Shown here: piece by piece, positions 1 through 64,000 of the stretch | Layout: each line of letters opens with the position of its first letter | Position numbering within the stretch: position 1 is the first letter of the stretch | Assembly (NCBI GenBank): GCA_004764695.1 | Contig: SMSO01000014.1 | Span: forward strand, 6,190,029 to 6,254,028 | Origin: Schizochytrium sp. TIO01 | Taxonomy: Eukaryota; Protista; Bigyra: Labyrinthulomycetes | Direction: 5' to 3' | Length of the DNA: 64,000 nt | Position numbers and translations under genes: made by a program | Notes under the pieces: generated by a model | Database searches by the model: none | What the model was told of the DNA's origin: nothing | What the model saw: the letters and a program-made list of their open reading frames with translations, nothing else

Positions 1-6
1 TTACAC

Positions 7-507
7 TTGCCCATGGATGAAGTTGTCGGGGCATCGTCATCGTCAACTAACTCTAGAAGTCCAAATGGTAAAGTCACCAAAGCACGTGGAGGGCGTAAAC
101 GCGCGCGTACAGACGATACCAAAGAGGCGGAGGAGTTGAGATGTGCAACCTGTCATGTATTAGCTCGGTCTACTACTACTCATCATAAGCTGATGCTGCC
201 ACCGGACGCATTGGAAGAACTTCAGGCCACTGATGGTGCTAATAACCAGCACCGGACTATTAATTCATTCTATGTAGAGGGTTGTGTGGTTTGGGATGCA
301 GAGATGTCTGCACCTGGCGACCCTCCCGTGAGCCGTATGTCAGTGCTTTTGAGTCTTCCAGAGACATTCAATCAGCGTTGGCTATCTGGGTCTCGTAGTA
401 TTGTCAACGAACAGGGAGAAGTAACGCTTCAGTTTTGCAAGTATGTCCGAGGTTTCGGCACTCTGCTCGCAGAGAAACTGCTCGCACAACGTAAACAAAC
501 ATGCTAA
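7..507 (+). CDS. Hypothetical protein, probably the 3' end of a gene cut by the window edge
   Basis: 166-codon open frame with host-like composition followed by an AT-rich 3' region; no family recognised. Confidence 0.35.
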   Translation: MPMDEVVGASSSSTNSRSPNGKVTKARGGRKRARTDDTKEAEELRCATCHVLARSTTTHHKLMLPPDALEELQATDGANNQHRTINSFYVEGCVVWDAEMSAPGDPPVSRMSVLLSLPETFNQRWLSGSRSIVNEQGEVTLQFCKYVRGFGTLLAEKLLAQRKQTC

Positions 508-1429
508 CCTATCACTATAAAACATGCCATTTGATAAATCAAACCGTAACATTTTTCTTTCTTTTTTTCTTTCTTTCACTGTAGCATTCCTAGATCGCCA
601 TGAACATTTTATGTAAACCTTGGCAGACTAATTCAGTAGTCAGTGATAGCTTAATATCTTTCTTCAAAATCCTGCGAAATTATGTATACTATAAAAAGTG
701 ACAAGAAGATTAGCTACACTCACAACATTAAGAAAATTGAGAAATAAATAACATCCATTCAACCTATAGATAGCTAGATCTATGCTCCATGATTAAGAGA
801 GGAGTGTCATCAAGAAAATCACAAGCTCAGGCTAGTAAAAAGTGAGAAGGCAAAAAGAGGTAAAATTATTTAGACAGGAGTTCAAGAACGACAATCAAGC
901 AACACGAGTCTCTACAGACATCAGCACACCATCAGGAGAGCGCATCTGGTGTGGAAAGGTGAGGGACTTGTCATAGTGATATAACAGGTCAAACTGGGGA
1001 GGGGGGTGGAGGTATCATCGAGGTGAACGATCGCCTCGCATGCAGCAGTTACTGTTGTCTGGAGAAATTCTGCAAGCCGCGAATCACTTCCGGCCCAGCA
1101 GAATATCTATCTCAGACAGGATCCTAATGCCCAGCTCTTGATGTCGGTACTGGAGCACAGGAATGTTGAACGTAGCTATAGAGTATGGATGCTTCTGGGA
1201 ACAGACAAGCACATCATTTCCTATATATCAATCGGGAACCTCACATGCAATACAATTTGCAGAGATGCCAATCAACATAGTATCGTCACATCATCATTGA
1301 ATATAATACTCTTCAACTATCTTGTTATCAAACAAGAAGCATAACTGATCACAGTATGCTTTCACTTTCATGAATATAAAAGAGTATACATGAACATAAC
1401 GACCAAAGGTGTATCAGAATTCATCTTCC

Positions 1430-2743
1430 TTAGAAGGTGTTGCGTGCACGGAGTTCCGCAATAGCATCCTTGATGGGCAGCAGGTCAACCTTGCCAGTCT
1501 TCCGGTCCATAAGTTCGACACGAGGGTTCGCCTCATCCAGCGCGTGTTTACCAACAATGATAATGTCTGGGTACCCCACAAGCTTTGCTTCCGCCAATTT
1601 TGCCCCCAGCGATTCCTTCCACCTATCATCTAACAGCACGTCCAACTCCTGCGGCACCTCATCACAGAACTCGCCTGCTTTCTTTGCGTATTCCTCCCTT
1701 GCCTTTGCGTTCCCCGGTGCCGTAACAACAACGCAATTATACGGCGCCACGCACCTTGGCCAGATAATGCCATCCTCGTCCGCTCCTCCATCGGCCTCGA
1801 TCATCACGGCCATAAGTCTTGAAATTCCAATTCCATAGCAGCCCATGATCAGTGGCTTTCTGGTTCCATCCGGGGCCTGGCTATGCGCATTAAACGCCTC
1901 GGAGTACTTGGTGCCAAGCATGAAGGTGTGACCGATCTCAATTCCGGGTCTGACTTTAAGTTCACCACTCCCACCACAGGAGCACGCTGGGTCTGTGCAT
2001 GGTCCACTAGTTGCCGGCGCAACCTCCGTGTTTGCAACAAAGTCTCCTTGTGAGCAAAAAACGACCTGGTCCTCGCCAACTTCTGCGGGCACTTGAAACT
2101 CGTGTGTGAGCGTGCCACCAATGGCGCCTCCGTCTGCGGCAACACGGTCGTAAGGCACACCCAGGCGTTTGAAGATGCGGTCATAGGCGTCGCAGACGAG
2201 ATTGTACGTCTCCGTAGCACAGGACTCAGTCTCGTGAAACGAGTAGAGGTCCATCATGAGGAACTCCCTGCCTCGAAGAAGACCAAAACGAGGTCGCAGC
2301 TCATCGCGGAATTTAGTCGAGGTCTGGTACAATCTAGCGGGAAGGTCGCGAGAAGGCAAGGCACCAAAGGAGGCAACAAGGTCAGAGATCTCTTCTTCAA
2401 ATGTAGGACCAAGGCAGAAACCAACGCCACGACGGTCCTCAAAACGGAGTAGCTCACCACCGTAGGCATCAAGACGACCTGACTGTGCCCAGAGATCCTG
2501 GCGAGTCACGAGAGGCAAACGGAGCTTTTCGGCGCGAAGAGGAGCACGACGCAGCTCGGTGTCAACAATCGCCTCTAGTTTGGAGAGAACACGGTCAGCC
2601 AGAGGGAGAAGACGGAAGATACCGGCACTACTTTGCTGCACGAAGCCACCGCGGAGGAGCAAAGCATGACTACGAGTGACAGCATGCTTTGGAGCCTCCT
2701 TCACGGGACGCAGCAGCAGACCGCTACGGAGCCACGCACGCAT
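1430..2743 (-). CDS. PARS2: Prolyl-tRNA synthetase, bacterial/mitochondrial type (short, no obvious editing insertion)
   Basis: Class II motifs KFRDELRPRFGLLRGREFLMMDLYSF, GIEIGHTFMLGTKYS, MGCYGIGISR, GIIWP, C-terminal anticodon-binding domain (LDDR...G.KL); Arg-rich N-terminal presequence. Confidence 0.95.
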   Translation of the reverse strand: MRAWLRSGLLLRPVKEAPKHAVTRSHALLLRGGFVQQSSAGIFRLLPLADRVLSKLEAIVDTELRRAPLRAEKLRLPLVTRQDLWAQSGRLDAYGGELLRFEDRRGVGFCLGPTFEEEISDLVASFGALPSRDLPARLYQTSTKFRDELRPRFGLLRGREFLMMDLYSFHETESCATETYNLVCDAYDRIFKRLGVPYDRVAADGGAIGGTLTHEFQVPAEVGEDQVVFCSQGDFVANTEVAPATSGPCTDPACSCGGSGELKVRPGIEIGHTFMLGTKYSEAFNAHSQAPDGTRKPLIMGCYGIGISRLMAVMIEADGGADEDGIIWPRCVAPYNCVVVTAPGNAKAREEYAKKAGEFCDEVPQELDVLLDDRWKESLGAKLAEAKLVGYPDIIIVGKHALDEANPRVELMDRKTGKVDLLPIKDAIAELRARNTF

Positions 2744-3553
2744 GGCTGATTAGGAAAGGGGCTGGGAGGTGCTGTAAGCACAGGTGAAGGCACGAGGCCG
2801 GAAAAGCTGGTTTGAAGGCCGGCCGCGAATGACAAATGATTGAACCTTTTTATGGTATTCAGGCAGGCAAGGCAAACAATGTAATGCAATGTTACTCATC
2901 CTTCGGCTATAGTTCTCCCTTCTTTTTGCTGTTCTCTTCTTCTCATACATTACTTTAGGCAGTACTGTTCTTATTCTTTGTTTCATGGTGATAGATAGGT
3001 AGGTAGCTGCTAGTAAATTACTTAACTAGGCACTGAATGTAAGACGCGCGAATGGATAGAATGCAAAATTCAATGCGAAACTCGAAGATTAACGAGGAAC
3101 GATGGGCTTCAGCTCAGGGGAAGTTTCGTCGATTACGCACGGCCGAAGACTTCATATTTTGCAGTTAAATAGTATGCAAAGGTTTGCCTTGATTGCAAGG
3201 AATAAGCGAAAATGCAATGTAATTTTTACTAACCTGCACAAATTGTTGCCGTAGCAAACTTGGTTGAAGTGATCTGCAGAATCTTTCAATGGAGCACAAA
3301 TGGGGTATTCACAAAGAGTACAAGCTCATCAAGAGAAGAAGAAGCAACTCGGTTTAAGCCAAGGAGCTAACCTGGTAACGCAGATAAAGATGAAAAGCAC
3401 TCGATGAAAATAATTAAAAATGACCAAAGAATGATAGAACACACACATTCATGTCAACAAAAACTGATAACAGCAATCCTTTGTTGTGATGTTGCAGTTT
3501 ACAAACTTCAACCAACTGGGCATAACAACGCGAGGTAGGCACTGGAACCCGGC

Positions 3554-4618
3554 ATGCAGGAGGCTGTGTTCTTCCGTGTCTTCCTGCCAGTGGCAGTGCT
3601 GGCAGTGATGCTGGCACCTTTGGCTTCACTGTTTACTTTAAGGGCCATCTTCGCTGAGGATGAAAACCACCGCCACCGCGCACAACAAGCGAACGGCAAG
3701 TGGAATCCACCTCTCGAAAGTGAACTCAGAACAGAAAAACAACTGGGGGATGCAGTATCTGATAATGTAGAGGACATTAGGATACACGAGATAGAGACAG
3801 AACAAACGGGATCAAATGGTAATGCTGAACAACAGCAGCATCAAAATGAAGTTGACCAAGACATATCTGAATCTCAATATGAGAGTAACAAAGAGACTTT
3901 GCAGAGTGATCAGGCCCTTGTAGAAGAAGAATATGTAGAGAATATTCAGGTCGTCGACGACCTCGTGCTAGACATTGATCCACAGGGCGACTCCATGACT
4001 CTCCTGACAGCATCTAAAAACCCCGACGCTTTGCAGATACTCACTAAGGCCCTCGCAGGCCAAATCCCAGAATTTGTTGTTATCTATGGCAATATGCAAG
4101 ATGGAGCAGTCGGTGTGATCTTCCAAGCTTTGGAAGGTGGCTATCAGAGCACTACGCGTGTGGTTGCCGCAGCACGGGAAGTTGCTGTTGTGTACCTGGA
4201 GGAAGTCCAACCAGGGGATGCTCGTGGCACCGGTACTGCAACAGCAGTGCTTTTACCAGAGCTCACTCCAACACCCTTCATGAGAGGGACCCTTGTTCGC
4301 CACCGAGAGCTTGGCTTTTGCGCAATTGTCGTGGAACTAGATCCAGTTTGCCGGGCTACTGAGGAATGGATCGAAGCACGAAACGCTCTCAGGGCCAACT
4401 CTAGTATCGACCAGATCTTTTATGCTGTGCTTGTGGGAGAGCACGACATTGATCGTCTTGCTGATGAGAACATTTTATTGGAGGATGAAGGATTCGCTTA
4501 TGTTGCGCACGAAGAAGTAGAGAGACAAGACAACTGTGTTGTACACCACATTCGGCGGCGAGAGTTCTTCGAGACCTTTGATGACGAAAAGGCTCGCTTT
4601 ATTCCTGTTAAAGTATAA
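3554..4618 (+). CDS. N-terminally hydrophobic protein with C-terminal YccV/HspQ-like domain
   Basis: C-terminus FMRGTLVRHRELGFCAIVVELDP..ATEEWI..QIFYAVLV..AYVAHEE..H..FFETFD matches the YccV-like pattern; hydrophobic segment at about aa 5-30. Confidence 0.75.
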   Translation: MQEAVFFRVFLPVAVLAVMLAPLASLFTLRAIFAEDENHRHRAQQANGKWNPPLESELRTEKQLGDAVSDNVEDIRIHEIETEQTGSNGNAEQQQHQNEVDQDISESQYESNKETLQSDQALVEEEYVENIQVVDDLVLDIDPQGDSMTLLTASKNPDALQILTKALAGQIPEFVVIYGNMQDGAVGVIFQALEGGYQSTTRVVAAAREVAVVYLEEVQPGDARGTGTATAVLLPELTPTPFMRGTLVRHRELGFCAIVVELDPVCRATEEWIEARNALRANSSIDQIFYAVLVGEHDIDRLADENILLEDEGFAYVAHEEVERQDNCVVHHIRRREFFETFDDEKARFIPVKV

Positions 4619-5108
4619 GTGTCCCCATAGGCATGGAAGCTCTACCCCCAATCAGAAACCCTATGTCTGATATAAGCCACCAGAATATAGCACTTTCCCT
4701 GAAAATGGTAGTTTCGAACGCGCAAGGCTTATTTGCAAGAAAGCAGGACAAAGAGCAAATCTTTCATATGTTCGTTTTTGTTTATATGCGGACAATAGTA
4801 CTTCGTCTGCAGTGTAAACTATTATAATTAATTCTGTTTGAGCAAAAAAGGTGGAGCGTTCAGAAATATATCCTTCCCGAGTGCCAAGCAATCCTCTTCC
4901 TAAATCTTTTAATTTCTAGTGCAGACAGGGCAAAAACATTATCTGACACTATAGTATCGGCAATGATGAAATAGGTTTAAAAAAAGTCCGGACAAATCAA
5001 GGTTAGGCTAGGCAATACTTAACTATTTATTTTTTACTTTTGTGCACACAATGTACTTTTTGAACTAATTGTAAAATATTTGCTCCTACGAAACTTTATG
5101 ATCAAATC

Positions 5109-6461
5109 CTATGCATGCGATGCGGCAATGAGCTCATCAGCCTCCTCAAAACCAAAAAAGCGCATCGCGTTAGCAGTAGTCTGTCGAGCGACGTCCGCTG
5201 CCCCGTACCTTCCACCCGCATAGCGGCTGGCTACAGCAAGGCAGACTGCTGGCATAGCAGCTGGTTCATTGTTCCGAGCCTTGCGAAAGCCTGTTGCCTC
5301 AGGAAACCAAGACTTATCAGGCCGCATAAATGGTGAGTCAGTCTCAATCATAAGTCGATCAAAGGCAAGGTGCGACTCATCCGCAATAGCATCGAGTGTA
5401 CCAGTCCCCTCGGCACGAGAAAGCATGCCCACAAAACCAGTGAGGCCAATACAATAGCCCTTTGAAGTAAGGGACACCAAATCGCTCGTCGAACCTGTGA
5501 AACAGTGAATACAAACCCGTGAAGGATCTAGGCGGTCTGCGTATTTGGCCAAGATATCGGCACAGTGTTGTACGGCGCCTAGAGGCTCGCCTTTGTCCGC
5601 ATCGCGCTCCCTCAAATGCACAAAAAGAGGGCGCTTGAGCTCAGCAGCAAGAGCTACCTGAGCATCAAAAGCAAACTTTTGTGATTCCATGGGTGAGAAC
5701 ATACGGTCATAGTCGAGACCACATTCGCCAAGGCTCACGCAAAATGGGTTTGCAGCCATCTCTCGAAGAATTTCTAGCTTTTCCGGATTCACTCCGGAAG
5801 TTTCGTCAGCGATTTCCTTGGCATCGTGAGGATGAACACCAACAGTGGCGTATAAACGGATTGGCGTTTGGGTAGCCCCATCAACAGGGTACTTCACCTC
5901 AAGTTTTTTCAGCGTATCAGGGTCACCTACACCATGCCAGGCCTGGCTCAACTCAAGGCCCTGCCTTGAGCTTTTGAGTGAGCATCCTGTGAGAACAGCT
6001 CGTGAGACGCCTGCAGCCTCTGCCCTTTGAAGTTGTTCCAGAATTTCGACCTTCTTGAACCTGCTTTGGATGTTGATTCCAATATCTACCAGTTCACAAA
6101 CCTGATTGAGCTCATCTTTGATACTGAAGTCCCGCAGAGCTTTTACTCGATGTTCATGATCTTCTTCTGGCCTTTTCTTCTTCTGGCCCGTCGAAGGTGG
6201 CGGGGGCGGTGCTGTGAGTGCTTGGCGTTTATCTTCGGAAAGGTTTTCCAGAAATTCTTTCTTGCGAGCACGAATCTCTCTGATCTGAGCAAGCACTTCA
6301 GGTTCAGGTTTCTTACCCTTGGCAGGTTTCGGGGTAGCAGCTTCCGCAGCTAAGATGGATTGCCATGCCTCAGCTTCTGCTTCGTCCAAGACTTTTAGAG
6401 CTTGTGGTGTAAACGACGCCATTCCTCTGTGGGCCTGCCTTCGAGCAGCCACCCCCAGCAA
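5109..6461 (-). CDS. TatD-family metal-dependent DNase
   Basis: DIGIN, ATVGVHPHDA, GECGLDYDR, PLFVHLRE, IHCFTG, IETDSPF, NNEP motifs; start uncertain (TTG 6461 or ATG 6422). Confidence 0.93.
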   Translation of the reverse strand: MLGVAARRQAHRGMASFTPQALKVLDEAEAEAWQSILAAEAATPKPAKGKKPEPEVLAQIREIRARKKEFLENLSEDKRQALTAPPPPPSTGQKKKRPEEDHEHRVKALRDFSIKDELNQVCELVDIGINIQSRFKKVEILEQLQRAEAAGVSRAVLTGCSLKSSRQGLELSQAWHGVGDPDTLKKLEVKYPVDGATQTPIRLYATVGVHPHDAKEIADETSGVNPEKLEILREMAANPFCVSLGECGLDYDRMFSPMESQKFAFDAQVALAAELKRPLFVHLRERDADKGEPLGAVQHCADILAKYADRLDPSRVCIHCFTGSTSDLVSLTSKGYCIGLTGFVGMLSRAEGTGTLDAIADESHLAFDRLMIETDSPFMRPDKSWFPEATGFRKARNNEPAAMPAVCLAVASRYAGGRYGAADVARQTTANAMRFFGFEEADELIAASHA

Positions 6462-6765
6462 CCCTACTGGCGTGCAAAGCCTCGTCGTGCCGACCTTCAG
6501 GTAACCGACAGCGATGATTTATGTTTTCGTGGCGCTTGTGATTCTAGTTTTGATTCCAATCTTCAAGTTATCTTCTTCATCTGTGAGTCATTTTCCTTTT
6601 CCTTACCATACCTGCATTACTAACTTCTAAGCGCGTTTATTATGACAGAACCAACCCAGAACCGTACCAGAACGATACGAGATGAAGGCAGAAACAAAAA
6701 GCTCGCGGAAGACACCTCCTCCAGGCCTTGTTTTTGGAGGATTAGTAATTATGGAATCGGTTTGT

Positions 6766-7656
6766 TTAAGACAGGATCAGCGAAAGACTATGTGATTGTG
6801 AAAAGATCCACAATGTAAGAAGACTTGTCGTTCCCTTTTTCATTCCGAGACACCTAGTACAAATGGGCGTTTGTTCGTCCTTTCTTAACTTTCGTGGAAC
6901 TACGCAATCACCAATCAATAAGATTCTTGTGAATGTGCATTTTAAATACAAACAAGTCGATCAACATAAGCAAAAACATACCAGACAAAGTAGAGGTAGT
7001 GGAGGTTGAAGATGGTTTTATAAAGCTGGAGAACCTGGCTGTCTGAACGGTAACATTCTGGTTGAGTTGAGATGGACCATCATCTATCACCTTATGCTTG
7101 TCGGAATAAACACAAGAAAGGAAACTGCAAATAACCTTTTTGTTCTCTCGAGAAGCTAGATTGTAAAAACTTTATGAACTACCAAACTACATGAAAACCT
7201 GGAAGAATTGATCCAAGAATCCAAGGGAACCACTTTGATGTATGATTTATATTTGGGTAGATCTTGGCGCAATGTGGTGGTTAGCATATAAATTAACCAA
7301 GTCCATATCACTAACGCAATTTTAAAAATTATGCAACGATAAATGATTACAGCACTTGCTCTTTCTGGTCCTACTTCAATATTCCATTTTGCTGTTCCTT
7401 TGAGGTTTTTTTGAACTTGGAAATCATTTAATGACATGAAAGTAACGTACTCATTGTTACTGACAAGGTTTATTATGCCGGACTCGTTGAATAGTTTGCA
7501 TATGCATGATAATTTACTGTGTGATAGTCCCTTGCAATGAGAATTGACCTGACATGGTAGCCAGCAATCATTGAAAAGACAAACGTTAGGCAATGAGATT
7601 ATCAGGTTGCCATCGGTGAGTGCCGTGTGATTAGAGGGTCCTTTCAATGAGCTCAT
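6766..7656 (-). pseudogene. Cys-rich unrecognised ORF broken into several frames
   Basis: ORF 7156-7656 is followed by shifted-frame fragments 6908-7090 and 6766-6951; TATTTATTTAA lies 9 nt upstream of the ATG. Confidence 0.4.
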
Positions 7657-7841
7657 TAATTCGGATTAAATAAATAAATTTAAAGAATTTACCACTGATT
7701 GGTTGATTAATTTTTTGCCTATTTGTCAACGCTGCTGTTATCGATAAGCCAAATAAATGAATGAATGTATAGTAATATACTTTATATGTAAATATAAATA
7801 TTAGATTTGAAGATGAGTCTGGCTTTGTTATTACTATACTC

Positions 7842-8160
7842 ATGCAAAAGTCATTACCTAACCATGGATTTATTCCTGTGGTCACAGGCCCCACATCTGT
7901 ATCTCTGATAGAAGTGAAAAATGTTGACTACTTCGTCGATGTGTTGCGTATTTTCTTCAAGGAGGGTACTGCCTTTGAGGAAGCAATGAATCTTGCATTC
8001 TTGCATCGTAGACACGACTATATCGACCAACACTTTGAAATATCAACTCGCGCGACGCGTAGGCATATTGTCGATAAACATACTATGAATAGGAAGGAAT
8101 CAGAGTTTCCTTCTGCATGCTCTCCAAGTCTTGATCATCTGGGTTCGCACGGTAGTTTGA
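7842..8160 (+). pseudogene. Unrecognised ORF, apparently 3'-truncated where it meets the opposite-strand gene
   Basis: ATG after an AT-rich divergent promoter region; the frame runs head-on into the coding sequence of 8100-9230(-). Confidence 0.3.
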
Positions 8161-9230
8161 ATGTGGTTCCTAAAATCTGCAATAATGGTGCGCAGGTATC
8201 CTACATTAGAGCTGGATGAATATCCAAAGTTTGATTCATCAAATGGCCCCCATGATTGTGCAGGATTATAGCCAAGCTCCTTAAGAGTATTTTTAAGAGT
8301 TGCTTCAAGTGTATATGTTTGTTTGTTTGTCATTGTCTGTGGAGATGTAATTGGAGCCTGTGTTGGCACAGGGAGTGTTGTGGGTGATTCAGATGGCATG
8401 TAAGTAGGATTAGATGTGGGCACAACTGGCGCCTTAGTTGGATAAGTCGTTGGGTTTGTCGACTCATCGCTTGTCGCTTGCTCGATTGCTGTTGTGACAT
8501 CAAAAGAACTATAGTCCCCATCGTCACTTTCATAGTCTTCTTCATCTTCTTCATTGTCACTTTCATAGTCTTCTTCATCATCTTCTTCATCGTCTTCTTC
8601 GTCATCTTCTTCGTCATCTTCTTCATCGTCCTCTTCATCATCATCAGTCGTTGAGTTAGAAAGAACATCAGATGTTTGTAAATTACGCCTTGATCCGCCA
8701 AGACCACGAGTCAATGTGTTATCGTCACCATGGGTGGGGTTTTCTTCATTCAAAATGCTTAGTCGGCGTCCTAGACCACCGAGGCGCCTGCGACTGCTAT
8801 CACCTGAGCTATATTCTCCACCAGATGATGCATATGCACTTGAGTATGCAGAGCCACTGCTGCTGCTGCTGCTGCTGCTACTACTACTACTACTACCACT
8901 TGAACCGGATGAATATGAATCATCTCCAGTACTTGTATATTCATTAGACTCACTGTACCCCGATAGATACTCACCGTCATAGTACGCTGAATAGGCATCT
9001 GAGGATGCAATTGAAGATGCGGCACTAACACCTACAGACGCACCAATCGCAATGCAAATAATGAGAAAAAGAATAACGCAAGCCACGATCCCGTGTTCGT
9101 GAAGTAATGTTTTGAAAGAACCCCAGCATCCTTTTTCTCTGGATTCTCCTTCATTGGAGGCGACAATCCGCATTCCACGTCGCCCCCCACGATTTGAAAA
9201 CCCACCATGATGTTGCTGGGACCTCTTCAT
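8100..9230 (-). pseudogene. Type II membrane mucin-like protein; truncated paralog of the M11-like peptidase at 9404-11374
   Basis: TM IVACVILFLIICIAIGASVGV, poly-Ser, (DDEE)n, PTxxPT repeats, then LGYNP...NFG...GYLRTIIADFR aligning with LGYSP...DFG...GYLRTLVPDFK of the neighbour; ends shortly after, with no protease domain. Confidence 0.65.
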
Positions 9231-9403
9231 AAGTACTTACTTAAATAAATACTTTTTATCGCTTATATCGCGCTTATGATTATCTCTCTTTTGAAGTCTA
9301 TGTATGGTTTTCAGCGTCCAATGCCAAAAAAATGTATGCGGTGTTACTTTTTAAAACTTGGAAATGTGAATATTAAGTTATGTACTGGTAGTTAGATAAT
9401 TTG

Positions 9404-11374
9404 TTATTTGAATGAAATGAGAATATCCTGCCACAGGAAACGACCTATCTTTAAAGTACACTGATAGCTCGTATTTTTCTCAGAACTTGTTAATTTCTTT
9501 TTGCTTGAATAACTAACTGTCACGGATATAGTTTGATGTTCCATGTTAGTCGTGACTGGTTTTTTGTAAACCAAAACAGAACCAGCAAACTTCAATCCAG
9601 GTCCAATCATTGATGGTAGGTCTTCAACTCCATTAGTGTAAGTACCCCAATCACACACCACAGTTGCATAATTATCGATTGAAAATGGGTCTATGGTATA
9701 CTCATCATAGTTTCTTTGTAATTTCGCAGTAACTGTGGTCTGTGCATACCGAGTTGAACTGCCAGATTTAATCTTTGTTTGATAAATATCATACTGTGGA
9801 ACCCACGTCGTCTGGTCTGCCTTATCATAAGTGACTCGAACATCTACATAGTCTCGATTAAAATCCACCGTTTCGAAACGCAAACCATTATGATGAGTGT
9901 AATTCTTACCGAATGTGGTAATTTGTGTGGCGTGGTTCCTAGGTTTTGATTTTGTATTGCCAGAGGCAACATGAAACACACACCCCATTCCATCTCCATG
10001 TGCATTGTCACCCTGGTCTTCCTCATATGTTGAGCTAAAAACCTTTGGATATCTGTAAAATGAGAACCATGATTCAGAGTCATACACAAGGTCTCGATAA
10101 AAGAGAGCCATGGGATATGATGAATTAACAATTGTGTTCTCCCAAACAGTACGCAGGCGATAAGTATTCCCGGGGACTAAATTGATATAATCGTCTTCAT
10201 CAAACCAGCCAAATGCGTGCTTTTGTGCAGGTGTATAGCCTTCAGGGCCATAGTGATCGATGCCACGAGAAAGCTCCATACCACCAGAGCACGAGAAGTG
10301 ATCTCCGTATTCGGCGAGTTGACCCCAGCGCCCATCATCGAGTCTTTGGAAGAGATGGTTGTGATTCCATTGAAGTAAATGGCCATATTCATGAAAATAA
10401 CTGAGTAAACTTCCATTGGCTAATTGAATAACAGCTCCATTGCCTGCACCAATGTAACAAATTGCCGCAAAATAATGCTGGGTGCTCTTGTTAAATACAA
10501 AATTCGTATTATCCTTCTTTGCAAGTGTGAGTAGTTTCTTACGAACTAAGACACATCTGCCTTTAAATGAGCTCTTTTTTGCCAATGTGTATCTCTTGAA
10601 TCCCTAATCACCGTTATTTTTTATTGAATATGTGTAGTTTGACCAAAGTGCCATTTTATTCACGAAATAAGCCCAATAGTCATCATCACTGATAGTATTA
10701 TCAGTAGATTCTGGGTAGCCAATCATAGAGTAAGTAATGTCTTTAAAGTCAGGAACTAAAGTTCGGAGGTATCCATAGTCAGAAAGCTTAAATCTACCAA
10801 AGTCAGAGACGTTTCCTTGTTCTAAATATGGACTATACCCAAGGGCTGATTCTGTATTGACGACACGAAATTCAACATCACTGTGAGTTTTACTATTTGT
10901 TAGGTCCACGACTGTAACATCAGATGGGTTAATTGTTGGATATGCAGTTGGTTTGCTCGTCGGTGTGGTCGGGGCTGATGTTGATGTTGATGTTGATGAT
11001 GTTGGCTTTGCCGTAGGTTTAGAGGTTGGCGCTGATGTTGCGACTTGAGTTGTATAATCATCTCCGCTGCTGCTGCTACTACTGCTGCTACTACTGCTGC
11101 TGCTGTAAGTTTCACTTGTATAGTCATCCGAGGAGTAAGCAGAGGAGTCTGATACTGTTGATGTACTAGAAGACTTCGATGACGAGGAGCTACTTGAAGA
11201 AGACTCCGTTGTTGTGGTTGATGAGTTAGAAACCACAACTCCTGTTACAGTCCCAATTAATATCACTAAAAATGCAACAAATGCAAGTGTTCTTTTTGTT
11301 TTGTAGCTCATTCTGTGATCAGATTCGTGTTTAGAATGAGCTTTTTTAACATCGTGGTACTTTTGTTTCGTCAT
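9404..11374 (-). pseudogene. Membrane-anchored gametolysin/M11-like metzincin with one in-frame TAG
   Basis: ORFs 10604-11380 and 9404-10585 are in frame (...AAC GGT GAT TAG GGA TTC AAG...); HEYGHLLQWNH zinc motif, EYGD.FSC and YTPAQKHAFGW resemble M11; N-terminal TM, Ser-rich stalk and PT repeats. Confidence 0.7.
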
Positions 11375-11543
11375 GTACAAAAATTAACAATAATATTAAA
11401 ACAATAATTAAGCTGAATCCTTGTTATTTTTTTTTAAGAAGCAATTTTATGTACACATAGATGTGAAATTCATCTTTCATGATATAAACTAACTACAACT
11501 TATGTATCGAGTTCAAATAATATAAATTACGAATTATCATCAC

Positions 11544-13565
11544 TCAGGACGTGCCGAAAATTGCTACAGGAATGTATGAGTTGTTTGCCAATGTTAGTCC
11601 ACATGACATCGGGACACATACTAGGTCTTCAGTCGATGCAATGTCAGGGTCAACGATATCGCCACAACATGGAAAATTAGTTTCACCGAAGAAAACCTGA
11701 CTCAATGTTGTGTCTGATAGGTCTTCACTCACATCAGTTCTAACGATGGTAAGTGTAAGGCCATCCTCCGACAGACTTACATAAGTACTATCAATTATCT
11801 CCGACGAATCACTAAAACCATAGTAACTTGAAGAAGATAGAGGACTCCATCTAAAGGGATGTGAAGTTGCATTTTCTGTTGCAGGTGTTGGCACTAAGAA
11901 GGCAACTGCTCGATCAAACACTATTTCAATTTCATCCGAACTTATCTTAGTCATACTACTAATTTGCGCTGGCTCCTCCGACATGTACAACTGTCGAAAG
12001 GCTCTGTAACCGACAGGTCCTCTCAGGCGCGGAACGCCTACTTTCTCTTTACCAAATGCAGTCGAGTCATCGGCATTTTCACACCAACCCTTGATAAACC
12101 AGGGTTGACTTGCAATCGACGATTCGGAACATGATGCGTTACTAAGAGTAATTGTACCTTCAGTTCTATAATAAGGATCTGGTAAATCGTACACACTCAC
12201 ATATGTTGTCAAGGAATCGCCTAGAGATTCAACTGTATCGTGGAAAGCAAGTCTAGCCTTTGTTGCGAGGCCTGCTGAATTTATATCCTGGACATCAACA
12301 CCGATAATTGCAATTTTAGACAGCGGATGTGCTTCGCGCCAATAATTTGTGAAAAAGTAATCATAATATTTATCTTGAAAATCTGAAACATCGTCCTCCG
12401 TCATAAAACTGTTACCATATTGAACTAAGAGAGCTTCCACAGTGCTGGACTCGAGTTGATGAAACCCCTGTTCATAGCCGGTCTCGTCACTCAAAGAGTC
12501 AATCTCGTATGGGTACCAATTACCGATACTTATTTGAGGTAATGAAATCACTACAAGTCCTATGAAATTAGTATCAGGGTATTCCTCTAAGTAATTTAGT
12601 GCAAAACTGTAACACGATGAAGAAGCATCTTCAAGACTCTCTTCAGAATTTGACCATCCATACGGAAGTGGATCCGATGCAATCGTGGCAATACCATACC
12701 TCATGTGAAAAATTCGAGAGTCGTAGCGAGATCGAAAGGAATCTGCTGCAAGGTCATGTTCTATAGGCAGTGCACTCGACTCTTCGCCAGCGCAAATAAA
12801 AACAACCCCAAATTGAAGATTTGATACAACAAATGTGTTATCAGCATAAAGATCCCACCTCGAATAGGGATATAATGTAGTTATATTCGTACCCACCTGT
12901 ACTGTGATAACTTGACCATCAGTATCGATTGAACATTCCCTCGTGATTTCTTCATCGCTATCGACATTGATCAATGTGCAAGTCTGGATATCAGAAGATA
13001 TACTCAGACCAAGGGGTTCGTAGTAAAGACCGAATGTGCCATCAGTGTCTAATTGAATAACAAGATTACCGGATGCAAGATAGGGGTCTTTGCCGCTTGT
13101 ATAACTAGAGCCCGTAATCGCCTCTATATCACTGGCTGTGCGCGCAGTTGGCGCAGTTGTGGGTCCTGATGTAGTTGGAGCTCCAGCGACGGTAGGATAT
13201 GGTGTCGGGTTTAGAGTCGGTGCATTTGTAGATTGGGGATCGTTGCTATCTGCCGTTGGACTAGAAGTAACCTCCTCAATTATATTTGCATAGTCATCGG
13301 AATTACTTGATGTGGAACTTGATGTTGTCGATGAAGAACTAGACAATGAATCGCATACAATTTTTTCACTTGTGAATGCCACCTCCACTGATGTACTATG
13401 GTTGAGTGGAATACATACTCCTGTCTCCTGAACAGAAATGTACATGGCGACTAATACAAGACTAATCATCAAGAGCGGATTGATTAGGATAAACCATAAT
13501 CGAAGAGCACTTGCGACAAAATGACTAGACGTTGAGTTACTCTTTTTACGCATGTTTACTGACAT
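11544..13565 (-). CDS. Membrane-anchored sialate O-acetylesterase (SASA/SGNH)-like protein, catalytically degenerate
   Basis: VSNLQFGVVFICAGEESSALP resembles DVxxGxVWLCSGQSNM; ASSSCYSFALNY...FIGLV resembles FSAVCYxFA...PIGLI; GVPRLRGPVGYR resembles IHPxNKxxVGxR; N-terminal TM and PT stalk. Confidence 0.6.
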   Translation of the reverse strand: MSVNMRKKSNSTSSHFVASALRLWFILINPLLMISLVLVAMYISVQETGVCIPLNHSTSVEVAFTSEKIVCDSLSSSSSTTSSSTSSNSDDYANIIEEVTSSPTADSNDPQSTNAPTLNPTPYPTVAGAPTTSGPTTAPTARTASDIEAITGSSYTSGKDPYLASGNLVIQLDTDGTFGLYYEPLGLSISSDIQTCTLINVDSDEEITRECSIDTDGQVITVQVGTNITTLYPYSRWDLYADNTFVVSNLQFGVVFICAGEESSALPIEHDLAADSFRSRYDSRIFHMRYGIATIASDPLPYGWSNSEESLEDASSSCYSFALNYLEEYPDTNFIGLVVISLPQISIGNWYPYEIDSLSDETGYEQGFHQLESSTVEALLVQYGNSFMTEDDVSDFQDKYYDYFFTNYWREAHPLSKIAIIGVDVQDINSAGLATKARLAFHDTVESLGDSLTTYVSVYDLPDPYYRTEGTITLSNASCSESSIASQPWFIKGWCENADDSTAFGKEKVGVPRLRGPVGYRAFRQLYMSEEPAQISSMTKISSDEIEIVFDRAVAFLVPTPATENATSHPFRWSPLSSSSYYGFSDSSEIIDSTYVSLSEDGLTLTIVRTDVSEDLSDTTLSQVFFGETNFPCCGDIVDPDIASTEDLVCVPMSCGLTLANNSYIPVAIFGTS

Positions 13566-13631
13566 GCTTCTATCTATCTAATAATTTATGTTCAAATATC
13601 ATATGTATGTTAGTTATATAGTTTTACTTGT

Positions 13632-14753
13632 TCACTCCATCTGTGGGATTTGTGAATATTCAACCCTGGGAATAATAACGTCTACAAAATGCCAATGAAA
13701 CATAGACAAACTAAGAAGAAGTGTTGTTAAAATGGCATTCATGAGGAATGTACTACTGAGCATACTTCTTTCCGCCATTTTAATGACGCGGGTGATATTC
13801 TCATGCTTGATTGTATTATAATACGGAGACTCGACTGCGCTTGTTGATAAGAACGTACTTGATGCGTCATTTACTGGTTCTGCACTACCATAAAGTACTT
13901 TAGCTATGTAAATTGCAGCGTGATCATCCTCTTCTTGAAAACGAAGTGCATATGCGTCGTGGATATCACAGTATGCCACGCTACCTAACACAGCACGATA
14001 AACAAACGCTGCACATACAAACACAGTGTAAGAATTACATAGTTGAGCACATTCGTCCAAGGATATTCTACTAAAACTCTGGACTAGATTTTCACTTGAA
14101 AGTGTCATGTTTATGATGGGTTCCTGGAAGCCTGAAAAATATTCATCGTTCGTATTATATTCAACGGTTGGTGGATACGTTGGAAACCTACCGTAGCAGA
14201 GATGGGGTTCCATCAGCCAGATGGAACGTACAAGGTTATTCGTATTTGTAGTATCCAATGAAGCACGGGGTAAACGTTCCGCATAGGTGCTGTTTTCATC
14301 AAATGTTATCGTTTCGCCTATGTAACAACTCATGAGATTACACGTGTACAACACATCAGTATAAACTGTTTCTATGCGTATGGACCTACATTTGAAATCC
14401 TCGAGTTCCAAGCATTGTTCAACACATGCTTCATATGCTTCCGCACCAGTTACACGGGCTGATACTTGAGTGGTGTAGCCACTATCGCATGTGTAATATG
14501 TAGCAGAGGGAATGACACTCGACTTAAGTGCATCTGTATCAACAAGTCCATACTGGCATGTTTCAGTCCAGTTAGATTCATCTAGTGTGATGTTTACATC
14601 AAATATACAGTCTAAAACATTACCATATGCAGAATTTACTTCAGACACCTGATCTGATGACGAGCAGTTCCACGAACTGGATTTCACTGGTGTGCCTGAT
14701 GTGTTCGAAATAAGAATAATTAGAATAATGAAGTTGTGAATGTGCTTAAACAT
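13632..14753 (-). CDS. Secreted/type I membrane protein with two PAN/apple-like domains
   Basis: Signal peptide; ACVEQCLELEDFKCRSI...CNL and ECAQLCNSYTVFVCAAFVY...CDI cysteine patterns; C-terminal TM. Confidence 0.7.
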   Translation of the reverse strand: MFKHIHNFIILIILISNTSGTPVKSSSWNCSSSDQVSEVNSAYGNVLDCIFDVNITLDESNWTETCQYGLVDTDALKSSVIPSATYYTCDSGYTTQVSARVTGAEAYEACVEQCLELEDFKCRSIRIETVYTDVLYTCNLMSCYIGETITFDENSTYAERLPRASLDTTNTNNLVRSIWLMEPHLCYGRFPTYPPTVEYNTNDEYFSGFQEPIINMTLSSENLVQSFSRISLDECAQLCNSYTVFVCAAFVYRAVLGSVAYCDIHDAYALRFQEEDDHAAIYIAKVLYGSAEPVNDASSTFLSTSAVESPYYNTIKHENITRVIKMAERSMLSSTFLMNAILTTLLLSLSMFHWHFVDVIIPRVEYSQIPQME

Positions 14754-15309
14754 TACTAGGGATTATAATTCTTCTCTTCTCACCCTTTATGAAAAGATCT
14801 GCCATATGATATGATAGAACGCTGTAAAGTAGCCCGCTTAATATACTTACGACACACACAAAAAGTTTCACATTGTTAAAAATGACTTGACCTTGCACAG
14901 TGTACGTGTAATCTAATGAATGCATTGTTTTAACCAAAGTGGCAGTGTCGTCTACATCTGTATCATATTGATATTCAAGCGTGAAGACATCATAGGATAC
15001 ATTTTCAATCAGTGTGACAGCTTTGAAGGTGGGGAATACAATACAGCTTCTAAGAACTGATGAATAACCTACCGCTTCACAATCTTGTGCCATGACACAT
15101 AGGTTTAAACAAGCTGATTCTTTAGTAACCCCTTCAATATAAGTTGCATCACTAGTGTTATCCGGCAGAGTGCTAGGATATGTGCTTACATTATAGAATG
15201 CTTCAGAATTTTTAATAAAGAGTAAAAATGCAAGTAGGACTTTATTTTGGAAGCCCATCATATTACTTACTGTGTGCGGTACAGAGATAGTTTTTTTATA
15301 CATATACAT
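14746..15309 (-). CDS. Small type I membrane protein with one PAN/apple-like domain
   Basis: Signal-like segment, ACLNLCVMAQDCEAVGYSSVLRSCIVF, C-terminal TM; stop overlaps the next gene's ATG by 8 nt. Confidence 0.65.
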   Translation of the reverse strand: MYMYKKTISVPHTVSNMMGFQNKVLLAFLLFIKNSEAFYNVSTYPSTLPDNTSDATYIEGVTKESACLNLCVMAQDCEAVGYSSVLRSCIVFPTFKAVTLIENVSYDVFTLEYQYDTDVDDTATLVKTMHSLDYTYTVQGQVIFNNVKLFVCVVSILSGLLYSVLSYHMADLFIKGEKRRIIIPSNV

Positions 15310-15568
15310 GACTAAGGATAAATACTTATATCTCTAGTGGTATCTTTCTTTTAATTAGCAATGAGAGCGTTTTTAGAACTTATCACGAAAGTTCTTACTT
15401 CAACACCAATTATGATTGCTTTTGAGGTTTTAGCCCTGCATATAATCAACGAAAAGCTAGGTGCAGTTAGTGCTACATTCCTCGTATTACCGTACACTTG
15501 TTTATTTAACTTACTCGCCCTTGGTTGTTTTAAGTGGTAAACCCGCGACGAGGGAGTGCAGTGCAAGG

Positions 15569-16291
15569 ATGCAGGATAAGAGACGTGCGAAGCGCGTGCG
15601 GTTTAACTTACCAACCGAGGGCGAGAGGCGAGGGGCGAATGAAGAGGACGCGATGTGTGGTCCATCCATAGAGACAGTTATATGCCCACTCCATGGCGCA
15701 GTCCAAGAATCTTGTGGATATCATTGCAAGGAAATCAAACAACATTCAGTGATCACGCGGCAGTCAATCAGTGATCGGACACTAGCTCTTAACACAGAGT
15801 ATTTAAAGATCGATCGCACAAATCCACAAGAATGTATCATTTTCTGTCAAAAGATGACGCAGTTATACATCGATAAGGGACTGCTTGAAATTGGGATCCA
15901 GGGGAATGGAAATAATGTTATCATGGATCACGAAACTGAAGAATATAGCACAGCGGAGTTGCGAAAAGATATCAAGGAACTTGGTGATTATAGAAGAAGT
16001 GACAAGTTGAAGAAACTAATTAATGAATATCTCATTCTCCGGGAAAACTATACAAACCGTACCTTCCTTCGTGAGAAGAACGCATTTTCTGTTTATGTGG
16101 AAATGGTATCAGCTTCAGAAGACCTTAGTGATCAAATTGAGCAGATGATGCTACGCGAGGCAACTGAGTATGTGATTTCTCAGAAATATTCAGAATCCGC
16201 TCGGCGTGTTAGGAATAGGGAGTTTGAAATCAACTTTCTGTTTTCTTACTTTTCACCCATGGAATTAGGCTGTATTTTCGAGACAGAGTAA
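15569..16291 (+). CDS. Unrecognised protein with basic NLS-like N-terminus (KRRAKRVRF) and a C/H cluster
   Basis: Intact frame; first ATG at 15569; CPLH...CGYHC; no family recognised. Confidence 0.55.
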   Translation: MQDKRRAKRVRFNLPTEGERRGANEEDAMCGPSIETVICPLHGAVQESCGYHCKEIKQHSVITRQSISDRTLALNTEYLKIDRTNPQECIIFCQKMTQLYIDKGLLEIGIQGNGNNVIMDHETEEYSTAELRKDIKELGDYRRSDKLKKLINEYLILRENYTNRTFLREKNAFSVYVEMVSASEDLSDQIEQMMLREATEYVISQKYSESARRVRNREFEINFLFSYFSPMELGCIFETE

Positions 16292-16392
16292 CAATTGGTA
16301 AAATATATCTTTTTAATTTTGATTTTAATTTTAATTTTAAGAATGTAAATAATTATTTTAAAAAAAATAGAAACAATGGTTTCAACTACACT

Positions 16393-16921
16393 TACATTAA
16401 CTAAAGAAACTCAAACTGGTGGCCCTCAAGGTTTTTTACAGACCTGTCTATTAATTAGTACCTGCATTGATCACGAATTTGATCATATCTACCTACACAA
16501 ACGAAACATATAGTCACTGAAACGATTTACACTCCCTCGCTCGCTTATCGTTCTATTCCTACCTAGTTATTTTCGTCTTACCAAACTCATAATAAAGCAA
16601 TCCCAGCTATTTTCGCCTATGAGAGTGCTACCAGGCCTCCTAGTAAACCGTCCTAACTATTTTCACATTAACCCGGTACTACATTAACTAAAGAAACTCA
16701 AACTGGTGGCCCTCAAGGTTTTTTACAGACCTGTCTATTAATTAGTACCTGCGTTGATCACGAATTTGATCATATCTACCTACACAAACGAAAGATCTTA
16801 CTTATTTTCGTCTTACCAAACTCATAATAAAGCCATCCCAACTATTTTCGCCTATGAGAGTGCTACCAGGCCTCCTAGTAAACCGTCCTAACTATTTTCG
16901 CCTATGATACATTAACCCGGT
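16393..16921. repeat. Imperfect tandem duplication containing six copies of an ~18-bp motif, approximately CCYARYTATTTTCGYCTW
   Basis: 114-bp block 16393-16506 equals 16680-16793 (1 mismatch); ~98-bp block 16567-16664 matches 16802-16899; motif copies at 16562, 16602, 16652, 16797, 16837, 16887. Confidence 0.92.
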
Positions 16922-17018
16922 CATATATTTTAAAGTATTCATGTATCTATGAATTAGTTATATTATACCATTATCCCGAAGGTTTACCTTCACGGCAGAC
17001 CCGAAACGCGCTGGCAAA

Positions 17019-19085
17019 ATGCGTAGATTTACAACTACTTTGAGACAAGCCGCGAGGGGGATGATCAGTTCCCGCAACGATCCTAGTGCCCAATTTAGAC
17101 CTGTGCAACCTTTTCAAGAGCTGGCTTTGAGAACCATCGATGAGAATAAAACACAGATCGCGGAGGCATCCGAAGAGCTAAAAAGGTCAGGTACACGACT
17201 GGATGAGCTTTATGCTGATCGAAGAGCATTTATGAACAAAATTAGTGAATTAGAAAGCTCGTTTAGCAGCCAAGTGTCAGAAGAAGATGCTGTTTTTATT
17301 AGAGCGCATGTATCAACCCTTGGTGATGATGTGTCAGACGAAGAGGTTGATCGGCACGTTGCACAACTAGAACGTAACGAAAAGCGGCAATTCAAGTCGG
17401 CGATGCGAATCTTTAAAGATATCTATGAGGAAAAAAGTTTCCTAAAGCATATTCTCGATGATATATCTGACGAAAAAAGCTATCGGGATAAACTTTTTGA
17501 TGAAAGGAGCAAACTTCTAAAGATTAATAATGGGCTGCTGGACTCTATGAACGAAAGAATATCCCCCGCTCCTGTTATCGATGCCTTAAGCACGGAATGT
17601 CCAGTCTTGGATCAAAGCGATCCAGGCCAGTCCAATCCAACAGATCTTTCTAACATGAAGAACTACTATGCAACACCTGTGAAAGTACGTAATTTGCCTA
17701 TAAGTTCATTCGTGAGCTATTGCGCGGCAAAGCATTACATTGAGCGCCTCGAAAGGACCCATACAACCCACAACGTGGAGAAAATGATGAAAATTCTAAA
17801 AACTCGTAGATTAGGTGCCGAGGCGTCGATTACCGCACCATTCAGTGACATGTTCAGTATAGTTGAACAAACCTTAAAAGAGGAAGAGAGTCTTGATCTC
17901 CCCAAGGATATCGTTCTTCTTATCGGTAACACGAGACATATTGTAGGCAATCCAGACTTTGGTATACTTTGTCGTAATCACGATCCAGATGCTGAAGAGG
18001 TACCAGTGATTGTTGGCGAATTCAAAGGTCTTGGTTATCAATTCGACGATCTCGCTGAGCACTATTGTGACGCAGGATGTCAAGATGAAGCTTGTGAGTC
18101 GCAGCGGCATACAAGAGACTCAATTATTCGCCAGTTGTACAATTACATGGTACGAAACGGTGTCTTTGTTGGCATCTACACCAACTATAAGCAGACGTTT
18201 GGGTTATACAGAGACTGTTCAGGAAATTTGCTGACCTCTGAGCCAATTTCAGAAAACACCGAGGGGAATATAGAGCAGGGTCAGGTCAGCGTACTACAGT
18301 TTCTTGCACTCAGTATTATGATTGCCTACGATGGTGCGGTACCCGAATTCGAAGGTAGCGGTATAGATGGTTTGCTTATACCCTGTCCAGACGGTCATCA
18401 AGGTGGTCCTTGTCAAGGTCACACAAAGCTACCAGAGGCTTGCAATGCGAAAAATGACCGCAAAATAAATAAACATGAAACTTATAATTCTCCACCGGAC
18501 GATAGCTTCATCGGTTTACACCTGACTTCAGATGGAGAGCCATTATACTTCATTGATCTACACGATCGGGAGCATCTAGTACCTGGGTCCACAGGTCAAG
18601 TGGTGCGTGCTCGGATGCCGCTGAAGTCAGGCGAAGTGGACACCGTGTTGAAGATGTTGGACACGTTTAAGGAGCAAGAGAAGATACCTGAACTTAAACA
18701 TGAAGCTTCAATCTACAGGGAACTTGCCTCGCTACAGGGCGAATGCATCCCGGAGTTTGTCGATATTGGTTACTTTAGGGAGGGTTTTCTATACGCTCTT
18801 GGCACTGTCTATTCAGGTGAGAATGTTTCGAGTGAGGCAACTTTCAGTAACGAGTTCGTGGACAAGGCCGTTGAGTCTCTAGTCAAAATCCACGACCATG
18901 GTGTTTTACACGGCGATTTGAGCAAGAACAATATTCTTCGTCACAAAGAAACAGGAGAACCTATGTTCATCGACTTTGCCTTATCCGAGCGTGCTGATAC
19001 TATGAGTTCAGATGACTTCGAGAAGTCTAGGGAAGCGGAGTGCAAGCAACTTCGAAACATGCTGGCTAAATCTAGTAACTTATAA
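17019..19085 (+). CDS. Coiled-coil + PD-(D/E)xK restriction-endonuclease-fold + protein kinase (Crinkler-type REase-kinase architecture)
   Basis: GNPDF...IVGEFKG...IIRQLYNYM....GIYTNYKQT nuclease signature; kinase GSTGQV, VLK, HEASIY, HGVLHGDLSKNNIL, IDFALS; ORF intact. Confidence 0.75.
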   Translation: MRRFTTTLRQAARGMISSRNDPSAQFRPVQPFQELALRTIDENKTQIAEASEELKRSGTRLDELYADRRAFMNKISELESSFSSQVSEEDAVFIRAHVSTLGDDVSDEEVDRHVAQLERNEKRQFKSAMRIFKDIYEEKSFLKHILDDISDEKSYRDKLFDERSKLLKINNGLLDSMNERISPAPVIDALSTECPVLDQSDPGQSNPTDLSNMKNYYATPVKVRNLPISSFVSYCAAKHYIERLERTHTTHNVEKMMKILKTRRLGAEASITAPFSDMFSIVEQTLKEEESLDLPKDIVLLIGNTRHIVGNPDFGILCRNHDPDAEEVPVIVGEFKGLGYQFDDLAEHYCDAGCQDEACESQRHTRDSIIRQLYNYMVRNGVFVGIYTNYKQTFGLYRDCSGNLLTSEPISENTEGNIEQGQVSVLQFLALSIMIAYDGAVPEFEGSGIDGLLIPCPDGHQGGPCQGHTKLPEACNAKNDRKINKHETYNSPPDDSFIGLHLTSDGEPLYFIDLHDREHLVPGSTGQVVRARMPLKSGEVDTVLKMLDTFKEQEKIPELKHEASIYRELASLQGECIPEFVDIGYFREGFLYALGTVYSGENVSSEATFSNEFVDKAVESLVKIHDHGVLHGDLSKNNILRHKETGEPMFIDFALSERADTMSSDDFEKSREAECKQLRNMLAKSSNL

Positions 19086-19132
19086 CATAGGTAGGTATGA
19101 AGAATCTAGATACATAAACAAAAGAACTCAAT

Positions 19133-19864
19133 TTAGTTCATGTTTACTTCTTTTAATTCGAAGTCGACGACGAGCCTTGGAAGAATTACTTCATAACGTA
19201 GATTCACATAAACGGGTTTGTGCGGCCCATCAAAACCATTCATAAAGAATACCGGGTTCTCATAAGCCTTCGTTTGGATTGATGCGAGGTGGCTGGCTAA
19301 ATTTTGAGCTTTGACTAAAACGCTATATTGAACAACCTGATTGGTTCTACCAGGCTTCGATAGTTGCTTAATAAAGGCAAACTTGATGTGTCTCGAAAAC
19401 TTTAGACTAAGTGCTTTGGGGTCAATAATGTTATCTTGTAAACCAAAGAAGTTACTCGAGTTCGCACGATGATTCCCAATAGCACTATAAACCGTGAGTT
19501 GAATCAAATCACCAGAAGCATCATTCTTGTGACACTCATAACGAGTAGATTGTACGTAATTTGTAATTACACGAATACGCGGAATAATTAAGCGATGGCT
19601 CTGTACGGGCGACATATGTGTTCTAAAATAGTACACATTTTCAAGTTCTAAACCCGAGGTAATGTTTTTCCATGCTTTGGATCTGGGGATGACATCAACC
19701 ATCACATGCTTGTTCGTCCCCCAGTTCATTTGAATATGATGCGCGTGATATATCTTATTCAAGATTTGAAGCCATTCATCTGGTTCATCCGAAAGCTCAT
19801 TCTTAATCGCACCCAAAGCGGATGCTAACTTATCCGATGAATTCACTACGCAACTAAAGTACAT
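19133..19864 (-). CDS. Unrecognised protein, 243 aa
   Basis: Intact ATG-initiated AT-rich ORF convergent with the kinase gene; no family recognised. Confidence 0.55.
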   Translation of the reverse strand: MYFSCVVNSSDKLASALGAIKNELSDEPDEWLQILNKIYHAHHIQMNWGTNKHVMVDVIPRSKAWKNITSGLELENVYYFRTHMSPVQSHRLIIPRIRVITNYVQSTRYECHKNDASGDLIQLTVYSAIGNHRANSSNFFGLQDNIIDPKALSLKFSRHIKFAFIKQLSKPGRTNQVVQYSVLVKAQNLASHLASIQTKAYENPVFFMNGFDGPHKPVYVNLRYEVILPRLVVDFELKEVNMN

Positions 19865-20121
19865 AAACCCGTAAAGATATTACTGATCCATTTAGTAACC
19901 AGATATGAGTGCTACTCAAGGTGGTCATGAGCTCTTTTGAACTAGATGATCCTACAAAAATAGTGGAAGAGCAATCAATCCCTTTTAAGTAAGATATTGA
20001 CTGCAAAGGATCAGTGTCTGCAACACAAAGACATTTTTTCTAGATTTTATAAATTAATGTTTGTGCAGAACATATGATGAGTTCATCTAAAGTATGTTAT
20101 CTACAAGCATGCGTTCATTGA

Positions 20122-20916
20122 TTAGTTTGCTTCAAGTTGCGGCACGGTTTCGGGTTTCTTGCTATCCTGGTTTGGGCTGCGAAACATTGTAACAATATTG
20201 GGAGTTTGCGCAACACCAAGGCCTGCGGTGATTGCACTGCCTAGCACGACGAGTGCATTTCGCACGCTGGCAATGATTTTGGCCGCCAGGTCGAATGGAT
20301 TTGATTTGGCGCCAGAAAAGAAGGCAGCAATTTGAGCCATACTGTTGGCTCCGCAAATTTGGCCTTGCAACTCAGGAATCTGAAAATATTGTGCTTCCAT
20401 GAAAATATCACGCAAAGCCTTGGGGTCCTTGGTGGGCAGTTGTACATGGGACTTGAAGATGTCTGATTTTTCCCCAATCACCTTGCGCAGTGCATACTGC
20501 TCGTGGCTGAGACCTTCTGCTTGGTTCCGCAAATGGTTGAGGATAAGCCCAAAGTAGGTTGGATCGCGGTCTACAAAGACCTTTTCGCCAACTACCTCAG
20601 AATTCCTCTCAGCACGGACAACATAGGCTGCTAGTACCGGATTAAGTGCAATCGTAGATCGCAAAGTGCGAAAGTCCTTGCCTCCAACATCTAGCACGAT
20701 AACACCATCTCCAGCACCATGTCTCTCTACATATGCAAGAGGGTTCTCAACCGTCTTGATATTTGCTGGAATTTCGATTGCCCCGGACTCAGCCGAGGAA
20801 AACATTCGCATTTGTTGTTTGAAGCTTTGTATGCGATTTACAGAGTTGCGCAAAAGTGCTACCACGCCCAGGGTCGGGGTTTTGATCCTCATACTGGCAT
20901 TCATGAATTGGAGCAT
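20122..20916 (-). CDS. KCTD-type BTB/POZ (T1) domain protein, host-like, with possible mitochondrial presequence and C-terminal hydrophobic segment
   Basis: IVLDVGGKDFRTLRSTI, VFVDRDPTYFGLILNHLR, EAQYFQIPEL; first ATG at 20916. Confidence 0.85.
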   Translation of the reverse strand: MLQFMNASMRIKTPTLGVVALLRNSVNRIQSFKQQMRMFSSAESGAIEIPANIKTVENPLAYVERHGAGDGVIVLDVGGKDFRTLRSTIALNPVLAAYVVRAERNSEVVGEKVFVDRDPTYFGLILNHLRNQAEGLSHEQYALRKVIGEKSDIFKSHVQLPTKDPKALRDIFMEAQYFQIPELQGQICGANSMAQIAAFFSGAKSNPFDLAAKIIASVRNALVVLGSAITAGLGVAQTPNIVTMFRSPNQDSKKPETVPQLEAN

Positions 20917-21511
20917 TTTCCCACTATCCGTTTCCTTCTTTCTCACACGTTGCTTGAAATGTTCCGCAAATAGAAATCTTGCAACCTCTATAAGCACAAA
21001 AACTTCTTTATCTTTCACTCGTATTGCTACCCTGTAACCCTCTCTCCTTTGCACCAGTTATAGCCAAGCTCAAGTCAACGAAGTTCGCTGGCCTAATCTT
21101 GCGAATTCTACCCCGCACTAGGATGCTCTCCCAGGCAAGGTCTCAACGATGTTTAGGTCTTGCGATGGTAGCAAGCTTCGAAATCCGCCGCTTTTTGCCA
21201 ACGCACAGCCCAGCCTAGCGGCCTCTTTGTTGCTTGAACTGTTCCCGCACAAATGAATTTGCAGTTTGATCTATCTTCTTTTTGAGACTTCGAAGAATTC
21301 CTGTTTTCCTGCTTGATCACAATTAAAGCAGCCATCCTTATGATTTTCCTTATCCACTCCTAATGGTCACTTTGTTTAAGCTATTTATTTACTATTACCC
21401 AGCCAATAGACGAATGAGGTGGCGACTTTAGGATTTTGATCATCTGTTCTCCCAAACTCTTGATTTGCTTCAAATCAAATTCCAGTAATTCGTAAGCAGC
21501 CGTCTCCTTCC

Positions 21512-22295
21512 TCAAAACCTCAGCAAAATATTTTGGGGGCTGGAATTGAATCTTAGTTTTGAGCGTATTGTCGAGTTCTCTGCTTGCTTTTGGAAAAGAC
21601 TTGGGATTGTTGATGCATAGTAAAAGTACTCTAGACGATTGTGGTTCCGTACCCGAGCCTCATTGAAAGCTTCTGCAGCCCATGCGGGACTTTTCAACCA
21701 CAATTGGCTGAGACGTTGGCTAACCTCTGTCACAATCCCGTGGCGTGGGGTCAAGGTCAGGCCAAAGCGTATCCGTACGTCTGCAGGGCACAAACGAAGA
21801 ACAACTTCACTTGTGTTACGAAATTCTTCATTGCACCTTTTACATTCATACTTTTGAGCTACGAGAAACCAATTTCCAGTCGCACTAGCAATCTCTCGGT
21901 AATTTGGTGCCCAGAAGCCATCGTCACCAGAGACGCTGACAAGAGGTTCACCCAAATGCGCTCTTTAGTTGCAGTATGGACATGGCATGCGACTCTTCAT
22001 CGACGCATACATTTTTGCTGGATGCCATAACCCAACGCTGCGCTGGTGAAAGTACTCTGGTGCAATTTGTTGATCTCTTTTTACTTTCGGCAGTTTGGGT
22101 TTCTGGAGCCAAGTGATTGTCCCATCAGGAACAATGTCATGCAGGGACTGGCATGTTTTGATGTCCACATTATCAAGTGTATCTTTGCAGCTGTCTATAA
22201 ATTTTTGTTGGATTAAGGTGATCGTAGTCTCGCGTTTCTCCTCATCTACATTAGCGCTCTCATTTTTAAGCCTTCCAGATCCGTTCTGATATCCT
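21512..22295 (-). pseudogene. DUF6729-like Zn-ribbon (transposon-associated) fragment with in-frame TAA
   Basis: LWHP...MPCPYCN*...GFW...REI...NWFLVAQKYECKRC.EEF...VL..CP..VR.RF...LT; ORFs 21965-22168 and 21512-21955 are in frame across one TAA. Confidence 0.5.
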
Positions 22296-22965
22296 CATGA
22301 CTCAAGGATTCCTGGTAATTGTCCCCGGGAGTGGCTGTCGCCTGGCGAAGCTTGCAACGTGATGAAAATTGCATCATTTTCGTGTTTGATGTTTACCTCG
22401 TTGTTGAGTCTCGCTACCTCAGAGTATCATATAATATGCCTATCTGAACATTTCCAAGTCTCTTTGCACATGTATTCGAGCCCAAGGAATACTAGCTTAT
22501 CACCATACAAGTCCGGTATTAAATTGCGTCAGTGAAACTTACCCATAGTAATAGTTGAGGTGGATTAACCATTTTACCGGAAACATGTAATATCCTTGTA
22601 AGGAGACCCAGTAGTGATACACTCAACTATTCTCAGTGGCTTTAGAGGAAGATCACCACTGAGTGTTCTTGCTAAAACCAGTAACAAAGTTCATAAAGAG
22701 TTTAAAATTGAAAGCTAAATGTCATGTCAAGTCCCACAGTTAAAGCCATATATCCTATAAAATGCATATCAAAAAACTCGCCAACACAATATTTTTGTGA
22801 GGAAAAGTAGAATTTCCCCCCATATTTTCGCCTGTTCTCTCCTATGTTCTCTCCCCCCCCGCGAGTTCTTTTTTTGAGCTCATATAATATATATATACAC
22901 ATGCGTGTAGTGCCAAAATCCCAATTATTATTTTTTAATAATAGGGTAATAACCTAATTTTGTTG

Positions 22966-23619
22966 ATGATGAACCTAGCGTACTTGCGCGCGCGCTTTGT
23001 GGCGAGTGCGTTAGAGATGGAGTCCTCGCGCCCGACCTCGGCGAAGGCCGATGCGCTGGGGCGTGCGTTGGACTTTGCGCGGTCGCACCAGGGCGGTCTA
23101 ACGATTGCGTTCATCCAAACGATCAACGAAAAAGTTATACCTTCTTGACACAATAAGAAAGGATTGAGGACTCAAGTAGCCTTCACTCGAAGACTTACTT
23201 CTCAAGGCGAACTTTCGAAGGATATTATTGTTTATTGTTTGCCACACGAAATCCACGCCAAGATTGAAAGTTTGATTCAAGGACTAGCCATGGGGTCCAT
23301 CGAGAGTATTGCTAGGTTTTATGCCACTTTCCTTGACATTCATCCCTTCGCCAATGGTAATGGCAGGACTATGCGTGTGCTCTTCGCCTGGATCCTCGAA
23401 CGCAGCGGCCTGGCGCCGCCATGCACTGACTTGGTCCATCCTTACGTCCTCAAGTTTTCACCCGACGACCTCGCGTGCCACGCCAATTTGCAACTATTTC
23501 CCAAGCGTCTTTACTTGATGACACTTCAACAAGAACGCAAGAGGTCAAGTCACCACATCCCTACCTTTGTAGAGTATGTCAAAGCTTCTTTGGAAACAAA
23601 TTCATTAGAATTTAGTTAA
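22966..23619 (+). pseudogene. Fic-domain (AMPylase-like) gene with one in-frame TGA
   Basis: FLDIHPFANGNGRTMR Fic motif; ORFs 22960-23148 and 23164-23619 are in frame across TGA 23146-23148. Confidence 0.8.
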
Positions 23620-23635
23620 TGTCGATGTAGTCTTA

Positions 23636-24900
23636 TTAAACGTTGTGTCTTTTTATATGACTATATATCGCGGAGGGACGGGTTGCATGAAAACCACTCA
23701 TACCACACGCATAGCGAGTTTTCCCAACATTGAAAATGTCAATACCCTCGTATTGCTCTTTAAAAGAGATTACCCTGAGAAGAGTACCTTGATATGGACA
23801 CATTGTGTGTTGGAAAGCGCTGTAGTCCGCCGCGGGGGTGCCGCAGCGATCAATCTTTGCGTTTTCCACCCGCCACTTCTCCAGTTCCAGTTCACCTACC
23901 GGATCATTAGGAAAAACATTAGAGGCTTGGTTGGGTAATTTGCTTAGATCCCAATGTTTTGAAACATGATTTCTCATCCAGGACCTTGCATTGCATTGGT
24001 CTCCACACATTCCACACACATAACGACCAAAGCTCATAAAAACGTTAATACCCATAATTTTCCTGCAGAAATCATCCACCGCCAGGAGAAATCCACGGAA
24101 AGGATGTTTTGTTGGATGAACGAACGTGTAGTCCACATCGGGAGCGTGCTTCTTCTTTTTCTTCAACTGCTCAACAGTATCCTGCCGCCAATTGTACAAT
24201 TCAAGCTAGCGGGTTCGGTCGAAATGAAATGAAATGTCTTCGAGATCGGTACTTGTCTGTCTATTCTCTAGGGGACATGTGTATTCGCATGATCTGTACA
24301 ATGAGTTTGGTCCATGCCATGTCACCCACACATACCACAGACGTACCTGCCATCAATGTTCTTGAAAAGGTTAATGTCACCAATTTGAGCAAAGAAGGAA
24401 ACACTTTTATCGGGAAGCGGCTTTATCGGCTTACTTGAAGTGTAAACACATGACCTATAGTCCGTGTGCGGGGCGTTGCGAAAGCGCGCACGAAGGTCCT
24501 CCCGCCACCTCTGAAGAGCCTGTTCATCATTCCTGTCATAAGCAGATGTACTTCGATCAGCCGGATTGTATTTTTTTCATGAATAAGGACATGGGCCCTT
24601 AGGTCTACCATTCTAGATGATTGAAAGCCACACAAGCCCCACACGTGCAAATTAGGATTCTCCAGCTTGAATATACTTATACCGTAGTCCCCCTCATCAC
24701 ACTCATATTTATTTACCTTCAATAAAGGACCCGTGTACACATCCCTCAGACTAGACCGATAAAACTTGCTATAGTCAATCTGTGGACTCTTCTTCAGGAT
24801 ATTGTTACCAATTCTCTAAGTCACCGGGGACCTGGTCCTGCTGCTACCCGGGAACGTAGTAACGATGACACTAGACATTTTCTGCTCGCCATCGTTTCAT
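23636..24900 (-). pseudogene. Degraded multi-repeat C2H2-like zinc-finger gene (at least 4 repeats)
   Basis: Repeats GISIF..HVWGLCG..H...H, DINLF..RYVCGMCG*..H...H, GINVF..RYVCGMCG..H...H, GIDIF..RYACGMSG..H...H, separated by stops and frameshifts. Confidence 0.65.
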
Positions 24901-25323
24901 GACGGCCCCTATCAGTTCATATGTGTATATATACTAAAATAAAAAAGGACCTTTGTTTCTTTAATTAGCTAGAGCAAGCTGTTCCGCACTCGTCAGCCGT
25001 GACGCTGTCGCCGCAACAGTTGTGTCTCGGCTGCCTACAATGATTGGAACCTACTTGTGAAGTTGTTCGCGTTCTCAATATTCTTATTGTTCTTTATGAT
25101 CCTATTGTTCCATATGTTCTAATATTTCAATGACTCTGAAATCGTCATCGTCGTCGTCGCAGTCGTCTTCTTCTGCTGGTTGGGCAGTTCCGGTTCATCT
25201 TGCTTTGCTGGCGGGCTGCTGGCGCAAATAGCAAGACCTGAACGACCTTTCAGTTTTGTTTGTCTTCCCCGTCTGCAAGGCGTGAGGAGCTTTGGTGCGG
25301 AGTGGATCGGTAGATTGAGCGCA

Positions 25324-27432
25324 ATGGTGCTCTCTGCGGCACCGAGAGCCGCTCTCAGGCGTGCCATGCCTCTCGCGTGGCGTTCATTCGCAGGGTCGGC
25401 GTGGACGAGATCTCCCTCGGGTCTGCATCCTGCACTGCCTACGATTTCCGCACCCTTCTCGAGGTCCTTGGCGGCGGCAGCGGACTCCGGATCAGGCTCA
25501 GACCGCGAGAACGGCGAGAAGAACGACAAGAAGAACGGCGAAGAACATCGGGAAAATGACAAATCCACAAAAAATAACAGTGATTTCGTAGAGGACTTCC
25601 TTGAAGGCGATGGCGACAAAGTCCGTGTGCAAAGTGGTGCAGAAGTCAGTAGCATAGCTCAGGAGTCTCAAGGCTCGGCCGCTCAAGATTCCGATTCTAC
25701 GAATGAAAATTCTGATGCCACAAATGACGATTCTGGGGCGAAGAAGATAAGTAAATCCGAGAAACAAAACCTTGACAAGTTTGTAGAAAGGTTTGGGGAC
25801 GATGGTTTTGGTGATGACGATGATGACGATGATGACGATGACGATAGCTTTGGCGACGACAGTCGTAAGTTTCGCGACGATGAGAAGGGCTCCTTTGCAG
25901 AGGTTGCTGAGTTTTTCGGGGGTAGGTCAAACATCCCTGGAAATAGTAATGGGTCGGGATGGCTCCACGCTTCAAGCTGGGGTGGAACCTCTTCAGGAAC
26001 CGGTGGTTTTGGCGGTTTTGAGGACCGAATGGAGATTGCTCGCGAGATTCAGGACCTCGTGAGGCAAGGGTACCGCGAGCTTGAGCCCAAATTCTACGCA
26101 GAGGCTGCTGAAAGCGTAGAAAGGTTGCCCTCTGGGTCCCTTACCCGTAGGTATCTGAGCGGCTTCATCATGAATGGTCAAGGTAACCTCGTAGTTGCTC
26201 GCGACGGGAATACTGCTCAAGCTGGTGAGCTGCTTAAGGGCGCCTTTGAGCACGCTATGACCGAAGCCTCCGAGGGTCTCGGCGACGATAGATTCTCTGA
26301 CATTGTCTCGTTTGCATCCGACCTTGCCATCAACCACATTGCCAACGGCCGTTTCAACGAAGCAGAAAAGCTGCTTAAGCGAGCATTGTACTGGGTTTCT
26401 TCTTCGCGCGTTGAGCCCGATAGACCACTGCTTGTGGCGACACTCTCCAATATCGGCCAGCTCCACCTATTGCAGAACAGGCCTTCTGCTGCTCTGGACC
26501 AGTGTGAACGAGCTTTTGTAGAGGCTGCAAACGTCTTTGGCTCTGATAACGACCTTGTCAGGCCAGCGATGCTCACGCACCTCTCAACAGCTTTGCGGCT
26601 TGAGGGAATTACAGAACGCGCCCTGGAGGTCAGCCAGAGTGCTGTGGACGCAGCTCGAACGTCTCATGAAACAATGTGCAAGACTACATCGCAGAATGAA
26701 AGAATTCAAAGCGCACATGTTTTGGCTGCAGCACTTGTGAACCGAGCGATTTGCGTTGTGGAGAACATGACCAGCTTTGAAGATGTGGAACTGGCGAGGG
26801 CACTAACCACAGAAGCACTCAAGGTGAATCCAGATAAGTCTGTGACGGGACGTGTTCCAGCTCTGCTAATTCAAGCTCTTCTTGCGAATTCGTGCGACGA
26901 ATCAAGATATCTTTATGAAGCTATTGCAGACAATGTGGAAAACGAGGTTATCCAGCATGCAATGAGGGAAAATGCGCAGGTTATGATGAGCCTCCGTGAA
27001 GCACCGGGAGCACCAGACGCAGAGGCTCGCTCGGATTCTGCGCAAAAAGATACAACATCAGCAGAGGCTAAAACTTCACAAAAGCCTACATCTGACGCAG
27101 GCGTCGAGGTTGCATCTACTCAGGAAAAGGCGGATGCTGTCGAAAGTCCGCAAAAAACTATTAAATTAGATGTAGATGAGGAGGTTTTCTCTGCTGAGCC
27201 GCTGGGGCGTGATGAGAGTAGCCCCGACTTTCAAGAGCAAGCAGAAGCAGAAGATCAGGGCATTTCCGAGGAGGATGCTGCCCGAAACCTTTTGCACCGC
27301 CTTAGAATCCCAACAACCTCCACTGATGGTGCATCTGGTCCTGTACAAACTGTGTGGGTGCAGAGTAAATCTGCGTTTGTGCATGGTGTCACCCTCCGTG
27401 CGTTCTGCAAGCAAAAAACATCTACGCCTTAA
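25324..27432 (+). CDS. Helical-repeat (TPR-like) protein with mitochondrial-type presequence and acidic low-complexity region
   Basis: MVLSAAPRAALRRAMPLAWRSF; TPR-like units LAINHIANGRFNEAEKLLKRAL and TLSNIGQLHLLQNRPSAALDQCERA. Confidence 0.7.
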   Translation: MVLSAAPRAALRRAMPLAWRSFAGSAWTRSPSGLHPALPTISAPFSRSLAAAADSGSGSDRENGEKNDKKNGEEHRENDKSTKNNSDFVEDFLEGDGDKVRVQSGAEVSSIAQESQGSAAQDSDSTNENSDATNDDSGAKKISKSEKQNLDKFVERFGDDGFGDDDDDDDDDDDSFGDDSRKFRDDEKGSFAEVAEFFGGRSNIPGNSNGSGWLHASSWGGTSSGTGGFGGFEDRMEIAREIQDLVRQGYRELEPKFYAEAAESVERLPSGSLTRRYLSGFIMNGQGNLVVARDGNTAQAGELLKGAFEHAMTEASEGLGDDRFSDIVSFASDLAINHIANGRFNEAEKLLKRALYWVSSSRVEPDRPLLVATLSNIGQLHLLQNRPSAALDQCERAFVEAANVFGSDNDLVRPAMLTHLSTALRLEGITERALEVSQSAVDAARTSHETMCKTTSQNERIQSAHVLAAALVNRAICVVENMTSFEDVELARALTTEALKVNPDKSVTGRVPALLIQALLANSCDESRYLYEAIADNVENEVIQHAMRENAQVMMSLREAPGAPDAEARSDSAQKDTTSAEAKTSQKPTSDAGVEVASTQEKADAVESPQKTIKLDVDEEVFSAEPLGRDESSPDFQEQAEAEDQGISEEDAARNLLHRLRIPTTSTDGASGPVQTVWVQSKSAFVHGVTLRAFCKQKTSTP

Positions 27433-28355
27433 AATTTTGAATGACTGATCGTAACAATTGAATAAGGATAAACTTTCGTATATATCAGCTGTGCTAACCA
27501 TTTGTAGGAAGTCGACTTTCTCTATATTTTGCCAACTCTCTCGTCAAATCTACCTGAGTAAGCGGTATGTTTAAGACAAGAAAATGTCTTAATACTCGCT
27601 CCGCATTGACATAAGTTCCATCTAAAACGTGTTAACTGTGTTGCCTGGTTTACGTTATTTTGCTTTGTATAACTCAAGTTTCGATGTACATGCTTTGTTT
27701 GAGGTTATCAACCGTTTTCCTCTTCATCGGACGAGTTCGTTTGACTTATGGTCAGTTGGTGAGTACGCTTTTGTTCTGTGATAGCACATTCCATTGTATC
27801 AATCATGTTGGAACACGAATTATAACGCGGGCGCCTCCGTGACATGGATGTCTTCGGTAGTTGTGATGTGTAGCACAACAGAGGGGGAATTGGGAAGATG
27901 TAAGTCCGGAACAAATTTAACAAGTAATTTCCCTAGACAAATGAAAATGCATGTCTCATTTCTAAAAATCGTTACATTTAAGACAAAACTTGCACTGAAT
28001 GAATAGCTAGATTTCTAATATTAGAATTTTTTGGTAGTAACTTCCATCCTCAAATTTGATGTTTAACCTCTAATGGATACATGTTGTTTATTCACATCCC
28101 TGCTTGAAAGGTTTGACAACTGTTTGAAGGTACAAATTTCAAATTAGAACTAAAAAGAGAAATTTTCAGAAGGTTAACACCTACATAATATCATATAAAA
28201 AGGAAAGATCCCTGGAATGTACTCTATTGAGCATATAATCTTCTTTGAGGTGGGCGTTCAAATGCCTGATAAAAGGAATAGTGTATCCAATTTAAGAACA
28301 TAAAATGGAATGCCAGGTCTAGCATGCACGGGAGTCAAGGCATATCGCAATCCAT

Positions 28356-29955
28356 TTACTTACCATCTTTAGCCTTTGCCCCTTCTTCAACCTTAGAGCG
28401 TTTCTTTTCAGGGCCATTAGCCTCGCTTGACTCGTCCAAAGCCCGAATCCAGTCATCGTGGTCATAAGGCACAAAGAGAGGCCCAGAGGCCGGGTCCTCG
28501 TCGTCTTCATCTTCGTCCTCTTCGTCGCTTTCATGGTCGCTTGCACACTCCTCCTTTTCGCATTTCCTGGGGCCCGTAAGGTCACTCTGCTCCTCCATCT
28601 TCTTCTTTTCTGCAGGGTTTTCCCACTGGCCTTCATCAGCAAGGATGCGGTAAGGCAAATCCATCGGCCCAGGTTGCTTGGACGGTGCCCTTGTACCACT
28701 TATCCTTGCTGACGTTAAACTCAACGCGATCGTTCACCTTAAAACGAGTGGGAAGTGCCTTACAGGCCTCAAAGCTGGCGGAAAGGGCCTTTTTGTCAAG
28801 GTTACGGCCAATGAAGACAAGTTTGGACTCACGCTTCTCATCCTTCTTCCACTCAGAAGCAAAGTTGCCTTCGAGCAGCTGATGCACGCCCTGGAATACA
28901 TACTTCTCAGGTACTCCGGCAATGGAGACGATGCCCTTGTAACGGAGCAAGTCCTCCGCGCCGTCACCAAGGAGTTCCTGAAGCCACTCCTCAAGCTTGG
29001 GCTGGGACACACTTCCATCAAAGTGGAAGGCGACAGAGGAAATAGACTTATCATGCTTCTTGCCATGGTGATGGTGGTCATCGTCATCATCATCGCTATC
29101 ATCGTCGTGGTGGCTGTGGTCATCGTCGCTATCCACATCCTTGAAGTCAGGCTGGAATTCAAGTACACGGTCAAGACTGAATCCCCGAATCCCGATAAGA
29201 CGAGCAGGGTCAACAACGGAGCGCTCAGTCTCAATAATCTCTGCTGTGGAGTTAATGCCGCGGATGGCTTTCTTAATCTTTTCGAGCTCCTCCTTATCAA
29301 CAAGATCAATCTTGTTGAGAAGGACTCGGTCAGCAAAGGCGAGTTGCTCCTGGGCCTCATTCACAACGCCCTCGGGTTTGACCTCATTGAGACGGGTGAG
29401 AATGAACTTGGCGTCGACAACGGTGATGATGCCATCGAGCTCGCACTTCATGGCGACCTCCTCGTCAGCAAAGAAGGTTTGGGCTACAGGAGCAGGGTCA
29501 GCCATGCCTGTGGTCTCAATGATGATTGCGTCAAACTCATCGCTGCGCGCAAGAAGCTTCTTGACGACAACGGCCAAATCACTGCGGACAGTACAGCAAA
29601 TGCAGCCGTTAAGCATCTCAATAATCTGGCCCTCAACATTTTCCTTGATGAGAGCATCATCGATGCCAACTTCTCCAAATTCGTTCTCAATGACAGCAAA
29701 CTTTTTGCCATGCATGGCAGTCAGAATGTGCTTGGTCAAGGTGCTCTTGCCAGATCCCAGAAATCCTGTAAGGATGGTGACAGGCATGCGTGGACCTTGG
29801 TCCTCCTCATCCTCCTCATCCTCCTCATCTTCGTCCTCACCTTCCTCGCCTTCTTCATCTTCTTCCTCCTTCTCGTTGTTCACCTCCTCATCCTTCTTCA
29901 CTGCATCTGCGTCCTGGTCCTGCTGTGCAATCTCGTCAACAGTTTCCTTAGCCAT
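28356..29955 (-). CDS. COG0523/CobW-family zinc metallochaperone GTPase with C-terminal SH3-like domain; one apparent extra base near 28657-28659
   Basis: PVTILTGFLGSGKST, ENEFGEVGID, GCICCT, IETTGMADP, NKID, His/Asp tract, LRYKG..QGVH..VFIGRNLD; tail RFKVNDRVEFN..WYKGTV..W continues as PYRI...FVPYDHDDWIRA in the shifted frame. Confidence 0.9.
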
Positions 29956-30084
29956 CTTTTCCTGGGTGAGTTCGCTTGTTGCTCAGAACCTTCTCTGGAG
30001 TTTATCTCCAACAGCAGTTCAGGTTTTGTAGCTCGCTCGAGCTGCGCAGACTTCAATGTGGGTGGATGTATTTATGTATTGATC

Positions 30085-30123
30085 AATGAATGAATGAATG
30101 AATGAATGAATGAATGAATGAAT
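30085..30123. repeat. (AATG)n microsatellite
   Basis: About 10 perfect copies seen directly upstream of the CobW gene. Confidence 0.95.
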
Positions 30124-32724
30124 ACTCGTCGTCGTCACCGCCAAAGAGGAATTGGGAGGTTAGACAGACCTGAAAGAATTCTTTAACTGATTAGTTGATT
30201 TGTATGTGTTGTTTTACTTTTACGCTCTGTACTAGGTGCCTACCTATGTGATAGTCTAGTAGAATTAGTAGTCACAGATGTTTTATCTCTATCTTTTATT
30301 TTTGAGAATACTAAAAAAGATCGGTCATCAAACCACTCAATAAATGAATGCTCTCTTATCAAATTGGTTTTCATATACATATTTTTAAATAAATTATAAA
30401 TTCATGAATTGAAGAGATGTTATTAAAAAAGGAATACATACACACACAAGAGGCCCGGCTAATTAAATAGACGTAGCAAGAGAGCACATGAAAGAAAGCA
30501 AACTGCAGAATCGCTCGATCGTCACTACCACTGCCACGCTTATCATACCAGGGAGAAAGATTGCGATTGAGCTATTGATTGAGTCATCGATTGAAGAGAT
30601 TTTGAAGGGGATATATGCGAGTTGGAGGCTAGATACGAAGTTGTTTTTTGTGAATATGCTCCAGAGATGCAAATTACTTATTAAAAGAAATAACTAATTT
30701 ATAGGAGTATAAGTAAAATGTTTTACATAAACACCAAAAAATACTAGGGCAGCTAGCTTTTCTCTCGTGCGCGCCGCACTCTCAGTTGCGAGCGATCGCT
30801 TTGCCTTGAGCTTCTACCCAAGCTAAAGGAACCAAACGAGTTGCACTCTTCACTTTGCATCAGGGTATCTAGGTCCTTACTTTTGAAGAAAGGCATTATG
30901 ATATTAATCTAATTTATTAAAAATAAATAAAAATAAAAATAATATAAAAAAAAGGGAGAGAGGGAGAGAAAGGAGCGAGAATATGTAGATGCTAATACAT
31001 GTTAGTACTTGAATAGCCCCTGGTCGCATCGTTTTAAGATCCTTGATTTGCAATTACCTTCAGAGATTATTTTTAATGAGTTTATGGAGAAGCAGAATAT
31101 CCTTTCCTACTCAGCCGGCATCTCAAGTGCACGAGGATGCCTTTGCGAAGGGAAATTGGTGGTCGTCAAGCATCTGCGGTCGTAAACCTGCTCGGCCGCG
31201 GCGCCATGGGCTCTGACACTCTTTCCACATCGCCAACTGCGTGCTACTTTTCTTTCTTTCTTTCTTTCTTTCTTTGTGTTCGTTTTTGGGCGAAGATGAA
31301 TCGAATCAAATTCCGCTTTGTAAACCGAAGAGCCCAGTCAGACTGACTGCTTCATTACGAAGCCACGAAGCGAATCTCGAGATGCCATCGCGCTGCGAAT
31401 CGCAATCTATCTGCATGTAATCAGAGAACACGTAAACTCGGTGCCTCGTCGACACCCTCTGAAGAAAAGGTGAGCGAGCAATCTCAAACTGAGGAATTAG
31501 GGAAACAGTGGAAACTTGTAGAATCTCGGCATTCGCCCGTTGCCTGCCCAAACTAACACCAAACTCAAACTGGCTAAGTTTTCGAAGCCTTTGATAGCTT
31601 TATAGTAGGGAACTTCGAAGGCCTTGACGCACTTGGGTTCTTCACTCCAGGGATGCCATTCATGACATAGGTACACTCTAGAAATGCCTCACAAGAAGGG
31701 CTCGCTTCGTTGGAATGACAAGCACATATCATAATTAGTAGTTGTTGTATTGTAGTTGCTGCTGCCGCTGCTGCTGCTGCTGCTAGAGGAGTGGCTAGAA
31801 GGCAATCTCTGACGGCATCCCGGAGGAAGCGATGCAACTCACAAGAGAGGTACAGAAGGAAAATTAATTCGTTTGGGGATCGCAAATATGCCTTACACAT
31901 TTTGGTTTTCCATATCTTTTCTCTTGAACAAATCAAGATCAGAAATAGTATAAAGCAGCATGAAAATTCGATGTTATACGGAACGATTGCGCACATGATG
32001 ATTTAATCAAGAGCTGGAGCAAAAGGAGATTCACAAGGAATAGGGGCGCCTCCTTCTTGCCATGTGATTGCATGACATGCCTTGCACTGTATCTCTCAAC
32101 AAGTCTTACGAAAGTTCATGACATTAAACGTTGCATGAGATGATATCAGCTGCACAAGACCGCAATGCGGTTTTGATCGGGCTCCTAACATAGAATTTTG
32201 ACCTCAGACTGTTCATTGACTGTGCTGGTCCTTTTCACGACTTGAAAAGATAGTTTAGAGTGGAGCATGTAAAGGTTATAGATGACGAACTATAGTGGTG
32301 CCAGAAAAAAATCATAATTAACGTATATTCAACTTGCAATGCGCGCAGCAAGCTTACTGCCAGCAAGCGCATGATATTTAAAATATAAATTTAGCATGCT
32401 GGCGCAGTGTTATAGCTTTTGAGAGTTTGTTGTAAACAAGAAAAACGTTGTCCCAATTAAAAAAAAAAATGTTATACCATAAGGAGTTTATTCAACGTAG
32501 AAGAGGGGCTCTTTTACAATTATTTCCGTTGACAAATCCTGAAAGATTGCATTTGTGTATTTGTTGGAGCATACTTGCATGCACAAGATCGATTGCCGCT
32601 GAGAGCAAGAAGCGTATTAGGCTTGCGATGTGAACCGCAATTATTACCGTTCGCACGCCGTGTTCCCGCATGCTTTGCTTTACATTGAAGGAATATACAG
32701 CTAAGTGTCTAATCTGCCTAGCCC

Positions 32725-32770
32725 AACCTAACTTAACCTAACTTAACCTAACCTAACCTAACCTAACCTA
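32725..32770 (-). repeat. Interstitial (TTAGG)n-type pentamer tract with TTAAG variants
   Basis: aacctaacttaacctaacttaacctaacctaacctaacctaaccta. Confidence 0.9.
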
Positions 32771-33659
32771 TCTCTCCTTCCACGCACTCATCCTGCGTGT
32801 TTGCAGACCCGAAACCCCAATGACTCAAATATGATCCTCTTTCTCTTTCTCCTGAGTTCGCCACCCTTGTCAGGCTACCTCTGCATGCTTCACAGCACAA
32901 GCTACTCTGCAATAATCTACTCACAAAGTGAGAATAGAATCAATAAAGCAGCAACCAGCTGGATTGTTTAAGCCTAACTTACTATGCAGATCCTAGCAAC
33001 TACTAAGTGCACAGCAGCCTAAACAAAAAGGTTGCCCAGCCTATTCCACTCATTCCACTCAAAGGTTGCGTCCTTTAAACAACTAAAATCGCGTTTTCAC
33101 GCAGAGGAAGCTCCGAGCTGTGTTCTCTTCTCAAGTGCCAGATAAGATGTCAGCACCATCTTCTTCTCTCATCTTTGGTCATTGAAACTGCGGCCTTCGA
33201 AATGAAAACAGTCCTTTTGCAAGTGTCTTTCTGTCATTGCACATACAGCGGATCATGTTAAGCACCGAAAAGGATGCGCTGTGTGCTAGCTTGGACTTCT
33301 ATAGGCAGGCAGGCAAGCAGGTAAGTAAAGTAAGTAAGTACCTAGCATCCAATTCGCAGGAGAGTTCAGGTCCCACACTCTTGGCCTTTGAGGTCTGTCA
33401 GGAGTGGGAAAATGGAGCAACTTAAAGACAACCGCGAGTCCAAGAGGGTCCAGGCAGGAAGCCCTTTGACTAGCAGTACTGCTGCCCAGGTAGTCAGTCA
33501 GTCTTGGAAACATAACATGCCACATTAGTCTAATCTAGGCCTGAGATCAATTCTTCGTTTCCGTTAGGCAAGGCGTTGCTGACCTCGAAGAGCGGAGATC
33601 ATCGGTAGCTAAGAATCAACCTCGTGGCAGGATTTCCGCCTGCCCTTACATGCTTCCCT

Positions 33660-34330
33660 CCTGCCGCTCTCATTTCCCACTGTACGTCTCCAGCCAAATT
33701 ATTGGTAGCCAGCCTCTTCTTCCCGAGCCAAATTCCAAGTCCTATTCCATCACCTCAGCTCTTTCATCACCGTCAGCTCTTACGAACTATGATCCCCTCA
33801 AAACCGGAGCACTCGCCTCTTCGCTGCCTGGTACATGGCCAAAACCAGCAAAGCACTCGCCTGCACTTTGTTCTTCTTCAGCTCGTACACGTACGTTCTG
33901 CACTACACTTTGTAAACCCCCGGGTTTTACATGTATGCACGCATTTACATGTATGCACGCATTTACATGCACGCATTTACATGCATTTACATGCGAGGAT
34001 GTGTGCCTCTGTCACTCTTCCGCCAGCTTCTCTGCTTCGTCCTCCGTCTCCACCTCCATCAACTCCATCGTTTCCGTTTCTTCGCAGAACTGCGAGTTCC
34101 CACATATCCCCAAACACAGTGAGTGCTCAGTTCTTCGGCCAATCACCGACACCCTTAGCACCTGCATAGCCACTGCTACTGCCCCCCTGCACTGACTCTT
34201 CGTCCTACTGTGGCTATCCAAGTCTTATCATCCCGCTTTATTTTGACCCCAGGGGACCCGGCGTTGTGCGCATTCCACCAGACCTGGTGTCTATTAGGAG
34301 CTATATAGACTGATGTGCGCGCAGTCTTGT
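33660..34330 (-). mobile_element. Possible decayed 3' end of a non-LTR retrotransposon ORF2
   Basis: Broken frames CLGICGNSQFCEETETMELM (zf-RVT-like C..C..ET.EH) and KELR*WNRTWNL; many stops. Confidence 0.3.
33926..33994. repeat. Short decaying minisatellite TTTACATG(TATG)CACGCA
   Basis: Two 18-bp units followed by progressively shorter units. Confidence 0.9.
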
Positions 34331-34855
34331 TCATAGTCGCGCGTAACCTTGTGCCCAAGTTCTCTTCATTCGAGGTTATATGGTGTATGTATGTATGTAT
34401 GTGTTATGGAGCGATGGCCTGTCTTAAAATGGAGGCGGGATAGGGACAAGCAGAGCGAGCGTGTGTCCGAAAAGGCGGCGGCGGGCGTCCTAAAATGGCC
34501 TCGAGGAGGTGTCGTTGGTGGGCGAGGCAATTCCGTTTGCAGCGAAGGTACTCGCGGCGAGCTCGAGCTTTGGAGGGCGTTGGAGGCGCTGGGGAGACTC
34601 TCTTGAGGACATCTGGCGAAAAAGAAGAGCGTGTGGGGCGACAGGTGCGGCTGCTAGGTATTCACCGAGCTTGGAGGGCGTCTTTAAGGCAGCATTGGGG
34701 GTGTAAGTACGTGCCTATCACGGACGTGCTACTAGGTACAGACAGCATAGTCCACGGGTTTATCAAAAGTCGAGACCCAGGAAATCACTCAACAGGTTAA
34801 GAAGGTGTGAAAGAGCGTTCAAAAGATTAAGACTTTGCAAAACCGTGCTTGATCG

Positions 34856-35740
34856 ATGCAGAGACCTGAACGCACGACGTCTTCTTCTTCAGACCGCAAC
34901 TCGACGTCTCCGGCGTCTTCTCCGGAGCCAGAAAACGTGGCGTCCACTGCCAAGCTCTGTACGACCACCTCTTCTGGATCAAATTCGTCTCTCTCGATCG
35001 CATCCAAGAAAAGCGACGCCGTTGTTGACCTTGACGCGAGGCCTTACGAAGACGCTTCATACTGGGAAGGTCGCTATGGCCGCAGGTCCAAAGAGGATGA
35101 GACTGACGAATGGGGCTTTGAGTATGCCGATCTTGAGCCTCTTTTGACTCCACTCAAACCTCAAAGACAAGATGGTCTCATTGTTGATCTTGGCTGCGGT
35201 GTGAGCCAACTTCTGATCGACATGGCCTCGCAAGGCTGGGATAGGTTCGACCTTCTTGGGGTGGACCTCTCGGCCAATGCGGTCAAGACCATGCAGAGTC
35301 GCGTTAGGTCCCTCAACCTTCGTGCCAATATCAAGTTTGAGACTCTTGATCTCTGCAAGCTTGCGGAGCGTTTCCGCCCCAACTCTGTGGATCTGTACAT
35401 GGACAAGATGACCATGGATGCCATCCTCCACGCATCCAAGGGTGAGACCATGGTGCGAAAGATTTTCCGCCAGATTGCATCCACGCTTCGCGTCGGAGGT
35501 TCGTTTGTTCTTGTGTCACAGATGAACCCAGAGACTAACACTGACTTCCTCGAGCTCGTCGCAGAAGCCCTCCAGGAGGGCTGCCAGCACAAGGCTAATT
35601 GGCTCATCAACGTGCATGTTGCGGAAGACTCGGGCGTTGGCCTCAATGTATATATGTTCAAGAAAAATCCTCGTCACCAGATGTCACGCCGCAGCGGCAA
35701 CCAGGCCTCTCGCGTTACCCTTAAAATTCACGAATACTGA
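34856..35740 (+). CDS. Class I SAM-dependent methyltransferase, EEF1AKMT4/METTL13-N-like
   Basis: YEDASYWEGRY, DEW..EYADL, VDLGCGVSQL, GVDLS..AV, DLYMDKMTMDAI, L..GG.F. Confidence 0.85.
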   Translation: MQRPERTTSSSSDRNSTSPASSPEPENVASTAKLCTTTSSGSNSSLSIASKKSDAVVDLDARPYEDASYWEGRYGRRSKEDETDEWGFEYADLEPLLTPLKPQRQDGLIVDLGCGVSQLLIDMASQGWDRFDLLGVDLSANAVKTMQSRVRSLNLRANIKFETLDLCKLAERFRPNSVDLYMDKMTMDAILHASKGETMVRKIFRQIASTLRVGGSFVLVSQMNPETNTDFLELVAEALQEGCQHKANWLINVHVAEDSGVGLNVYMFKKNPRHQMSRRSGNQASRVTLKIHEY

Positions 35741-36230
35741 GTTTAGTAAAAGTCAGTTTTGTTGCTTTTTTTTGTGTGTTTCCATGATCTTTTTCCAACC
35801 GTCTTCACCTCTGGAAATCGATGTGCTTCCTCTTTTAAACTAATTGCATCGCATAAATTAAACGTGTGCTTGAGATGTCTTTTGTTGTACATCTACTGTT
35901 TTATCAGCATTCGATTTTAGAATTCAAGGCATTTGACTAGGAATGTGCTACTTCTGCGAATTAGAGGTCTAATCTATGCACGAGTAATCTGGTCGACAGT
36001 TTTTTTGTTGTTGGATCTGCTTGACCAATCATTTAGACAATAAGAAAATAAATGTGAAATTTAGATTCCTCAACTCTCAGTAAAGATAACATCAATACTC
36101 ATTTATTTAAGGAATGCAAGAAACATTATGGTACCAACATTGTTAAATAATTCATGAATCAATCTCTTTGCAAATGAAAATCAGAAGACTATGATACCGA
36201 CATCTCTAGGAGAATTATTACTGTTTTTAA

Positions 36231-37508
36231 TTATTGGGTTACAAATCCAGGGTGGGTCTTTTCGATTTGATCGACAATGCCATTAACAGAGTGGCAAAGA
36301 TCTTGGATAAGGGCATCGAAGCTGATAAGTGGATCGTCAGATTCTGCGGCAAAGTCCAAGATGCCATCGACTTGGTCAATCGTACCACTCATGCGTTTCT
36401 CCTTGATCATTGCAGAGGCAATCGACTCTGCACGTGATTCAGCAATATTTAATAGCTTAGCGAGCTCAGCAAAAGATACATTAGCATAGATCTTGGTAGC
36501 GGCCAGAACATTGTGCTCCAAAACTGCACGTTCCAAAACTGTGGCACCATCAGCAAGAATAGCCTTCTGGTGCGGCTCGAGGGTCTGCTCAAAGGCAACA
36601 ACTTCTGCGTTTGAAAGAATGCGCTCCATGTACATTTTCTCAAGCACCATCCACGATGTCGTTAGCGTCTTCGATCGCTCGTCTTTGTACAAGAGGTTAA
36701 GCATACGTTTTCGCTGAGGTCCAGCGCTTGCCAAGATGGCACACGTGACAGCCTTTGCAAGCAGGTGCATGAGATCCTCTTCTGCAACAGACTTTCCATC
36801 CACCATAACGGATTCCGTCGATAGTTGATAATACCTGTGTGCAGCATCTAAAAACCGCCTTTTTGAATCTAAGATCCGTGCATAAGATACCTTGTGGCGA
36901 ACTTGCACAAGTGGATCACAGCTATAAACAAACTGACTGGCGCGGTTCACATACATTTCAGCCTCCACGGTCTCATCCACTTCGAGGAAGAGCTCTGTGA
37001 TGCGAACGTACTGTTCCGCCTTTTGTGCATCAGAGTATCGTGCACCATCCATGTTGATAGCACTAAGCACACGGGCAGCACCAATATAGTCTTCCATTTC
37101 AGCAAGCACAGCGCCAAGAAGCTCGCGAATTCTAGCTTCGGTCTCTTCAAAAGCGCTTCGGCGTTCTCCAAGGATTTCCAACACAGCTTTGGCCACGTTC
37201 TCAACTTTCTCTCCTGAGACCGAATGTAAATCTTCTGCGAGCTGCTGCAGAGCGGGTTTGGAGACAACAACCGGAACGGAGTCCCTCATAAAGTAGCGAA
37301 CAGCCTCTATAACGGAGGACTCTGCTGCGCTGGATGAGTTCGAGGCCTCTGAAATAGCTCCACCATGGCCATGATCGCTCGTTTGCAACGCCCCAACGAG
37401 ATCAGAGACGACTTGCTTTACGTTGTGTACGAGAGATGCCTGATCAGATCCGCTGGATAGCAACGAATCCAGGCGAGCGGAAACGAGAGCGGCGGCTTCC
37501 TCTGCCAT
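36231..37508 (-). CDS. COPS4: COP9 signalosome subunit 4
   Basis: AEMYVNRAS, YARILDSKRRFLDAAHRYYQLS, ASAGPQRKRML..LYKDERS, PHQKA, EHNVLAATKIY, PCI domain GTIDQVDG. Confidence 0.96.
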   Translation of the reverse strand: MAEEAAALVSARLDSLLSSGSDQASLVHNVKQVVSDLVGALQTSDHGHGGAISEASNSSSAAESSVIEAVRYFMRDSVPVVVSKPALQQLAEDLHSVSGEKVENVAKAVLEILGERRSAFEETEARIRELLGAVLAEMEDYIGAARVLSAINMDGARYSDAQKAEQYVRITELFLEVDETVEAEMYVNRASQFVYSCDPLVQVRHKVSYARILDSKRRFLDAAHRYYQLSTESVMVDGKSVAEEDLMHLLAKAVTCAILASAGPQRKRMLNLLYKDERSKTLTTSWMVLEKMYMERILSNAEVVAFEQTLEPHQKAILADGATVLERAVLEHNVLAATKIYANVSFAELAKLLNIAESRAESIASAMIKEKRMSGTIDQVDGILDFAAESDDPLISFDALIQDLCHSVNGIVDQIEKTHPGFVTQ

Positions 37509-39996
37509 CCTCGCGAGGCTGTAAGAGCGTCACGACGCTGCACAGTTCGAACTCTAGCGAAGAAGATATCAATTCAGATTTCTCTTTTATTTATTTCATT
37601 TAAAAAGTTTTTAATTTTTTAAAAAATTTCCTTGTCTTTAACAATTGAACATTTCAGTCTTGTTTATTGGAAAGCAGCTCGGATTTACACCATCGCCTGC
37701 CTACCATGATGGAGAGACTTCGAATCAGAGCTTTTGTTGCATATTGCATGGTACCCCGACGTAGCAAAACTCTACAGCAAGCTAAACACCACAGACAAAA
37801 AAAATGATGCAATTTTCAGCACGTTGCAAGCTTGGCCAACCAAAAGCCAATCTGGCAATTATCAATTTTTCTTGAGAGGTGAGAGCACCAGAAATCCCAT
37901 GGAAGGCTACGATGAAAGACCTAATATAGATGAGCCGCAGTGCAAGACCACGGCCGCTGCAATTGAAAAACAAACAAACAGAAATGACAACTGTAAAGAC
38001 ACATTTGACAATATGGATCTTAAATCGTGCCAAGCCTTAGCGCTCATTCACAAAGCCGATCCTTTTCCCTGGTTCAGGCTTGTTTTTTTGTCAAGAGGAC
38101 TACATTTGGAAAGCATGCAATGAATATGGTACCATTCACAACAAGCGTGGAACACTGAAGGTATTTTTTAATCGAAAGCCCCAAATGCAAACACGTAACC
38201 AATCGTGATATCCACACACCGCCAGAAGCATCCTTTTGCGCTATCCATCCACGGTCGCGATTCTAAGAATGTAATCGAGGAGCAATTCATTTTTGTATCC
38301 CGCGATTGGGTAAGGCCTTAGCCCCACATCACCGTCGCAAACGCAAGTTTTGCAAATTTCAGGTTAATTATGAAGTGACGATCAAGCTTTGACCGTAGCG
38401 ATGCGACCGGGGAGCTTTACCAGAAGACCGTTCCACAATGGTTCTGTGTTCTGCAAATTACAACACATAGGTCTCAGCTACTGCACAGTAGAGATTAGTA
38501 GCTAGTGAAAATCTTCGGTCGTAGGTGCAAGGATCTTTGGGTACCTACTTACTTACTTACTTTTCGAGCAAATGAATCAATCCTTTGACTTGACGGTTGG
38601 ATAAAAGCTCAAGTCATAGTCTCGCATGAGCTCAGAGGAATGTGCCTGAGCCTTGGTTGATTACAGATCAAAAGTCCGTATGACTGAGTTGTGTTATTTG
38701 GGGCGTTGGATCAACACTGTCTACAGCAGCACACGCAAGCGTGCTAAAGCATACAGGAAATTATGAAAGATTGGGTGTAGAAAACCAAGTCACAGGACTG
38801 AAGTTGATCTTAGACATCCATAGTGCATATGTTTTGTGCTTTCTCATATGCTGCTCAAGTTCAAGGCCAAACCCTTTGACAAGTTGATGTCGGCAAAGCG
38901 AGGACGCAATGCATGCTTTACGTTTCTTCAACCTTACCATGTCAAGGTATGCGCTTTGGCAATCAATAATCAATACCCACTGATTGAATCATAAATCTCA
39001 TGCTAGTATGAGGTACTAGTACTACTACCTGCTCAATCCCGAGTAACGAGTAAGCAAATAGGTAGAGTGTGTTAACGAAGCCTTAAATCATGTTTGTCTA
39101 GCATAGTCTTGAATTTAGCTAGTTATATAGCTAGTTCTATAGTAGCCCCCTCGGTAATACCGGTGTTATTAGTATTACATATATCTATTAGATAGATCTC
39201 AACGACACTTCCTATCTACCCGACAAAACAAACGTGGCAGTGGTTATTTTGTACCCCTTAAAGGGTATATTATAAAACTTAGTGTATTATCCGATTTTTC
39301 CGCTGCTGCAGCTGCACGGCAGCGCCAACAAGTTAGTAGGGCAGATCAACTACGCCAGGTACGTGGCACGCGGGGCTCTTGCGGCGCTCGGGACTTGTGG
39401 AAGCGGAGGCGCTCACCTCCTCTGTGGCCCTGAGTTTACTTCTTTACCTAGTTTCTGCGGGGAGTTCTCTCAGGCTGGACAGAGATGAAGGTGCGGCGAT
39501 CGAAGCTTGGCTGTGTGGAGGTGGCCTCTTTCTATATATGTGATATTTATTCGTAGATATCGTATATTCATGCTTAATTACACACAGAGATGCTGGTGGG
39601 TCGTATCGATCGCTGCACATGCCTTTGGCTGTGGTGTCTCACTTCTGGGCTGCAGAAGGCTCCACCCTAGTCTGCAACTTTGTAGGCAGGCGCTGTATAG
39701 ATTTTTGTATGATATGAGATTAATTCGTTGTTTGAGGGTAATTACTGCACTAGGACATTGGAAAAACTAACTTTTGAGGCTCTTTGGATGGATCGATGGA
39801 TGGATACACTGATTGTTTTCTATGATGGTGTGGCGGTGATGCTCTGCCGGCATGGTATTACGTCATGAACAACTTGTTGCCCATGGTGCGACCTTTTGGA
39901 CGGTTTTATTTTATATTTCCTCGCTTACGTTTCTTGATGTCTACAGTCTAGCACTAGATTACTTGTTCTTTCGTGAACACTACCCTTCAACTCAAA

Positions 39997-40360
39997 ATGT
40001 CTGTTGCTAACGCTAACAAGATCTTCGCCAACGTTGGCCCCACCCTCAAGGCTGCCGCCTCCACCGAGGGTGGCAAGTGCTTCATGGTCGTTGGTGGTGC
40101 CGCCGGCATGGTACGTTTTCAGTTTCTAGCTGCGTTTTTATAACACTGAGGATTATCCCGTTTATGGAATAACCGCATACTGACCAAAAAGGTACAATCC
40201 CGAACGTGATTTCAATCTAAAACAATGTACACAGCTCCTCGGCCTCCAGTCCTACTTCTCCCTCTCTGAGGACTACCTCAAGACCGAGTCCACCTACGCT
40301 CGCCGCTACATCGGCCGCATCCGCAAGTACCACCTCGAGCAGGCCAAGGAGCACCACTAA
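39997..40360 (+). CDS. Spliced 79-aa microprotein (exons 39997-40110 and 40235-40360) with one short hydrophobic segment
   Basis: AAAATG start, GTACGT donor at 40111, TACTGAC branch-like site, ACACAG acceptor at 40234, phase-0 join; strong C-ending codon bias; MSVANANKIFANVGPTLKAAASTEGGKCFMVVGGAAGM|LLGLQSYFSLSEDYLKTESTYARRYIGRIRKYHLEQAKEHH. Confidence 0.85.
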
Positions 40361-41767
40361 GTGCTTCTTCGCTAGTACTCCCGTAACTGCGAACCTATGA
40401 CGAAAATTTGATTATCTTTCAATTTTCTCTATCTTTTGTTTTCTTGCTTTGTCTAAATGTTTCCTGTTTGTAACCAAACATAGAGATGCGCTGGCATATT
40501 ATTTTCTTGAGCTAAGCACAATCCTGCTGGCTAGCTTCCTTTAGATTTCTTTCCATCTGAATGAGAAAATGAATGATTCTGTCTTATGGCTTTGCTGAAG
40601 TTTTATATCTTGTATTGCCGGGCCAGTATTCTAGTGGAGATGTTTCCTTTACTCGATGATACCCTTAAAAAATGTGCTAGCCATGATCTACAAGCATCCC
40701 GTTGAAGCTATTGCGATTTGGAGTTTTTACTCATGCACAGCGCCCAAGAAGCGAGGCCCCAATTTAACTATAGGGAGGCTTTTATCTGTTCTATGAAACT
40801 GATACATTCTTATTTGTGTAAAAATCTAGACGAATGGGTTCTTTGGACAATCATATTTAAATACTTTGGAGAGCTTTTCTTGTGCTCGTCCAGGTTTTGA
40901 CTGCTCAAGTGCAACATGAGCTCGAATACAGTACTTTTTGTTAACTCTTCAGTTTTCAAACTGATCGGGTTTAGCTTAATTTTCAATTAATCAGTGCATT
41001 TAGATACAATAAATCTACGTAAGGGTGCTATGAATTTGTACAAGCGATCACCAGGGCTTCACGTCAATGGTCCCTTGTACAAAAGGGCAACATACCCAAC
41101 AAAGAGATTTATTCAGAATAAGGGACTTCATTTCTTCTTTCTTGCAGAACAAGAAAAACACCCTTGCTCTAAGGCATAGTTGTTTAATGCTCGATACCCA
41201 ACTATATGTCATTGGGAGCATACAAAAGTGCCCCCTCAGTCAGTGTAAACTGCCACCTCTTTTACGAACTGACAAACTCTCTTACTTAAGAAAGAACGTT
41301 GATTGTGGGTACACACCAATGCCTTATGCGCACCCCTATAGTATTGGATACCATCATGGTAGGTAGATGATACCTATGGTGATAATTTTTCCCAGCATTA
41401 TTTGGAAACCTTACCCCATGCCGTCAGACCTCAAGCAGACATTGATCTGCCATGCGAGCTTCCTTTGTGTACGCTGTGTGAATGGTCCAAGTTCAAGAAG
41501 ATTCTCATATTGGCGAGGGGTGATTACGTCTTTGGTTTAGAGTATACTCCAGGGAGCACGGAGAGGCAGCTAGACTGTCCGTTGTACATTGCGTAAAGCT
41601 TAAAAGCTTCTTCAACTTATCGAAGATCTGAAGAGGGTCGCGACCACAGGACCAGAGACAAAGTCGTGATACGACTAGTGAAACAGATCACCATCATTGT
41701 CTTGTAGAAAAGTTCAGACACTGTCACAGTCAATTTATTTATAGAACACGACAGGAGCAAAAACATT

Positions 41768-43516
41768 ATGATGAAAAGGTGGCACCTTGAAAGTATTGGA
41801 GCGGAGGTAAGATGCGACTTTGATTCTGGAAATCTGGGCGGTGTTGAAGCCGTAAATGCGAGGCCAGGCTCACAGAGACCCATTCTTCGTGTCTGGCCGT
41901 CCCATGACTGTGCTGATACCGAGTACGAAACGCATTCACGGACATGGTTTTATTTTGGTGTTAAAGGTCTTCCGACTGGTGCAAAGCTCGAAATTGAGAT
42001 TGTCAATATGAACAATCAAAAACCTTTATTTGGATATGGTATGAAACCCGTTTTTCGTACCGAGCAAACTGGATGGTCTCGCGTACCTGGAGCCATTCAT
42101 ACAGAGGACTCCGGTAAAGACGAATTTTCTATTCGTTTTGCCCATGTGTTTTTTCATGGACCTCAGATTGAAACATTTTTTGCATTTTGCCACCCGTATA
42201 CCTTCAGTGAATGGGAAAGACGTCGACAGATGCTTGAAACTAGGTTTGTTGGGCGAGGTAAACGGCCCGGAAAATCGCTGTACTTTCATCGTGACATTTT
42301 GACATATTCTCTGCAAAAGAGACCTGTTGACATCCTTACTGTGACAAGCGATCCAGGTCCGACAGATCAGAGTCCAGAATCTGATTTCATGCAAGGTGGT
42401 ATTCAACATGAGCATGGACATTACCTCTTCCCCCAGCGAAAGCGGACTACAAGTTGCAAACATTTCCCGAACAAACCGATTATTTTTGTCAGTTCTCGCG
42501 TACACCCAGGCGAGACTCCTGCGTCATTTTGCTTTGACGGTTTCCTAGACTTTTTGTTAGACGAGAATGATCCGCGTGCATGCATTCTTCGGCAACTGTT
42601 TGTATTTAAGCTAGTTCCTATCCTTAATCCAGACGGCGTTGCCCTGGGCCATTATCGAGCTGACACTCTAGGTCAAAACCTTAATCGGTTCTATCATGAA
42701 CCAAAACCCTCAAGGCAGCCCTCAGTAGCGGCTGTCGTAGCACTAACATCATTCTATGCTAGAGATAATCGCTTCTATATGTACCTAGACATGCATGCGC
42801 ATGCTTCAAAGCGCGGCTGCTTTATTTATGGAAATCACTTTGAAAACCTTGAGGCACAGGTTGAGAACATGATGTACTCCCGTCTCGTCGCACTGAATAC
42901 GCCTTATCTCGATGTGAAAGCATGCTCTTTCTCTCAGAAAAATATGAGCATGAAGGATTCACGTGATCGAAGTGTTTCTAAAGAAGGCTCTGGCAGGGTT
43001 GGTATTTTTCGAGCAACAGGAGCACTCCGGTGTTATACTTTAGAGTGTAACTATAATTGTGGGCGTGTGCTCAACATTGTTCCACCAGCTCGACTGAAAC
43101 CTTGGCAAGACTCTCGACTTGAAGATGTAGATATGCAAGATTGCCCGCCATCGCCTGAGAGGTCTTTCAGTGAGCCTGCTTCGGCAATTAAGTATGGACA
43201 GGCCGAGTGGCGTGATGTTGGAAAGGCTTGTGCTGTAGCTTTACTTGACTTAGGTAGTGCAAATCCTTACTCGCGCATTGAACGCTCGGCATTTCACTCA
43301 TTAGAAAACCTTCGGCTTCAAACTGCTTCCCAGCTTGTGCAAATCCGGCAGACAACTCGCAAGCCGAAGAAACGGTCAACCTTGAACGGGAGCAAGCCTA
43401 CTAAATCAGTAGCATGCCTCGGTCTGCCGACGGCAGGTCTAATTTCTACATATGCACAGTATAATTCAAAATCGGCTAGCAAAATGATGAACACTCGGCT
43501 ACCAGTGCTACGGTGA
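41768..43516 (+). CDS. AGBL5: Cytosolic carboxypeptidase (M14D tubulin deglutamylase), CCP5-like
   Basis: FDSGNL, RTWFYF, SSRVHPGETPAS, LNPDGV..GHYRADT.GQNLNR, DMHAHASKRGCFIYGN, SKEGSGRV, YTLECNYN. Confidence 0.9.
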   Translation: MMKRWHLESIGAEVRCDFDSGNLGGVEAVNARPGSQRPILRVWPSHDCADTEYETHSRTWFYFGVKGLPTGAKLEIEIVNMNNQKPLFGYGMKPVFRTEQTGWSRVPGAIHTEDSGKDEFSIRFAHVFFHGPQIETFFAFCHPYTFSEWERRRQMLETRFVGRGKRPGKSLYFHRDILTYSLQKRPVDILTVTSDPGPTDQSPESDFMQGGIQHEHGHYLFPQRKRTTSCKHFPNKPIIFVSSRVHPGETPASFCFDGFLDFLLDENDPRACILRQLFVFKLVPILNPDGVALGHYRADTLGQNLNRFYHEPKPSRQPSVAAVVALTSFYARDNRFYMYLDMHAHASKRGCFIYGNHFENLEAQVENMMYSRLVALNTPYLDVKACSFSQKNMSMKDSRDRSVSKEGSGRVGIFRATGALRCYTLECNYNCGRVLNIVPPARLKPWQDSRLEDVDMQDCPPSPERSFSEPASAIKYGQAEWRDVGKACAVALLDLGSANPYSRIERSAFHSLENLRLQTASQLVQIRQTTRKPKKRSTLNGSKPTKSVACLGLPTAGLISTYAQYNSKSASKMMNTRLPVLR

Positions 43517-43858
43517 ACTCTTCTATTTCTAATTATTCTTTTAAACTAAAGATATATCACTTTAGCGGTGTTTCGCATCCTTAAACTGCTCTTGTTTCCT
43601 TCTAAAGTCTGTTCTAGTATGAGAAAGTTAGATATTATTTCGAAGAAAATCTGAGAAGCTAGGAGGACACTGCCCATACTTTTAGAAAGAAGAACGTGAA
43701 CAACTACAAGAACAAGAACAAGAAAAACAATATGTCCAGAAAACCCTTCTCACAGAAGCAGGCGGCAAAAACAAGGATTAAGAACTAGATAGGTAGGTAT
43801 AATGTTGTTTTTGGTTATGCTTGTGATTCTTACTATTATTATTCTGATGTTTGTATGA

Positions 43859-46800
43859 TTACTTGCGACGACGCTTCCTATCAAGGCGCTCTTCTTCGTC
43901 AATCTCGCGGTCACGGCGGTTGCGCTTGCGGTCATCCTCAGCAGCTTGCTGTTCAAGCTCATCCCAGTCTTCACCTTCTTCCTCAGAGTCATCACCAGCG
44001 GCACTAGACTCCTCATCCTCATCATCAATGTAATCGTCGACATCATCGTCTTCATCCTCCTCTTCGTCCGCATCTGACTCGCCAAAATCAGATTCAGACT
44101 CACCGCCTTCTTCTTCATCTTCATCATTCTCATCATAAGCATTCAGGACGTTCCAGCCCAAATCCTTGGGTTCACCATATTCGTCTTGAGACTTCCAGAA
44201 GACACCAGTCTCAAGCTCCTCATACACAGCCTCCATAACAACCTTCCACTTGAGTGCTTTAGTACCAACTGTGAATGAAATATTACCCTTTTCGTATATC
44301 CAAGTACGGATGGTGTCAAACTTCTCCATAGGAATAGAAGAGATACGTTGCGGAATGCCACTGTTGGGTTTCATTTGCGACTTGAGAACAATTGTCATAT
44401 CAAAGGCCTTCATGCTAGGCTCAACACGCTCAAAGTGGATATGTTCGATTTCGTCAAGGGTCACGCAGAAGATCGGGTTGCCGCTGAGGTTGACCAACGC
44501 GTTAAGAGTAGGTGTGATAGTTACCATCTCACGGAAAGGTACACCATCGAAAGCCAACTCTGGAGAAGGCTTGTCGTAGTCATCGAGTTCATCCGTAGAA
44601 TCAACAACGCGACGGCAAAATTTGCGAAAGATGCTGTTGAGCTTGCGCTTGTACTCCTGTTCACGGCGCTCCTCATCGATTTCATCAGGATCATGACCAT
44701 GGCGACGACGGCCATCGATAGCTACAGATGCCTCAACAACTTCAGTGTAGAACTGCACATCGTATGTCTTTGTTTTATTGATAAGCACCGGGTGCTTGAG
44801 GTGGAAGTGTACGAGCACCTCGTGTTCACGTTCTTTGCATTCTTGCAGAATAAAGTGTTTGATGTTGCTGTAGATCAGATCAAAGATCTCGTTGGTGCGA
44901 CCTGCACGAAACCGGAGACCGTTCTCGTGTGCTTGCAAACGGCCAATGCATTTACCCTTGCGCACAGGCGGACGCATGCTCACGTCATTTAGAATTGGGA
45001 GTTTCTTGGTAGGATTCTTGTTGAGCACTAGAGCCTCCTGTTCAACAATGTCGCGCTCCACCTCACGCTGGCGCGCCTTGAGGCGGAGCTGTTTCTGCAG
45101 CTCCTTGATTTGGCGAAACTGCCTGGTCAAGTTGTGGGGGTCCTTTGAGCGAAAGGACATTTCTTTGACATAGTGCAGATTGGGAAACTTTGTCATCACT
45201 GTACGCATATTGGCAGACACATCTTTTGCAAAAGTGTGTCCACTTGTTGGGAAGAAAAAGTTGAGACGCAGAATCGTACCAAGCTCTTCATCAAGCTTTG
45301 TCACAGACTTGATAGCAGAGATGTGGAACGGGACATGGAAACCTCCAAGCGGTACAAAGACAGCCTCGCGCTCACGATCACAGTAGATTTGGTTCCTCTC
45401 GAGGTCACGCGGGTAGTCCTCAGGAGTCTTGAAAGCCTCTACAATGCGTTCCTGCGTCTTGTCACTAGTCTCGTCATTGACGTCTTCGTTCTCATCGTGG
45501 TTCTCGCCGAGAGCCTCACGCGCCTTTCTAATCATCAGCTCCTTTTGAGCCTTTTCGATTTTGACAGTCATTGATGCCATTTGTTGCTCTCGTTCACGCT
45601 GCTCCTCCGTCTTGGTTGCACTACGTGTGACACGGCGACCCGAGGTGTTGTTCACGATCTCCTGAAGACGATCCACCTCATCTTCATCGTCATCGTCATC
45701 AGCCTCATCGTCGCTATCACCGAGCGTGTACATGATGTCGTCAAAGCCAACCTTGACAGAGTTTGTAAATACTTGTGCCGACTCGCCTTTCGTGGCGGCA
45801 ACTGTCTCAGTAATAAGCATATGGTACTTGCCATCCGGCAGGGTGGGACGTGATGATTTCTCCTTCAGAGGAACACGTTCGAGTCCTACAGTGACAACAA
45901 AGGTCATACCGGCCTGAACCACCTGTTTGTTGCCTGACTTGATTTCAAATGTCTTGTTCTCCATTTGTAGACCGGTACCATAGCCGAAAGATTGAGCGAT
46001 GTAAGGAGCAAGCTCGGGCCGCTTTTCTGCAATGGCTTTAGTTGCGGCATCATAAACTTCTCCAAGACTCGCGCCAGGCTTAAGAGCTTTAAGCAAAGTC
46101 TCCAAGCCCAAGGAAAGTGCTGTGTAGGCCTTCTTTTGGTCGGAGGTTGGGTTAATGAGGAACGTGCGACCAATCTGGGCGAAGTACTCCTTGTACTTGA
46201 CAACAAGCTGGCAAATAATGACATCCGCTGTCATCTCATTAGTGTTGCTTGTAGCATTTTTGAGACCAAGCGTGTAGCTTCCGCCACTCTGTACAACGGG
46301 CTTGAGAGGGATCTCGAGTTCCTCAGGGACAAGATCTTTGATCTTGAGCTTCTTGGCAGGATCCTTGAGGGCCTTTTCGACAAGCTTGCTCAGAGCATCG
46401 TTGGTCACTGGTTTCTCCTCTTGAAGAGCATTCTCCATGTTTTTCACAAAGGCCTTCTTCATTGCTCGTGCAGCGATTTGTGCAGAGGTTTCCTCAAGCT
46501 TGAGCTCATCTGACATTTTCACAACAAAGCAGGAGTTCAGACTGGATTCCAAGCCCACCTTTTCAGGAGAGATTTCATCGAGAGCAGCAATCCAGCGTTC
46601 TCCAAGTTTGGCGTCGGTACCCTCATTTGTGGGTGCAGCGATGCGTTTGCCCCCAAAACTTGTCTTTACAGATTCCACAGTAGTGGCAATCTGCTCAGCT
46701 ACAGACTCCTTGGACAGCTCCTCCAGTTTAAGCTCAAAGTCAGCTGCCTCGGGTTTGCTAGCAGCTGCAGAGCTGATGTAGGCGATTTTCACACGACTTG

Positions 46801-47053
46801 AAAGAACAAAGAGAGTCTTCTCCGTCATGACAATGAGCGTATTTGGGAGTACCATGTCAAAAAGGTACATGTGAAGTAGCGAGGAGGTCATCGATCCAGG
46901 CTCCTCGGGGGCCTTACCCAAGATCACGTACCACGCGTCTAGACCATGCCACACGCTCTTCTCATCCTCGCGACCCTTCACCCACTCACTACGAATCTTA
47001 AGGAGGCGGGCCCAGAAGGCTTTCACCTGACGCTTATCCATAGTCTCGCTCAT
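43859..47053 (-). CDS. SPT16: FACT complex subunit SPT16
   Basis: Peptidase-like N-domain (PVVQSGG, RTFLINP), VPFHISAIK..LRLNF, LQAHENGLRF, HFHLKHP..KT.DVQFY.EV, HFERV, GWN.L, acidic tail. Confidence 0.97.
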   Translation of the reverse strand: MSETMDKRQVKAFWARLLKIRSEWVKGREDEKSVWHGLDAWYVILGKAPEEPGSMTSSLLHMYLFDMVLPNTLIVMTEKTLFVLSSRVKIAYISSAAASKPEAADFELKLEELSKESVAEQIATTVESVKTSFGGKRIAAPTNEGTDAKLGERWIAALDEISPEKVGLESSLNSCFVVKMSDELKLEETSAQIAARAMKKAFVKNMENALQEEKPVTNDALSKLVEKALKDPAKKLKIKDLVPEELEIPLKPVVQSGGSYTLGLKNATSNTNEMTADVIICQLVVKYKEYFAQIGRTFLINPTSDQKKAYTALSLGLETLLKALKPGASLGEVYDAATKAIAEKRPELAPYIAQSFGYGTGLQMENKTFEIKSGNKQVVQAGMTFVVTVGLERVPLKEKSSRPTLPDGKYHMLITETVAATKGESAQVFTNSVKVGFDDIMYTLGDSDDEADDDDDEDEVDRLQEIVNNTSGRRVTRSATKTEEQREREQQMASMTVKIEKAQKELMIRKAREALGENHDENEDVNDETSDKTQERIVEAFKTPEDYPRDLERNQIYCDREREAVFVPLGGFHVPFHISAIKSVTKLDEELGTILRLNFFFPTSGHTFAKDVSANMRTVMTKFPNLHYVKEMSFRSKDPHNLTRQFRQIKELQKQLRLKARQREVERDIVEQEALVLNKNPTKKLPILNDVSMRPPVRKGKCIGRLQAHENGLRFRAGRTNEIFDLIYSNIKHFILQECKEREHEVLVHFHLKHPVLINKTKTYDVQFYTEVVEASVAIDGRRRHGHDPDEIDEERREQEYKRKLNSIFRKFCRRVVDSTDELDDYDKPSPELAFDGVPFREMVTITPTLNALVNLSGNPIFCVTLDEIEHIHFERVEPSMKAFDMTIVLKSQMKPNSGIPQRISSIPMEKFDTIRTWIYEKGNISFTVGTKALKWKVVMEAVYEELETGVFWKSQDEYGEPKDLGWNVLNAYDENDEDEEEGGESESDFGESDADEEEDEDDDVDDYIDDEDEESSAAGDDSEEEGEDWDELEQQAAEDDRKRNRRDREIDEEERLDRKRRRK

Positions 47054-47981
47054 GGTTCTGCCCAATCAATATCAATACCAACGTCAAAACTAGGCACTCC
47101 ACGATCCGCAGCAGTCACAACCACAACTTGATCCAACACTTGTCCAAATCTTCAATTTTGGAGGCAAGAGCGCAGACAAGTACAAGCAGTTTTCCCTAGA
47201 AAACAAACTCTCTCTCGACGTCCTGCGAAAGTAAGCTATCTATATATATGAGACACTTCCCGTTAGGTTGCCTAGCCGAGCCGTGCTAGTATCTCCCGAG
47301 TCACACAATGAACAATTGCCAAGTAAAGCGCCAAGAGTGGAGCCCGTGTACTTTCCAAGCACGGTGGACTGTTCCCTCAAAAGGTCTGCTTGTCTTTGCG
47401 GGAGAAGGTCTTCGCGAGGCCTCGAAGTCGCCAGCGAAGTCCACCGCCGCTGGTAGAACTCTCCTACTGATTACTAGCACCGTTGGCTACTAGCGAGTTA
47501 ACTGTGCGGTCTGCGCCGCCGCTCCGATGCCGCAGGCGGGGAGGCGGGCCAGGAGGGGCCGCTTTAGCGCCTCAATAAGTTGTATGGGTGCCGGTAGCGG
47601 CAGGTGCTCCACTCTCCTCAGGCAGGCGGCCGCTTCGAGCAAGCCACGCCGCGCAAGAGGCACTCTGCGAGGATGGTGGTTTGATGCTCGCCCTCTTCTA
47701 CATCAACAAAGATGTGAAAAACAACATCTGTTCTTTTCGTTCTCTCTTCTGATTATTTTATTTCTTCAAACCTTTTATGCTCCCTAAGTGTGGATACTCA
47801 ATCACTAACAGCCTCGTCCTTAATTTTCAAATTTAAAAGAACGCCCCTTCTATTCTTTTATTTCAGACATTAAAAAGACTTTCTTTTCAAAGGCGAGTTC
47901 TACTGTGCGGTATTTGACTGCTATGGAGGGGCGAGGCAGTGGAACAGGGGGAGGCAAATTCCAACGAAAATTCCAACGAAA

Positions 47982-48221
47982 ATGCTAACGGGATCTTCAC
48001 GAGAACGAATGAAACTTCAGAGTTTGGACAATACATTCGCACCAAACTGTCAAAGAGGGTACATTCTTCAGGAGAGAGAGGAGAGGAGCTTCGCTATGCA
48101 CGCAATAATGGTAAAAAAGCGGCCAATTACACGGACAATTCTGCATCACACGAGGCAATTTATAGCGCAGAAGACGACCACGATTGTTACGGACGGCGCG
48201 AAGAGAATGAGTGATGGTTAG
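47982..48221 (+). mobile_element. Possible Merlin/ISXO2-like transposase relic
   Basis: GYILQERE..SF....VKKR...TIL....QFIAQKTTTIVTDG resembles the G..ER....V..R...TL...I...I..GT.I.TD.W core; short and isolated. Confidence 0.3.
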
Positions 48222-48664
48222 GTTGAGCAAAATAAAAAACATTCGCCAAAAGGGAAAAGGAGAAAAGAGAAAAGAAGTGTTAAAAAAGATCCATAAAGAG
48301 GCCCAAATTTAGGCCAGTTAGGCCTGTTTTCATTTTCATTTCTCGACTGCTAAGACTTATTAGTAGCAGGCTTATTATATAGTTAGTGGTAACTATAGGA
48401 GTACCGTACCCTCAAGTTCAACGAAGATCGTGGCATGTAAAGTGATGATATTTTGGGAGCGGTAGCACTTGAGGATGGGAAATGAACAATGCGTCGTGGT
48501 ACTATGCCAGACGCCTGACCTTGCCAGGAAGGAACCATATGTAAAATATTGGGCTATAACTATTTTAAGGTATGTGTAGGGACGGGAGTAAGGGTTACGA
48601 ATGAATGTAATAAGGCAAGACTTAATGTTGCAATCGAGGAACGAACGACGCTTGGTTGGCTTGC

Positions 48665-49642
48665 TTAGCGATACATAGAGGCCCCACCTTGGTCCTGGAG
48701 CTCAGCAAGCTGTTTCTGCTTGCGATCGAGAAGGGCCTCAAACCAGTTGGACGCCTGGTCGAAAAATTCACCTGCCGTCTCAGGGAGCTCCTTGATCCAG
48801 ACATTGTGACCTGCCTCGAGCTTCTCAGCAGAAATGTCAAGATCCTCAAGCAAAGTCTGAAGCTTCTTGCGATCCTGACGGCTCTTCTCCATATCTCGAT
48901 GGTTGCGAAGGGTAGGCGAAGGGGGAGGCTGAACAGGACCAGAAGACTCCTCTTCCATTGGAGTGCTCAAATCAGACTGCGATCCGACCTTGCCGATCTT
49001 CTCTTTACAAGCTTCATTGGGACGACCTTCCACGTTAATCACAAGCACTCCAAGGCGCTCGGATTCTCCATTGCCCGTCAAAGATCTTGAGGAGCCTACA
49101 CGCGCACTCTTTTCAGACTTTTGAGGGTAGGCGTCAATGGCCAAGTGGTAGGTGAACTGGAATTGGCGTGTACCAATAGCCTCAATGAGGGCCTCGTCTT
49201 CAGTGAAGGCCTGGTCGACGCTCTTTCGGATAAGGCCAACATAGGTGTCAAGCTCGAGGCCGTTGTCCTTTCCATGTTTGACGATGTAGTCTTCGAAGGC
49301 ACGCTTGGGGAGCTTAGAGGAAATCTCTTTCCAAATCATCTCCTCGCGAGTAGACTTAATAGGCGCGAGTTTCTCTGGAACCAGCAACTTGCCAATTTCG
49401 CGACGGAGATCAGCCATCACATCTGGCGTGGTCGATGCTAGACGCTGATTTCTCGTCCACGGCAAAAATGGATCAAAGAGCACTTTGACAGACACCTGAC
49501 CTCCCTTAGGGCTGACCCAGGTCGTGGAGTCTCCAAAAGGGGCCTTAAAAATAAGCTCACCTGCAGCTGTTGTGGCGGTCAACGTCTTCTGCAGACCTCC
49601 CATATCCTCTCCACCACCTCCAAGCAACGACGCGAAGTCCAT
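48665..49642 (-). CDS. Hypothetical protein with C-terminal coiled coil
   Basis: 325-aa ATG ORF with host-like codon usage; no family recognised. Confidence 0.7.
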   Translation of the reverse strand: MDFASLLGGGGEDMGGLQKTLTATTAAGELIFKAPFGDSTTWVSPKGGQVSVKVLFDPFLPWTRNQRLASTTPDVMADLRREIGKLLVPEKLAPIKSTREEMIWKEISSKLPKRAFEDYIVKHGKDNGLELDTYVGLIRKSVDQAFTEDEALIEAIGTRQFQFTYHLAIDAYPQKSEKSARVGSSRSLTGNGESERLGVLVINVEGRPNEACKEKIGKVGSQSDLSTPMEEESSGPVQPPPSPTLRNHRDMEKSRQDRKKLQTLLEDLDISAEKLEAGHNVWIKELPETAGEFFDQASNWFEALLDRKQKQLAELQDQGGASMYR

Positions 49643-51976
49643 GATGCCAAGTAGTTTCTAGCTGTGCTACTCCCTGCTCTAATTTGTGTTCTGTACTGCA
49701 ATCGATATCTTCACCTTCAATCAATCGTCTCTCTTCGGGGACGCTTCCCAGAAGATCAATCCCAGTTGCTCAACGAGATATACGAGTTCCCTTGCCGACA
49801 CCCAGCTCTACGTGGTGCCTCAACTCCTTCGCTTCTCTTCGCTTGTCCTTCTCAACAACGTCCTCAGCTCTTCGGAGTCCAAATCGCGGACTTTGGTTTG
49901 GTATCTGGCGAAGAATTGATTTCAAGAAAGATTGATTCTCTTTCTTTCTTACTTTCTTTCTTTGAGTTCCTCATTGCTTTAATCTCCTTACTATGTTACA
50001 TTTATGCTAAATTACTCTTTACATCTTTCCTCTTTCTTTGCTCACAACTGCGGGACTCTTAATGGGACCCTACTTTCGCCTAGGCAATACTCTGCGCCTC
50101 AGCGAAGGCTTCGATTCTTGGAAAAAGGTAAGATCTGACGAAGTGCTTGAGAACAGGGCCAAAGACCCAAAGATTTGCGAAGCATCGAGCTGATTTAGGA
50201 GCGGGGAAATTGCATAAGAACGGGAGTGCATTTCGCGCGAGACAGTTTTAGGTTTGAAGCGGCAGCTTAGCTACTCAGATGCTGGCTTGTCTCGGTACAT
50301 GTGAAATGTATAATGCTCAATAGTTCGAAGAGCCTGTACGACTTTCTTGAGGGTTCAACAAAGTTTTGCTCCGCTCTGAGCTTCGCTGAGGGATGAGATT
50401 GGGGGCCACTTTGCATAGTATTAGACCTGGCTTAGTTTGGCGGAGACACATGGGCTAGCTGCAGGGTCAGTCCTGACAGGATCTTATGTACATGACTTTC
50501 ATGAATTTAATATTTGGGTTTTGTTGGGTCATTTTGGATCTTTAAATAATGGATTCGCATCGCATGAACACGACAACCTCGCATATGCTTGGGACAAAGC
50601 TAGATACATTAAGAAATCCACTGCAAATAGTTGATTTCATCGACTGATTGAGCTTGCCTAAGAGTTTGTTGGTTTGGTTATCTACTGCTGACAAGGAGGA
50701 GTATGAACCATTTGGCACTGTCGACGCAAGTCCTGCACGAGGCAGGACAAGCATATCACCTCAAGACCAAACCATACTTAGGCAGTTTTATTCTTTTGTA
50801 GTGAATTAAATGGTTATGAAAAACTGCTAGGTTTGACTGCAATGCAAGTGCCACAGTCAATCGTTTTAGCAACTCGAAATATAGGCCTAGTACGAGACTG
50901 GACGTGACATAGACCCTCATTCGGTCATAAATATATCCGGATCACTTCAAGTATTCTCTACGTGCAGATGATAGTTTAAACAAAGACAAGAACTGGCAAC
51001 TAAACACAAGGTATGTGACTTTGTTACCCTTGATTAACAAGCAGTTGGGGCATTGGAAGGGAATTTGACATTGCCGCTTTCTTACTTTGGTACATACCCA
51101 ATAGTGTATAATAAGGTATTTATGATAGAATTCTTTTCTTTTCATATGCTTTTGCCACGTGCTTACTAGATAAATACTGCTTCGAGCAGGTACGTTGAAG
51201 TATGTTCTGCTGGTTATTTGCTCTACACAACAGTTTAATATTTAGAGATAGCAGAAAATGTAAAGTATTAATCAGAAAATACAGTAATAATATAGTTTCT
51301 ATACTCATAAATCTTTCATGTATCGGAGCAATGTTTCGGGATATCCCCATCAATAAAAATGCGTAGATTTTATGTGATTTCATCATGTTTTTTAATTTTT
51401 AAAAACTATAATCGACAATGCCAATCTTAATCTCGAAAGAAGAAAAGCAAGAGCAAGAGCAAGAACAATATGTAGGTATGGCAGATGATTTACTACTTGC
51501 TTCTCCTTCTCAATATCATTCGATTTGCACACTATTTATTTCCACAACAAAGCGAATACCAAAAAACATCTATCTTTTCTACACTTCGATTGAAACATAA
51601 GTAGGATGAGAGCGGTTTTTTATTTTTTCGCCTTGTATATTACCTTTACTATCGTCCTTCACACGATTGTACCCCTCGAAGTTTAACAACCAACTCTCGT
51701 ATAGAATTGTGTTCATCGTCAGCTTGCTCACACCACCCGAAAGTACCAAGGTGGGTACCTGCCAATAGAATCTCATTGCAATCGATAATCGAAGTTAAGA
51801 GCGGTTTGCCTATCACATATCCAGTCACTGACTAATAGAATTTACTACCAGGGTCCTAAAGGCTTTTACTAGTTGTCATTGACAAACGTAATCAGCTGGA
51901 GGCATTAAATGCACAACGCCAAGCTCGACTCGCGCCAAGTCCGGTTGGCTAGGTAGCCGCTTGGTCCCTAATCACA

Positions 51977-53485
51977 ATGTCCCAACCTTCGCTTGCAGGC
52001 CTTCGCCGGCAGGGCCAAAACAAAGCAGACCGGCAAGGCTTCCCTAGCGAAGCATCCATGGCACCAACCATCGCTAGGCAGAACACAACAGAGGCAACTT
52101 CAGCAAAACCTGCGTTGGCGATGGGAGGCACAAAGGCCTCGACAACAAAGCCTGCGAAACCTTTTTTTGCTAGCATGCATGTGGCTAAACCTTCTGAGAA
52201 TGACCTCATAGTACAGGAATACCTTCATGTCAAGAAAGATAGTCGAGCCAGTATAACTAATCGATACACCAAGAAGGATCAGGATCATTGCACGTCAATC
52301 AGCAACTATATCGAACTTCTTCGCGCCCAGAAGCTATCAGTTAGGGAAATACAAACACCAGCCGCTAAACCTGAGCCCATGCAGATTGAGGATGACGACA
52401 TGGATGTGAGCTTAATCTCCGAAACTCATGGCGAGGCCCCAAAATCAACAACTTCTGTGGCACCACCTCTGAGGTCCACGAAACGAAATCGTACTAGAGA
52501 TTCTTTGCAAGAACCTGTGCCGTACGAAACTCTAGCGAGCTTGCTTAATACGATGAGTTTTGTTTCGTCAGAACCGGAGGAAGCTATCATGCACCCTAAC
52601 TACACATTACGCACATCATCCACATACACGCGAGACTCGTATTTCAGCCATATCTGGCAGAAGTCACGCAATAAAACGTTTCAGGCAACCCGAAAGCTGT
52701 TGGAACCTCTCCCTGTCCCTGTAGAGGAACCAAAAGGTCCACAAGTAAACCTGACCCCAGCCTTTACGGAGGAGGAGGAAGACATGTATGATGCTGCGAT
52801 GAACTCGAGCGATGACAATAAGGTGCTTGTCCAAAGGTTTAATGTTGATCTTATGGCTCAACAAATGTATTGCCTTGAAGGACTTCAATGGCTGAATGAC
52901 GAGGTGATTAATTTTTATCTTTCCCTACTTCGGGAACGCTCACTTCATTTGGTAGAAACGAATGCAACACCTGGTCTATCATGCTATTTTCACCTCACTC
53001 TCTTCTATTCTAAATTGACGGAGAACAACAAATACAACTATAAAGGTGTGCAGCGTTGGACGAAGCGTGGATTCCGCAAGTGTGACTTATTCACTCAAGA
53101 CATTGTGTTTTTCCCTCGTAACATCGGCAACTCACATTGGACGCTTTGTGTCGCCTTCATTAAGGAAAAACGTGTTGAGTACTTTGATTCTATGGCAGGT
53201 GTAGGCCGTGAGTGCATGCAGAACATTCTCCATTACCTTCGTGACGAGCATGCAGACAAGAAGGGAAGCGAACTTGATACTAGTGATTGGGAGCTTATCG
53301 ATCATGGCCCGAACGTACCGCAACAAAATAACGGTTCTGACTGTGGTGTTTTCCTCTGTACATTCTGCAACTTTTTGTCTATGGGCCAACCGTTGGATTT
53401 CGAGGCCAAAGATATGCCATACATGCGCAAACGCATTGCAATTGATTGTTTGAAGGCTGCCAGCACTTATGAAATTCAATCCTAA
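51977..53485 (+). CDS. Ulp1/SENP SUMO protease (C48)
   Basis: WLNDEVINFY, V.RWT, HWTL, YFDSM, PQQNNGSDCGVF (His-Asp-Cys triad plus oxyanion Gln). Confidence 0.95.
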   Translation: MSQPSLAGLRRQGQNKADRQGFPSEASMAPTIARQNTTEATSAKPALAMGGTKASTTKPAKPFFASMHVAKPSENDLIVQEYLHVKKDSRASITNRYTKKDQDHCTSISNYIELLRAQKLSVREIQTPAAKPEPMQIEDDDMDVSLISETHGEAPKSTTSVAPPLRSTKRNRTRDSLQEPVPYETLASLLNTMSFVSSEPEEAIMHPNYTLRTSSTYTRDSYFSHIWQKSRNKTFQATRKLLEPLPVPVEEPKGPQVNLTPAFTEEEEDMYDAAMNSSDDNKVLVQRFNVDLMAQQMYCLEGLQWLNDEVINFYLSLLRERSLHLVETNATPGLSCYFHLTLFYSKLTENNKYNYKGVQRWTKRGFRKCDLFTQDIVFFPRNIGNSHWTLCVAFIKEKRVEYFDSMAGVGRECMQNILHYLRDEHADKKGSELDTSDWELIDHGPNVPQQNNGSDCGVFLCTFCNFLSMGQPLDFEAKDMPYMRKRIAIDCLKAASTYEIQS

Positions 53486-53693
53486 TTTATCCTGCTCTTT
53501 TTCCCTTTTTGTCTGCTCTTTAAATCATCAATCTATTGTTTCTTTACAATATCTGAGCTCTATTTTTATTCTATTTTTTCTGAAATCTCAGTTCTCGATG
53601 TTTACCTTTTTTTGGTTTACATTCCTTCACACAAATTTAGTTCGTGAAACAACAGACACAAACAATTGGAAATATAAATAACATGAAGCAAAT

Positions 53694-55733
53694 TTATTGG
53701 AGATTATTAACCAGTTCCATGTACGCCTCGCGCTCGACGTCGATACCATGGTTTCTTTGAATAAAATTCATTGCTTGAGCAATGAGACGCTTGCGGAACT
53801 CCATCGTATGGTCTGATAATATTCGTGTGACCTGTGTAACAAATTCACTCGGAGAATGAAAGACAAGACCAGAGTATTCATGTTTAATGAGCCGTAGGTT
53901 CCCCTCAATAGCCCGAGCTATAACTGGAGTCCCAATGGCCATCGCCTCAAGTATGGCTCCACTCATACCTTCAGATTCAGACGAATTGATCAACACATCT
54001 GCATCTTGAATCGCCTGCAAAATGCTTGTGTGAGGAACTTCGCTATGGTAGACTACGGAGCTGTCCGTGGTTTCCTGAACCCAGGCCTTAATTTCAGAGT
54101 ATACATCTTGATCCAAGCTGGGCCCGACAATAACAAGGTGAGCGAGGGGGTGCAGCTTGCGAACAAGAGACCAAACTTCTCGCAAGTATGTTGGGGCTTT
54201 CACCCTACGCAGGCCGCATATAAGTAACACTACTTGAGAAGTTTTGGGTAGTCCACAGGCTTTGCGCACAGACCAGCGGCTGATCTTTCTTGACTCATTA
54301 ATGCTTCTGATCATGTTTTTGCAATCGACACCTTGTGGAATAATATGAATTTGGGGCATTCTATCGTATTCCCTGAGCTCCTTAGCCATTTCTGGACTGA
54401 AAGAAACGACTGCAGAGCTCTTGCGAAAGCTCTCTACGACAAAGCTTGCGTTCAAAGAGCGGTCCTCAACTGAATCGTCTCCTTTCTTCATACTGACGTT
54501 GACGTCTGTGCCGCCAGTTACAATGAGAACATTATAAGAATGGTTTTCATGCAGCGGTTGAGTAAGGTGACCAACCCTCTTCGCATTAATTCCGATGACA
54601 GTGGTTACTTGAGCTTGCTTCAGCAACGGTAGCACCATATTCACATCTTTGCAAGCCTTTACATTTATGAATAGGGTAGAACATCCAGTTTGTTCTAGTA
54701 TCGAAGCAATTCGACGCGCCGTGGTTAGGTTACCTGTTCCAAGAGTTGTAACTGTAAGAATAGCAATACATTGCGTCGTTCTCCTGGAGCCTGCCAAATC
54801 AGATGTCAACATTGCTGCCAGGCATGAAGCATCTGAAGAAACTGAGCATAGGTTTAGCTGCAAATCATTCTCCAGTACTTGCCGCAGCTGTTCGGATTTC
54901 AAAAGAGTAAGTTCTGACTCGCGCTCAGGTGATTGCGAGAACTCGTCAGGCCCGAGTGGCCAACACCCTTCCTCAGTATCCTTAATTCCAGTACAGCAAA
55001 CACCAGGATGTACCATGAGTTCTATGGATCTCATCGTACTTGGCACTGCCAAGACAGCATCCACTAGGTTTTGCTCTGTGAGATACTGTCCCATCAAAGC
55101 CATGCCAACAAATGCATCTGAAGATCGCCGGATACCCCGCGTTTTGAAGATGTTTTCATAACTTGCTTGAGCATCTCGAGAAACATTACGATAGAACTCC
55201 TCTTTTCCAGGAGGAAGCGCATCGAAGAAATCGGATTGGAAAAAAAGCTCACTTGGGACACGCACCTCCCTCAGTTGATACTGCTGCATCATGATGGCTA
55301 CCGCTGTCGCCACGGGCTCGAGAACATGGGCATGGTTGTGCCCATCTACATGCACAGGGAGGTACCCTGTCAGATCCTTAAACTTGCAAATTTGCGCTTC
55401 GACCTCGCGCAGAAGGTCTTCGGAGCACAATAGACCGCGTTGGGCAAGATCTGCAAGTCCTGAGGGTCCAATGAAGCATTCGTTAAACCCGACCAAAGAT
55501 TTGGGAACAGGCTTTGCAAGCGGAGCTCCTTCCGTCACGTTAATGTGAAGGCCCATGGGAAGACCTGCTTGCAATGCCTTTCGGGCTGCAGACTCTGCAG
55601 AGCGCCCATTCACGAGAAGGGTTGTACGTGTGACCAAACCGTTGCTAAACGAGTCCAGGATGCCATTATCTCTGACAACTCCATAGCCAAAGTCGTCAGC
55701 CGTCACGATTAGCTGCCTTGGCGACATCTGCAT
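53694..55733 (-). CDS. Fusion of YdjC/YDJC carbohydrate deacetylase and GLT1D1-like GT-B glycosyltransferase
   Basis: N-half LIVTADDFGY, GLHIN.TEG, HVDGHNHAH, ELMVHPG, DEFSQSPERE.E; C-half TGN..TA.RI, GGTDVN, LLICGLR.VK.P.YL, HLVIVGP, NSSESEGMSGAILEAM, ARAIEGN; single open frame. Confidence 0.9.
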   Translation of the reverse strand: MQMSPRQLIVTADDFGYGVVRDNGILDSFSNGLVTRTTLLVNGRSAESAARKALQAGLPMGLHINVTEGAPLAKPVPKSLVGFNECFIGPSGLADLAQRGLLCSEDLLREVEAQICKFKDLTGYLPVHVDGHNHAHVLEPVATAVAIMMQQYQLREVRVPSELFFQSDFFDALPPGKEEFYRNVSRDAQASYENIFKTRGIRRSSDAFVGMALMGQYLTEQNLVDAVLAVPSTMRSIELMVHPGVCCTGIKDTEEGCWPLGPDEFSQSPERESELTLLKSEQLRQVLENDLQLNLCSVSSDASCLAAMLTSDLAGSRRTTQCIAILTVTTLGTGNLTTARRIASILEQTGCSTLFINVKACKDVNMVLPLLKQAQVTTVIGINAKRVGHLTQPLHENHSYNVLIVTGGTDVNVSMKKGDDSVEDRSLNASFVVESFRKSSAVVSFSPEMAKELREYDRMPQIHIIPQGVDCKNMIRSINESRKISRWSVRKACGLPKTSQVVLLICGLRRVKAPTYLREVWSLVRKLHPLAHLVIVGPSLDQDVYSEIKAWVQETTDSSVVYHSEVPHTSILQAIQDADVLINSSESEGMSGAILEAMAIGTPVIARAIEGNLRLIKHEYSGLVFHSPSEFVTQVTRILSDHTMEFRKRLIAQAMNFIQRNHGIDVEREAYMELVNNLQ

Positions 55734-56894
55734 CTTCCACACCCAGCTCAACCAGCGCCAGCCGCTATGGTCCTTGCTTGTCTGGTCTTCACGGTCGTCC
55801 TCAGAGACTTGCGAGTCCTCGAACTGGGTATTGGGACTTTGTTGTACTCGTTTTAGCCTTTCCTAAACTAATAGATGTCATAAAATTAAGTTTCGGATTT
55901 GCAAGCTCCTCGAACCACGCGAATCAGCCAGTCACAGCAAGCAAAGTGCTCAAGAGCGCGGCACATGATCTCATGAAGCGAAAGATGATACTAATCGCAA
56001 TGAAGATGATGTTGGAAGCGACCTTAGCAAAGGATGCAAAAGGGGAACATGGTTAGTTATATGGAATCTTGTCTTGGAACAACTGTTTTATTTAGTTGGA
56101 CACGTCATTCAGGGCTACGTGGTCTTGCTGCCCTCCTGAAGGCTTTTCGTGGGCTGCAATCGAATCCACATTTCGTCCTCACTGTTGTCTCAGAAACGTT
56201 CTTCATAAAAGTAATCCAAACCATGGGTACCATGATATGGCGCATGAGATCCCATCTTGCAAAGACGAAACAGGGTAGGTAACTAAGTATAAAAGTAGTA
56301 CATGGTGAAAAGAAGAACAGTAGAAAAATAGACGAAATACTAATAAATTTGAGGTGATGGGACTAAAAGTAAACATTACATAAAATGATGACGATTATGC
56401 AGGACAAACTGATATTCATTGTGACCCAGACAGGAATATACTAGCTGCTTACATGGTGTTGGGTGTCCAGGGTATATGGCCATCCAGTTCGGTTGCTAGG
56501 GGATATGGGGAACAACAGAACAAGCAATTCGTAAAAGCAACAAAAAACGGAGAGATCAGCCACATAAGAAATAATCTCATTAAAAAAAAAATAATAATAA
56601 AATCGATTTTCAACTCGAAAACTTCAATCAATTCTAATTTTAAGCCAAACTCTGGGCCGGTCATCTTCATCAAACTCTCTAATAAATAAAGACATTTTGG
56701 GAAAGGAGAGAGGAGCTTCACTACTGGCTGGTGACTTTCCAAAACGTCGAACCTGAAGCGAAAAGCGTAAGAAGTCCCCCCTCCCTCTTTCTCTCTCTCT
56801 GTCTCCAGTTACACTGAGGGAGAGGATTGCGTAGTTAGTCAGTTTGACAGAAGTGAAGCAAATTCGAATCTTTGAAGGCGCTCGACTCTCAAAA

Positions 56895-58889
56895 ATGTCG
56901 GGAGCTCAGGACTATGCGTCGCTCTCTGCCGTTGAGGCAGATCTGGACACAGTGATGACACTTCCTCCAGCTTCCTCGATCTCCACTGCGTCCTCGGCCC
57001 CCGTGCCAGCAGGAATCCGCAGTCATGGAGGCATGGGCCTCATGTCAAGAAGTGGAAACTCCTTTTCTGACCAAGGACATTCACATGAACATCATGGGCA
57101 TTCACACGAAGACCACGGACATTCGCATGAATTCCATGGACACTCACATGGGCACCATGGACATTCGCATGAGTTCCACGGCCATTCCCACGGTGAGGAG
57201 GACTTTTATGACGATATGGAAGGAACGTTGGAGGATCTTGACCAAGACGCTCTCGCAGACGCACTGCTGGCCATGGGCATCGAAGAAATGGCCAATGGAG
57301 GTACTGGAGACGGCCGTGGCGAGGACCAAAATGACGAGGAGCATGAGGAGCGCGAGAAGGACCAGCAACGACAGCAGGGCGACAAAGAGAAGCAGGATAA
57401 TGACCCGAACGTAACAAACTTCCAGTCTGCAGCTCGAAATGCATTTCGTGAGCTTTTTCAACAATTTGGCCAAGACCCGAGTCAGTTTGGCATGGACTTG
57501 GACGAAGACGGACCCACGAAGCCCCTGGAACACTCGAAGAAATCACCATTTCGCACAGTGGTTGACAACTCAGATGATGAAGATGACGAAATCATGGAGG
57601 CCAATCAAACAAGAAAAGAAACCACCGATGCCAGCACTGAAGATGGAGATGATGCCGAAGATGAAGACGAGGCTGATAGTAATGAAGAAGATGACTCGAG
57701 TGCGGATTCGGATGAAGACCAGGACGATGGTCTTTGTTATCCAACGCAAATCTTCTTCGCAGTGAACGGCGTACAAAACTCAACGCAAAATGGTTTGCAG
57801 GAGATTGGCGCACTCTCCGCCACAAAACCTGAGCAGATCGTTCTTAGTTTGGATCAGCAAACCCGATCTGTTGATATCGAATACTCCTTTTTCGCCACTG
57901 GCGAGGACACGGCAACAATAGTGGCGGCTGTAAGTATTCCAGTGGATCAAGTGCGCGCGGAACTGCGCACATCAGCGCTACCGCGAGGCCCTTCAACACA
58001 AACAATGTTACTCTTGACATTGCAGAATCATCTTGCGGAGGGCTCTTTTTTGGCACAAGAAATGATGGGAGAGAACGCGTTTGAAGAAGTTTCGGACTGG
58101 ACAGATGAAAAATGCGCGTCTCGCGCTGATGCCATTGTTGTTATTGGACGCACGGCTGATTTGATCGACTTTGCTGCAATTTTTGCTCGCCAATTTCCTG
58201 AGTCAGGAGTTGCTTTGGTTGAAGGCGGCACATCCTCTTCTCAAGACCAGTCAGATGCAGATAACGAAAATGACGTGCAGAATGCTAAGCAAAATTACCG
58301 TACGCCAGCTCGAGAGGGGGCTCTCATTGATTCGGACGATGAAGACGAACTTGAAGAAGTATCGGATGCTGATATGATGATAAAGAATGGCGACCATGCC
58401 AATCGCAAGACCTCTCGTAAGAAGTCTCCTACCCAAGAAGACGATAATAACGCAAATATGCCTCCTTTTCCTAGTGATGACGATGTGTATGAGCCTCTGC
58501 CTGTTACGGAGCAAGATATTCTCGCTGCGATGCTGGAGGGAGGACTGCAACTTCAAGGTGATGATCCTTTAGCAAAGCTCAATGATGAGGACCTACAGGC
58601 TGCAGATGAATTTGTAAAGGCTCTGCTGATGGATGATGACGATGATGAAAAAATTGAAGTTGGGGACCGTAAGAACTTAGGAACGGAGGAAACCAACGAC
58701 AATAGCAACAACAATACGGACAACTGGAAATTCGGAAATGATGACAATTATGAAAATGACATGATTGATACTGGTTTGGACATGGATGATGACTCTTTAG
58801 GCTCTGATTTGCTGCAGAGCGGGGACTTGGACGACGACCTAGCCGATGTTTTTGCTGATCTCGGTGCGCTACCCGCCTCTAAAGAGTGA
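56895..58889 (+). CDS. Very acidic protein with N-terminal (HGHSHE)n His-rich repeats
   Basis: Long ORF; GHSHEHHGHSHEDHGHSHEFHGHSHGHHGHSHEFHGHSHG; one short folded-looking central region. Confidence 0.75.
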   Translation: MSGAQDYASLSAVEADLDTVMTLPPASSISTASSAPVPAGIRSHGGMGLMSRSGNSFSDQGHSHEHHGHSHEDHGHSHEFHGHSHGHHGHSHEFHGHSHGEEDFYDDMEGTLEDLDQDALADALLAMGIEEMANGGTGDGRGEDQNDEEHEEREKDQQRQQGDKEKQDNDPNVTNFQSAARNAFRELFQQFGQDPSQFGMDLDEDGPTKPLEHSKKSPFRTVVDNSDDEDDEIMEANQTRKETTDASTEDGDDAEDEDEADSNEEDDSSADSDEDQDDGLCYPTQIFFAVNGVQNSTQNGLQEIGALSATKPEQIVLSLDQQTRSVDIEYSFFATGEDTATIVAAVSIPVDQVRAELRTSALPRGPSTQTMLLLTLQNHLAEGSFLAQEMMGENAFEEVSDWTDEKCASRADAIVVIGRTADLIDFAAIFARQFPESGVALVEGGTSSSQDQSDADNENDVQNAKQNYRTPAREGALIDSDDEDELEEVSDADMMIKNGDHANRKTSRKKSPTQEDDNNANMPPFPSDDDVYEPLPVTEQDILAAMLEGGLQLQGDDPLAKLNDEDLQAADEFVKALLMDDDDDEKIEVGDRKNLGTEETNDNSNNNTDNWKFGNDDNYENDMIDTGLDMDDDSLGSDLLQSGDLDDDLADVFADLGALPASKE

Positions 58890-58894
58890 TCAAT

Positions 58895-60751
58895 TTAAAG
58901 TAATTCAAGGGAGCGAAACAAGTCTGCGAGCTCCTTCGCGTACGCCTGAGGATTCTTGTAAAATACGCAATTGTTCGCACAGTGCTCCCACGGAGCACTA
59001 GCTGCACCAAGAGTACTTGATGAAGCTGTCGCAGCAGCGGCGGCAATAGTCGGGTCTTCTTGCTGATGAAAGAATGCGTTTGCTCCACGTGACGACGAGT
59101 TTGAAAATGGGCTAGGGTTTTTAGCTGCTGATCGGGCTGCTGCACAGCTGCACAGGGCAGGCAGCTTCACTCCCTTTGAGCCTTGCGCAAGATCCTCAAG
59201 GCGACGCTGAAGGGCTGCAATGTAGCGAAGACTCTCCTCCTTCTCACGCCGCTTTTGTGTTGCTGTCGATTCTGCTGTAGAAGACTCCGAAGACTTGGTG
59301 GAAAAAGCTCCCGGCGAAGATTGGTGAGCAGTAGGCTCATTACTTTTCTGATTTTGATGATAATTGATTTCTGCAACTTCTTGCTTTGATTCGACGTTTG
59401 ATGACGCAGCTGGGGACTTTTGGTGTAACCTTGATGACTTTACTCGATCACCCCGCGGCGTTCCTGCACTGTCGGCTGGTGCTTTCTTCGCTAAAGTAGT
59501 TGACTTGGTCAGGTTCATTCGAGATTCAGTTCTGTTTGGCCCTGTTTTGCGAGAGTTTGGTGCCTTTCCTGTGCTCAGACTATGCTTTGCACGAGAATTG
59601 GACGGAGCGGTGGCCTTGCAAGTTCTTTGCGGAGGTTGGGGCGGCTTTTTACTTTCTGAAAGTTTCTCTTCTCGCTCCTTGCGTGCAAGGTAGAGCTTTT
59701 CTTGTTCCTCCTTGACGCGCTGTTTATGCTCAAGCACAGCTCGGCGGCGTCTTGCGAGGATGCGATTGAAGGCAGCCTCCTTCTTGCGTACATTGGCCTG
59801 GTGCTTGGCAATCCTTTCTTTGCTGTGAACAGCTTCGATGCCATGAAATGAGGTGTCAAGTTCGCGTGTTGGCATTGCAGGAACAAAAGAATTGGGCCCG
59901 GTCACCCCGCCCGTCGGGAATACTGGAAGGTCCTCATCATCTTGTCTTTGTGATCGTGGCGTTGTTGATGCAGTTTCCTCTTTTGAGATAATCCTAAACG
60001 ACGGCCTTCCCTTCGTGAACCTCAGCATACTCTGCCTCGCTGCCATTGCTTGAGAATGCGTCTCATTAAAGCTTCGATTTAGTTCCTCCAGGTCTTCATT
60101 CCCTGTGAGGAACCCACTCGTATCCAGCTCCTCACGATCTGCAAACAAATTTTTCCCCTTTGCCTCTGGGTCTTCAATTTCTCTATGTTTACTTTCCGCA
60201 AGATGATCTACAAATCCTGTACCTTTTCTATCAAACTTGTTGCCCATCCCTTTCGTTTTATTTCTAGCTTCCATCTTCAATCTCGTCTTAATCACATCCA
60301 GCTCCTCTTCTTCAGCTGCATTATCCGCATCTTCTTCCGACGGTTCTTCTGCCAATTCCCTTAAATATTTTGCCCTGACCGAGGATGAGTTTAGAAAAGC
60401 CTCTGCTTCTGCCTCTTCAGCAGCCGCCTTCTCTGCTCTCCGTCTTGCGACCCGTGCTTTTGTCCTGAGCCCAAACGCCCTCAATTCATCTTCCCTCGCG
60501 TCTCTCCGTGCCGCCGCTTCTTCATTTATTTCTGCAGCCCGAGCACGTGCGTTGTCGTGTTTACGAACAGCATGAACATGCACGAGCACCGGCACGCTGT
60601 GCGAAGCGGCGTTGAACTCGAGTTGTATGTTGTGGATGGGCTGGGATACCGAAGAGACCAAGCGAGGCGATATACATGCACTACTACTCTGCGAAGAGCC
60701 TGACGAGTGCCGGGCCAGGGAGAGCTGCGTGCTGCCGCTTAGGCGATACAT
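58895..60751 (-). CDS. CCDC15: CCDC15-like centriolar coiled-coil protein
   Basis: C-terminal LRYIAALQ...LPALCSC...CANNCVFYKNPQAYAKEL matches the CCDC15 tail as I recall it (RYVEAL...LPPLC.C...CANNCIFYKN..AY); start codon uncertain. Confidence 0.75.
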   Translation of the reverse strand: MYRLSGSTQLSLARHSSGSSQSSSACISPRLVSSVSQPIHNIQLEFNAASHSVPVLVHVHAVRKHDNARARAAEINEEAAARRDAREDELRAFGLRTKARVARRRAEKAAAEEAEAEAFLNSSSVRAKYLRELAEEPSEEDADNAAEEEELDVIKTRLKMEARNKTKGMGNKFDRKGTGFVDHLAESKHREIEDPEAKGKNLFADREELDTSGFLTGNEDLEELNRSFNETHSQAMAARQSMLRFTKGRPSFRIISKEETASTTPRSQRQDDEDLPVFPTGGVTGPNSFVPAMPTRELDTSFHGIEAVHSKERIAKHQANVRKKEAAFNRILARRRRAVLEHKQRVKEEQEKLYLARKEREEKLSESKKPPQPPQRTCKATAPSNSRAKHSLSTGKAPNSRKTGPNRTESRMNLTKSTTLAKKAPADSAGTPRGDRVKSSRLHQKSPAASSNVESKQEVAEINYHQNQKSNEPTAHQSSPGAFSTKSSESSTAESTATQKRREKEESLRYIAALQRRLEDLAQGSKGVKLPALCSCAAARSAAKNPSPFSNSSSRGANAFFHQQEDPTIAAAAATASSSTLGAASAPWEHCANNCVFYKNPQAYAKELADLFRSLELL

Positions 60752-60789
60752 TTCGGAAAATTATCTTGGCGGGCTCGCGTTCCCGCGCA

Positions 60790-60790
<1 letters not shown>

Positions 60791-60819
<29 letters not shown>
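60791..60819. repeat. (TGCC)n microsatellite
   Basis: About 7 copies seen directly. Confidence 0.9.
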
Positions 60820-60820
<1 letters not shown>

Positions 60821-61748
60821 GATCGCTTTCCGGTTTACTTTGCCTTCTCGCTGATTTTAAGGATTGTTTGATTTGCGCGCTTTTACTTACCGGACGGTTT
60901 TGGAAAAAATTATAAAAGCGTCTGAGAAAATCAAACGGAAACGAAAGCAAGAGTTCTTGGGGAAGTGCTACTGTTTAGGTTGAGGGAAGACTACGCAGTG
61001 GTATACGAGGGGAAAGAGCAACGGCTGTGCTTATGTATTTGATTGCCAGGGTTGAAGAAGGAAATTGAAGACGAATTGTAGAACTTGAGAGGTGCTCTGT
61101 CTCATCAGAGAGAAGGTTATAGATAGGCAAGCCCAGATACGCTGCCAGACCGAGATACTGACTTATGAGGTAGCAAATTAGATCTGGAACTCGGTCATGT
61201 AGGAAAGCGTAGACTATATTTTTACATCAATCAACTACATCACCCTGCTATTGAAGTACGTGTTGGTGCCAAAGGATTCCTCTTTGATATATAATACATA
61301 GAACCTGTCCTTTCTAGCTAGAATCATAAGATCTTAAATCAGAACTGCATAGGTGCTTTCTGTTTTGCTATCATTTCGTCCACAGCTTCACAAGTTGAAC
61401 TTGAGAGGAATCAGATAACTTATATATTGTCGGTTCTCGATGTCGCAGTAACCCAATAAGAACTCCATTAGAACTCCATTGGCTACCCAACAAATAAATT
61501 TACTCTTTAGATTGAGAGAGGTTCTTTCGCAACGCCAAGTCGTGGAGTTGTTTTCTCTTCGTTGACGCTCTCGTGCAAACTCTGAATACGAATAAGGCAT
61601 ATGCGTCGAAACTCGTGTGACTTCCTTCCCACACATAGGTTATTTTAAAGTTAAATAAACAAAAAGCACCTTTAACTCGAACGAGCATTCTGGTCATCTT
61701 CAAGCGGAAAGCGCACACGTGGAATGCAAACCTTGAAGCCTTGCCAAA

Positions 61749-62468
61749 ATGGACTCGACAGCAAGCGATGCCACGCAGACTATGCAGCCTCTGCGTGTGA
61801 AGTATGACTCTCCTTCACCTCAATCCGTGGCTTCACACGTGAAGACGGTGTATTTAGTGCGCCATGCGGAGTCCATCGAGAATGAGAAGTTAGGTAGCCT
61901 GAAGCGGTGGGCGAAAACGTGGAGTCGCCAGGACTTTTGGCACGGCGTGAGCCTTTGGAGTGAGCCCAACATGGCGGATACACCACTGTCTCAGAAGGGT
62001 CGGCAACAAGTTGAAACTTTGAGCTCTAAATTGCGGAAAGATGATTTCCTCAAAACGCAGGGCGTTGAAGTCGTACTCCACTCTCCACTTGAAAGAGCTC
62101 GCGAAACTTGCGACGGAGTGGTGGGGTCTGATTCAGATAACACGTACCCACGCGAAGAGCTTATTGATCTGCGTGAGAAAACTGTTGGCGAGTGGGTTCC
62201 GGGCTTTAAAGGCAGCTTGGATGAGCGCATTGCCAGCTTTGAACGTGCACTCTGTGCACGCAAAGAGGAGCGCATTTTGGTGGTGGGGCATTCGCAGTTC
62301 TTCCGGCACATGCTTGGCATGGCGGAGAAGTTCAAGAACTGCGACGTGTGGAAAGTTGAGCTCTCGAGAGATACCTTGGGAAGGCCCATCTGGTCTAACC
62401 CGGAGAATGTAGTTAGCGTATTTGATGAGGTGCCAGGAGAACTCGTATCTGCTCCTGCGCTCACTTAA
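61749..62468 (+). CDS. Histidine phosphatase (phosphoglycerate mutase-like) family protein
   Basis: YLVRHAES, DTPLS.KG..Q, HSPLERARET, LRE, VVGHS. Confidence 0.9.
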   Translation: MDSTASDATQTMQPLRVKYDSPSPQSVASHVKTVYLVRHAESIENEKLGSLKRWAKTWSRQDFWHGVSLWSEPNMADTPLSQKGRQQVETLSSKLRKDDFLKTQGVEVVLHSPLERARETCDGVVGSDSDNTYPREELIDLREKTVGEWVPGFKGSLDERIASFERALCARKEERILVVGHSQFFRHMLGMAEKFKNCDVWKVELSRDTLGRPIWSNPENVVSVFDEVPGELVSAPALT

Positions 62469-63383
62469 TAAGCTGGTTCCTTTGGCTCTATCGCTAGCAT
62501 GACCAAATTCAAGATAAAGATTGGAAAAGAAGACAAGAAAGTGAAAGCTTGCATATAGATACACCACAAAAGTTATATATTCGAGGAAATATTGATGTGG
62601 TTGTTTGAAGGAACAGTTTATAGATTTCCTTTACTGAGGTGAATGACATTACAAGATTCGAGATACAAACCTTCGGTAAGGAGAGAAGCTATTGAAAATA
62701 AATAAATTATAGAGTTTTTTTAGTATATATATATATATATGCATGTATCCGAGGAATACCTCCATCAGAGAGGCATGCGAAGCAAGAAATCTAATATAAG
62801 AATATCAAGAGAGGGCTGACAGCAAGCAAAACAGAGAAGAATATTTTTAGTTTTTTCATAAGTTTTTGTTGTTGTTGGATGAGGAGGAGATGCTGCGCAA
62901 TGACAAGCGCAGGGTTTCGAAAGTCAGGAATGATTTTCTGCAGAGATGAAACAAGCGTCGCACTGCATTGGCTATGAAAATAAGATGTTGGGAAAGACTA
63001 GCTTGCTGCAAGAGGCAAAGCCTCCTTTACCTCCTGTCGCAAGCAGCCTTGCCCTGTTCCCAACTGAGCTCATAACGTGGCCAGATGTCTGGTGATTTAA
63101 AAAAAAAAGGATTGATTGTGTGCAGTGCAAGAGGCACACGCAGAGCTCGGCAAACTAGACAGGTAGGTGGTAAAGGAGTAGGCGGCAAGCAAGCATGTAG
63201 GTAGGCGCATAGCTCGCATAAGCAAAGAAGTTCGTACTTACGCAGGAAAGTAGCTACGTCGTTTTTTTTTGAGGGGGGGGAGGGGGGTCGCTGTGAGGAG
63301 AAAAACACCTTGAAGTATGAGGCGTGGATTTAAATGGAGATAGATAAGCCTAGACCTCGTAAGTCAGCAAATCAACATGGTAC

Positions 63384-63914
63384 TTACTCCTCCGCGGTAG
63401 GGAAAATTTTCTCAAGGATGAGGCAGTTGGGCGGGTCAAGGCGCTTGTAATAGCCCTCAATAGTTTCTTTCTCCTCAAAGTCAAACTTCTTGCGGTAGAA
63501 CTCAATACCCTCCTTGTTCTCAGTCCACACGTGCAAAAAGATGCCGGCGGCGCCCAGCTCCTTAGCCTTCTCGATCATGAAGTCCAGAAGTTTGCTGCCA
63601 ATAGATCTGCCTCTGTATGCAGGCAATACCGCAAGCGTCATGACGTACAACATGACCTTACCGTCGCGCTCCTCGAGACGGCAACAGGCGGCGCCGACCA
63701 TGACGTCCTTAAAGTAGGCCAGCTTGGCGATGCCCTTGTTTGAGTACTCAACGACATCAGTGTAAAAGCTGTCCTTGTAGCGTACAGGCAAAATTGTCTC
63801 CTGAAGACGCCTCAACTGTCCAACATTGTTTACGTGGATCGGGCCGAAGTACACGTCCGGAGCCACTGCGATGGTGTCGCCGCTCGTGTCACCCTTGCCT
63901 TTGTCTCCCGCCAT
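63384..63914 (-). CDS. NAA50: N-alpha-acetyltransferase 50 (NatE catalytic subunit)
   Basis: LPVRY...FY, LAYF.D..VGA.CCR, LYVMTL.VL..YR...IGSKLL, LHV...N...I.FY, YYKRLDP. Confidence 0.9.
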   Translation of the reverse strand: MAGDKGKGDTSGDTIAVAPDVYFGPIHVNNVGQLRRLQETILPVRYKDSFYTDVVEYSNKGIAKLAYFKDVMVGAACCRLEERDGKVMLYVMTLAVLPAYRGRSIGSKLLDFMIEKAKELGAAGIFLHVWTENKEGIEFYRKKFDFEEKETIEGYYKRLDPPNCLILEKIFPTAEE

Positions 63915-64000
63915 CTTTAGAGATTACCCGCAAATATCCCAAGAGCCCCAATTCGCAACAGGACACTCACTGTTCAGCGAGCAGTCTGACCAATCAGCTG

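What the first reader, a model, noticed from the sequence alone, without database searches (positions are those of the whole stretch)
6760..24950. ~18 kb foreign, decaying island resembling an endogenised large DNA virus or giant element, rich in surface-protein and effector genes
Seen: between host TatD and a TPR gene, composition becomes AT-richer, genes are intronless and tightly packed (8-nt overlap at 14746-14753; 47-nt and 16-nt gaps between convergent stops at 19085/19133 and 23619/23636), several ORFs are unrecognisable, and at least five genes are broken while flanking host genes are intact. Known: thraustochytrids have been reported to carry integrated and episomal mirusvirus-like genomes, and large DNA viruses often encode Fic proteins, kinases, C2H2 repeats and captured host surface proteins. 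Inference: this is a relic of such an element. I see no capsid, portal, terminase, polB or integrase, so the class (mirusvirus, Nucleocytoviricota or giant transposon) is unresolved. The host-like BTB gene may divide it into two inserts.
Basis: partly seen in the sequence, partly recalled or inferred. Interest (0 to 1): 0.85.

Follow-up and report, generated by a model that had tools for sequence, protein, structure and literature searches.

The report
Scattered mirusvirus relics in protist chromosome
This 18-kb stretch of a marine protist chromosome is a patchwork rather than one insert: a 12.6-kb block that some strains lack on one allele, a host-like gene, a broken likely transposon and two broken genes; several of its proteins resemble those of known mirusviruses, so it is likely a decaying, repeatedly copied viral leftover that still carries one intact, probably transcribed nuclease-kinase gene.

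Summary
The island is real and not chimeric: contigs of independent runs bridge both borders. It has four parts.
(A) 7250-19859 has GC 40.2% and is 85% coding. A joint skips it in 2 of 4 DNA runs, with a TA shared at both ends. Diverged copies of its inner part occur elsewhere in these runs.
(B) A host-like BTB gene, covered by probable RNA contigs.
(C) A truncated piece of a multicopy, likely DNA transposon.
(D) Fic and zinc-finger pseudogenes.
By eye against published ORF tables (no computed alignment), three proteins have specific counterparts in the Aurantiochytrium mirusviruses: the Fic (AurliV-1 ORF523, 62 of 108 residues), the nuclease-kinase (AurliV-2 ORF95, 41 of 87) and the double-PAN protein (AurliV-2 ORF853/854/265). 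No capsid, portal, terminase, polymerase or integrase was found, so it is filed as mirusvirus-derived (about 0.75), not as a mirusvirus. Five broken genes are confirmed. The kinase gene is intact, probably transcribed, and has a presequence-like N-terminus. Decayed mirusvirus genes in protist genomes are in print; my searches found no paper on this locus or its presence/absence variation. The scan earlier noted an AurliV-2-like insert elsewhere in this genome.

The parts
5109..6422 (-). Host TatD DNase (left flank, intact)
   Evidence: PF01026 E=9e-44; probable-RNA contigs end at 6421-6542
7248..7249 (.). TA at the left junction of block A (possible target-site duplication or microhomology)
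   Evidence: Joint 7247->19860, 2 letters fit either side; sequence
7250..19859 (.). Block A: 12.6-kb AT-rich, 85% coding, likely mirusvirus-derived segment; skipped by a joint in two strains
   Evidence: GTTAGCAT lies inverted at 31-38 nt inside each end
7156..7656 (-). 166-aa PAN-like ORF with C-terminal hydrophobic segment and no evident signal peptide; runs about 30 codons past the left junction
   Evidence: PF00024 E=0.02, below cut-off
7800..9230 (-). Zincin-like gene 1, broken: membrane anchor, Ser/acidic/Pro-Thr stalk, then frameshifted and decayed peptidase part
   Evidence: Paralogous to 10604-11374 (35%, E=3e-5); three-frame reading of the tail
9404..11374 (-). Zincin-like gene 2 (membrane anchor, Ser/Thr/Pro stalk, HEYGH motif), broken by one TAG at 10604-10606
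   Evidence: no Pfam or PDB hit; architecture as AurliV-1 ORF149 (by eye)
11544..13565 (-). 673-aa membrane-anchored Ser/Thr-rich protein, no relative found; diverged copies elsewhere
   Evidence: no hits; 86-87% copy on a 7.6-kb contig; 96% copy in probable RNA runs
13632..14753 (-). 373-aa secreted or membrane double-PAN-type protein, same cysteine framework as AurliV-2 ORF853/854/265
   Evidence: By eye; weak PAN-protein hits
14746..15309 (-). 187-aa PAN-domain membrane protein
   Evidence: PF00024 E=3e-4, 21.1 bits against cut-off 21.4
15569..16291 (+). 240-aa ORF of unknown family with an RVRF motif
   Evidence: contigs in probable RNA runs with 5-18 differences
16393..16929 (.). Imperfect ~290-bp direct duplication upstream of the kinase
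   Evidence: 117 nt at 98% and 101 nt at 97%
17019..19085 (+). Intact 688-aa protein: presequence-like N-terminus, likely coiled coil, PD-(D/E)xK-type nuclease motif, kinase; counterpart of AurliV-2 ORF95
   Evidence: Pkinase E=1e-5, RIO1 above cut-off; motif positions; by eye; near-identical contigs in probable RNA runs
19133..19864 (-). 243-aa ORF of unknown family; its ATG straddles the right junction, so it may be 5'-truncated
   Evidence: fold failed
19860..19861 (.). TA at the right junction of block A
20122..20916 (-). Host-like BTB/POZ gene, intact, at flank-level depth
   Evidence: PF02214 E=1.5e-10; GC3 0.49, TpA o/e 0.53; probable-RNA contigs 20026-21219 and similar
21424..22882 (-). 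Truncated, decayed end of a multicopy repeat, likely a DNA transposon (DUF6729 fragments)
   Evidence: PF20499 E=3e-4 and 5e-3, below cut-off; matches the end of 2.2-3.7-kb contigs at 6-17 times flank depth; second fragment at 37739-38032
22966..23619 (+). Fic gene broken by one TGA at 23146-23148; counterpart of AurliV-1 ORF523
   Evidence: PF02661 E=2e-10; identical 109-aa product held by JGI/IMG and MMETSP
23636..24900 (-). Pseudogene of ~85-aa C2H2-like repeats
   Evidence: Internal repeats E=4e-7; breaks; covered by one contig with the Fic gene in probable RNA runs
25324..27432 (+). Host TPR gene (right flank, intact)
   Evidence: PF13424 E=1e-11

Best explanation
The region is a composite, and its foreign parts are likely leftovers of an AurliV-related mirusvirus that lack the virion and replication genes and would be spread by host repair or duplication. 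Shown: a 12.6-kb block (7250-19859) between TatD and BTB is skipped by a joint in two of four strains, has TA at both ends, and has 85-98% identical relatives elsewhere in the same runs; BTB looks like a host gene; a multicopy repeat fragment and a Fic plus zinc-finger pair lie between the divergent BTB and TPR genes. Inferred: (1) a mirusvirus genome integrated long ago and broke up; (2) its accessory-gene blocks were copied to several loci, one copy landing at a TA in the BTB-TatD spacer by break repair, so the short allele is the pre-insertion state; (3) the Fic/zinc-finger pair is a second, independent fragment, with a transposon piece beside it; (4) genes useful only to a virion (surface PAN proteins, anchored peptidases) decay, while the nuclease-kinase is kept and transcribed and may be imported into mitochondria.
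For: Junctions bridged in independent runs; joint 7247->19860 in X6 (depth 178 against flank about 340, block tips about 212) and X14 (16 against about 20), with contigs starting exactly at 19860 in both. Fic: 62 of 108 identities in three ungapped blocks with AurliV-1 ORF523 (17/39, 24/36, 21/33; my count), including the part C-terminal of the Fic motif. Six metagenome Fic hits matched only within residues 30-107 at 32-51%, and ORF523's own best BLAST hit was E=4e-6. Kinase: 41 of 87 identities with AurliV-2 ORF95 (12/34, 7/9, 22/44; my count); ORF95's listed best hits are Rhizophagus and Cymbomonas, not Hondaea. 373-aa protein: same ordered cysteine blocks as AurliV-2 ORF853/854/265. GC 40.2% against 41.6% for AurliV-2. 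Joining the flanks leaves about 1.1 kb between BTB and TatD, near the 490-923 seen for host gaps. A pseudogenised viral polymerase at a third A. limacinum locus is reported.
Against: No mirusvirus hallmark gene was found. The AurliV comparisons are by eye, on about 50 of some 435 table rows, with cells cut at 400 characters, and no tree gives the direction of transfer. Exact-motif searches of the tables found no match for the 673-aa, 240-aa, 243-aa, zincin or zinc-finger proteins. Neighbours of ORF95, ORF853/854 and ORF265 are not the island's neighbours. Both junctions cut ORFs, and the right one falls within an ATG, which also fits a later deletion. The Markov test of the DNA just outside the junctions was inconclusive. 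The short allele rests on a contig with 30 letters on its shorter side, with 'between: not known'. Summed contig depth is not a copy number.
Confidence: 0.55

Rival explanations
1. One older mirusvirus insert spans roughly 6.8-24.9 kb (with BTB captured or engulfed), and the short allele is a later 12.6-kb deletion at a TA microhomology.
For: Both junctions lie inside ORFs and the right one inside a start codon. 6540-7247 scores between host and island. AurliV-1 carries a BTB-domain ORF. The long allele is in all 4 DNA runs laid.
Against: BTB has host-like codon and dinucleotide use and flank-level depth. The in-register 8-bp inverted match at both ends would be a coincidence (chance 0.0007-0.004, found after the fact). 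The repeat at 21424-22882 has a relative outside the island.
Confidence: 0.22
2. These are native, fast-evolving host surface and effector genes expanded by segmental duplication; the mirusviruses captured copies of them.
For: Several copies per run. Kinase and paralogues are covered in probable RNA runs. Nuclease-kinase proteins are common in eukaryotic Crinkler-type families. Many AurliV genes have Hondaea or host-chromosome homologues.
Against: Low GC3 and 85% coding density. No Hondaea or other named thraustochytrid relative came up in any of four protein searches, although those searches did not return the AurliV proteins either and are word-limited or clustered. Five genes are broken, and the block is skipped in some strains.
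Confidence: 0.12
3. The block comes from another large mobile element: a nucleocytovirus such as the SmDNAV-like 'Ariadnavirales', or a cargo-carrying transposon with its own enzyme elsewhere.
For: SmDNAV-like contigs are associated with an Aurantiochytrium assembly, and some non-core genes are shared with mirusviruses. TA ends, dispersed copies and a subterminal inverted 8-mer are transposon-like.
Against: No nucleocytovirus hallmark, transposase or recombinase in block A. No terminal inverted repeat beyond 8 bp. The specific counterparts found are in AurliV-1/-2. SmDNAV proteins were not compared here.
Confidence: 0.1
4. The island is an assembly chimera or contamination from a free virus.
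For: None beyond the foreign composition.
Against: Single contigs cross the left border in X1 and X11 and the right border in X1, X6 and X14, at flank-level depth. 14 runs of about 57-68 million letters hold 0.72-0.84 of the words of a half-host, half-island query; one of them may be the source of the window.
Confidence: 0.01

Closest known systems
AurliV-2 (LE-Chr15), integrated mirusvirus of Aurantiochytrium limacinum (PMC12606086; 10.1101/2023.06.15.545109)
   Same: GC about 41%, dense ORFs, double-PAN surface proteins (ORF853/854/265), nuclease-kinase ORF95 with an Arg/Ser-rich N-terminus, anchored enzymes on Pro/Thr stalks
   Different: AurliV-2 is about 269 kb, described as uneroded, with a virion module, and flanked by rDNA. 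This locus is 12.6 + 2 kb, has no hallmark gene, no rRNA gene in the window, is decayed and multicopy, and gene order is not shared in the rows seen.
AurliV-1 (CE1), episomal mirusvirus
   Same: Fic protein ORF523 (Aurli1_13050) with the same HPFxNGNGRT variant and C-terminal extension; anchored zincin ORF149 of the same layout
   Different: The Fic gene here has a stop and is chromosomal; the zincin link is architecture plus a short motif only; AurliV-1's three PTHR37171 kinases are more distant than AurliV-2 ORF95.
Decayed mirusvirus endogenous elements in eukaryote assemblies (PMC10827195); pseudogenised viral DNA polymerase on A. limacinum tig00000011 (10.1101/2023.06.15.545109)
   Same: Broken viral genes among host genes
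   Different: Those were found through hallmark markers; this locus has only accessory genes and shows presence/absence between alleles plus dispersed copies.
Crinkler-type REase plus kinase proteins (reviewed in PMC5289972)
   Same: PD-(D/E)xK-type motif followed by a kinase
   Different: No Crinkler header was recognised; the N-terminus is presequence-like.
HSV-1 UL12.5 (PMC11789124), as a functional analogy only
   Same: A viral nuclease isoform that localises to mitochondria and depletes mtDNA
   Different: No homology tested or claimed; mitochondrial import of the island protein is only a composition-based prediction.

Membership tests
Mirusviricota (as a genome or provirus) | Virion module: major capsid protein, portal, terminase, triplexes | tested here: inconclusive
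   No match in Pfam, NCBIfam or PHROGs, but these are not mirusvirus-specific libraries. The 240-, 243- and 673-aa ORFs stay unassigned, and both folds failed (pLDDT about 31). Not filed as a member.
Mirusviricota (as a genome or provirus) | Near-complete genome of about 270-300 kb with replication genes | tested here: not met
   Foreign blocks are 12.6 and about 2 kb, bounded by host-like genes
Mirusvirus-derived endogenous element | Genes with specific counterparts in known mirusvirus genomes | tested here: met
   Fic/ORF523, kinase/ORF95, PAN/ORF853-854-265, by eye; no E-values or trees
Mirusvirus-derived endogenous element | Chromosomal integration with foreign composition and decay | tested here: met
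   Bridging contigs; GC 0.402 and 85% coding; broken genes
Mirusvirus-derived endogenous element | Phylogenetic nesting within mirusvirus sequences | not testable with these tools
   No search returned AurliV proteins as usable records
AurliV-2-type integrant | Flanked by rDNA or 5S genes at a chromosome end | tested here: not met
   No Rfam match at gathering score and no tRNA in the 64-kb window
TIR DNA transposon with TA target (Tc1/mariner-like; features recalled) | TA target-site duplication | tested here: inconclusive
   TA at both ends and once in the short allele, but equally a 2-bp microhomology
TIR DNA transposon with TA target (Tc1/mariner-like; features recalled) | Terminal inverted repeats and a transposase | tested here: not met
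   Only an 8-bp subterminal inverted match; no transposase hit in block A
Nucleocytoviricota element | Jelly-roll capsid, packaging ATPase, VLTF3, PolB (recalled) | tested here: inconclusive
   No such hit; six scans of viral contigs found no relative; SmDNAV proteins not compared
REase plus kinase (Crinkler C-terminal type) | PD-(D/E)xK motif followed by a protein kinase | tested here: met
   PDF at 312, GEFK at 333, HGDL at 631, IDFA at 651; kinase profile hits; the nuclease assignment is by recalled motif only
Fic/Doc AMPylases | HxFx(D/E)GNGRxxR motif (recalled) in a full-length protein | tested here: not met
   Motif is HPFANGNGRTMR and the gene has an in-frame stop; a 109-aa downstream product could still be made

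The most novel reading that the evidence does not exclude
Block A is a non-autonomous mobile unit built from mirusvirus accessory genes: it has defined ends (TA duplication plus a subterminal inverted 8-mer), has spread to several loci, still varies between alleles, and is kept by an expressed, mitochondria-targeted nuclease-kinase acting as a selfish toxin or as a domesticated counterpart of herpesviral mtDNA-depleting nucleases.
Probability: 0.12. Interest if true: 0.82.

Novelty: new member of a known kind. Interest (0 to 1): 0.48.

Why it matters
Mirusvirus footprints are normally found through capsid-module markers. This locus suggests thraustochytrid chromosomes also hold hallmark-free, multicopy accessory-gene blocks that such screens would miss, probably from a mirusvirus distinct from AurliV-1 and -2. 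An allele without the block appears to exist in cultured strains, so its effect and insertion mechanism could be tested directly. The presequence-like N-terminus on three related nuclease-kinases gives a concrete hypothesis for how mirusviruses may act on host mitochondria.

Tried and rejected
No whole genome is held, so other copies and synteny could not be mapped.
Protein searches: 673-aa protein, 0 hits among 7984 candidates; kinase, 1 hit among 7993 (P0001, 44% by BLASTP); Fic, only its own 109-aa product among 15 candidates; 373-aa protein, 3 hits in 1.84 billion (one 56-aa near copy, two generic PAN proteins). These searches are word-limited or clustered, so blanks do not show absence.
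Six viral-contig scans gave 0 relatives. The metagenome scan gave 6 generic Fic cores.
Both single-sequence folds failed (pLDDT 30.7 and 31.2), so no fold search was run. The Atlas gave no result. PDB sequence search of the zincin piece gave 0.
Exact-motif searches of the AurliV tables: 17 different motifs in 18 terms gave one unrelated protein hit and English-word hits. This argues against the 85-98% copies lying in AurliV-1/-2 as published, within the 400-character cut.
No run is on record as RNA. The near-absence of cover over 7.4-12.7 kb in probable RNA runs (apart from two low-complexity bins) is not taken as evidence of silence. X15 is probably DNA and was not used for expression.
Markov segmentation could not place the borders. 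Helitron ends were looked for by eye at the junctions and not seen.
Paper searches: 'DUF6729' gave 0; 'mirusvirus' plus 'mitochondrial targeting' gave 0; searches listed no paper on this locus or on strain variation of such relics.
Scan look-ups by sequence, relatives and a long word list were empty.
The bioRxiv supplements of Collier et al. (Text S2, Table S7) and most rows of the Chung et al. tables were not seen and may list this locus or further homologues.


Full report
Setting. The flanks are ordinary eukaryotic genes (TatD, YccV-like and TPR by Pfam; others named from the translations). No whole genome is held.

Observation. The overlap, the two short gaps and five broken genes are as described. 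The compositional shift is limited to 7250-19859 (GC 0.402, 85% coding); the right third is 0.443. GC3 is 0.30-0.44 in block A, 0.49 in BTB and 0.45-0.59 in five flanking genes. Five block-A surface or peptidase genes and the 166-aa ORF have AT-rich sequence directly before the ATG, unlike five host genes shown (by eye).

Is it really in the chromosome? A half-host, half-island query was held by 20 of 24 listed runs from 14 studies. I laid 4 of the 14 best holders. Single contigs cross 6760 in X1 (5800-8552) and X11 (5800-7411), and cross 24950 in X1 (23418-25790), X6 and X14 (24643-25790). The tables are cut, so other bridges may exist. A chimera is excluded.

Internal structure. In 2 of 4 runs (X6, X14) a contig joins 7247 to 19860, skipping 12,612 bases, with 2 letters (TA) fitting either side; in both runs another contig starts exactly at 19860. 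In X6 the joint has depth 178, the tips of the block about 212 and the flanks about 340, as expected for one long and one short allele. X14 fits less neatly (16, 14-18, about 20). X1 and X11 show no such joint among those listed (8 joints not shown), nor do the 4 runs. Over 12.5-19.1 kb summed depth is 1.5-7 times the flanks, and distinct contigs align at 86-98%, for example a 7.6-kb contig at flank depth that matches only 12183-12779 at about 87%. Two variants are also visible at 8477 and 10404-10557. So related segments lie at other loci. Summed depth is not a copy number. Bases 21424-22853 match one end of 2.2-3.7-kb contigs at 6-17 times flank depth that continue into unrelated sequence at 21424; they carry weak DUF6729 fragments and have a 69% relative at 37739-38032. 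I read this as a host-wide DNA transposon, separate from the viral blocks; a paper search for the domain gave nothing.

Ends of block A. There is no terminal inverted repeat, but the 8-mer GTTAGCAT lies at 31-38 bases inside each end, inverted; random pairs give such a run at 0.0007 (one register) to 0.004 (five registers), found after the fact. Both ends cut ORFs: the 166-aa ORF runs about 30 codons past the left end, and the ATG of the 243-aa ORF straddles the right end. Insertion and later deletion both fit. I favour insertion, because the short allele leaves a normal spacer of about 1.1 kb between BTB and TatD and BTB looks like a host gene. The Markov test was inconclusive.

Link to mirusviruses. 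Database searches returned almost nothing. The link comes from the ORF tables of Chung et al. (PMC12606086), of which I saw about 50 of some 435 rows, with cells cut at 400 characters, compared by eye. The Fic gene from 22966, read with its stop, is colinear with AurliV-1 ORF523: 17/39, 24/36 and 21/33 identities in three ungapped blocks, including the segment after the Fic motif that generic Fic hits do not cover. The kinase matches AurliV-2 ORF95 in layout and in three blocks (12/34, 7/9, 22/44), including a Cys/His-rich insert after the nuclease motif; AurliV-1 has three more distant kinases of the same PANTHER family. The 373-aa protein shares the ordered cysteine blocks of AurliV-2 ORF853, 854 and 265. 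The two zincin-like genes share the anchor-stalk-peptidase layout of AurliV-1 ORF149; that is architecture, not proven homology. Against: no shared gene order in the rows seen, no exact-motif match for five other island proteins, and no hallmark gene. The same blanks suggest the 85-98% copies are not in AurliV-1/-2 as published, so the donor was probably a third, related virus.

Expression. No run is on record as RNA. In 3 probable RNA runs, near-identical contigs cover parts of the kinase (X18 17007-17326 with 1 difference and 18621-19146 with 2; X20 18127-18650 with 4), BTB, and about 22970-24960 across the Fic and zinc-finger pseudogenes (12 differences, 14 gap letters in X17 and X18). They stop at 6421-6542, at the TatD start, where DNA runs go on, a weak hint that they are RNA. 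The X18 contig passes 19084, where another copy diverges, which points to this locus. The 109-aa Fic product is also held by MMETSP. Contigs show neither strand nor level.

The kinase. It keeps nuclease-type residues (PDF 312, GEFK 333) and kinase motifs (HGDL 631, IDFA 651), and its first 30 residues hold 6 Arg and 1 acidic residue, with the highest hydrophobic moment (0.63) of 15 proteins tested. P0001 from Met93 has 7 Arg and no acidic residue, and ORF95 starts with a long acid-free Ser/Arg-rich stretch. Mitochondrial import is therefore a prediction from composition only. REase-kinase proteins are known as Crinkler C-termini (PMC5289972), and a herpesviral nuclease isoform depletes mtDNA (PMC11789124); both are analogies.

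What is known. Intact episomal and integrated mirusviruses in A. limacinum, a pseudogenised viral polymerase at a third locus, and decayed mirusvirus markers in many protists are in print. My searches listed no paper on this locus, on hallmark-free multicopy relics in thraustochytrids, or on allele variation of them.

Papers seen. PMC12606086: abstract, section 6, part 1 of 2 of section 9, five table parts and term searches in the supplements. 10.1101/2023.06.15.545109: parts 1-3 of 4, supplements not seen. PMC10827195, 10.64898/2026.08.29.747986, PMC5289972, PMC11789124 and PMC12768974: passages. Motif and family definitions marked 'recalled' come from my own knowledge.

Verdict. A real, composite locus. 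Mirusvirus ancestry of the foreign blocks is about 0.75 overall: 0.55 for two separate inserts with the short allele ancestral, and 0.22 for one insert with a later deletion. It is a new member of a known kind. Interest 0.48.

Noticed in passing
window 32717-32770: 10.8 imperfect copies of CCTAA, the reverse of the TTAGG telomere unit reported for A. limacinum, at an internal position
   Followed up: no
window 37739-38032: Second decayed fragment (69%) of the repeat family found at 21424-22882, in a gene-poor gap at 37.5-41.7 kb
   Followed up: partly
window 17019-17110: Presequence-like N-terminus on the nuclease-kinase, shared in character with P0001 and AurliV-2 ORF95
   Followed up: partly
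window 15569-15610: RAKRVRF at the start of the 240-aa ORF resembles a PP1-docking RVxF motif (recalled) or a nuclear signal
   Followed up: no
window 22970-24963: One contig in probable RNA runs spans two convergent pseudogenes (Fic and zinc finger); overlapping transcripts could give double-stranded RNA
   Followed up: no
window 16393-16929: Recent-looking imperfect duplication (97-98% in its cores) upstream of the kinase, variable among strains
   Followed up: no
window 28356-29955: The CobW-like ORF ends at 28636 and a downstream acidic ORF continues in another frame (28356-28664), suggesting an intron or a frameshift in a host gene
   Followed up: no
window 11159-12747: In X1 the best contig here is about 98% identical while the flank contig is 99.5%, which may reflect exchange between dispersed copies
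   Followed up: no

Follow-up and report, generated by a model that had tools for sequence, protein, structure and literature searches.

In the labyrinthulomycete Schizochytrium sp. TIO01, a single gene encodes a YDJC-type deacetylase and a GLT1D1-type transferase (GT4, GT-B fold) in one protein. Its domains, together with the gene neighbourhoods of bacterial relatives, make it well supported that enzymes of the GLT1D1 and YDJC types are functionally linked. From the comparisons described below, the transferase probably acts as SenB does, with tailoring steps added. We give an even chance to a pathway in which a selenium-linked HexNAc would be formed, methylated in trans or in cis, and then de-N-acetylated.

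Identification of the fused gene

The features of the gene, which lies in a window of 64,000 nucleotides (the whole stretch of DNA that was analysed), are collected in Table 1. An earlier note, made from the sequence alone, had described an uninterrupted reading frame for a YdjC deacetylase and a glycosyltransferase. This description held: the 679 codons run without interruption from an ATG start, Pfam domains were found in both halves, and all of the motifs quoted in the note are present, at residues 12–16, 61–63, 130–134, 238–244, 333–341, 407–412, 503–517 and 587–598. An alternative in-frame TTG upstream of the ATG, at 55751, could add 6 residues. The AlphaFold2 model of the 679-residue protein was confident in both domains (mean pLDDT 93.7, pTM 0.93).

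Table 1 Features of the fused gene, with positions in the window
Feature	Position	Strand	Remarks
Fused YDJC-type deacetylase and GLT1D1-type GT4 (GT-B) transferase ORF	53694..55733	(-)	Single ORF, 679 aa
YdjC/ChbG-family deacetylase domain, residues 7-288	54870..55715	(-)	Pfam PF04794
Inter-domain linker, residues 289-321	54771..54869	(-)	Helical in part; at residues 301-320 pLDDT falls to about 61
GLT1D1/GPMC-type GT4 transferase domain, residues 322-679	53697..54770	(-)	SenB-related acceptor half
Motif with N335, T338	54711..54737	(-)	SenB N20, T23 (sugar and selenophosphate contacts)
Motif with G407, T409, D410	54498..54515	(-)	SenB T83, T85, D86; T83 to Gly
Motif with R509, V511, K512	54183..54227	(-)	SenB R155, V157, K158; not diagnostic
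GT4 donor-binding motif with E588, G589, E596	53940..53975	(-)	SenB E231, G232, E239

The fusion is not an artefact of assembly, because both proteins and contigs from other sources span the linker. The protein's 90% cluster contains three MMETSP transcriptome proteins that extend across the linker; one of these is full length, with 2 substitutions relative to the window protein. A single contig covers the reading frame with no gap or joint in all four runs inspected, from four studies, and in two of them it both begins and ends near the ends of the gene (the RNA status of the runs being guessed). Misassembly, a frameshift and read-through were rejected on these grounds and the fusion was confirmed as real; the one transcript across the linker that the earlier note had anticipated is likewise supported, with the same proviso on the RNA status of the runs. 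The closest named homologue, at 46% identity, is a protein of the thraustochytrid Hondaea fermentalgiana. In this protein (P0003) the first transferase motif is altered and some 30 residues behind it are missing, a gap that is possibly a gene-model error.

Among the 25 window ORFs scanned with Pfam, the neighbours of the fusion were eukaryotic housekeeping genes (Ulp1 protease, Spt16 and a PCI-domain protein), with no pathway cluster and no senA or senC/selD; a methyltransferase profile search of the window gave no match. The Ulp1/SENP protease gene, at 51977–53485 (+), converges on the fusion at a distance of about 200 bases, and contigs of two of the four runs join the two genes. An acidic ORF of 664 residues with His-rich repeats and without a Pfam match lies at 56895–58889 (+).

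The deacetylase domain

The YdjC profile was covered as a whole by the N-terminal domain (E 1.8e-49, 169 bits against a cut-off of 29.7). Comparison with the site residues of ChbG (PMC9402603) aligned D13, D14, H63, H132, H242 and R271 with ChbG D10, D11, H61, H125, H206 and R223, the match of R271 with R223 resting on motif position. The metal triad (D14/H63/H132), the base D13, the acid H242 and the conserved arginine R271 are all present, and the same six occur in each of the 36 fused rows. In a subfamily tree (FastTree, midpoint root), a group of 78 rows with local support of 100 stood apart from the ChbG/HpnK-type enzymes and took in 10 of 10 named animal proteins as well as 36 of 36 fused domains. 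The animal YDJC/carbohydrate deacetylases of this clade come from a bird, a vole, fishes, molluscs and cnidarians.

Both ChbG (PDB 7VI8) and HpnK (TIGR03473) share with the fusion the fold, all five core residues and the conserved arginine. However, the fusion's deacetylase belongs to a separate subfamily, reaching 101 bits against a cut-off of 227 for ChbG and 77 against 232.6 for HpnK, and has neither a chb nor a hopanoid context. HpnK is partnered by a GT2 enzyme and the deacetylase studied here by a GT4; by score and partner it falls outside the HpnI/HpnK hopanoid pair named in the earlier note. A related deacetylase was also seen in Peregrinibacteria (P0278, P0283); bacteria of this type are usually without SelD, and should they also carry the transferase they may be a counter-example to a role for selenium.

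The transferase domain and its relatives

In the C-terminal half, Pfam matched the GT1 family PF00534 at residues 486–654 (E 2.4e-23). A single-sequence search returned SenB chains as the closest solved structures to this half, and almost the whole of a bacterial family member could be aligned to SenB. BshA nevertheless ranked above SenB in the whole-domain family profile (80 bits against 68) and in a fold search (Z 36.6 against 33.1), and SenB and other GT4 enzymes could not be told apart by fold. Splitting the profile explains why BshA came first: the donor half does not discriminate SenB from BshA, whereas the acceptor (N-terminal) half puts all six SenB sequences (21.7–38.1 bits) above all ten BshA sequences (5.5–15.8 bits), other GT4 enzymes scoring under 1 bit in the eight of ten that it listed. 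SenB, named by the earlier note in passing, is the best lead.

SenB and the family fell on one side of a branch with an SH-aLRT of 100, away from BshA and other GT4 enzymes, although an AU test did not reject a topology joining the family to BshA (p 0.35; a tree 11 log units better than the free tree of this test was found later). The trees leave SenB either nested inside the family or sister to it. Sequences P0007–P0023, tried as outgroups, were rejected as they turned out to be family members. The fusion's transferase scored 67.3 bits with the SenB model TIGR04348 (cut-off 300; true SenB loci 399–422) and 55.6 with the BshA model TIGR03999 (cut-off 273.7). Judged by cut-offs and residues, the fusion falls outside SenB, BshA and HpnK.

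Its best NCBIfam match was the GPMC system GT4 (NF038229), at 170 bits against a cut-off of 400. This GT4 lies in the same clade as the fusion's transferase, but the neighbours of its gene are an MBL hydrolase, TIGR04442 and a sigma-54 regulator, not YdjC; in one such system (L214:273-7004) the transferase is divergent from these three genes.

Within the trees, the fusion's transferase belongs to a eukaryote clade with the GLT1D1-like P0101 and P0176 (SH-aLRT 99), the named GLT1D1-like rows of the alignments being those of a brittle star, an acorn worm and clams. An ESM Atlas query, made with the homologue P0101 instead of the window protein, returned chordate GLT1D1 clusters as neighbours. 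Each half of the fusion therefore groups with animal proteins of the name that the earlier note had given it, although YDJC and GLT1D1 are separate genes in animals and no methyltransferase fusion was seen there. The ESM Atlas also held a mostly eukaryotic 78-member cluster of about 930 residues (commonest in Chlorophyta among the 14 members with a record) in which an FGE-sulfatase domain, as found in SenA/EgtB-type enzymes, is joined to a GT4 domain that aligns to P0101 at TM 0.90; this is possibly a eukaryotic SenA–SenB-like fusion.

Residues were compared using the SenB pocket map of PMC10891094. The fusion's transferase keeps SenB N20, T23, R61, T85, D86, Q131, R155, V157, K158, E231, G232 and E239, among which the donor triad N20/T23/E231 and K158 appear as N335, T338, E588 and K512, and the catalytic residues are intact in the transferase as in the deacetylase. 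Four of the six selenophosphate-pocket positions (N20, H58, R61, T83, T85 and R155) are identical, with H58 changed to Asn and T83 to Gly; H235 is not kept either, and the EGGAHV motif of SenB is absent save for its Glu and first Gly. Across 81 bacterial and 74 eukaryote-clade members, R155 and K158 are kept in every row, N20 in 76 and 71 respectively, and Thr or Ser at position 85 in 79 and 72. Within the eukaryote clade, 61 of 74 rows have a His at the H58 column, and T83 is kept in just one.

BshA differs from SenB at N20, T23, R26, H58, R61 and Q131, and has a His at column 83 in 10 of 10 rows where the family has Gly, Thr, Ala or Ser, no family group having this His as one of its leading residues. 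The GTD motif, R.VK (R155, K158) and both glutamates are common to the family and BshA, so R155, K158 and the glutamates prove nothing alone. BshA/BshB and MshA/MshB resemble the fusion in their GT4 fold (with the best Z-score), their C-terminal donor motifs and the logic of transfer followed by deacetylation. They differ in the acceptor-half residues, the His of their HGTD motif being Gly407 in the fusion, and in that the BshB/MshB deacetylases are PIG-L-type, not YdjC-type. SenB (PDB 8JJN, 8JJQ, 8K5U, 8FBX), from the senABC selenoneine cluster, shares with the fusion the GT-B fold and the lack of a BshA-type His, and the family's association with SelD is a further likeness. Beyond the residue changes given above, the fusion differs from SenB in being eukaryotic, with a deacetylase and a methyltransferase as family partners in place of SenA, and with selD rarely adjacent.

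Distribution of the fusion and bacterial gene neighbourhoods

Among the top 150 clusters of a survey at 50% identity, 41 hold both domains (the window protein's own cluster being one of them), 82 the deacetylase only and 27 the transferase only; the architecture is accordingly not unique to this assembly. Eleven of the 41 fusions have an added C-terminal class I methyltransferase domain nearest to HemK, PrmA and N6AMT1, a third partner that the earlier note had missed. These triple fusions form two sets, one Ala-rich and bacterial-looking, the other Asn/Lys-rich and inside the eukaryote clade. With 2 candidates scored per genome, 351 genomes from the order of a betaproteobacterium (G049) gave no triple fusion and 6 matches of deacetylase length. 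The two domains give broadly congruent trees. In one protein (P0102) the transferase is instead fused to NAT_N and GNAT_C acyltransferase domains, the reverse of deacetylase chemistry.

A GTDB contig scan seeded with four bacterial transferases returned 61 loci, comprising 55 family loci and 6 SenB loci with selD or senA-like neighbours (two confirmed above the TIGR04348 cut-off). YdjC was directly upstream of the transferase in 49 of the 55 family loci, a count that is biased because the seeds had been found beside YdjC. With a profile of the transferase only, YdjC lay within 1.5 kb at 16 of the top 30 loci in Planctomycetota (two previously known) and at 9 of the top 30 in Desulfuromonadia. 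Genome-wide, YdjC was found in 24/34 Planctomycetota carriers of the transferase against 4/34 non-carriers, and a cognate, high-scoring YdjC in 29/80 Desulfuromonadia carriers against 1/41 others. Bacteria thus show both adjacency and co-occurrence of the two genes, in support of the pairing made in the earlier note.

The dependence is one-way: 29 of the 30 Desulfuromonadia genomes with a cognate YdjC also have the transferase, whereas 51 of 80 Desulfuromonadia carriers and 10 of 34 in Planctomycetota have the transferase without a cognate deacetylase and with other partners. A deacetylase that almost never occurs without the transferase fits an order in which transfer would come first and deacetylation would be a tailoring step. 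The sequential logic of the earlier note stands to this extent, while the O-glucosaminide of BshA/MshA type is a weaker analogy since the acceptor half matches SenB, not BshA. A predicted complex of bacterial YdjC and transferase from one operon, modelled without alignments, scored 0.00, which speaks neither for nor against an interaction.

A methyltransferase was present in 32 of the 55 family loci, usually fused to a D-Ala-D-Ala-ligase-like ATP-grasp domain, as in many Syntrophales-type operons. ATP-grasp fusions with a HemK-like methyltransferase lie upstream of ydjC and the transferase at L019:5948-7663, L037:67-1719 and many of L093-L136, and suggest that these bacteria acylate the freed amine. 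Elsewhere, a transferase–methyltransferase fusion was seen downstream of ydjC (L147:75-2054) and an FGE-sulfatase-domain gene directly after the transferase (L127:6502-7602). Planctomycetota ORFs of 950–1140 residues (L202:3014-6106, L203:460-3315, L204:3206-6628 and L205:2588-5845, starts as called) carry the transferase C-terminally, after a long N-terminal part with no Pfam match at E 1e-7. At four other Planctomycetota loci (L207, L209, L210 and L212) the transferase follows a BtpA-family gene instead of YdjC, and in three of these a GT2 gene also precedes it. Geobacter-type members adjoin a PhnP-like hydrolase and some Rokubacteria members adjoin phosphonate-type transporters; no recurring sulfur-activation or arsenic genes were found among the neighbour proteins scanned.

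Association with SelD

Of the 48 family-bearing genomes examined for SelD, covering 48 of the 55 loci, 47 had it. Among 301 Planctomycetota genomes SelD was present in 33/34 carriers against 186/267 others (Fisher p 1.5e-4, uncorrected for relatedness and at a 130-bit cut set after viewing the list); 7 candidates were scored per genome, one known member was missed, and two weaker matches (126 and 114 bits) came from genomes without SelD. SelD was also found in 3/3 new Acidobacteriota carriers. Four carrier genomes gave no SelD match (G005, G263, G348 and G379, all incomplete). The Desulfobacterota say nothing on the link because nearly all have SelD, the baseline in two samples being 116/121 and 128/131.

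At locus L242, one of 18 carriers viewed, a same-strand run comprises rlmB, ydjC, the transferase (303 bits GPMC against 89 SenB), selD with an in-frame TGA, and a cytochrome c gene. At L091, selD is three genes upstream of the transferase. Most loci have no selD nearby, just one of the 55 family loci having it within 8 kb. The enrichment of SelD, together with the adjacency at L242, points to selenium.

Proposed biosynthesis and alternatives

In the route that we propose, the transferase would move HexNAc from UDP-HexNAc onto selenophosphate, and cleavage of the Se–P bond would then give a beta-selenoglycoside. The partner methyltransferase, which is absent from the window and would here act in trans, would methylate the selenium, and the deacetylase would remove the N-acetyl group, yielding CH3Se-HexNAc and CH3Se-HexN. 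In animals the split GLT1D1 and YDJC would account for HSeGalNAc and the deacetylated CH3SeGalN of urine. Two features count against Se-methylation: the fusion of the methyltransferase to ATP-grasp, a sign that the freed amine is put to use, and its resemblance to the N-methylating HemK/PrmA enzymes.

Selenosugars are the main form in which mammals excrete selenium. A 2026 review (PMC13714061) places CH3SeGalNAc, CH3SeGlcNAc and deacetylated CH3SeGalN in human urine, gives the urinary selenosugar a beta configuration and UDP-GalNAc as its source, and counts the enzymes that make HSeGalNAc and methylate it as unresolved; likewise, the part of PMC12936836 drawn on here names none for either step. 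We regard it as plausible, if a little short of even, that GLT1D1, YDJC and a HemK-like methyltransferase make up a selenosugar pathway conserved from anaerobic bacteria through protists to animals, with GLT1D1 as HSeGalNAc synthase, YDJC responsible for its deacetylation and the protist fusion as a two-step version. If so, animal GLT1D1 and YDJC would be testable candidates for the enzymes behind urinary selenosugars, GLT1D1 making the compound from which the main selenium metabolite of urine derives. Functions would thus be given to two human genes that are associated with disease and are currently assigned from cell-level work, and small-molecule selenium chemistry would reach beyond selenoneine into protists and anaerobic bacteria. 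Were selenium wrong, the linkage would still define an uncharacterised transferase–deacetylase–methyltransferase pathway of bacteria and eukaryotes.

Among the open-access papers listed, no title or abstract opening ties GLT1D1 or YDJC to selenosugars or to each other; one paper contains both names. The main text of the SenB discovery preprint is without the words eukary-, human, deacetyl- and methyltransferase; supplements of SenB papers could hold distant homologues. A literature search on thraustochytrid selenoproteins gave nothing relevant.

The main competitor, which we think unlikely but take seriously, is a BshA/BshB- or MshA/MshB-like route in which GlcNAc is placed on a hydroxyl of a small organic acid, polyol phosphate or lipid and the freed amine is then modified by the ligase and the methyltransferase. 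The first rank of BshA in whole-domain profile and fold, the motifs that it shares with the family, the unrejected topology of the AU test and the ATP-grasp–methyltransferase upstream in many operons, expected if the amine is acylated, all favour it. It sits poorly with an acceptor half that fits SenB and lacks BshA's column-83 His and its residues at the six other differing positions, and it leaves the SelD enrichment and the ydjC–transferase–selD run unexplained. SenB-like chemistry on another inorganic acceptor is rather less probable still. That acceptor would be thiophosphate or sulfide, from which a thiosugar would result, or else an anion resembling phosphate or arsenate, and the product would then be methylated and deacetylated. 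The same pocket residues would suit any small tetrahedral anion, T83G and H58N reshape the pocket in eukaryote-clade members, and the PhnP-like hydrolases and phosphonate-type transporters noted above are in keeping with such acceptors; nonetheless, SelD enrichment and adjacency favour selenium, as does the lack of recurring sulfur-activation or arsenic genes among the neighbours scanned.

It is improbable that the two domains act on unrelated or loosely coupled substrates (for instance in salvage or recycling of HexNAc derivatives), with the fusion serving co-regulation, or that the deacetylase acts first, on a nucleotide sugar. Carriers without a cognate deacetylase and the separate genes of animals speak for such uncoupling, but the nearly constant presence of the transferase with a cognate deacetylase in Desulfuromonadia, the congruent domain trees and the intact deacetylase site of all fused rows speak for tight coupling. 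Least credible of all, and very improbable, is that the enzyme glycosylates proteins, a role put forward for human GLT1D1 with the N-glycans of PD-L1. GLT1D1 levels are reported to track glycosylated PD-L1 (PMC7191186), on the strength of knockdown and inhibitor work in a paper whose main text is without the word 'purified'. The fusion protein, moreover, lacks any strongly hydrophobic stretch (best 19-residue mean 1.32), and the family is common in anaerobic bacteria, where it lies in metabolic operons.
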